From: a virus
Lineage: Duplodnaviria; Caudoviricetes
Length of the DNA: 33,299 nt
Strand: one strand, 5' to 3'
Virus record (IMG/VR): IMGVR_UViG_3300020129_000193
Coordinates: 1 to 33,299 of that record
This document shows positions 1 through 33,299 of this stretch, one piece after another. Positions within the stretch are counted from its first letter, which is position 1, and the number at the start of each line of letters is the position of its first letter. Position numbers and translations under genes: made by a program. The notes beneath the pieces are model-generated. The model saw only the letters and a program-made list of their open reading frames with translations, had not been told where the DNA came from and did not search any database.

Positions 1-1
1 C

Positions 2-1465
2 CTGTCCCTGGTTGATGAATGGTCGTCTCGTGCCAGGGCCGACAACGGCCAGTACAGCAGCGCCCGCACCCAGCCCGAAAAGCACGCCGGCTTCAAACGG
101 CAGACGGGGCGTGTCGCGACGCTGGGGACGCTTATCCATTACGCTAAGCTGGGCGGCTGGACCCCGCCGCCGCAACCGCTGAACCTCGTGACGCGCGGCC
201 GGCGGGCCAAAGCCGAGAGCAAGTTGGACGAACTGCCCAATCCGGGCTACGACGACCTCCCCTGGCTGTTGCAGCGCCTCTACGACCACCTCGGCCCGCT
301 GGTCGAGGGCCTGCCGCGCGACCTGGTGACGGTCGTCGGCCTGACCGCGTCCTCGATCCTCTGGCCTGGCGTCAGGTTCGAGAACCTGCCGCTCGCCCTC
401 TTCGTCAACCTCGTGATGGAGCAGGGGTCGGGCAAGTCGAAGGTCACGACGGAACTGGAGCGGTTGTTCCGCCTGGTCAAGGGCGTGGACGCCACCCTCT
501 TCACCTCCGGCTCGCCGCAGGGGATGTACACCGCGCTGGCGAAGTCGGACTCGAAGCGCATGTACGCCTCGTTCGACGAGTTCGGGGACTTCCTCGCCAC
601 GCTGAAACACGACTACATGGCGAATGCGCGCGGCGTGCTGAACTCGCTCTACGACGGGCGCGACGTGTCCTACCAGCTGGCCCGGTCCGCGGTCGTCATC
701 GACAACCCGCACGTCGTCGTGGTGGCGACGACGACCCCCAGGATGTTCTTCGACAACGTGACCCCGACCGACCTGGAGGCCGGGTTCGCCTCGCGCTTCT
801 GGTATCTGGCGCCCTGGTGGGAGAACAAGGGGGTGCATGACTACCCGACGCAGGCCGCCCGCGTGTCCCTCGCCAACCAGATCGCGGAACACGTCGCGGC
901 CCACGCGCACGTCACCCAGGTCCGGTTCGACTGCCCGGCGGGGACGGTCCCGCCGGAGTACGCGGCGTACGAGGCCGAGTGCGGCATCAACACGGGGGAA
1001 AGGCGAGGGATACGCGATGCGCTGGATAACCCGAAGACCCCCAAGGGTCGGTATCTCGCCAGGGTCAAACGAGTGGCCGGCGGTCTGGAAATGCTGGACA
1101 TTCGTCCACGAGTCCACGGCAACACTGTGGTCGTCCGCGACACCTATCTCCGGCTCGCCCTCGTCCTCGTCCGACGCACCGCCGTCTACGCCGACCTCAT
1201 CCTCGAACTCGTCGCCGCGACGGAGGACGAAGGAAGCTTGAAGAAGCTCCGCCGTGTGCTGGCGGCGAAGGAGGGCGGGGCCACGCGCGCCGACCTCTTG
1301 CAACTCGGCCACGTCCGGGCGCAAGACCTCAACCGCCTCTTGCCGATCCTCGTGGAGAACGGCGAGTGCGTCGAGGTGCCGGGGCCGGGGGGCAAGGTGG
1401 TCTACCGCACCAGCGGGATCGCTGGTGGGGGGCCGGGGCTGCGGTTACTGGACGCGGCGGACTAG
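2..1465 (+). CDS. Primase-helicase, 5'-truncated by the window: PriCT-2 domain followed by DUF3987-type P-loop helicase and a C-terminal winged-helix-like segment
   Basis: The frame is open from base 2: LVDEWSSR..QY..KHAGF..ATLGTLIHYAKLGGW is PriCT-2-like. Walker A MEQGSGKS, Walker B ASFDEFG, and LNSLYDG and GFASRF motifs are typical of DUF3987. The track start at 188 is internal. Confidence 0.85.
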   Translation: MSLVDEWSSRARADNGQYSSARTQPEKHAGFKRQTGRVATLGTLIHYAKLGGWTPPPQPLNLVTRGRRAKAESKLDELPNPGYDDLPWLLQRLYDHLGPLVEGLPRDLVTVVGLTASSILWPGVRFENLPLALFVNLVMEQGSGKSKVTTELERLFRLVKGVDATLFTSGSPQGMYTALAKSDSKRMYASFDEFGDFLATLKHDYMANARGVLNSLYDGRDVSYQLARSAVVIDNPHVVVVATTTPRMFFDNVTPTDLEAGFASRFWYLAPWWENKGVHDYPTQAARVSLANQIAEHVAAHAHVTQVRFDCPAGTVPPEYAAYEAECGINTGERRGIRDALDNPKTPKGRYLARVKRVAGGLEMLDIRPRVHGNTVVVRDTYLRLALVLVRRTAVYADLILELVAATEDEGSLKKLRRVLAAKEGGATRADLLQLGHVRAQDLNRLLPILVENGECVEVPGPGGKVVYRTSGIAGGGPGLRLLDAAD

Positions 1466-2065
1466 GAGGGGAAGATGGAAAAGCCGGGCATCGCCCTGGT
1501 CCCGAACAGGATCGCGCGGCCCTTCATCGAGAGACATCACTATCTCCATCGTTCGCTCCACATGGGGCAGTTGCACTACGGGCTGTACGATGGCGACCAA
1601 CTCAACGGGGTGTTGACCTTCGGGTATCCGGCGTTCAGTCGTTGTCTCGGGTTTCACGGGCTGGATTACCTGGAGTTTGCCCGTTGCGTCACCCTCAGGA
1701 AGGACGACCCTAACCTGCTCTCCTGGGCGGTGGCGCGGGTGCTTGATTGGGTCGCGAGGGACTGGGCGTGCAAGTACCCGGCACGCACGCCGATCCTCCT
1801 GGTCGTGTCGTATGCCGACCTCACGCGACATACCGGCGGGCTGTACCGGGCCTGCAACTTCATCGACACCGGGACGATCAAGGGCCACCACGGCTACGGG
1901 GCCGGGAAGGTTCACCGCAAGGAACACGGCGACGGACTCGGGCAGAAGCAACGCTATGTCTACCCGCTGGCCCCGCTAGTGCGGCGGCGGCTATGGACGG
2001 AACTCTCGCGGCGTTCTCTGCCCGGCGTGGGACCGGGGCTGCGGCTGCTGGACGCGGCGGACTAA
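1430..2065 (+). repeat. 36-bp imperfect direct repeat (1430-1465 and 2030-2065), both copies encoding GPGLRLLDAAD-stop
   Basis: gggccggggctgcggttactggacgcggcggactag vs ggaccggggctgcggctgctggacgcggcggactaa: 32/36 identical, 600 bp apart, all differences synonymous. Confidence 0.95.
1475..2065 (+). CDS. mom: Mom-family (GNAT-fold) DNA adenine modification enzyme
   Basis: Motifs FIERHHYLH, GVLTFG, LEFAR and VVSYAD..HTGGLYRACNF..TG match Mu Mom-like proteins. SD GGAGGG lies before the ATG. Confidence 0.82.
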   Translation: MEKPGIALVPNRIARPFIERHHYLHRSLHMGQLHYGLYDGDQLNGVLTFGYPAFSRCLGFHGLDYLEFARCVTLRKDDPNLLSWAVARVLDWVARDWACKYPARTPILLVVSYADLTRHTGGLYRACNFIDTGTIKGHHGYGAGKVHRKEHGDGLGQKQRYVYPLAPLVRRRLWTELSRRSLPGVGPGLRLLDAAD

Positions 2066-2132
2066 AATCAATCCTGGGGCGTTTTCGCCCGTGTGCCCAG
2101 GGCGGAACCCCCGCACGGGTCTTGGAGGACAC

Positions 2133-2381
2133 ATGAAAACTTCCGTCGCGTGTAGCCCCTCTGTAGAGGCCAGAAAGGGCATTGCCTTCCGGGTGGGCGA
2201 CTGGGTCTGGTTCGACGTGCGCCGGGACGCTGAGACGCATCGGGCGGTCCCGCGTACCGGGACGGGCGTAGTCGTGCGCGACCTGACGAGAAACCGTGCC
2301 GAGTCGTGCGACTACGAGGTGGAAACGGACGGCCACGGGCGGCTCTGCTTCCGCCGGGGGGAGCTGACGCCGTGGCACTGA
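2133..2381 (+). CDS. Small hypothetical protein, possible SH3/KOW-like beta barrel
   Basis: GGAGG SD before ATG 2133. The pattern FRVGDWV..GTGVVV..YEVETD..LCFRRGELT is typical of small phage SH3-like proteins. Confidence 0.65.
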   Translation: MKTSVACSPSVEARKGIAFRVGDWVWFDVRRDAETHRAVPRTGTGVVVRDLTRNRAESCDYEVETDGHGRLCFRRGELTPWH

Positions 2382-3478
2382 AAGGCTACGCGCCGGGCGC
2401 GGTGACGATCCAGCGGTGGGAACTGGTCGAGGGCGAGCGAGTGGTCAAACCCGCTGTCGTCCCGGCGCTCATCCATGAAGCGGGCTACCTGGCGATGCAC
2501 AAGCCGGTCGTGGAAGGATACGGACTGTGGACAATTTCTCACGTCCCCACCGGGATGAAGATCGCGACCCTGCCGACGCAGGCGGCGGCGCGACAGGCTA
2601 TTGGCTTATTGGTATCCCTCCCTGGATTAGAAAAGCCGACGCCTTCCTGCGCTCCCTCCGAGGTATCGGCTTTGCTGTCCAGCCTGCCGCCTTCGCCCGC
2701 GAGGACGACAACGACGCGCTCCTCACGGCCGTCTGGCACGCGCGGGACGAAGGACGGCCCCTCGTCCTGCTCCCCGGTCCCCCCGCCGGGCGTCGTGCCG
2801 ACCCCGGCGACGCGGGCGGCGCTGAACAAGGCGGCGCTGGCGTTCGGGCAACTGTGGAGTGGGGACGCGACGGGAGCTTCTTCCGTCCCCTCGGCTACCC
2901 CGGCGTGGCATGCCCTGGAGAGCGCGGCGGCGACGCTGTGGCGGGAGGAGATCGTGGTCAGGGTGACGCAGCCGCCGAGGGCGATCCTGCTGGAGACGGA
3001 CATCCCCACAACTCCGCCCGTTACGGAGAGACGGAATACACCTACGTCCCCGGACGGGGGGCAGTACGCCTTGCGCGACGGGGCACCGGCCACGCCGGGG
3101 GAGTTCCGGCGGCGGTATCAGACACTCATGGACCTGGGCGATCGGCTGCGGGCGGGTTCGCTGAGATTCCAGACTTTGTATCGTGAGGGCGAGGCGGAAG
3201 GCTGGACGAGCGAACGGCTCGACCGCTGGGAAAAGATCGACGCGAAGTTCCGCGCGCTCGTGGGTGAGGGCTGGCTGGTCTGGAGCGGCGCGGCCTTCTG
3301 CCTCGACTGCGCGCCGGAAGAATTTCGGGTCAATGTTGTCCGCAAGTTGGGGTTCGTCGGGGACCGCGAGCGGGGCTGGCACGAACTCGGCGTGAAGACG
3401 TTCTTGCGCCACCCCGAGATCGCGGACGTGGCCCCGTTACGGCGCGAGATGCGCGAGAAGATTGGGAGCAGGCTGTGA
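2372..3478 (+). CDS. Hypothetical protein, probably mosaic
   Basis: GTG 2372 follows a GGGGAG SD, and the stop overlaps the next start (GTGA). The N-terminal LAMH..WTISHVPTG motif is phage-like. The middle part looks out of frame (see findings). Confidence 0.6.
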   Translation: MALKGYAPGAVTIQRWELVEGERVVKPAVVPALIHEAGYLAMHKPVVEGYGLWTISHVPTGMKIATLPTQAAARQAIGLLVSLPGLEKPTPSCAPSEVSALLSSLPPSPARTTTTRSSRPSGTRGTKDGPSSCSPVPPPGVVPTPATRAALNKAALAFGQLWSGDATGASSVPSATPAWHALESAAATLWREEIVVRVTQPPRAILLETDIPTTPPVTERRNTPTSPDGGQYALRDGAPATPGEFRRRYQTLMDLGDRLRAGSLRFQTLYREGEAEGWTSERLDRWEKIDAKFRALVGEGWLVWSGAAFCLDCAPEEFRVNVVRKLGFVGDRERGWHELGVKTFLRHPEIADVAPLRREMREKIGSRL

Positions 3479-3942
3479 GTGTGATCACGGCGGAAATCGT
3501 GGCGCGGCAGATGTTCGATCGTCTGCCGGTCCCCCGTTGGCTTGTCAAAGACAAGAAGCTGACGACTTTCCACCTCGACCTCCCGCTGCCGCCGAGCGCG
3601 AATGACCTGTGGAAGATCACGCTGCTCTGGCACCGGGGGGCCGTGACGGGGGCGAAAATGGTCAAGACCCCGAAGTACCTCGCCTGGTGGGATGAGGCGG
3701 GTTACGGGGCCAGCTGGCCGCAGGGGTACGAGGACTTCCAGGGGATCGTCCTCCTCTACGTGGACTGCGGGCAGATGGGCCGCACGCGGGACGTGGACAA
3801 CTGCATCAAACCGGTGCAGGACCTCTGCGCCGCCATGCTGGGGGTCAACGACAAGATATTCCGTTTCTGTGCGGCGTTCGAGAGCGACGGTCACGGGGTC
3901 GCGCCCGGCCGGGTGGGCGTGACGCTGGTGCTGGTGGAGTGA
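3475..3942 (+). CDS. rusA: RusA-family Holliday junction resolvase
   Basis: LPLPPSAN..W and RDVDNCIKPVQD..GVND match the RusA D-x-D-N-x-x-K..D catalytic signature. Confidence 0.82.
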   Translation: MSVITAEIVARQMFDRLPVPRWLVKDKKLTTFHLDLPLPPSANDLWKITLLWHRGAVTGAKMVKTPKYLAWWDEAGYGASWPQGYEDFQGIVLLYVDCGQMGRTRDVDNCIKPVQDLCAAMLGVNDKIFRFCAAFESDGHGVAPGRVGVTLVLVE

Positions 3943-4253
3943 CGGCGATGGCGTTCAACGATCCGCTGTGGTGGAAGCGTAGCAAGTGGCACCGGGCCGG
4001 GATCACCCCGCAGGTCGAGGCGCAGGAAGGGCGGCGGCTGTCGCACAACGTCGGCACCGCGCGCCACCCGCGTGTTGCCGCGAAGGCCCGGCGCAAGACC
4101 TCCGGCGGGGGCTACCGGAATCGCCCCTCGCCGCTCGCGCGGGCGCTCGGCTACCACCCCGGCGGGCCGCGACGCGACCCCGAAATACAGGCCCGCCTGG
4201 CGGCGGGCTATTACGACGAACTACGACGGCAGTTCGAGCAGGCCGATGAGTGA
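3939..4253 (+). CDS. Basic hypothetical protein
   Basis: Coupled to rusA by a GTGA overlap. GC-rich third codon positions. Confidence 0.6.
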   Translation: MTAMAFNDPLWWKRSKWHRAGITPQVEAQEGRRLSHNVGTARHPRVAAKARRKTSGGGYRNRPSPLARALGYHPGGPRRDPEIQARLAAGYYDELRRQFEQADE

Positions 4254-4467
4254 CCTGGTGCGGGGGGCGCGGTCGTCGGCGGCCTGCATCGCGGCGCGAC
4301 TGGTGGCGATCAAGGCCCCGCTGACCCCGGAGCAGTACGCGCGGCTTATCCGCGTGGTGGCCGAGAAAGAAAACTGGGACCGCCCGCCGATGACGGCGGC
4401 GGCGAGGGAGCGGGTGCAATATGGGTGCCGGAAACGCGATCGTGACCCTGGTAGAGGCCCCGGATGA
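4246..4467 (+). CDS. Hypothetical protein (MSDLVRGARSS...)
   Basis: The ATG overlaps the end of the previous gene, and codon bias is coding-like up to about 4420. The tail overlaps the next ORF. Confidence 0.5.
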   Translation: MSDLVRGARSSAACIAARLVAIKAPLTPEQYARLIRVVAEKENWDRPPMTAAARERVQYGCRKRDRDPGRGPG

Positions 4468-4675
4468 CCCGAAGTTGCCGTTCCACTTCACGCGGGAATG
4501 TTACGGGCTGTGCCGCGACCTCCTGCATCTCTATCCCAAGACCGAGGGCGAGGGTTCGATTCGGGTACGCCACGGCGACGGGGAGGCGATGCGCGATTTC
4601 ACCCCGGACGAGTACCACAGTTGGGCGTTTCTGGAGTGGATCGCCGCGGTGCATCGCTACGAGGAGGGACGATGA
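4421..4675 (+). CDS. Hypothetical protein
   Basis: AGGGAG upstream, protein-like composition, and the stop overlaps the next ATG (ATGA). Confidence 0.6.
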   Translation: MGAGNAIVTLVEAPDDPKLPFHFTRECYGLCRDLLHLYPKTEGEGSIRVRHGDGEAMRDFTPDEYHSWAFLEWIAAVHRYEEGR

Positions 4676-4935
4676 GTACGCAGTTCAAACGGCAGACCGA
4701 CCTCCGCCGGTCGAGCGGACTCAGGCTCTCGACGCCCGTGCGCTCGTTGGTCGAGCGGGTGGCGGACAGCGCAGGTTTGACCTACTCCGACGCGATCAGG
4801 ATGCTGGTCGAGGAGGCGCTGGCGGCGCGGGCGGGGATACCCGTCGAGCAGATCGTCGGCGAACTGGACGGGGTGCGTTTCGTCCTCGGGCAGATCGAGG
4901 CGCGACTGGATAGCATCGAGAGCAAGGTCGGCTAG
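4672..4935 (+). CDS. Ribbon-helix-helix (CopG/Arc-like) DNA-binding protein with C-terminal coiled coil
   Basis: GAGGAGG SD. SSGLRLSTPVRSLVERVADSAGLTYSDAIRMLVEEAL fits the RHH beta-alpha-G-x-S/T-alpha pattern. Confidence 0.75.
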   Translation: MSTQFKRQTDLRRSSGLRLSTPVRSLVERVADSAGLTYSDAIRMLVEEALAARAGIPVEQIVGELDGVRFVLGQIEARLDSIESKVG

Positions 4936-5252
4936 GGTGTCGGCGGGGTGGGCGGCAGCGGCTCGACCGGGCGCTTGGGCAGGGTCGCGGGGTCCACCAC
5001 GGGGCGATCCTCGGGGTCGGGGCGGGCCACGTAGCCCGCCACCATCATCGACCCCTGCGTCAGGAGCCAGGTCGTGAGCCAGATCAGCGCCGCCAGCACC
5101 TCGGGCGGCATGGTCGGGTCCACCTTCGCCGCGACGTAGGCCACGAAGATACCAACCGCGCCGCCCACCGTCAGGCCGGTCCCGGCGCTGACCTTCCATT
5201 TCTGCGTCAGCTTGCCCTTGGCGATCTTGTATTTCGGCGCGGTCGCGGTCAT
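4932..5252 (-). CDS. Two-TM membrane protein, holin-like
   Basis: Basic N-terminus, two hydrophobic helices (GLTVGGAVGIFVAYVA; VLAALIWLTTWLL..MVAGY) and a Pro-rich tail. Last gene of the late arm. Confidence 0.65.
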   Translation of the reverse strand: MTATAPKYKIAKGKLTQKWKVSAGTGLTVGGAVGIFVAYVAAKVDPTMPPEVLAALIWLTTWLLTQGSMMVAGYVARPDPEDRPVVDPATLPKRPVEPLPPTPPTP

Positions 5253-5278
5253 TCCGTCACTCCCGAAAGGATGGGGAC

Positions 5279-5503
5279 ATGAGACAATTGTTCCACTGGC
5301 CCGTCGCGGGCAGGCGCATGGACTGGGAAATACTCTACGAGCCGCGCGACCTCTGGATCGGCGTCTTCTGGGACAAGCGCACCGGAGAGCCGGGTAAGCC
5401 CTGGATGGCCCATGACAGGTTTTGGCATGTCTACGTCTGCCTGCTCCCCTGCCTGCCCTGGCACATCTGGTGGTACGCCAACGAGACGACCTGGGACGAC
5501 TAG
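5279..5503 (+). CDS. Small Trp-rich hypothetical protein, antisense to the late operon
   Basis: The EPRDLWIGVFWD...YVCLLPCLP pattern is one I recognise from small phage proteins. It fills the gap between two minus-strand genes and has GC-rich third positions. Confidence 0.72.
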   Translation: MRQLFHWPVAGRRMDWEILYEPRDLWIGVFWDKRTGEPGKPWMAHDRFWHVYVCLLPCLPWHIWWYANETTWDD

Positions 5504-5507
5504 GCGG

Positions 5508-5810
5508 TCACAGCGCACGCTCCAGGTCCAGCTCGAAGGTCTGCGAACCGGAGTCGTTCGTGTCGGCGTGGAAACCGACGACGTGGACGATGATGGCGTG
5601 CTGGTGCGCGAAGCAGGCCGACACCTGCGGGCCGGAAATGTCGACCCGGTCCTGCCGCTCGCGCGCCAGTTCGGCCTTGCCCCAGTCGCGCACGACGACC
5701 CAGCCGTCCTCGATGGTCACGTAGTAGATCGCCGCCGTGTAGGGCGACATCAGCAGGCACCCGCCGCGCCCGCGCTGGTTGTTCGGGATGCTGTCCCGGC
5801 GAATCTGCAT
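5508..5810 (-). CDS. Hypothetical protein
   Basis: AGGAGG SD before the ATG. Coding-like codon bias. Confidence 0.75.
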   Translation of the reverse strand: MQIRRDSIPNNQRGRGGCLLMSPYTAAIYYVTIEDGWVVVRDWGKAELARERQDRVDISGPQVSACFAHQHAIIVHVVGFHADTNDSGSQTFELDLERAL

Positions 5811-5817
5811 GGTCCTC

Positions 5818-6186
5818 CTAGGCGACGTTGAGGGTGCGCGAGGTTTCGTTCCAGCTCGTCCCGTTGAAGATGAAGCGGAACATATCGCGCCTGCTGGCCG
5901 TGGTCGTCAGGGTCGGGCTGGCCGCGCCGGCGAAGTGGTAGATCGCGTTCCAGGTCACGGTGCGCGAGCCGGTGCCGTCCTGCACGATGGTGAGGTCCAG
6001 CACGAGGCCGGGGCGTCCGTTGACCGGCGCGGCGATGGTGATATTCCCGGCGGGCATCTGGACGATGAAGTGGTTGCCGTTGAACATGTTCGGGGTGAAG
6101 GTGCCCGCCGCCGCCGGGGCGGCGCTGGCGATGAGAAAATCGTCCTGCCCCCGCCCCTTGACGACCGACCGCTGGGTCACGCTCAT
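5818..6186 (-). CDS. Small virion/tail-fibre-associated beta protein
   Basis: The QDGTGSRTVTW..FAGAASPTLTTTA..D.F.F..NGTSW motif is common in phage fibre/spike proteins. GAGGAGG SD. Confidence 0.78.
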   Translation of the reverse strand: MSVTQRSVVKGRGQDDFLIASAAPAAAGTFTPNMFNGNHFIVQMPAGNITIAAPVNGRPGLVLDLTIVQDGTGSRTVTWNAIYHFAGAASPTLTTTASRRDMFRFIFNGTSWNETSRTLNVA

Positions 6187-6196
6187 CTTGGCCTCC

Positions 6197-8002
6197 TCAG
6201 GCTACTGCCTTCACGGTGAAATTGTCGTAGAGGGCCGTCCCCGTCGTGGGGGTGTCCTCGCAGCCGAACCCGACCCCGGTGCCGGCCGCCAGGGTGGTAT
6301 TGCCCTGCCCGACCAGCGCGCCGTTCCAGTATATCGCCACGTCGGTCCCGCGCACAGCCACCCCGACCGTGTGGACCGTGCCGGTCGTCAGGTCCCCGAT
6401 CTGGATCGCCGTGACCAGCGTGGTCGTGTTGCTGACGTGCTGCCAGACTTCGATCTCGTCGCTCGCCCCCTGGTTGAGGAAGCGGGCGGCGAGGTAGTTC
6501 TGGTTGTCGGTCCAGCGCACGACCACGCCGCAGCGGTAACTCCCGCTGGCGGGGATGGTGATGTCGGCCTGCGCGTAGTGGTCGTTGCCCGCCCCGCCCG
6601 CGCGGATGGCGAACCCGCCGATGTCGTTGGCCCCCGACTGCTTGACTTTGGTGCCGGTGCCGTCGATCACGTAGGTCGGCGTGCCGCCCCCGACATACGC
6701 CTGGTTCGACCAGGCCGCGTCGTGGGTCGTCAGCGCGGTGGCGGCGGTGTCGGTGAAGGCGTCGGTGATCAGCGCCGCGCCGGTGGCGGCGGGCGGGCTG
6801 ATCATGCCGCCGAGGGCGGCGGGCAGGGTCACGCTCGCGGGCCAGGCGGCCAGGTCGTCCACCGGGGTGATCTGCCCGACCGTGGTGATCCCGCCCTGCC
6901 GCTGCCCCGCCCCGTCCGCGCTGGTGGCGCTCACCCAGAGCACGTCGTTGATGTAGAAGGCGATCTCGCTGTTCCAGTCGAACACCCTAAATCTGTAGGT
7001 CGTGTTTGCCTGGAGGGTGACGCCGCCGTTGGAGGAGAGGGTGCTGGCCGAGTAGGACGAGAACAGGTAGGCGTGGGTGGTGTCGAGGACCGCGCTGAGC
7101 CGGTTCGTCCCGTTATCGCGGAAGTCCAGGTAAATCTCTGCCCCGGTGATCGTGGCCGGCGTGGTGAAGGTCGCCGCCCAGAGGCGCGGCTGGCTGCCCG
7201 GGTCGAAGCGCGCCCGCAGGGTGGCCGTGGTGGTGGACTGGAGTTTGCCGCCCGTGGTCGTGCCGGTGCCGGTCCAGACGCTGAGCGCCTGCCCGCCCAC
7301 CTCGGCGACGTAGCCGCTGGCGTTGCCGGCGTTGGTCGTGAACTGGTAGGCCCCGAGCGCCTGCCCGAAGCGACTGCTCGCCAGCGTGCCCGCCGCCGCC
7401 GGGCCGAGGCCGGTCCAGTAGTCCGCGCGCTGCACGCCCGCGCCGTTGGCGATGCCGACGAACACCGGGTCTTGCGCGTCGTCGTCGTCCACCCAGACGA
7501 TCGTGCCCTGCGGGAACTGCCCGAACTGCCCGCCGCTGACGACGTAGACCATGCCACCGCCCGACCGGGCGAAGCAGCAGAGCAGATAGTCGATCATGTA
7601 CAGGCGGGTGCCCGGCCGCTGGAGGGCGTTGCTGGTGACGCCGACGACCTGGATGTTGGGGTAGTTGTAATACAGCCCGCGATCCGCCGTCAGCGGGTTG
7701 GCCGGGTTGCTCGTGCTGGTGAGGAAGAGGCCGAAACTGCTGGCGTTGACCGGGAAACGCACCAGCACCGCCGCCGCGCCGAGCGCCGACCGGGCCACGC
7801 TCGCGGCCTTGTAGTCGGAGGTATTGCCCCAGTTCGCGCCCGCCCCCGCCGCGACCAGGAAGGAACCGTTGGTGGAGAGGTTGTTCCCGCTGTCGCTGAT
7901 CGCGTAGCCCGGCCGGGTGAGCGGGGCGGCCTGGGTGTCCGCGAAGTCGTCGCGCCAGAGCGGCGGGGTGCCGGACGGGGCGAGCAGCAAGAGGAGGGTC
8001 AT
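6197..8002 (-). CDS. Putative receptor-binding/fibre protein (601 aa) with repeated ConA-like beta-sandwich domains
   Basis: True start is ATG 8002 (ATGA overlap). T/G/A-rich, with WRDDF/ITDAF starts, FYINDVL, IYWNGALV and a terminal GVGF..YDNFTV typical of ConA/DUF1080-like folds. Confidence 0.7.
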   Translation of the reverse strand: MTLLLLLAPSGTPPLWRDDFADTQAAPLTRPGYAISDSGNNLSTNGSFLVAAGAGANWGNTSDYKAASVARSALGAAAVLVRFPVNASSFGLFLTSTSNPANPLTADRGLYYNYPNIQVVGVTSNALQRPGTRLYMIDYLLCCFARSGGGMVYVVSGGQFGQFPQGTIVWVDDDDAQDPVFVGIANGAGVQRADYWTGLGPAAAGTLASSRFGQALGAYQFTTNAGNASGYVAEVGGQALSVWTGTGTTTGGKLQSTTTATLRARFDPGSQPRLWAATFTTPATITGAEIYLDFRDNGTNRLSAVLDTTHAYLFSSYSASTLSSNGGVTLQANTTYRFRVFDWNSEIAFYINDVLWVSATSADGAGQRQGGITTVGQITPVDDLAAWPASVTLPAALGGMISPPAATGAALITDAFTDTAATALTTHDAAWSNQAYVGGGTPTYVIDGTGTKVKQSGANDIGGFAIRAGGAGNDHYAQADITIPASGSYRCGVVVRWTDNQNYLAARFLNQGASDEIEVWQHVSNTTTLVTAIQIGDLTTGTVHTVGVAVRGTDVAIYWNGALVGQGNTTLAAGTGVGFGCEDTPTTGTALYDNFTVKAVA

Positions 8003-8334
8003 CGAATCTCCCGCACCACGAGGTCGAGGATCGAGTCCCCGGTCTGCGCCGTCGCCACCAGGGTGAAGAAGTTCCAGGCCAGGAACCACTTCGGGTCGAT
8101 GGCGTAGGCCTTGCTGGCGGCGGCCACGATGGCGAAGGCGGCCCCGGTCGCCGGGTCGCAGAGCGGGTAGAAGGTCGTGCCGTCGACGCTGACCTGGAAG
8201 GTCAGGGAAGTGCCGTCGAAGGTCGAACGGGTAACGATGCCGATCAGCGTCTCCGCCGCACCGAGCGAGACGTTGCTGACCGTCTGCCCGTTCGAGATCG
8301 TGACCGTGCGGAAGTCCGGGCGCACGAACGACAT
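7999..8334 (-). CDS. Small virion beta-sandwich protein
   Basis: The TVTISNGQTVS..LIGI..GTSLTFQVSVDGTTFY pattern is common in phage structural proteins. AAGGAG SD. Confidence 0.72.
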   Translation of the reverse strand: MSFVRPDFRTVTISNGQTVSNVSLGAAETLIGIVTRSTFDGTSLTFQVSVDGTTFYPLCDPATGAAFAIVAAASKAYAIDPKWFLAWNFFTLVATAQTGDSILDLVVREIR

Positions 8335-8337
8335 GAC

Positions 8338-9153
8338 CTACTCCTTCACGTACGCTTGGCCCTCGCCGTTCACGATACTCCGGTGGTACACATCCCCCGC
8401 CGCGTTGCGGCCCCGGATGCCGACGTTCACGTAGTCGGTCCCCAGTATCTCCGTCATCTGCCCGCCCCAGCGAATCTCCGTGACCGGGACGCCGGACGGG
8501 TCGAGGTAGGAGCGGGCGACGATCGGGTCTTCCTGCGGCGGACCCTGCAGCGCGGGGACGCCGAGCGCCAGGAACGCCTCGCGCGTGCCGTAGAAGCGGT
8601 CCTTGTCGATGCCGTTGGCGTCGTACTGGTGGAGGGTGAGTTCCCGCCAGGGGGCCATGAACTTCTTGTCGGGAATCTCCTCCTGCCAGGAGGCCATCCA
8701 GAAGGGAAAACGGGCGAGCCGCTGGTCCATGAACAGGCCGGTCGGGTCGAGATACCACGTCGCGCAGTAGACCCCGCAGACGCAGCCGAAGGCGCGCTCG
8801 ACCTGCTCGCAGAAGGAGACGATCCAGCCGCCGAGGTCGCCCGTGAACCCGACCTGCGCGGGGAACTCCTCCACGTCGAGCCAGAAGGTCGAGCCGACTT
8901 CCACGTAGGGGCGGCAGGCGTCGATGAAGTTCGCCGCCTCGCGGTCCACGTCCCCGCCGCCCACCGATGGCTCGAACATGTAGTGATAAAACCCGCAGAT
9001 AACATTCTTCGCACGCGCGTTGAGTACCTGCGGCGGCAAGTAGCCGTTGCGGTAGGAATGCCCGCCCGACGCTTTGATGATGGCGAAGTCGGGGTTGGTC
9101 GGGTAGCCGTAGTCGCCCTGGTGCGAGGCGAGATCGATACCTTCTAGGGTCAC
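8338..9153 (-). CDS. Endolysin, GH25 muramidase with an unrecognised C-terminal domain
   Basis: GIDLASHQG, FAIIKAS, GFYHY, WLDVEE (DxE), FWMASW, LHQY and IDKD match GH25. Confidence 0.92.
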   Translation of the reverse strand: MTLEGIDLASHQGDYGYPTNPDFAIIKASGGHSYRNGYLPPQVLNARAKNVICGFYHYMFEPSVGGGDVDREAANFIDACRPYVEVGSTFWLDVEEFPAQVGFTGDLGGWIVSFCEQVERAFGCVCGVYCATWYLDPTGLFMDQRLARFPFWMASWQEEIPDKKFMAPWRELTLHQYDANGIDKDRFYGTREAFLALGVPALQGPPQEDPIVARSYLDPSGVPVTEIRWGGQMTEILGTDYVNVGIRGRNAAGDVYHRSIVNGEGQAYVKE

Positions 9154-9154
9154 G

Positions 9155-9364
9155 CTACTTTCCTCTCTGCCGGTCGTGCCAGGGCACCCAACCGAATGTC
9201 CGTGCTTGCGCCAGCAAGATCACGTCCTCGGACTGCTCCTGGTCACGCGACCAGGAGTAGACGCGATCGGCCAATGCATAGAGCAATTCGCGCACCGTCT
9301 CGGTACGCTCGCCCCGACGCGCCAGTTCCGCCCCCGAGATACGCTCGTCCATGCCGTAAACCAT
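9155..9364 (-). CDS. Hypothetical protein
   Basis: AGGAG SD. Fills the gap before the lysin. Confidence 0.6.
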   Translation of the reverse strand: MVYGMDERISGAELARRGERTETVRELLYALADRVYSWSRDQEQSEDVILLAQARTFGWVPWHDRQRGK

Positions 9365-9372
9365 GTCATCTC

Positions 9373-9528
9373 CTACTGGAGCAGTTGCGGGCCGAAGCGG
9401 AAGATGGCGACGGCGATGCAGAGGCAGACCCCCGCGAAGGAGTAGCCGTAGCCCCGCGAGGTGGGGTGCCAGCCGAAGAGGAAGCCGAGAGTTGCCAGGA
9501 CCAGGAAGACCACGCCGAGGAGTGTCAT
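9373..9528 (-). CDS. 51-aa two-TM membrane protein (not in ORF track)
   Basis: MTLLGVVFLVLATLGFLFGWHPTSRGYGYSFAGVCLCIAVAIFRFGPQLLQ. ATGA overlap with the upstream gene and a GGAGG SD. Confidence 0.78.
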   Translation of the reverse strand: MTLLGVVFLVLATLGFLFGWHPTSRGYGYSFAGVCLCIAVAIFRFGPQLLQ

Positions 9529-9890
9529 TGTCCCTCCGGTTCGTCCGGGCGACCCCGGCGCTTGGGCAATACGACCAGGCCGTCAGGCCACCAGCGATAG
9601 AGCGCCAGGACCAGTACCCACGGGGCCACGCTGAGGATGATCCCCGCCAGGAAGCCTAGCACTAAACCGAGCCGCTGGTCCACTAACCCCAGCGTGGAAG
9701 CGAGCGAGGAGAGGTACAGGAGCGCCAGCAGCGTCTCGCGCACCAGCATCGTGGAGAGCAGGAGGCGCGGCCAGCCCGCCCCGCGCTGGCCCATCCAGCG
9801 GCGGAAGCGCAGGAGGAAGGTCAGTGAGAGGGCGTAGCCGAGGATGCCCACCCCGAGGATGATGAGGGCGGCGACTTCCATCCACGCCAT
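9525..9890 (-). CDS. Three-TM membrane protein, holin candidate
   Basis: Three hydrophobic segments and a charged C-terminus, upstream of the endolysin. Confidence 0.72.
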   Translation of the reverse strand: MAWMEVAALIILGVGILGYALSLTFLLRFRRWMGQRGAGWPRLLLSTMLVRETLLALLYLSSLASTLGLVDQRLGLVLGFLAGIILSVAPWVLVLALYRWWPDGLVVLPKRRGRPDEPEGQ

Positions 9891-10111
9891 CAGGCCTCCG
9901 GTTCGTGTTCGCCGGGCAGCGGGTCGCTCCTGATCGCCGCGCGGGCCTCGTGCAAGTCCTCGATCAGGCCGTCGAGTTCCTGGTCGAACTTCTGCTTCGC
10001 CACCTCGGCGCGGCGGATGGCGCGCTCGACCTCGCGGTGGCCGCTGCCGTTGTCCGGGGGGGGCGGGGGCGGGGGGGTCGGGTGCGGGGTGATGGCGAAG
10101 ATGTGTGTCAT
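9890..10111 (-). CDS. Small coiled-coil protein with poly-Pro linker
   Basis: ATG 10111 overlaps the previous stop (ATGA). Sequence MTHIFAITPHPTPPPPPPP..EVERAIRRAEVAKQKFDQELDGLIEDL. Confidence 0.68.
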   Translation of the reverse strand: MTHIFAITPHPTPPPPPPPDNGSGHREVERAIRRAEVAKQKFDQELDGLIEDLHEARAAIRSDPLPGEHEPEA

Positions 10112-10467
10112 GACGATCGCCTCGCCTTGGTGAGGTCCTGGCTCGCCCCCCGCAACTCGGAGAGCGCGTCGACTGCGCGGAACGTCTGCTGCGACATGGC
10201 GTCGAGTTGCTTGATCAGGGTTTCCTTCTCGGCGTGCAAGAGATCGCCGCGGCGCTGCGCGTATTCGGTGGACGCGGTGTAGATGGTCACGAGCGCGGCC
10301 TGCTGCGCGCGCAGGTCGGTGATCCGGGATTCGCAACTCTTGTCCAGTGCCTCCAACTGGGCCTTGTGGATCAATTGGATGTAGCGCACCAGCGGGAAGG
10401 TAATAAGACTCTGGAGGACGAGAAAAGCCCCGAGGATCGGCCATGTCTCGGGACTCAACGCGCCCAC
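10108..10467 (-). CDS. N-terminal TM plus coiled-coil protein (lysis cassette)
   Basis: Single hydrophobic helix followed by a heptad-rich helical region. Confidence 0.7.
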   Translation of the reverse strand: MGALSPETWPILGAFLVLQSLITFPLVRYIQLIHKAQLEALDKSCESRITDLRAQQAALVTIYTASTEYAQRRGDLLHAEKETLIKQLDAMSQQTFRAVDALSELRGASQDLTKARRSS

Positions 10468-10489
10468 TATCTGCCCCCCGTCCCCGCCG

Positions 10490-10828
10490 TCACGCGTCGT
10501 AGACTTCCCCGACGAGCCGCCCGATCATGCGAATTGCCGCTTTCTCCCACGGCACCACGGTCGTGGCGAGGCGGTTGCGGAGGATTGCCAGGTCGGCGGC
10601 GAACAACTGCTGGCGGCGGGCATCGCGATCTGCCTGCGCCGGGTCCACCACGGGCGGCGTCACCACGATCGTGCCGTCGCCCGCGAGCGTCTTGGTGCCG
10701 GGCTGGTCGAGCGGCGACGGGTCGGCCACCTCGGCGACGCCCGTGTCGGGGTCGGCCGGGTCGTGCGCGGGGAAGAGGCCGGCGGCGAGGATGCGCCGCG
10801 TCAGGCGGTCGTACAAAACCTGGGTCAT
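10490..10828 (-). CDS. Putative tail-fibre assembly/chaperone-like protein
   Basis: ATG 10828 with ATGA overlap and GGAG SD. Lies directly after a fibre-like gene. Function inferred from position. Confidence 0.55.
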   Translation of the reverse strand: MTQVLYDRLTRRILAAGLFPAHDPADPDTGVAEVADPSPLDQPGTKTLAGDGTIVVTPPVVDPAQADRDARRQQLFAADLAILRNRLATTVVPWEKAAIRMIGRLVGEVYDA

Positions 10829-11424
10829 GGCTGGCGCTCCACAATCGTGATCGTCGCCCACTCGTAGAGCGGCGCGGTCGCCGCCCGGCAGTACAGCAGC
10901 GCGTTCGCCTGGCTCGCCACCAGCGTCAGCGCGATCGTGTGTACCCCCGCCGCCAGCCCCGGCCCGATCGGGAACGCGCCCCCGCTGAAGGACATCCAGC
11001 CGTTCGCCAGCGCGATGCCGGGGCCGAGCTTGTAGAGCGTGGCCCCGTCCAGCAGTACGCGCAAGGTGGCCTGCGTCAGCGCGGCCGGGGCGTTGATCAG
11101 GATGCCGGTGTTGACGAAGACGTCGAGGATCGCCGTCGCGCTGTTCACCGTGAAGTTCTGCGCCGCGACCAGCACGTTGGCCGTGCCGGCAACGCCCATG
11201 TTGGTGGCGTTGGCGAGGTCCGCCGCCGCCGAGTAGGCCAGCCGGATCACCGGCCAGTTGTGCAGTTTGTTGAAGTCGGCCGCCGACACCTGGCCCGGCG
11301 TCGTGGTCGTCGCCAGCGCGCCGAAGCGCGCGTAATCCACGGGCAGGAGCAGCCCGCCCTCCCGTTCCTTGCCGTTCTGGATCGGCGGGTAGGGGGTGAG
11401 CGGGGTTCTCCTGATCGCGCTCAC
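10825..11424 (-). CDS. Short tail fibre/virion protein
   Basis: A/T/G/L-rich beta protein (GLAAGVHTIAL..TITIVE C-terminus) in the tail module. Confidence 0.65.
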   Translation of the reverse strand: MSAIRRTPLTPYPPIQNGKEREGGLLLPVDYARFGALATTTTPGQVSAADFNKLHNWPVIRLAYSAAADLANATNMGVAGTANVLVAAQNFTVNSATAILDVFVNTGILINAPAALTQATLRVLLDGATLYKLGPGIALANGWMSFSGGAFPIGPGLAAGVHTIALTLVASQANALLYCRAATAPLYEWATITIVERQP

Positions 11425-11951
11425 GAGGCGATCCCGTTCCCCCGGCCGCGCCGGCTAAGGTCCACCCCCCTGAGGGCCGCCTCGATCGCCGGGCCGGGGT
11501 AGGCCCAGACGGCGGGGGCGTCGATGAAGATCACCTGCCAGCCCTGCAAGGCAAGGATACGCCGTTTCTCCAGGTCGAACCAGGGGGTCGGGTGCGTGAA
11601 CGGCGTGAGCGGGTCGAGGACCACCCCCCGCAGCGCCCGCCCGAAATTGAAGATCACGAAGTCGCCGCGCGTGAAGGGCTTGTTGCGGAATAGCTGCGGC
11701 GCGGTGAGGCCGCCCTGGTAGAGGTAGTCGAGGCCGAGCCGCAATTTCCGGCGGCCCGGCTCGATCCCGTGGATACTCAGATACCAGTAGCAGGCCCACT
11801 CGGTCTGCGGCCCGGTCCAGGAATGGGGCGGGTGTCGCCAGGGCTTGTCCTCGGGCGTGGCGCGGGAGCGGGGCAGGACGACGGCCCCGCGCAGGATACT
11901 CGGTGTCGGCCCCGCCGAGGAGAAGTCCTTGGTCCCGGTCAGGCCGCTCAC
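11421..11951 (-). CDS. DUF559/Vsr-like endonuclease-fold protein, divergent active site
   Basis: The pattern TE..Y..L..YQ..DF..VLDP..H..D.EKRRILALQGWQVIFID follows the DUF559 layout, but lacks the canonical ExDG. Confidence 0.6.
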   Translation of the reverse strand: MSGLTGTKDFSSAGPTPSILRGAVVLPRSRATPEDKPWRHPPHSWTGPQTEWACYWYLSIHGIEPGRRKLRLGLDYLYQGGLTAPQLFRNKPFTRGDFVIFNFGRALRGVVLDPLTPFTHPTPWFDLEKRRILALQGWQVIFIDAPAVWAYPGPAIEAALRGVDLSRRGRGNGIAS

Positions 11952-11952
11952 G

Positions 11953-14043
11953 CTAACCGCTCGCCGGGGCGGACAAGTCCCGCAGGGTGAGGGTGTAGCG
12001 TCCGAAGCGGGACTGCGGGTCTTCGACGCCGCTGACGCGGATGTCCATCGAGGCGTAGGTCTTGGTGAAGCCCTTGCGCCCGACGATGACGGAGTAGTGC
12101 TGCTTGGCCTGGCCGGGGCCGGATTTCAAGACCTCGATCAGGTTGCGGAGCGTCTGCCGGTCCTTGCCGTAGAACTTGCCCAGCACCTTGCCGTCGCCGT
12201 CGAGCCAGCGGTCGTCGGTCAGGTCGATCACCACCTGCAACCCGTCGTAGATGTCCGGCTCGCGGGTGTAGGCCAGGACGACGGCGCGCAGGATCGGGGT
12301 GATCAGGGTGCCCGCGCTCGCCCCCTGGAGGCCGAAGAAGAAGCGGGTCTTGCGGAAGACCGTCCCGGCCTGGTTGCCCGCGCTCGGCAGGGGGATTCGG
12401 TAGGGGAAGGCCGAGGCGCTGTTGATCGTCGTGCCGTAGGTGATCCAGGCCCCGCCGTCCCACTGGTAGCCGAAGAGGAGCAGGCAACTGGTCGGCAGGG
12501 CCAGGGCCGGCCCGCTGGCCTGCGCGGGGTTCTCGACGTGGAGCGTCCACCACTTCGCCATCTTCCAGAGCAGTTCGTTGCCGGCGTCGAACTCGGGCGC
12601 GTAGGCATAGAACGGGCCTTGCTCGTAGGCGCGCGCGTCGGGCGGGCCGCCGGTCGTCAGGAAGTTGTAGACGCTCGCCGCCTCGTCGGGCCAGTCGATA
12701 TACTCGACCGTGCCGCCCTGCGTGACGACGTACAAGCGCGACTCGACGTAGAGCATCCCGACGATGATCTCGTTCGCGGTGAGCGGGGTGCTGGTCAGGT
12801 CGCTCGGCGTTGTCAGGCGGGCGCGCACGAAGGTGGACCAGCCGAAGGCGTCGTTGGCGATCAGCACCCGGCCCTGCGGCCCCAGCCCGAGGGCGAACAT
12901 GTGCCGCGAGTTGCCGGCGAGCGCGGCGATGGTGAAGTTGGCGTTCCCCTTGGGGAGGCCAAACTCCTTGTTCGGCCCCGTCTCCTCGACCGTCTGGTGG
13001 TTCAGGACGTAGACGCTGTTGTTCGCGCCGAAGAAGGAGACGTAGAGGAGGTCGTCGCGCGGGGAGACGAAGGCGAAGGGGTAGTGCGTGTCGTTGGCGT
13101 CGGGGACGCGCCAGAAGGTCGTGAAGAAATCGGCGTCGTTGTAGGAAAAAATCCGGCGCGTGGTCACGACATGAATCTGGCGGTTGTACCGCTCGTCCGT
13201 CCAGTCCACGATGTTGGTCACGATCTCGGTCGAGCGGAGCTGGAAATCGACGGCCGAGGCCGAGGCACCGGGCCAGGCCACCCCGACCCCGGCGGTCAGT
13301 TGCGCCTCGGTGGCGATCCAGTAGAACCGCAGGAGGTTGGTGACGGTGCTGCGCGCCAGGACGTAGAGCTTGCTGTCGTGTTCGATCAGGCCCTCGAACC
13401 GGGTATTGGCCGGGGACCAGCCCTGCGAGTACGCCTGCCCGTCGAGGCTGTAGTAGATCGAGTTCAGCCAGCAGATCACGAAGTACTGCCCGAAGCGCCC
13501 GAAGCCGTTGTACGGCAGGGTCACGGCGGTCGGGGAGCCGGTCAGGGTGGGCAGGACGAAGGTGTTGGTGATGCTGTCGCGGACGTACATCGTCGCCCCG
13601 CCCGCCCCGGTGTTCGGCCCCCAGAGGGCGAACTGGTAGCGGTTGGCGAGGGCGAAGGGGTAGCCCAGGACGAGTTTGCCCGCCCAGCTGGCGGTCCCCG
13701 CGTTCAGCGCGCCCGCGAGGGCGACGCGCCGGGGCGGCAGGGTCGCCACGCCCTCGACTGTCAGGAGGTCGCCGTCCTGATAGCCCGAGAGGGATTCGCT
13801 GGCGACGAACCGGCGCTTGCCCAGGCCGGGGCGGAAGTCGGAAAAGACGGCCTGGGCGATCCGATCGTCCGAGACGATCGAGTCGTCCCCGAGGACGACG
13901 CTGGCCTGGAAGGGTTCGAGGGGGGTCGTGCGGAGCTGGTCGAACTCGTCGCCCTCGCCCTGCTGGCGGGGCAGGGGGAATTTCGCCACCCCCACCAGTT
14001 CGATGTAGTCGCCCTCGTACTGCGTCCCGGCCAGCCCGCTCAT
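11953..14043 (-). CDS. Tail nozzle / tubular-protein-B-like protein (696 aa)
   Basis: ATG 14043 (ATGA overlap). Aromatic, beta-propeller-like composition. Size and position after the adaptor gene fit. Inference from synteny. Confidence 0.62.
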   Translation of the reverse strand: MSGLAGTQYEGDYIELVGVAKFPLPRQQGEGDEFDQLRTTPLEPFQASVVLGDDSIVSDDRIAQAVFSDFRPGLGKRRFVASESLSGYQDGDLLTVEGVATLPPRRVALAGALNAGTASWAGKLVLGYPFALANRYQFALWGPNTGAGGATMYVRDSITNTFVLPTLTGSPTAVTLPYNGFGRFGQYFVICWLNSIYYSLDGQAYSQGWSPANTRFEGLIEHDSKLYVLARSTVTNLLRFYWIATEAQLTAGVGVAWPGASASAVDFQLRSTEIVTNIVDWTDERYNRQIHVVTTRRIFSYNDADFFTTFWRVPDANDTHYPFAFVSPRDDLLYVSFFGANNSVYVLNHQTVEETGPNKEFGLPKGNANFTIAALAGNSRHMFALGLGPQGRVLIANDAFGWSTFVRARLTTPSDLTSTPLTANEIIVGMLYVESRLYVVTQGGTVEYIDWPDEAASVYNFLTTGGPPDARAYEQGPFYAYAPEFDAGNELLWKMAKWWTLHVENPAQASGPALALPTSCLLLFGYQWDGGAWITYGTTINSASAFPYRIPLPSAGNQAGTVFRKTRFFFGLQGASAGTLITPILRAVVLAYTREPDIYDGLQVVIDLTDDRWLDGDGKVLGKFYGKDRQTLRNLIEVLKSGPGQAKQHYSVIVGRKGFTKTYASMDIRVSGVEDPQSRFGRYTLTLRDLSAPASG

Positions 14044-14927
14044 TCCAGCCAGACCTCGTTCGCGCGGGGCCGCGCCTGGCCCGCCTCGCGGAGTCGGCGC
14101 TGGTACTCGAACTGCGCCTGGCGCGCGGTGCGCGCGTCGCCCCGCCCGTCGAGCAGCCAGGGCACGGCGGCCATGATCAGGCGGCGCGGGTCGCCGTAGA
14201 GTTGCTGGCTGTAGGTCGCCATGTTCGCGCCGAGGTCGCCCGCCGCCCCGGTGGACCGGAGGCTGTCCCACCAGATCGTCTGGTCGATGGTGCCGTAGAG
14301 CCGGGCGGTGTCCGCGCCCTGCCAGTTGAAGGGCAAATTGATCCGCCGCCCGGCGCGGTCGAGGCCCGTCTGCCAGACGGCCGGGCTGATCTCACTCTCG
14401 TAGTTCGCCGCCGCCGAGTAGGCGGTCACGCGGTAGAGCGAGCGGAGGTCGGACGGGATCGCGTTCCAGTAGTCCGTCGTGCTGGGGGTCGCGAGTTCCC
14501 GGTAGGGCTGGCCCTGCGTGTCGCCCACCTCCATGCTCGCCATCTTCAGCGCCCACTCCCGCTGGCCCTGCGGGTAGCCGCGCCCGGCGAGGTTGGAGAG
14601 GACCGCGCGATTCCCCGTCGTGAAGGGCAGGGAATAGGGCGCGTGGTCGTAGGTGATCTCCATGTGCGTGCCGGCCCCGGTCAGCTGGTTGTCGAGGACC
14701 GTCAGGGGGAGTTTCGTGTCGTTCGTCGTCGCCCCGGCCGGGACATCCCAGGGGAACAACTCGCTGTCCGCCAGCACGCCGAGGGCCTGCGCGTCGAGGA
14801 CGGAACAGGCGAAGCGCACGCCACTCGTCCCCGTCGCGGTCGCGACGAGGTAGTGGCTGTCCTTGAGGTACAGCCCGAAGTCGAGGAGGAGTTGGCGGAT
14901 CGTGTACGGGTAGGCTACCGCCACCAC
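14040..14927 (-). CDS. Putative head-tail adaptor
   Basis: About 295 aa, between capsid and nozzle genes, with helical termini. Inference from synteny. Confidence 0.55.
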   Translation of the reverse strand: MVAVAYPYTIRQLLLDFGLYLKDSHYLVATATGTSGVRFACSVLDAQALGVLADSELFPWDVPAGATTNDTKLPLTVLDNQLTGAGTHMEITYDHAPYSLPFTTGNRAVLSNLAGRGYPQGQREWALKMASMEVGDTQGQPYRELATPSTTDYWNAIPSDLRSLYRVTAYSAAANYESEISPAVWQTGLDRAGRRINLPFNWQGADTARLYGTIDQTIWWDSLRSTGAAGDLGANMATYSQQLYGDPRRLIMAAVPWLLDGRGDARTARQAQFEYQRRLREAGQARPRANEVWLE

Positions 14928-14933
14928 CGCCCC

Positions 14934-15641
14934 CTAGCCGCGCCGGAACGGGTCCGGCCCCGCGTAGGCCACGGCGCGCGGCGAGAGGTCGCCGGGCGTG
15001 GGGATCACCCCCGTGTGCAGGTCGATCGGGTCCAGCTGCCGCGCCTGGAAGGCGGCGCTCACGATGTCGAAGTCCCCGCGCGCCTGCGCGGTCGAGGCGA
15101 GCATGTCGATCACCTCGGTCGGGATCACGACCCTGGTATGCTTGGGGATGTTGAAGTGGTAGCCGTTGATCCAGACCTTCTCGTCGCGCGGCGAGAGATA
15201 GGGCTTGCGGACACAGTACTTCCCGTCGCCGCGCGGGATCGCCCCGGTGAAGTACGCCTCCATCGTGGAGAGCTGCGCCTGCACGGTGTTGCCGCCGTCG
15301 ATGCGCGAAATCTCGTGCTGCTGCGTCCGCAGTTTCGCCACCCGCTCGGCCTCGGCGTCCTCGTCGTACTCGACCAGGCCGCCGTTCTTCTGGCGCAGGG
15401 TGTTGACGATCAGCAGGGCCTCGGCGTCGGAAAGGCCCAGCGTGATCAGGCTCTCGTAGGACAGGCGCTCGCTCGGCGGGCGCACCTGCGGCGGGAGTTC
15501 GTGGGACAGCAGCCCCTCCGTCCCGCCCGCCACGATGGGGTTGCGCTCGTCTTCCTCGGCGGCCTCGATCTCCTCGCGGGTCATGCCCTCGCGGGGGAGC
15601 GGGGAGGCGTCGGCCACACGGTCACGGCTATCTCGCGGCAT
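14934..15641 (-). CDS. Conserved capsid-region protein
   Basis: The VWINGYHFNIPKHTRVVIPTEVIDML motif is typical of genes following N4-gp56-type capsids. GGAG lies 8 nt before ATG 15641; the track start at 15683 falls inside the RNA element. Confidence 0.68.
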   Translation of the reverse strand: MPRDSRDRVADASPLPREGMTREEIEAAEEDERNPIVAGGTEGLLSHELPPQVRPPSERLSYESLITLGLSDAEALLIVNTLRQKNGGLVEYDEDAEAERVAKLRTQQHEISRIDGGNTVQAQLSTMEAYFTGAIPRGDGKYCVRKPYLSPRDEKVWINGYHFNIPKHTRVVIPTEVIDMLASTAQARGDFDIVSAAFQARQLDPIDLHTGVIPTPGDLSPRAVAYAGPDPFRRG

Positions 15642-15661
15642 GTCATGTACTCCAAAATAAA

Positions 15662-15792
15662 AGCGGGGGGCAGGGTTCGACACCTGCTCTGTGGGTTAGA
15701 TCGGCTACCCGGCGAGGCCGGGGATTTCCGGGCTACCACTACAGCCTATGCCCAGTCTCGTCTTAGGCGTGTCCTTCCACGCCGCCCCCGCT
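15662..15792 (-). ncRNA. tRNA-like structured RNA with a large insert in place of the anticodon/variable arms
   Basis: 8-bp closing stem AGCGGGGG/CCCCCGCT, 2-nt linker, D-like arm GCGTG-GAAGGA-CACGC, T-like arm GCAGG-TGTCGAAC-CCTGC abutting the 3' strand. No CCA. Confidence 0.72.
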
Positions 15793-15800
15793 CGTAATTC

Positions 15801-16382
15801 CTACTGCTTCCGGTTGCCCACCGCGCGCTCGGCCTGGTCGTGGATCATGCGCTGACGCTGGTGGTCCATGATGTAATTGGTCGGCACGTAGCCGGTGTCC
15901 TCGTCGGGGACGACCGCGCCCGGCCGCAGTTCGATACGGTCGTTGATGTTGTTGAGGCCGATCACCTCGACGCCGCCCGCCACGCGGTCGCCCGGGCGCA
16001 GGACCATCGTCTCGAAATTCTCCTTGGCCCCGGAGACGAGGAGTTGGAAGCCCGGCGAGTTGATGTCCTCCTGCGTCACCCGGCGGCGCAGCATCGGCGC
16101 TTCCACCGGGTCGGGCAGGCGCGGCGCGTCCACCACGCGGGGCGCGGGCGGGACGACCGGCTGGAGCGTCGCCGGGGTGCCGAACGATTCCTCCGCTCCG
16201 GCCGTGAGGGGGATCGGCGGCTCGTCGTTCTTCGGCAAGTCCTCGCGCAGCGGGCGGTCGTCCCGCACCACGTTCTCGTCGGTCGGTGCGCCCGCCGACT
16301 GCTGCGGCTCGGCGGTCTGCTGGTCCTGCAACTTCGGGTCGGCCGCCGCTTCTTCGGGGGTGGCCTTATCGGTCTTCGCCAT
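15801..16382 (-). CDS. Acidic, Pro-rich hypothetical protein after the capsid gene
   Basis: AGGAGG SD before ATG 16382 (MAKTDKATPEE). Confidence 0.75.
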   Translation of the reverse strand: MAKTDKATPEEAAADPKLQDQQTAEPQQSAGAPTDENVVRDDRPLREDLPKNDEPPIPLTAGAEESFGTPATLQPVVPPAPRVVDAPRLPDPVEAPMLRRRVTQEDINSPGFQLLVSGAKENFETMVLRPGDRVAGGVEVIGLNNINDRIELRPGAVVPDEDTGYVPTNYIMDHQRQRMIHDQAERAVGNRKQ

Positions 16383-16399
16383 GATGCCTCCTGAGTAAT

Positions 16400-16432
16400 G
16401 GGCCGGGGTGCCCATGCCATTCACCCCGGCCC
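16400..16432 (-). terminator. 11-bp GC hairpin after the capsid gene (leaky terminator or mRNA-stabilising stem)
   Basis: gggccggggtg-N11-caccccggccc, with no clear U-tract. Confidence 0.55.
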
Positions 16433-16461
16433 GCTCCGCAGACTAACCCGCTTGTACCGGA

Positions 16462-17421
16462 TTAGGCGTTGGCGTGTTCGACCACGACGGCGTAGGCCTC
16501 GTTGAGGATTTTCGCCACGAAGGTGTTCTTCCAGCCCTGTGTCCACCTTTGATTGAGGGGATCGGCCGCCCCGGCGGAGCCGACATCGTGGAAGATCGAG
16601 TCGGTCGTCAGGCCCGAGATGTCCACCTTGCCAAAGTAGTCCATCCCGAAAAAGACCGTCGAGTAGACCGGGATACCGCCCGCGCCGCCGGTCAGGTTGA
16701 CCGGGGCCAGCGGGGACTCGACCCAGCGCACGCCCATGTAGGTGCCCAGTTCCCCGGTGAAGAGGGAGCCGCCGCCGCCCGTGGCGTAGATGATCGCCTC
16801 GCGGATGTCGGGGTCTTGCGTCAGGGTGAACCACGTATCCGGGTGGATCACGGCGGCGAACTTCCCGCCGTCGAGCGGCCGCGCCGCGTTGCGCTTCAAC
16901 GTCCTGATCGCCTTGCGGATTTCCGTCTCGGTCAGGATATCGGCGGTGGTGATCTGGTTCGTCGCGGTTCGTGTCCCGCTGACACTACTGTACTGGTGGT
17001 TGGTGCTGCCGGCGAGGACGCCGATCTGGATCAGGTTGTCGATGATCTGCGCCATCTGGTACGCCTGCGCCTCGACCACGTAGGTCCGCAGGGGGTCGTA
17101 GATGGTCGCGTCGATCACGTCCGACCCGGCGAAGTAGTCGCCGTACTGCAAGGGGCTGGCGGTGATGTTGGCGAAGGTCAGCGCCGAGCCGGTCGGGGTC
17201 GTGCCCTCGGTCAGGACCGCCGCCGCGCCCGTGATCTTGGTCAGCTGGCTGGGTCGACGCCACTCCCAGGTCTTGCCCTGGTTGCGGCTGATGGTCGCGC
17301 TCTGCCCGAACTGGTTGAAGACGGTGGCCTTTTCTGCGAACTTGATCAGCCCCTTCTTGTAGAAGGTTTTGATCTCAACAGAAAACCCGCCATCGGTGGA
17401 GAGATTCAGCGGGGAAACCAT
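16462..17421 (-). CDS. Major capsid protein, N4-gp56 family (HK97 fold)
   Basis: QFGQ..GKT..WRR, LTEGTTP, QYGDY, IHPD, GELG..GVRWVE and DPLNQR..GWK are family-typical motifs. Confidence 0.93.
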   Translation of the reverse strand: MVSPLNLSTDGGFSVEIKTFYKKGLIKFAEKATVFNQFGQSATISRNQGKTWEWRRPSQLTKITGAAAVLTEGTTPTGSALTFANITASPLQYGDYFAGSDVIDATIYDPLRTYVVEAQAYQMAQIIDNLIQIGVLAGSTNHQYSSVSGTRTATNQITTADILTETEIRKAIRTLKRNAARPLDGGKFAAVIHPDTWFTLTQDPDIREAIIYATGGGGSLFTGELGTYMGVRWVESPLAPVNLTGGAGGIPVYSTVFFGMDYFGKVDISGLTTDSIFHDVGSAGAADPLNQRWTQGWKNTFVAKILNEAYAVVVEHANA

Positions 17422-17448
17422 GTCAGGCTCCTTGGTGAGGAGGGACGG

Positions 17449-18456
17449 TTATACGAGTTCCCCCCGGAGGGCGCGTTTCCAGGCCGCCTCGAAGTCCTGG
17501 TCGTTGGCCTTGACCCAGCGGTCGCCCGCCGCCTGCCCGCCCGTGCCGCTGCCCGACGCGCCCACGTCGCGGTACTTCCCCGCGCCGTTGGCCTGCTGGG
17601 CCTGCTGCTGCTGAAGTTGACCCTGCCGCATGATCGCGTACTGCTGGAGAGATTCCAGCAGCGGGCCGACCTGTTTGAGGTCGTCTTGCGAGCGGAACTG
17701 GCGGATGCGGTCCTCGTAGCCGAACTGCTGGGTGTAGGCATCGAGTTCGGCCTGCGGGACGCCGTGGACGCGGGCGATCTCCGCCTTCCACTGGGGGAGG
17801 ACGTTGAGGGCGGTCAGTTTCAGGGCCTCGGTTTCGGACTGGAGGGCCATCTGCTGCTGCTGCTGGACCGTCGCCCGCGCCTGCTGGAGTTCCTGTTGTT
17901 CTTGCTGGCGGCGCTGCGTCTCGGTCTGCTGCTGCTCGGCCTGCTGGACCTGCTGGCGGAAATACGCCTGATGCTCCGGGGGACGAATCTGGCCGGTCTG
18001 GGGGTCGACCCGGATGTACTGATCGAGCGCCTGCCGCCGCTCCTCGCGCAGGGTGGCGAGTTCCTGTTCCAGCGGCGCGACGTACTGCGACCGCCAGGTC
18101 TGCTCCAGGTTCGGGAGTTGCCCCCGGATGGAGAGGAACTGCCGGGCCGCCTGGGCGATGGCCTCGGGCGAGCGCATCTCCTGGGGGAACTGCTGGAGGA
18201 TTTCCGGCGGCAGGGTGTACGTGGGCTGCGGGGGAACCGACTCCTGGGCTGCGACCGGGGGCGAGGCGGGGGCGGGGAGAGTACCACCGGGCTGGTCCGC
18301 ACCGGGCGCGACGGGGGCTGTCGGGTCGGAAGTGCCACCTTCCGCCGCCGGCTGGCGCGCCGGCCCCTCCAGCGTCCCGCTGCGCGCGGCGGACCAGTCC
18401 CGGTCGAAACTGTCCTCGCTGACCATCGGCTCGCCGTTCGCGGTGCCTATGCTCAC
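17449..18456 (-). CDS. Capsid scaffolding protein
   Basis: Q/E-rich coiled coil with a disordered N-terminus and a short C-terminal helix, directly upstream of the MCP. GAGGAG SD. Confidence 0.78.
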   Translation of the reverse strand: MSIGTANGEPMVSEDSFDRDWSAARSGTLEGPARQPAAEGGTSDPTAPVAPGADQPGGTLPAPASPPVAAQESVPPQPTYTLPPEILQQFPQEMRSPEAIAQAARQFLSIRGQLPNLEQTWRSQYVAPLEQELATLREERRQALDQYIRVDPQTGQIRPPEHQAYFRQQVQQAEQQQTETQRRQQEQQELQQARATVQQQQQMALQSETEALKLTALNVLPQWKAEIARVHGVPQAELDAYTQQFGYEDRIRQFRSQDDLKQVGPLLESLQQYAIMRQGQLQQQQAQQANGAGKYRDVGASGSGTGGQAAGDRWVKANDQDFEAAWKRALRGELV

Positions 18457-18513
18457 GGCAGGACTCCTCGATCACGACGGGTTCGACCAATGCGACATAT
18501 CGCATTTCCCGTC

Positions 18514-18543
18514 AGTGTACGAGGGAAAGCTTCACCTTGTCAA
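18514..18543 (-). promoter_or_regulatory. sigma70-type promoter for the scaffold-capsid operon
   Basis: TTGACA (18543-18538), 18-nt spacer, TACACT (18519-18514), in an AT-richer intergenic gap. Confidence 0.78.
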
Positions 18544-18592
18544 CGCTGCAAAATAATCGACCCCGAAAATGCGCCGATTATTTTGCAGCGTT
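18542..18592. repeat. Perfect 18-bp inverted repeat (terminator or operator)
   Basis: aacgctgcaaaataatcg-N15-cgattattttgcagcgtt, overlapping the upstream stop codon and the -35 box. Confidence 0.9.
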
Positions 18593-21500
18593 AGCGTTGC
18601 CCGCCCTGCGGCCCGCCGATCTCGACGCTCGGGGTGGAGAGGCCGAGAATCTGGTTGATCAGGGAACTCGGCGCACCGACCAGCGGCGAACCCCACGGCC
18701 CTTGCGCGCCCAAAGCGGCGAGGTACATCGCGGCGCGGTCCTGCCCGGCGGACTGGGACGTGAGTTGCAGGAGGGGGCTGACCTCGGCCTGGGTGCCGAC
18801 GTTGGCCCTTTGCCGCATCACCGCCTCGATGTACTGCGCCATATTCCCCGAGTTCATCAGCGCGTTGATCGTGCGCGGGTCGTACCGTGCCGGGGGCGCG
18901 TGGCGCGCGGCGTAACTCGCCGCCTCGGCCTGCTGCTCGACCTGCGGGGCGGCCTGCACGCTGGCGGGGGAGACGAGCGAGACGAGGTTGCGCGCCACAT
19001 TGGCCTGCCCGGTGGACTGCGCGGCGAGCTGGCGGATGGGCGAATGCGGATCGAGCGTGCTCGCCAGCAGGGCGGCGCGCTGCGGGTCGGAGACGTTCGT
19101 GGGGTCCGCGAGCTGGTGGCCGGTGGTCAGGTAGAAAATCTCCGCCAGTTTGCGGTCCTCCGCCGTGGTGTGCTGCGCCGAACCCCCCGCCGCCACGCGC
19201 GCCGCGTTCAAAGGTCCGAGCGCGGCGGAGGGCACCTGCGGGCCGGGCAGCGCCATCTCCAGCCCCGCCGTGCGCGAGAGTGGTCCCGGCCGCTGGAAGT
19301 CCTTGTTCATGGCGTAGGCCGCCGCCTGCACCAGGGGGTTGTAGGAGAAGCCCGCCCGGTCCAACGCCTCCGCCGACTTCTGGTAGAGGTTGGCGTTCAC
19401 GGCCTGTTCGGGCTGGAGCAGGGCCGAGGTCGAGATCGGCGTCAGGGAACCGAGGAGGTTCACATACGCCTGGCCGGGGAAGTTGCCGAGCATCTTCCTG
19501 GCGATGCCGCCGACGACGGGCGTGTTCGCGTCGATCGGGATGCCGCCGACCAGCCCGGCCCGGCCTTCTTGCTGCACCTTCTGGGCCTGCCCCAGCGTCA
19601 GCAGCATCAGCGCCAGCGAGACGCCGGGGTGGTCGAGCATCATCGCCGCCGTGCGCGGGTAGGCTTTCAGCGCCCAGGAGGAGAAGGGCACGGCGACGTT
19701 GAGGAGGCCCGAGGCGCGCTGCCCGACCGTCTTGCCGCCGCCCGCGACCTCATGGGCGAAGTCGCCGTGGATGTCGAGCGCCCGCTGCTCCGCCATGTTG
19801 GTGACTTTTTTGAGCGTCTGGTCCCACTCCTGCGCGGCCATCGACCCCGCCCCGGCCACCTGCGCCACGTCGGCGGGGGTGAAACCCTGCGCGGCGTCGA
19901 GGTAGCCCGTCAGGCCGTGCCGCTGGAGGAAGTTCGTCGCGGCCACCTGCATCGCCGGGGCGAACTCGTCCTGAAACGCGGCGTGCCGGGCGGCGAGGCG
20001 GGTGAACTCGTTCAGGGTCGAGAAGAGGGATTCCTGCCAGGCGCGGGTATAGCCCTTGACCGCGCCGAAGGCGAGGCCCGCCAGGGGGATACCGCCCTGC
20101 GCGGGGTTCAAGGCGGCGAAGGCGGCCTCCAGCTTCGCCAGGTCCACGGCGGAGAGGTCTTTGATCATCGACTGGTTGACGTTGTTGAACCCCGCCCCGA
20201 CCTTCGGCTCGTACCCCGTCAGGCCCCACTTGTCTAAGAGGCTCGTCGTCTGCACCGGCAGGGCGTCGTAGCCGTTGCGCTGCCCGAGGTTGTAGAGCTG
20301 GACCATGCTCACCCAGTTGTCGTTCATCATCTGCTGGCGGATGCCGGCGTTGCTGTTCCAGAGCCGCGCCGTGAGTTCGTCCTGGATCAGGTTGCGGATG
20401 GTCGAGGTCGCCTGCACGCGCCAGGCGTTCGCGATATTCCCGGCGTTGAGGACGCCCTGGTTCGGGCGGTCCATCGCCTCGCGCTGCGCGACGTTGGCGG
20501 CCTGGATCAAGCCCTTGCCGAACTCCCCCGCCACGGGGAGGGACTGGAGGATATTGATCCCGGGATTCGTCGTCGCGCCGAGGCCCAGCCCGGTCCCGAC
20601 CGCCGCGCCCTGGAGGGCGTGGATGCGCCGCTGGTCGTTGTTCTCCGCCGGGACCAGCCCGCCCGCCGCCGCGCCGATCAGCCCGCCCGAACCGGCGATG
20701 CCGAGCCGGCTGATCTGCGGCGCGCCCGCGATCGGCGCGCCGGTCAGCCAGCCGAGCGGCCCCTGCCCGCCACCCGTCGCGCCCGGTTGCGGCGTCAGGT
20801 CAAGGACCCCCGGCTTTGTCGGGTCGTAGGTGCCACGATTCCCGGTCGCACTCTTGATCTGTTGCGGATCGAACGCGACGTACTCGACCGTCCCGTCCGC
20901 GTCCCGGCCGATCACCCCGTCATAGCCGAGTTTGCGCGCCTCGGCGGTGAACTCCTGCGGGGTGCCGTACTGGAGCGGTGTCGGGCGCGAGAAGGACTGC
21001 GGCAATTCCCCGCCGGCGGTATATTCCAGGGGATGCGTCAGCCGCAGATACGCCGGGATAATATTGGCCCCCTCGGGCGAAGCATCGAGACGCGAGCCGG
21101 TGCCCGTGGCATACTCGGCGGCGGCGGCGGGATCGGCGGAGAAATAGTAGCCGGCCCCGAAACGCGCCGCCTCGACGGACGTGTTCGTGCTGGGCTGAAA
21201 AGTATCAAACGCGGCGTTCGTGCCGTGATACACCACCTGCGGAGAACCATCGGCACGCTTGACCACCGACCCCGACATGAATGAGCGCAAGGCCGAAGTA
21301 CGATCATTGACGAGACGCGGCGTGATCCCGAACCCGCCGCCCGCGTCGCCGGGGTCGGGGAGGTAGGCGATCTTGCCCGCCAGGTCGGGGTAGTTCGTCG
21401 CCAGGTTTTCGAGCAGGGTCCGGTTGGCGGGCAGGCCCTTGCTGGCGTCCCCGGTGATGCGATCGAGCGCGGCGCTCGCCACGTCGGCGGGATTCGGGTG

Positions 21501-23285
21501 GGCCAGGAGGGCGTTCCTGCGGGCGATCGGGTTGCGGTAGGCCACCTCGACCAGTTGCGCGACCTCGGGCGGGGTGAGGCTACCGATCGCCTCGGCGCGC
21601 GTCTGCCCCGGATACCCCGGCATGTTCGGCAGTTCCAGCCCCGCCCCGAGGTCGGCGGGTGGCGTGGCGGGGGTCCGGTCGCCGCCCGCGATGAGGGTGT
21701 TGATCAACTCTCCCGACTGGTCGGGGCGAAGCGCGCCCTGCTCCTGCAACTGGTTCAGCAGGCCCGGCACGGCGGCGGGATCGATGCCGGTGCGCTTCGC
21801 CCAGAAACCGGGGTCGGCGGGCGCGTAGACCATGCCTCGCCCGCTGTCCCCGCTCGCCAGGAGGTCGCGCATCAGACCGAGCGGTTCGGGCGGGGTCACG
21901 TCGGGCGCGAGCGGCGGGACCGGCGGGCCGAGGCCCCCGGTGCCGCGCCGACCAAGGCCGGGAAGCAGTTGGTCTTTCGGGACATTCCCGCCAAGCGGCA
22001 ATTGCGGCCCTTGCACAGGCGGCAGCGGCACGTCCTGAGAGGGCGGCAAGAGCGGGCCAACGCCGGGCTTGCCACCTTCCCCGATGCCGGGGATGAGGTC
22101 GCGCAGCGGCAAGTTACCGCGCTGATTCGGGAACGCCGGTCCCAGTTCAGGCGGCAAGGGTACATCCTGGTTGGGGTTCAGGATCGGGCCGATCCCCGGA
22201 CGACCCCCGCGCCCGAGGCCGGGGATCAGTTGGTCGGGCGGCAGATTGCCCCGGCCGGGGAACGCCGGTCCCTGCTCGGGCGGGAGGGCAGGGCCGAGTT
22301 CGGGCGGCAGGAGCGGGCCGATCCCGACGCCGGGGATCAGGTCGCGCGCCGGCAGGTTGCCGCGCAGGTTCGGGAAAGCCGGGCCGAGTTCGGGCGGGAG
22401 ATCGGGTCCAGTGACCGGGTTGAGCGCCGCCAGGAGTTGCGCCGCCCGCGCCGCCTCGCCCTCGGCGGGCTTGGCCGCCATCTGCGCCGCGTCGGCGGTC
22501 AGGCCGGGGATCGGCGCGGCGGGCAGGCCGTAACGCCGCTGGAGGATGTCGCCCATGACGCGCGGCCCCAGGACGCCCGCCACCTTCGGCGCGGCCTGCC
22601 GGACCAGCGCGCCGCCGACCTTCTGGAGAACCTGCCCCTCGGGGTAGAGAATCTGATTGACCAAGCCGAGGTCCAGGCCCAGGCCCCCGGCGATACGCCC
22701 GGCCTGCTGCGCGGCGCGGGCCTCCGCCGACCCCGCGCCGGTCGCGTAGGTCAGGGGATTGACCAGTTGGTTGACGAGGCCGGTGGCGAAGGGCGACTCC
22801 CGCGCCAGCCCCTCGTTCGCCGCCCGCGCCCGCGCGATGGGATTCCCCTGGTTGGCGGCAGCGGCGGCCTGGGCGTTGCGAAAGTCGGCGGGGCCGAGCG
22901 GCGAGGGCAGGCCCAGCCGACCCGCCTCGGCCAGGAGCGCCCCGATCCCCGTCGCCGCGCCGCCGGGCAGGAGGAACGACCCCGCGTTCGCCAGTCCCCG
23001 CAGGGCCGGGTTGTCGATCTGCTGCGTCAGGCCGATCTCCTGCGCGATACCGCCGGTCAGGGCCTTGGCCCCGTAGTCGAGGCCCTCGCGCGCCAGGCCG
23101 AGCGTGTCGAGCAGGGTGCGCGGCAAGAGCGTCCCTAACCGCAGGCCCTCGACAAGTCGCTGCTGGGGGGTCGTCTGCGGGTCGGCCAGGCTCGGGAGGG
23201 CCTGGAGGGGCGCGACCGTGGACTGGAACTGCTGGGCGAGGCGCTGGGCGAGGGCGCTCTGCATCAGGCCCCGGAGTTGGTCCAT
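18591..23285 (-). CDS. Large ejection/internal virion protein (1564 aa) with Pro-rich repeats and an ADP-ribosyltransferase (ART-PolyVal-like) domain
   Basis: A/G/Q-rich helical body. The segment at about 20800-21290 reads VVYHGT..FDTF..GAGYYFS..EYA..YL..GYDGVI..EYVAFDPQQIKSATGNRGTYD. Confidence 0.82.
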   Translation of the reverse strand: MDQLRGLMQSALAQRLAQQFQSTVAPLQALPSLADPQTTPQQRLVEGLRLGTLLPRTLLDTLGLAREGLDYGAKALTGGIAQEIGLTQQIDNPALRGLANAGSFLLPGGAATGIGALLAEAGRLGLPSPLGPADFRNAQAAAAANQGNPIARARAANEGLARESPFATGLVNQLVNPLTYATGAGSAEARAAQQAGRIAGGLGLDLGLVNQILYPEGQVLQKVGGALVRQAAPKVAGVLGPRVMGDILQRRYGLPAAPIPGLTADAAQMAAKPAEGEAARAAQLLAALNPVTGPDLPPELGPAFPNLRGNLPARDLIPGVGIGPLLPPELGPALPPEQGPAFPGRGNLPPDQLIPGLGRGGRPGIGPILNPNQDVPLPPELGPAFPNQRGNLPLRDLIPGIGEGGKPGVGPLLPPSQDVPLPPVQGPQLPLGGNVPKDQLLPGLGRRGTGGLGPPVPPLAPDVTPPEPLGLMRDLLASGDSGRGMVYAPADPGFWAKRTGIDPAAVPGLLNQLQEQGALRPDQSGELINTLIAGGDRTPATPPADLGAGLELPNMPGYPGQTRAEAIGSLTPPEVAQLVEVAYRNPIARRNALLAHPNPADVASAALDRITGDASKGLPANRTLLENLATNYPDLAGKIAYLPDPGDAGGGFGITPRLVNDRTSALRSFMSGSVVKRADGSPQVVYHGTNAAFDTFQPSTNTSVEAARFGAGYYFSADPAAAAEYATGTGSRLDASPEGANIIPAYLRLTHPLEYTAGGELPQSFSRPTPLQYGTPQEFTAEARKLGYDGVIGRDADGTVEYVAFDPQQIKSATGNRGTYDPTKPGVLDLTPQPGATGGGQGPLGWLTGAPIAGAPQISRLGIAGSGGLIGAAAGGLVPAENNDQRRIHALQGAAVGTGLGLGATTNPGINILQSLPVAGEFGKGLIQAANVAQREAMDRPNQGVLNAGNIANAWRVQATSTIRNLIQDELTARLWNSNAGIRQQMMNDNWVSMVQLYNLGQRNGYDALPVQTTSLLDKWGLTGYEPKVGAGFNNVNQSMIKDLSAVDLAKLEAAFAALNPAQGGIPLAGLAFGAVKGYTRAWQESLFSTLNEFTRLAARHAAFQDEFAPAMQVAATNFLQRHGLTGYLDAAQGFTPADVAQVAGAGSMAAQEWDQTLKKVTNMAEQRALDIHGDFAHEVAGGGKTVGQRASGLLNVAVPFSSWALKAYPRTAAMMLDHPGVSLALMLLTLGQAQKVQQEGRAGLVGGIPIDANTPVVGGIARKMLGNFPGQAYVNLLGSLTPISTSALLQPEQAVNANLYQKSAEALDRAGFSYNPLVQAAAYAMNKDFQRPGPLSRTAGLEMALPGPQVPSAALGPLNAARVAAGGSAQHTTAEDRKLAEIFYLTTGHQLADPTNVSDPQRAALLASTLDPHSPIRQLAAQSTGQANVARNLVSLVSPASVQAAPQVEQQAEAASYAARHAPPARYDPRTINALMNSGNMAQYIEAVMRQRANVGTQAEVSPLLQLTSQSAGQDRAAMYLAALGAQGPWGSPLVGAPSSLINQILGLSTPSVEIGGPQGGQR

Positions 23286-23453
23286 CTAGCGCCCCTTCGC
23301 GGCCTCCAGCCAGTGCAACGCCTCTTCGAGTTTCGTGATCGTCAGCGCCACCTCGCGCCCGCCGGGACCGCGCGCGATCTCGCTCGCCAGCGCGCGGGCG
23401 GCGTCGAACCCCAGCAGGATCGTCCGTTCCGCCGCGCCATGGGAACTTTCCAC
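23286..23453 (-). CDS. 55-aa Tad1/Acb2-like helical hairpin protein (not called separately in ORF track)
   Basis: AAGGAGG SD and GTG 23453. GREVALTITKLEEALHWL resembles the Tad1-family RENAxAITKLEEALxWL helix. Confidence 0.68.
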   Translation of the reverse strand: MESSHGAAERTILLGFDAARALASEIARGPGGREVALTITKLEEALHWLEAAKGR

Positions 23454-23470
23454 GTCTGCCTCCTTACGGC

Positions 23471-24754
23471 TTAGTGTGGTCCTTGCCCGCCGAAGGCGAG
23501 GCCCTGCACGCGGCCCGCCCCGGCGTAGTGCTGCTGCCAGTAGGGGGAGTTCAGGTCGGCCTCCATCACCCCGCCGTCCTGCGCGTTGATCATGCGCCCG
23601 TTGCCGATGTACATCCCGACGTGCGTGATGTAGTCGGGGTCCTGGTCGTTGGTCCCCTTGAAGAAGACCAGATCGCCCACCTGGAGTTGCCCCGGGTCCA
23701 CCCGCTGCGTCTGATTGTACTGCTGCTGCGCGTTCCACGACAGGGTAACGCCCTGGCCCTGGTAGACCCAGGCGGTGTACTCCGAGCAGTCCAGCCCGAG
23801 TTGCGGCTGGTTGGGGTGGCTCCTGAGTCCGCCGAGGCTGTACGGCGTGCCGACCAGGGACTCGGCCCGCTGCACCAGGGAACCGCCGCCCGCCGCCTGC
23901 TGCTTGCCATGCACGATGTTGTCGTACATCGGCATGATCCCTTGCGGGCCGTTCAGGAAGGTGTTCGCGTCCTGCCCGTTGCCGATGTCGCGGTTCTGAT
24001 TCGGCCCCGCCGTGGCCGGGTCGAACTGCCCCGCCCAGGCGAGGAAGAGGTCGCGGGCGCGCGTGCGCGCGTCGGGGTTGAGGCCGAGACGCTGATAACT
24101 GGCGTTGATCATCGCGAGTTTGTCCTGCGCGAGTTTCTTCGCCGCCGCGAACTGGGTGCCCGGATCGTTCGAGCCGAGGCCGACCTGCTGGAACAACCCC
24201 CAGGCGTCGCCCGCGCTGTTGTAGGCGGTCGGGCTGCCGCTGCTCTCGTGCTGGATGATCGCCAGCATCGCGTCCGGCACGTAGTCGCCCAGGTCGGCAA
24301 AGGTACTCTGCACCTGCCCGGCCCACTTCGCCACGTCGGGGGCGAGGCCGCTGTAGGTCGCCGTGCCGCCGCTGCCGGTGGTGCCGCTGCCAACAGGGGC
24401 CTCCGGCGGCGCGAGCAGGGGGTTCACCGCCGAGGGCTGGAAGGGATTCCCGGCCAGGCCGGCGGAGGGCTGGAACCCACCGCCGATACCGCCCGCGGGC
24501 TGGAAGCCTCCGCCGATGCCGGCCGAGGGCTGGAAGGAGCCGCCCTGCAGCTGCGCGGGCTGGAACGCGCCGCCCATGGTCACGGTCGGCCAGGCGTTCG
24601 ACCCGGCCACCAGCGGCGCGGGCGCGAACCCGCCCGACCCCGGCCCCTGCCCCGGCGTGAACGACGCCTGCGGCGCGGGCGCGGGCGCGAGCGACTGCAT
24701 CGCGCTGCCGATGTGGCCGATGATGGCACCGGGGTCCGCGCCGAAGAAACTCAT
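23471..24754 (-). CDS. Virion-associated peptidoglycan hydrolase: lytic transglycosylase-like domain plus NlpC/P60 peptidase
   Basis: AIIQHESSG..AWGLFQ (SLT-like Glu). GTPYSLGG..LDCS..GDLVFF..HVGMYIGNG (NlpC/P60 Cys/His). Confidence 0.88.
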   Translation of the reverse strand: MSFFGADPGAIIGHIGSAMQSLAPAPAPQASFTPGQGPGSGGFAPAPLVAGSNAWPTVTMGGAFQPAQLQGGSFQPSAGIGGGFQPAGGIGGGFQPSAGLAGNPFQPSAVNPLLAPPEAPVGSGTTGSGGTATYSGLAPDVAKWAGQVQSTFADLGDYVPDAMLAIIQHESSGSPTAYNSAGDAWGLFQQVGLGSNDPGTQFAAAKKLAQDKLAMINASYQRLGLNPDARTRARDLFLAWAGQFDPATAGPNQNRDIGNGQDANTFLNGPQGIMPMYDNIVHGKQQAAGGGSLVQRAESLVGTPYSLGGLRSHPNQPQLGLDCSEYTAWVYQGQGVTLSWNAQQQYNQTQRVDPGQLQVGDLVFFKGTNDQDPDYITHVGMYIGNGRMINAQDGGVMEADLNSPYWQQHYAGAGRVQGLAFGGQGPH

Positions 24755-24861
24755 TGCCTGTTCCTGCGCCGACGATCACACCGTTCCAACCAGGCGGCCC
24801 AGAGCGCCCCGAGCGCGGGGCCACCCAGGAAGATCGCCAGCCCCCACAAGAGGTCGCGCAT
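24751..24861 (-). CDS. 36-aa single-TM peptide with basic tail
   Basis: MRDLLWGLAIFLGGPALGALWAAWLERCDRRRRNRQ, overlapping both neighbours (TGATG and ATGA). Confidence 0.62.
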   Translation of the reverse strand: MRDLLWGLAIFLGGPALGALWAAWLERCDRRRRNRQ

Positions 24862-25571
24862 CAATACGTTGACCTCCCGGCGGTCCCGCCGGTCCCGCCG
24901 TGGGCCTGGGACGAGGGCAGGAGGCCGAAGACGCCCTTGATCTGCGGGGCGTACTGGTCGAGGAAGTTGGCGACGTGCAGGTTCGGGTCGTAGGGCACGG
25001 TGTTCTGGAAATCGCCCCTGGCGGTGTTGCTGAAACTCTGGAGGAACTTGTAGAAATCCCCGCCCGGCACGCCGCCGAACTGGTTCAGTACCTTGTCCCA
25101 GGCGTAATTCCAGTTGCCCGGGTCGTCGTAGTAAGTCTGGTTCAGGCCCTCGTTGGAGTTCGCCGCCCCGACCCCGGCGTTCGGGCCGATGTTGAACCAC
25201 TGGCGCTGGTAATTGTCGCCCTGGCCGGGGATCACGCCCGCCCCGAAAGAGATGCCGGGGGTGTAGGTGGGGTGCCCGCCGCCCGCCGGGTTGTTGGAGG
25301 GCGGCGGCGGCGGGGTCGGCCCGCCCGTGGCGGGGGCCGGTGCGCCGGGGCCGGAACCGCCCATGCCGCTGTCGAGGACGTAGATCATCGCGTTCGGGTT
25401 GTTGGGGTCGGGTGCCCAGTGGCCGGGCTGCTGCGCGCCGGTCCCCTGGCCTTTGTAGTTGCCCGCCGCCGAGGTGTCGGGCACCCAGATCGCCGTCCCG
25501 TCGCCGGGGTAGTACCAGTGCCCGTTCTGGCCGGGCACCTGCTGGCCGGTGTTGTATGGCTGCGTCGTCAT
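24861..25571 (-). CDS. G/P/N-rich putative ejection/internal virion protein
   Basis: Low-complexity N-terminal half and helical C-terminal half. GGAGG SD. Lies in the block after the portal. Confidence 0.65.
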   Translation of the reverse strand: MTTQPYNTGQQVPGQNGHWYYPGDGTAIWVPDTSAAGNYKGQGTGAQQPGHWAPDPNNPNAMIYVLDSGMGGSGPGAPAPATGGPTPPPPPSNNPAGGGHPTYTPGISFGAGVIPGQGDNYQRQWFNIGPNAGVGAANSNEGLNQTYYDDPGNWNYAWDKVLNQFGGVPGGDFYKFLQSFSNTARGDFQNTVPYDPNLHVANFLDQYAPQIKGVFGLLPSSQAHGGTGGTAGRSTY

Positions 25572-25577
25572 CGCGCG

Positions 25578-26849
25578 CTACCTCCCGGCCGCCGCCCCGC
25601 CGCCGATGATCTGCGCCAGGAGGTCGGACCCCGGCGTCTTGGCCGCGTTCTGCCTGAGCCAGTCGATGTAGTTCTGCGTCGGCCCGCCGAGTTGCGACTG
25701 CACGTAGTCGGAGAGGGTCTTCTTCGAGACGCCCTGCTGGAACTGCTGATAGATCGGGTTGGCCCCGGCGGTCAGCATCCCCAGGAGGTCGTTGACCATG
25801 CCGGCCTGATTGGAGGTGTCGGCCAGCGCGCCCGCCGGGGCGGAGAGGAGGCCCTGCGCGGCGGGCAGGAGGTTGCGCGCGAAGCCCTGAATCTGCCCGA
25901 AGGTGTTGGCGCCGCCGAGCATCCCGCCGAACTGGTCCGCGATCTGCGAGGGGATCACCGGCTTGCCGCCGTTCGCCAGGCCCGCGTATTCCATCACGGT
26001 CTTCAGGTACGGCGCGATGGAACTGACCAGGCCGGGCGTGAAGATGCCGCCCCGGTTCACGTCGATCCCGAACTTGCCGAGCAGTTGCGTCAGGACCGCC
26101 GAGAGCGCGGTCGGGTCGCCCGCCTGCGCCTGGGCGTACCCCTGCTGGGCGATGGCGCTCGTCGGGTCGACCGACCCGAATGCCCCGGTCGCCCCCGGCA
26201 CGGCCGGATTCGTCGTCGGACTCCCCGGTGTGGGGACGAATGGTGCGACCACGGGCGCTCCTCCTTGCTTGCTGGCGGTATCCACGGCGGCGGCCCCGGC
26301 GCGCGTGCCCTGCTGGATCGCGGCCGCGCTCGCCCCGCCCAGGCCAACCGAGCCGGGCGTCGTCTCGTTGCCCACCGTGCCGGGGCCTTGCTGACCGCCG
26401 GGCGGATTGAAAAACCCGCCGACCGGGGTCGCATTCGTCACCTGCCCGCCCTTCGGGGGCAGCAGACCAGCCGCACTATTCGAGTACGCCGCCCACATGG
26501 GGCCTTGCCCGACCGTACCACCCCCGCCGGGAGCGGGCGGCGGGACGGCGGGCTGATCGGGCCAAGTCTGATTACCCGCCGGCGGGACCGAGGGACCATA
26601 CTGCGCCGGGATAGCGGGGCCGTATGGCGTCGGGACCGGGGGGCCGTATTGCGGCGATGGCCCGCCGAGGGTCGTGGGCACCTGCCGCCCGACGATCTGC
26701 GACACCCGCGCCTGTACCGTGGGCGAGACAGGCGTCGTCCAGCCCGAGTTGATGTAGTCGAGGATCGACTGGTCGCCCGTCTGCTGCCAGAGCTGGGCCA
26801 GCAGTTTATTTAGTTGATCCCGTGCCGGCCCGGCTTGCGGCGCGACCAT
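25578..26849 (-). CDS. G/P/Q-rich putative ejection protein; possible second in-frame start at 26252
   Basis: AGGAGG SD. The C-terminal domain is paralogous to that of 26859-28316. Confidence 0.7.
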   Translation of the reverse strand: MVAPQAGPARDQLNKLLAQLWQQTGDQSILDYINSGWTTPVSPTVQARVSQIVGRQVPTTLGGPSPQYGPPVPTPYGPAIPAQYGPSVPPAGNQTWPDQPAVPPPAPGGGGTVGQGPMWAAYSNSAAGLLPPKGGQVTNATPVGGFFNPPGGQQGPGTVGNETTPGSVGLGGASAAAIQQGTRAGAAAVDTASKQGGAPVVAPFVPTPGSPTTNPAVPGATGAFGSVDPTSAIAQQGYAQAQAGDPTALSAVLTQLLGKFGIDVNRGGIFTPGLVSSIAPYLKTVMEYAGLANGGKPVIPSQIADQFGGMLGGANTFGQIQGFARNLLPAAQGLLSAPAGALADTSNQAGMVNDLLGMLTAGANPIYQQFQQGVSKKTLSDYVQSQLGGPTQNYIDWLRQNAAKTPGSDLLAQIIGGGAAAGR

Positions 26850-26858
26850 GACGACCTC

Positions 26859-28316
26859 CTAATAGCCCTGGAGTAGCGAGGCCCACGGCGTACTCGCGAG
26901 CCACTGGAGCGGGTGCTGATAGCCCGGCGCGCCGGTCTGCGGGTGGTCGAGCGCGTACTGCCCGTAGGCCCCGCCCGGCCCGAGCGCCTGGTTGAAGTAG
27001 CCGAGGCGGGACTGGTTGTAGATCGGGTTCGCGCCCGCGTAGGCTTCCGAGAGGATCGTCTGCAAGGTGTCGATCGTCTGCGGGTCGGTCAGGCCACCCG
27101 TGAGTGTCTGGAGCCGGGGGTCGGCCAGGATGCCGCGCGCCTTCGCCTGCTGTCCCGCGAACCCGCCCCCGCTCGCCAGGGAACGTGCCAGGGTATCGAG
27201 ATTCGACTGCGCCGTGTCGATGCTGTTCGTGTCCCCGAAGAGGCCGTTGAGCTGGTTCGACGCCTCGATCTGCGGCGACAGGGCGCGGGCGATCGAAGAG
27301 GTGTACAGCCCGCCGCGCGTCGGGTCGATGCCGTACTGCCGCATGATATAGGACAACCGCGCGTCCTGGTTCTGCGGGTCGGCCAGGGCGATGTTCTTCG
27401 CCAGTTGCGTCGCGTCGAGACTGCCGGTGTAGGTCTTTGTCTCGCCCGTCACCGGGTCTTTGTAGGTCGTCGGAGCGGGAGCGCCGGGAGCGGGAGCGCC
27501 GGGAGCGGGAGCGCCAGGGGCGGGAGCGCCAGGCTGGCCGCTCCCGGCCGCGAGATGCTGATCGTAGCCTGCAAAGGCACTGTTCGCCCAGGCCGCCGCG
27601 CCCAGTCCCGGCGTGTTGTTGTAGTCGCGATGCAGACGCGCGATATTGTTGAGGTAGGCCGCCTGCACCGCCGCCGGGTCGCGGTTGCCTTTCAGGTCGT
27701 CCAGGGTCATGCGCCATACGCGGTCGCGGTCGAGTTCGGCCGTGCCGTTCGGTCCCCAGTTCTTCGCCGTGTCCTTGGACGGGTTGTACACCCCGTCGCC
27801 GCCCTGGTAGCCGCGCCCGCCGTCATACGTCCCCCAGGGGTTGAGGTTTGGCGGGGCGGTGTAGGTGTAGCCGAAAGGCGAGGACGTGGCGGCGGGCGTG
27901 GGCGTCGGGGTGCCCTGCCCCTGGTTCGTGACCGTCTTGCCACCGGCCTGCTGCTGGTCATACGACCCGCCCGCCCCGGAGAACCAATCCCCCCACGCTT
28001 TCTGGAAGGTCGGGTCGCCCGAGGTCCAGTTCTGGTTCCACTGGAAGCCCTGCCCGCTGTAGGGCGTCGAGCCGGTCTGCGTGGCCCACGCCTGGATCGC
28101 CGGGGCGTAGTTGCCCGCCTGTACATCGGACGGCGCGAACACGTCCTGCCCCTGATTGCCCAGGATACCGACGCCCTGGAGGTACTTGCGCGCATTGAGG
28201 TCGCCCCGCTGGGCGCGCAGATAGAGCGCGCTGAGCGTGCCGGGGTCGTAGACGCCGCCGGGCTTCGAGGCGAAGGGGTCGCGGGGGTTGAAGCCGCCGG
28301 GCAGGTTCGCGCTCAT
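26859..28316 (-). CDS. G/Q/A-rich putative ejection protein
   Basis: GAGGT SD. Composition and position after the portal fit. Confidence 0.7.
   Translation of the reverse strand: MSANLPGGFNPRDPFASKPGGVYDPGTLSALYLRAQRGDLNARKYLQGVGILGNQGQDVFAPSDVQAGNYAPAIQAWATQTGSTPYSGQGFQWNQNWTSGDPTFQKAWGDWFSGAGGSYDQQQAGGKTVTNQGQGTPTPTPAATSSPFGYTYTAPPNLNPWGTYDGGRGYQGGDGVYNPSKDTAKNWGPNGTAELDRDRVWRMTLDDLKGNRDPAAVQAAYLNNIARLHRDYNNTPGLGAAAWANSAFAGYDQHLAAGSGQPGAPAPGAPAPGAPAPGAPAPTTYKDPVTGETKTYTGSLDATQLAKNIALADPQNQDARLSYIMRQYGIDPTRGGLYTSSIARALSPQIEASNQLNGLFGDTNSIDTAQSNLDTLARSLASGGGFAGQQAKARGILADPRLQTLTGGLTDPQTIDTLQTILSEAYAGANPIYNQSRLGYFNQALGPGGAYGQYALDHPQTGAPGYQHPLQWLASTPWASLLQGY
27472..27533. repeat. 15-bp tandem repeat x4 encoding a (PGAPA)4 linker
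   Basis: ggagcgggagcgccg units are directly visible. Confidence 0.9.
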
Positions 28317-28347
28317 GGTCGCACCTCAGACACTAGTGTACCCCAGA

Positions 28348-30921
28348 TCAACCGCCCGGAACCCTGCCGCCCGTCATCTCGGCGGGGGGTTGCCCTTGCG
28401 GCCCGCCGGTCACGGGACCGGGCGGCGAAGGGACGCCCCCCTGCGGGGCTGGCGGACCCTGACTCTGCGCCATGAGGACCTGTTGCCAGCCGATTTGCAG
28501 GAGCGCATTCCCGCCGCCCATGATCGCCGCCCCGGTCATCGCCTCCAGGCTCTTGGGATTCGTGACCGCGAGTTCCTGGAGGATACGGAGGAAATTGCGC
28601 TGGGGATTCGGGATATTCATCTTCTTCATGCCCTCGCGGGCCGAGAGCATCTTGGTCTGGACCGCCTGCTCGACCATCGACCAGAGGGTCTGCTGCTCCT
28701 GCAGCGAGAGGCGGTTCATGGTGACGATGTTCTGCGTGCCGTTGAGTTTGACCATCTCGGGCGTCAGGGACTTGAAGGTCGGGTAGATCGCGTCGAACTG
28801 GTCCTCGACGGGGCGCGAGGGGTAGGGCAGTTTCGCCAGTTCGCCCTCGCCGCCCTTGCGGATCACCAGTTCCGCCTTGCAGGTATAGATCAGTTCGCGG
28901 TAGCGTTCCAGCGCGTCGATGATCGGGTTGACCTGGACCGAGGCCGCCGCGCCCGCCTGGAGCGTCTGCTGGAAGCCGGAGTTGGCCGTGCCGCCGCCCT
29001 TGAGGAGCGGCGAGTCCATGTCGGAAATCTCCTGCCAGATCGACTGCAGGATGGCGTTCCCGTCCGGGGAACCGGCCACGCTCCAGACCAGCGGCTCGAC
29101 CTTCTCCCCGACGATACCGAAATTCGTCGCCCCCGGCAGAGTACTAACACGTTTCATGTCCTCCTTACGCGTGCCGGGGACGTAGTACATCATCACGGCG
29201 GGATCGACCAGTTTCACCGCCTGAGTAGCGATGGCCGACTGGAGGAGGTCGAACAATTTGAACGCGCGCCGGAGGGGTGTGAGACAGCCCATGCCCCGGA
29301 ACCGTTCGTAATCCCCGACATCTTGCGTGGCGTAGTAGGGCGCACCGCCCCAGATGACGTACTGGTAGACCGGGAAACCGAAGTCGATCCGGGTCGGTTC
29401 CTTGATCCACTTCGCACGGTTCTTCTCGCTGGCATCGCCCCACTCCCCGCCCGACTCCCAGAAGATCGCGTGCCAGAGTCCGCCCTGGCCTTTCGGGTAG
29501 ACATCGGTCCAGCCCCCGAGGGTGATCGTCATGTTCGGGGAGGGCGCGGTGTCGGCCTCTTCCTCGCCGTAGTAGTCCTGCATCTCCTGGGGGTAGACCG
29601 TCCGCGCCTCGGCCAGGGTCATCGTCTCGCTGTAGAGGATCGCCACGCCCGGCAGGGGATAGAGCCGGTTCAGCGGGACGTAGGCCGACCAGACCGGGTG
29701 CTGCTTGTCGGCCGGGTCGAAACCGATACGGAAACCCGCGCCGCCGAGGAGGGCCATGCCGCCCGCCTCGATGCGGGGCAGGGGCATGCGGGGGTCGCCA
29801 CTCGCGGCCTCGCGAATCCACTGCCGCTCGTCCTGGTCGCGCCCGTAGCGGAGCCAGTCTTCTAATGCCTGGCTGGCATTCACCGTGTCGTCGTCGTCGG
29901 CCCAGGGCGGGCAATCGACCTCCATCGCCCGGTCGCCCGAGGCGGTGCAGTAGGCCGTGACCCGTTCCGCGAAGGCGAAGGGGCGGGAAGAGATGTGGAC
30001 GATGTCGCCGCCCGCCGCGTTGAAGGGCCGGCCCGGGCGCGGCCCCATCGGGATGTCCTCGGCGCGCGTGCGCGACTGGTTGTAGAGCTGGATGTCCTCG
30101 CGGATGCGCGTGTCGCGGTCCTGCATCAGGGTCTTCGCCTGGCGCAGGTGCCGCGAGCAGGTGGCGTAACTCGGCCCCTTGTCGCCCCAGCGGTTTGCCG
30201 GCAGGGGGCGGAGGTCGAACGCGGGCGTCGTCTTGCTGCGCTTCTTCTTCGGTTTCTGCGCGCCGCCGTAGTCGGGGCCGTCCTGCTTCCGCTGGGTGGC
30301 GGGGGAAGGTGTGCCCGGCCCGGTCTGCTGACGGGCGGCGAGGAGTTGCGACAAGAGGCCCTCGACCGCGCCGATCCCGCGCTGGGCGAAGAGTTGGAGC
30401 ACCTGCGCCTGCTGGTCGGGATTGAGCGCGCGGAAGACGCGCGTGAGCGCGGGTTGCAGTTCCGCCAGCAAGTGTTCCCTGGCCTGCGGGTCTTGCGGCG
30501 GCGGCGGGGGCTGGGGTGCCGGCGGCGGACCCTGCTGCGGCGGGGCCATCGCGCCGGGCGGGGGTGGGCCGTCGTTGCGGGGCGGGGGTGGACCAGGAGG
30601 CGGCGGAGGCGGAGCGGGAGGCCCGCCCTGCGTCTGGCCGACGCCGTTCTGCGCCGCCTGCTGGAGGAGTTGGACGAGCGCCTGCGGTCCCTGGTCCAGG
30701 AGCAGCCCGCCGAGTTTGCGGGGCATGTCGGGGGCGGACTGGAGGATGGCGGCGAGGGCGCGCAGGAGCGGCGCGCCCGGCGGCCCGGCCTGCTGCAACG
30801 CCTGGACGAACTGCTGGAGCGCCTGGGCGACCTGCGGGGCGAGGCCGGGGGCCTGCCCGGCCGGACCCTGCGGGCCGCCGGGCGGTGCTTGCGGCGGACC
30901 CTGGGTTACGGGCGCAACCAT
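28348..30921 (-). CDS. Portal protein (857 aa) with a long P/Q-rich N-terminal extension
   Basis: First large gene after TerL. Portal-like C-terminal MLSAREGMKKMNIPNPQRNFLRILQE. ATG 30921 with a GAGGT SD. Confidence 0.75.
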   Translation of the reverse strand: MVAPVTQGPPQAPPGGPQGPAGQAPGLAPQVAQALQQFVQALQQAGPPGAPLLRALAAILQSAPDMPRKLGGLLLDQGPQALVQLLQQAAQNGVGQTQGGPPAPPPPPPGPPPPRNDGPPPPGAMAPPQQGPPPAPQPPPPPQDPQAREHLLAELQPALTRVFRALNPDQQAQVLQLFAQRGIGAVEGLLSQLLAARQQTGPGTPSPATQRKQDGPDYGGAQKPKKKRSKTTPAFDLRPLPANRWGDKGPSYATCSRHLRQAKTLMQDRDTRIREDIQLYNQSRTRAEDIPMGPRPGRPFNAAGGDIVHISSRPFAFAERVTAYCTASGDRAMEVDCPPWADDDDTVNASQALEDWLRYGRDQDERQWIREAASGDPRMPLPRIEAGGMALLGGAGFRIGFDPADKQHPVWSAYVPLNRLYPLPGVAILYSETMTLAEARTVYPQEMQDYYGEEEADTAPSPNMTITLGGWTDVYPKGQGGLWHAIFWESGGEWGDASEKNRAKWIKEPTRIDFGFPVYQYVIWGGAPYYATQDVGDYERFRGMGCLTPLRRAFKLFDLLQSAIATQAVKLVDPAVMMYYVPGTRKEDMKRVSTLPGATNFGIVGEKVEPLVWSVAGSPDGNAILQSIWQEISDMDSPLLKGGGTANSGFQQTLQAGAAASVQVNPIIDALERYRELIYTCKAELVIRKGGEGELAKLPYPSRPVEDQFDAIYPTFKSLTPEMVKLNGTQNIVTMNRLSLQEQQTLWSMVEQAVQTKMLSAREGMKKMNIPNPQRNFLRILQELAVTNPKSLEAMTGAAIMGGGNALLQIGWQQVLMAQSQGPPAPQGGVPSPPGPVTGGPQGQPPAEMTGGRVPGG

Positions 30922-31112
30922 GCTTCTACCTCGGTGCGAACGTGGTCGTCCACGAGGATTACCAACCAGGGCGGCGAGCCGATCTTGACCTCCGTGGGCC
31001 ATTTTCCGGTCAGGCGGACGGACGTGGCGACGGACGACAGGACATCCCGGCGGATACTCTCGAACTCACCGAACGTCAACTCCGGCGGACCCTGCGTGAC
31101 CGGCGCGACCAT
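30906..31112 (-). CDS. 68-aa hypothetical protein sharing its first 10 residues with the portal
   Basis: Begins MVAPVTQGPP. GAGGT SD. Confidence 0.6.
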   Translation of the reverse strand: MVAPVTQGPPELTFGEFESIRRDVLSSVATSVRLTGKWPTEVKIGSPPWLVILVDDHVRTEVEAWLRP

Positions 31113-31115
31113 ACC

Positions 31116-31391
31116 CTACCTCAACGCGAGAATGCGATCGGCCTCCTGGCGGTCGTTGTCCTTCTGCCCCTCGGGGAGGTCGGCATACGGCGTGTCGATC
31201 AAAGACCTGAGCGACAGCACGTACCCCACCGGAACAAGCATCCCCTCGGGGGTCTGCGTGCATTTATCGAAGAAGTAACGCATCCACCCCGACCATTGTT
31301 CGTGGCAGAGCGCGGCCAGTTGCTCGCGGTAGTCGTCGCGGAGTTCCGGCATCGCCACGACAGCGGAGAGCGGCACGGTACGCTTCAACAT
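31116..31391 (-). CDS. RyR-repeat-like small phage protein
   Basis: EQLAALCHEQWSGWM...PYADLPEGQKDNDR matches the LA..H..W ... PY..L.E..K..DR pattern. Confidence 0.68.
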   Translation of the reverse strand: MLKRTVPLSAVVAMPELRDDYREQLAALCHEQWSGWMRYFFDKCTQTPEGMLVPVGYVLSLRSLIDTPYADLPEGQKDNDRQEADRILALR

Positions 31392-31394
31392 CGC

Positions 31395-32825
31395 TTACCC
31401 CTGATACATCCGCATGTAGCCCGGCACCTCGCCGGGGTCCGGGTCTTTGCGCGCGAAGGACGCGCCGGCCGTCGTCGGGCGCTTGTCGCGCACCCAGTAT
31501 TCCAGCGCGTTCAGCGCGTGGTTGTGCTTGTCCTCCGGCTGTTCGGGGGCGAGCGCGCCGTCCGCGCGCTTCGCCTCCGACACCGGCTTGTAGGAGTATA
31601 GCCCAAACTCGGTGACGAGCGGCGCGGCGTAGTTCTCGTCCACGAGGAGACGGGCGAACCCGGTCGCGGGGTCTTGCCTGAGGAGCGCCTTCACGCCGAG
31701 GACCTGGCCCCGGATGTCCTTCCTGGCCGCCATGCCGTAGACCGGGTAGCCGTGCCGCTGGAAGCGGTCGATCGACTGGCGGGCGGCGGGGTCGCAGATC
31801 GAGTGCGTGAGCTGGTCGTGATAGGGCCGGGAACGCAACCAGTCGATCGCCTCCTCGTCGGAGTTGCCGCTGCGGGTGTTGTAGTAGCAGTCGATCACGC
31901 AGACGTAGGGGCCGACCTCCTGGATCGCGAGGATGGCGTAGGGGGCCGCGCCGCCCGAGGGGTCGATGGCGAGGGAGACGGGCAGGCCCGGCCGCCAGAG
32001 GCGCGCGGCGCTGTGGTCGGGGGCCTTCCAGCGGTGGTACTCGCGGAAGGGATAGACCAGGCCCTCGGCCATCTCGTCCCAGATGCCGAGGACCATGCGG
32101 TTGTACATCAGCGGGTCATTGGCGTACTGCGCCTGGAGTTCGGGCCAGTAGTCGGGCGGCAGGTGGGGGTTGTCCTTGGCGAGGAAGGGGAAGTAGCCGT
32201 ACCGGGGATTGGGCCAGGTGCCCTCTCGTTGCTGCCGCTGCTGGGCGCGGGTCAGGGGGAAGAGGTCCATCAGCCAGCAGGGGTTCGGGTTGGCGAGCGC
32301 GATGCCGTGGTAGGGGGGAAACGTCCCGTCGGGAAGCCTGAGCCGCAGACAGTCCGCGAGGTTCTGCCAGGACTTCTTCGGGATTTCGTGCGCCTCATCC
32401 ACCACGTAGAAGCCGAGGTTCTGGCCCAGCTGGGAGTCGGGGTCTTTCAGTTCGCCGTAGTAGAGGCGGGAGGGATAGCGGGGGTCGGTGGTCGCCACGT
32501 CGATCCACATCTGGGTCTGGTGGTGCTGGAGGATCAGCCCCCGGTCCTGGGAGAAAAATTCTTTCAGGGTGGTGCGGCGCAAATCTTCGAGGTCGCTGCG
32601 GCCGATGAAGCCGACGTTGCCGGGATAGGCAACCAGCAAATCCCACGCCTCGCCCGCGCCGTAACTGGTCTTGCACCCGCCCTTGCCGCCCCCGCCGCAC
32701 TTGTAGCGGTGCTTCGCGCGGTGCATCAGGGCCTGCTTGGGGGACGGGCGGTAGCCCAGTTCGATCTCGCTGGGCAGGGTATTCCCGGCGGTGCCGTGGG
32801 TGGGATTGAACGTGACTGACGCCAT
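31395..32825 (-). CDS. terL: Terminase large subunit
   Basis: PSPKQ adenine-binding motif, GGGKGGCKT Walker A, YVVDEA Walker B, ANP coupling motif, DNPHLP..Y, LAIDP RNase H-like nuclease, EDKHNHALNA. Confidence 0.93.
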   Translation of the reverse strand: MASVTFNPTHGTAGNTLPSEIELGYRPSPKQALMHRAKHRYKCGGGGKGGCKTSYGAGEAWDLLVAYPGNVGFIGRSDLEDLRRTTLKEFFSQDRGLILQHHQTQMWIDVATTDPRYPSRLYYGELKDPDSQLGQNLGFYVVDEAHEIPKKSWQNLADCLRLRLPDGTFPPYHGIALANPNPCWLMDLFPLTRAQQRQQREGTWPNPRYGYFPFLAKDNPHLPPDYWPELQAQYANDPLMYNRMVLGIWDEMAEGLVYPFREYHRWKAPDHSAARLWRPGLPVSLAIDPSGGAAPYAILAIQEVGPYVCVIDCYYNTRSGNSDEEAIDWLRSRPYHDQLTHSICDPAARQSIDRFQRHGYPVYGMAARKDIRGQVLGVKALLRQDPATGFARLLVDENYAAPLVTEFGLYSYKPVSEAKRADGALAPEQPEDKHNHALNALEYWVRDKRPTTAGASFARKDPDPGEVPGYMRMYQG

Positions 32826-32841
32826 GCCTACCTCTGCGGGT

Positions 32842-32892
32842 AGGATAGGCGCGAAATGACCTCCCGGTCAAGAGGGGTGGGACCGGGAGGTC
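32842..32892 (-). promoter_or_regulatory. sigma70-type promoter for terL, overlapped by a 12-bp inverted repeat
   Basis: TTGACC (32871-32866), 18-nt spacer, TATCCT (32847-32842). Inverted repeat gacctcccggtc-N11-gaccgggaggtc at 32858-32892. Confidence 0.62.
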
Positions 32893-32918
32893 GAGAGGAG
32901 GAGGAAGATATACGGAGT

Positions 32919-33080
32919 CTACGCCTCGGGCGGCGATGCGTCAAGGTCGCGGCGGACCAGGCGCGCGTTGTGTTTGGCGACGATATCCTCGAACTGGGTG
33001 CGGGAATAGGGAGCGTGGCCGCACGCTTCGAGGAACTGGTTGAAGGCGACGAACTCGACCTCGAACGTCTCAGCCGTCAC
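32919..33080 (-). CDS. 53-aa hypothetical protein (MTAETFEVEF...)
   Basis: GTG 33080 overlaps the end of the upstream zinc-ribbon gene. The longer track version overlaps that gene out of frame. Confidence 0.55.
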   Translation of the reverse strand: MTAETFEVEFVAFNQFLEACGHAPYSRTQFEDIVAKHNARLVRRDLDASPPEA

Positions 33081-33297
33081 GGGTCGGGGATAGCCGGGTG
33101 CCGGTGCGGAGCTGGTAGTAGTCGCGGTACGCGCTGAGCCGGGCCTTCTCGTCGTAGGAGAGCGTTCCTGCTGGCGTCGGAACCTCGCGGCGGCAGCCCG
33201 CGCAGCGGATGGTGTCGTCTCGCTCATCCCAGACCATCGTCCTTCTCACCCGGCAATGCGGGCACTTCCTGGTCCCGAGGAGATAGCCTTCCTGATA
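33070..33297 (-). CDS. Zinc-ribbon protein, 5'-truncated by the window (not in ORF track)
   Basis: Manual translation YQEGYLLGTRKCPHCRVRRTMVWDERDDTIRCAGCRREV.. contains two CxxC motifs. Confidence 0.7.
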   Translation of the reverse strand, partial: YQEGYLLGTRKCPHCRVRRTMVWDERDDTIRCAGCRREVPTPAGTLSYDEKARLSAYRDYYQLRTGTRLSPTRDG

Positions 33298-33299
33298 CA

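Follow-up and report, generated by a model that had tools for sequence, protein, structure and literature searches.

The window analysed here is the whole of record IMGVR_UViG_3300020129_000193, a linear fragment of 33,299 bases and ~68% GC from an uncultured phage. CheckV rates the record 41% complete, and close homologues of its genes lie on contigs of 42-46 kb, so that ~10 kb of the genome is probably unseen. Family scans (Pfam and phrog) of 40 chosen ORFs identified a DUF3987 primase-helicase, a Mom-like protein, a GH25 endolysin, the terminase large subunit (31395..32825, minus strand; phrog_2, E 1e-26), a major capsid protein, an NlpC/P60 protein, tail-fibre pieces and a weak RusA-like match. 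Profiles for tyrosine and serine integrases (PF00589 and PF07508) had no match in this incomplete record, in keeping with the integrase-free window described by an earlier, sequence-only reading, and neither did those for RecT, ERF and Rad52; positive controls were recovered in both cases. That reading had proposed six sites at which an accessory gene (the passenger) is held between two copies of the start or end of a neighbouring core gene.

Population data were drawn from the contigs of four soil metagenome runs of one study (X1-X4), each of which contains 8-22% of the words of window positions 1-6000. These kin contigs come from relatives of the window phage, of a different strain, and they show presence only and drop rare forms. 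They were compared at 80% likeness over positions 1-12500, where 15 of 37 joints were examined, and separately over 1250-2300, where there were three joints in all and 30 of 49 pieces were examined. Locus searches in viral contigs (portal, primase and capsid, with portal and terminase alignments) found no close kin, their sole yield being four terminases at 29% identity, which were set aside. No close-kin locus was found in species genomes, nor in metagenome contigs searched with the primase alignment. The portal alignment led to six distant loci (L006-L011), three of which span the terminase-portal junction; inspection of the six best repeats of each locus revealed no conspicuous terminal pair. 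A cluster look-up of 10 window proteins returned seven singletons and three absent from the collection, and was uninformative for core versus accessory status.

Site 1 lies at the end of the C-terminal part of the primase-helicase (188..1465, plus strand), a core gene identified by PF13148, by phrog_10514/3022 and by homologues P0001-P0006 at 64-85%; the full protein is ~744 aa in kin. Its last 13 codons and stop (1424..1465, plus strand) form the upstream copy of a repeat and are followed by the passenger, a 196-aa Mom-family DNA-modification protein (1475..2065, plus strand; phrog_1384; PF25680, E 6e-17, 62.4 bits against a curated cut-off of 27.1). The downstream copy (2018..2065, plus strand) is a primase end that has been displaced and joined in frame to the Mom gene, and it supplies the last 14-15 residues and the stop of that protein. 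The segment 2024-2064 matches the upstream copy at 36 of 41 positions (1424-1464). There is one Gly/Val change just upstream of 1430/2030 and every difference beyond it is silent, so the earlier observation that the longer repeats differ synonymously was correct from that point onward, as it was for all four differences at site 3.

The kin contigs carry several alleles of this region. X2 record 8 is an empty allele in which 1404 is joined to 2020 via six letters, the match to the window continuing from 2020 onward. Its primase reads as ending YRPPGVGP..., compared with YRPPGAGP in P0001-P0003 (kin primases end PPGAGP.LR..EAAD), and the TSGIA variant that precedes the upstream copy in the window is absent from it. 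Because it is the downstream copy that the empty allele retains, Mom now carries what was originally the primase end. The primase tail is missing from the four closest Mom homologues, which stop before it; being foreign to the Mom family and native to the primase, it marks the fusion as derived. This argues against an explanation in which the filled state is ancestral and deletion between short repeats already in place produced the empty alleles, to which we return at site 2.

The window's own TSGIA-type end occurs without mom in three of the four runs: in X1 record 2 and X3 record 14 it is present with 1-2 differences up to 1463 and is followed by 255 other letters, and in X4 record 22 it is followed by a different, loosely matching sequence. 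Conversely, mom lies behind other ends. In X1 record 3 the end is 9 bases shorter and reads as the PP type, and in X2 record 10 a mom that has diverged at 35 of 202 bases follows a loose end like the LRIV..EAAD of P0002/P0003. Overall, mom has at least three primase-end types in front of it and exists as two sequence types ~85% alike, and in P0004 the slot behind the primase is occupied by phrog_24928 instead. The Mom tail also varies in X1 and X3, by four silent changes and one Gly-to-Arg (6 of 7 examined). The occurrence of mom behind several ends, and of the window's end without mom, indicates that mom and the primase end recombine freely. We therefore rejected the proposal that the recoded end arrived together with mom. 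The recoding between the two copies in the window is likely to be standing allelic variation shuffled by homologous recombination.

Site 3 lies between the terminase and an 857-aa portal-like protein (28348..30921, minus strand), a core gene with 19 homologues at 49-89% whose label was inferred from its position after the terminase, the scans having given no portal family match. The first 10 codons of a 68-aa orphan passenger (30906..31112, minus strand) at 31083-31112 copy the start of the portal gene, and the downstream copy, which now provides portal codons 1-10 in rarer codons, lies at 30892..30921 (minus strand); the two are identical at 26 of 30 positions. The 4 closest of the 19 portal homologues begin MVAPVTQGPPQ, which assigns the shared decapeptide to the portal. 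No true homologue of the 68-aa protein was found among 1.84 billion representatives, and the cluster look-up placed it in a cluster of 1; a match to a 683-aa protein was judged spurious, since that is a repeat protein aligned on residues 15-55. The downstream copy also contains the TAA stop of the passenger in another frame. Without GTC to GTA, one of the four silent changes, this stop would not exist, suggesting that part of the recoding may have been selected by the overlap. A second accessory gene, of 91 aa, occupies the same terminase-portal slot (31116..31391, minus strand); it has no terminal repeat, and no family was found for it. In distant kin (portal 42-51%) the terminase abuts the portal gene in two of the three junction-spanning loci, L006 and L009, and in L011 an unrelated 0.3-kb stretch lies between them. 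Site 3 is likely an accessory-gene indel.

The repeats at sites 1 and 3 exceed chance. Their scores of 28.5 and 20.0 beat the best scores of all 12 codon-shuffled windows (15.5-18.5). In a boundary-anchored test of 35 adjacent co-oriented gene pairs, site 1 matched at 25/27 and site 3 at 23/27, and none of 5000 null rounds reached 22. The remaining four proposed sites match over 8 bp or less. Within 1 kb, 4 of 38 gene starts have a 7-mer like that of site 2 and 2 of 38 have an 8-mer, which places the repeats at site 2 (7 bp) and at 11418/11945 (8 bp) at chance level.

Site 2 is nevertheless a real indel despite its chance-level repeat. The core gene here encodes a holin-like membrane protein (4932..5252, minus strand); the label was inferred from its hydrophobic pattern and position, with no holin family match in the scans. 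The passenger is a 74-aa antisense gene (5279..5503, plus strand) that is skipped in kin. It has no family in the Pfam or phrog scans, and its weak look-alikes among viral hypothetical proteins (score 0.89) are a lead only. Atlas searches with two of the passengers likewise returned no family. One 7-bp copy (5245..5251, minus strand) contains the ATG at which the holin-like gene now starts, preceded by a ribosome-binding site that is also new; the other (5504..5510, minus strand) contains the old GTG start, which overlaps the TGA of the upstream gene and is now a dead three-codon stub. Contigs from X1 and X3 (two of four runs) join 5244 to 5504, an exact 259-base skip in which seven letters fit both sides (sides of 105 and 73). 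In all four runs we also detect 5171 joined to 5504 with 67 other letters, representing a more diverged holin start from which the passenger is likewise absent.

The empty form, in which the holin gene restarts at the GTG overlapping the upstream TGA, restores the stop-start overlap that is usual in this genome. This too argues against ancestral passengers lost by deletion, as do the empty states in more diverged kin (the 5171 joint in all four runs, and two of the three distant terminase-portal loci). Deletion mediated by 4-20-bp repeats is described as common in natural isolates in the available text of PMC3119063, and the 7-bp site 2 resembles such an event. Given the evidence from sites 1 and 2 and the distant loci, we consider loss from an ancestral filled state very improbable.

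Another proposed site, 9153/9364, lies at the start of the GH25 endolysin (8338..9153, minus strand; PF01183), which has a new GTG start. Its passenger, a 69-aa gene (9155..9364, minus strand), has taken over the ATG and ribosome-binding site which in kin serve the endolysin. The repeat is limited to the start codon, and no displaced copy of the endolysin start remains in the window. In one X3 contig (one of four runs) 9123 is connected to 9362 by 27 letters, and these translate to the nine residues of codons 2-10 of the window endolysin; the endolysin of that relative thus begins at the ATG used by the window's passenger. Thus 9153/9364 is also a real indel. Between the window and this kin allele, codons 2-10 differ at 8 of 27 bases, all silently, compared with 8-11% in the gene body (binomial P 0.004), and in this single available comparison the recoded start travels with the insert.

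Two of the proposed sites were rejected. The 26252/26849 pair matches over 7 bp and lies within a single unbroken ORF of 423 codons in the virion region (25578..26849, minus strand), and the distant homologue in L009 is likewise a single ORF, of 367 aa (C-terminal match E 7e-9, weak N-terminal match E 0.03). At 11418/11945 the 176-aa gene (11421..11951, minus strand) is retained in a kin contig, X3 record 20, which runs across 11345-11946 with the gene in place, and the empty joint was absent among the 15 of 37 joints examined. As a separate observation, the start of this 176-aa gene resembles that of the upstream tail gene (14043) at 19 of 27 positions (genome-wide P ~0.004). The six sites therefore comprise three confirmed indels (sites 1, 2 and 9153/9364), one likely indel (site 3) and two rejected candidates, with the terminal repeats upheld at sites 1 and 3. 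The proposed gain and loss of accessory genes at gene termini is supported by empty alleles at three of the four sites covered by kin contigs; the finding that would have spoken against it, relatives that are never empty, was not obtained.

The earlier reading had also noted that the copy serving the core gene has the less genome-typical codons. The direction holds: the adaptiveness index of the core-serving copy is 0.50 versus 0.70 for the passenger copy at site 1 and 0.42 versus 0.77 at site 3, and the core-serving copy has the rarer codons at all three comparable sites. The passengers themselves have an index of 0.48-0.61 against a gene-body median of 0.76. Gene starts are generally lower in this genome (median 0.67 versus 0.76), and starts without a known insert go down to 0.32 and 0.47, so rarer codons were rejected as proof of a donor. 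Taken together with the divergence of the endolysin start, the rarer core-copy codons at three of three sites suggest donor-supplied ends at some sites, a point against the explanation that we favour below.

We consider it probable that the duplicated ends are scars of rare off-register joints (illegitimate or at microhomology) that were selected and then reshuffled by homologous recombination. Ordinary recombination between related viruses, not a dedicated capture system, is the likely source. A donor phage with the passenger beside the same core gene would cross over homologously inside that gene, and a second, illegitimate joint would fall at the far end of the passenger, 7-48 bp short of the terminus of the recipient gene. 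A homeologous joint at one junction with an illegitimate one at the other is given as a route of block acquisition in phage mosaics in the available text of PMC2327257. A donor in which mom keeps its own C-terminus behind this primase was not found, and this first step was not observed. Given the stop-to-start overlap of the genes, the survivors would be only those products that leave the core gene its full terminus and ribosome-binding site. An overshooting joint would damage the next gene, whereas one that stops slightly short would merely add a second copy of some codons. Recombination would remove the longer duplications, so that 7-48 bp remain.

When in frame, the displaced terminus would become the start or stop of the passenger. 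That passengers borrow a neighbour's start or stop, as had been proposed, is confirmed by kin for Mom, whose tail comes from the primase, and for the 69-aa gene with its endolysin ATG, and can be read in the sequence of the 68-aa gene. Subsequent exchange with co-circulating kin would swap either copy for other alleles and so give rise to silent-only differences; the alleles are present at site 1, and the exchange that distributes them is what we infer. The repeats could then allow loss by deletion and occasionally the release of a circle, with no need for a dedicated enzyme or a shared motif.

The sequence-only reading had favoured Campbell-type capture, in which small circles carrying a copy of a gene terminus enter and leave through a single homologous crossover, with no integrase involved. 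Several features are consistent with it. Taken together, the empty allele of X2 and the filled allele of X1 are arranged as a single crossover would leave them: X1 records 3 and 5, in which one end type flanks mom on either side, exceed X2 record 8 by mom and a single repeat unit, and these records fit a clean single-crossover insertion equally well. The exact 259-bp skip with its 7-bp overlap at site 2, and the stretch of 12-13 identical bases on the inner side of the site 3 repeat, are also as circle capture would have them. According to the available text of PMC2839356, T4-type phages form integrase-free mini-circles between short repeats, so the route has a precedent. Against it, homologous integration would have very little to work with in repeats of 7 bp and ~2 bp, the displaced copy is absent at 9153/9364, and RecT, ERF and Rad52 were unmatched in this incomplete fragment. 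All three site 1 joints are forward skips, and the back-joint expected of a circle was absent among them and among the 15 of 37 joints examined elsewhere, a weak point since contigs drop rare forms. Circle capture also adds a step, since the circle would itself have to arise through an initial illegitimate joint, and a pair of crossovers, one homologous and one illegitimate, gives the same product circle-free. We therefore regard circles as a possible but rather unlikely vehicle, and continue to favour off-register joints followed by reshuffling.

Replacement gene ends are also a feature of integrated elements; phage 21 is reportedly an integrative element of the e14 type, with a replacement gene end in icd. 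An integrase or transposase acting in trans, from the host, a satellite or the missing part of the genome, could insert e14-like mini-elements with replacement ends. The topology of sites 1 and 3 resembles icd/e14/icdC as presented in the available part of PMC13626634, where a working gene end, an insert and a displaced original end with mostly silent differences follow one another, and the incompleteness of the record, with ~10 kb beyond it, leaves room for such an enzyme. However, e14 is a 15-kb prophage with site-specific excision and icdC is a dead fragment, whereas the inserts here are 0.2-0.6 kb and integrase-free and the displaced end is re-used. The passengers differ from site to site, as do the repeat lengths (41-48, 30, 7 and ~2 bp), and the repeats are unrelated coding sequences with no common sequence and no shared core or arm. 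Along with the lack of an integrase match in the record, this makes insertion in trans the least probable of the explanations considered.

The passengers resemble phage morons in being single additions between two genes that are neighbours in relatives (sites 1, 2 and 9153/9364, and the terminase-portal slot), in a codon use unlike that of the core genome and, at site 2, in their antisense orientation. Classic morons carry their own promoter and terminator, whereas the passengers here borrow a neighbour's start or stop and leave a terminal duplication behind; those of sites 1, 3 and 9153/9364 are co-oriented with the core genes and tightly coupled to them, with little room for a promoter or terminator. 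The recombination by which morons enter is said to be ill defined and perhaps illegitimate (Hendrix et al. 2000, as reviewed in the available text of PMC2839356). The same source, in its available text, describes the PeSL cassettes of the T4-type phages RB49 and phi1, small ORFans gained and lost between short direct repeats without an integrase, with mini-circles shown and reversibility proposed. PeSL repeats form one conserved promoter/stem-loop family genome-wide, whereas each repeat here is a different coding piece and no circle was seen; with no shared repeat family, these sites do not belong to the PeSL class. In lambdoid mosaics, as far as the available parts of PMC2327257 and PMC3945230 describe them, one joint likewise lies in shared sequence and the other does not, and alleles are exchanged among diverged kin; those mosaics are tied to Red/RecT/Rad52-like enzymes, none of which was found in this fragment, and the terminal duplications fused to passengers seen here are not described for them in the same parts. 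Whether illegitimate joints or short homology underlie gene gain in phages is debated, the available text of PMC3945230 favouring relaxed homologous recombination. A literature search, largely without subscription papers, found no description of this exact pattern of duplicated gene ends.

What is notable in this phage is that a single genome has several such sites and that filled alleles are found alongside empty ones. A single soil phage population carries the same slots in filled, empty and alternative forms, with joints that can be read to the base, which makes the debated choice between illegitimate joints and short homology testable with raw or long reads. Two warnings follow: what looks like a recoded replacement end can simply be one of the alleles present in the population, and a passenger can pick up a terminal peptide from a core gene. 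Circles, if shown, would extend the mini-circle route of T4-type phages to arbitrary coding ends. A further, unlikely possibility is that gene termini act as reusable, integrase-free attachment sites from which passengers excise as 0.2-0.6-kb circles to re-enter empty relatives by one crossover. If true, each core-gene end would be a reversible cassette slot, and the passengers would need no start or stop of their own.

In kin contigs from the soil metagenomes, sequence skips from window position 4393 to 4690 or from 4417 to 4631. These joints show that the 84-aa gene at 4421-4675, too, has been lost from relatives or exchanged for other sequence. On the kin contig carrying the primase homologue P0004, the primase is followed directly by a phrog_24928 gene, an arrangement that we read as a frameshift fusion. 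This gene occupies the slot taken by mom in the window and is putatively another of acetyltransferase type.

The 696-aa tail gene (start 14043, - strand) and the next gene, of 176 aa (start 11951, - strand), have similar N-termini, MSGLAGT and VSGLTGT; over 27 bases their starts agree at 19, with a genome-wide P of about 0.004. This pair, with the core gene between the copies, is a third terminal repeat and was absent from the list in the sequence-only reading. Contigs from three of the four metagenome runs (X1, X3 and X4) carry different sequence where, in the window, the stop of the tail gene adjoins the 176-aa gene (11946-11953). This interval is a further variable slot, of which the window appears to carry the empty form.

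Three genes of the packaging and internal-protein region start with MVAP (26849, 30921 and 31112, all on the - strand). The start of the 423-aa gene at 26849 matches those at 30921 and 31112 equally well, at 16 of 29 bases in either case, a likeness within the upper chance range.

The 1564-aa internal protein (18591-23285, - strand) matches an ART-PolyVal ADP-ribosyltransferase domain at residues 679-819 and has proline-rich internal repeats (21946-22409). A 59-aa gene inside the virion operon (23286-23465, - strand) matches the Acb2/Tad1 hairpin domain just over the cut-off (E 1e-6); its product is possibly an immune-signal sponge.

In the distant relative L006 (1257-3327, - strand), small early genes lie in an array in which an exact 14-base sequence, comprising ribosome-binding site and start, occurs at six places, with near copies at two more. 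This linker- or PeSL-like repeat is a candidate shuffling repeat.
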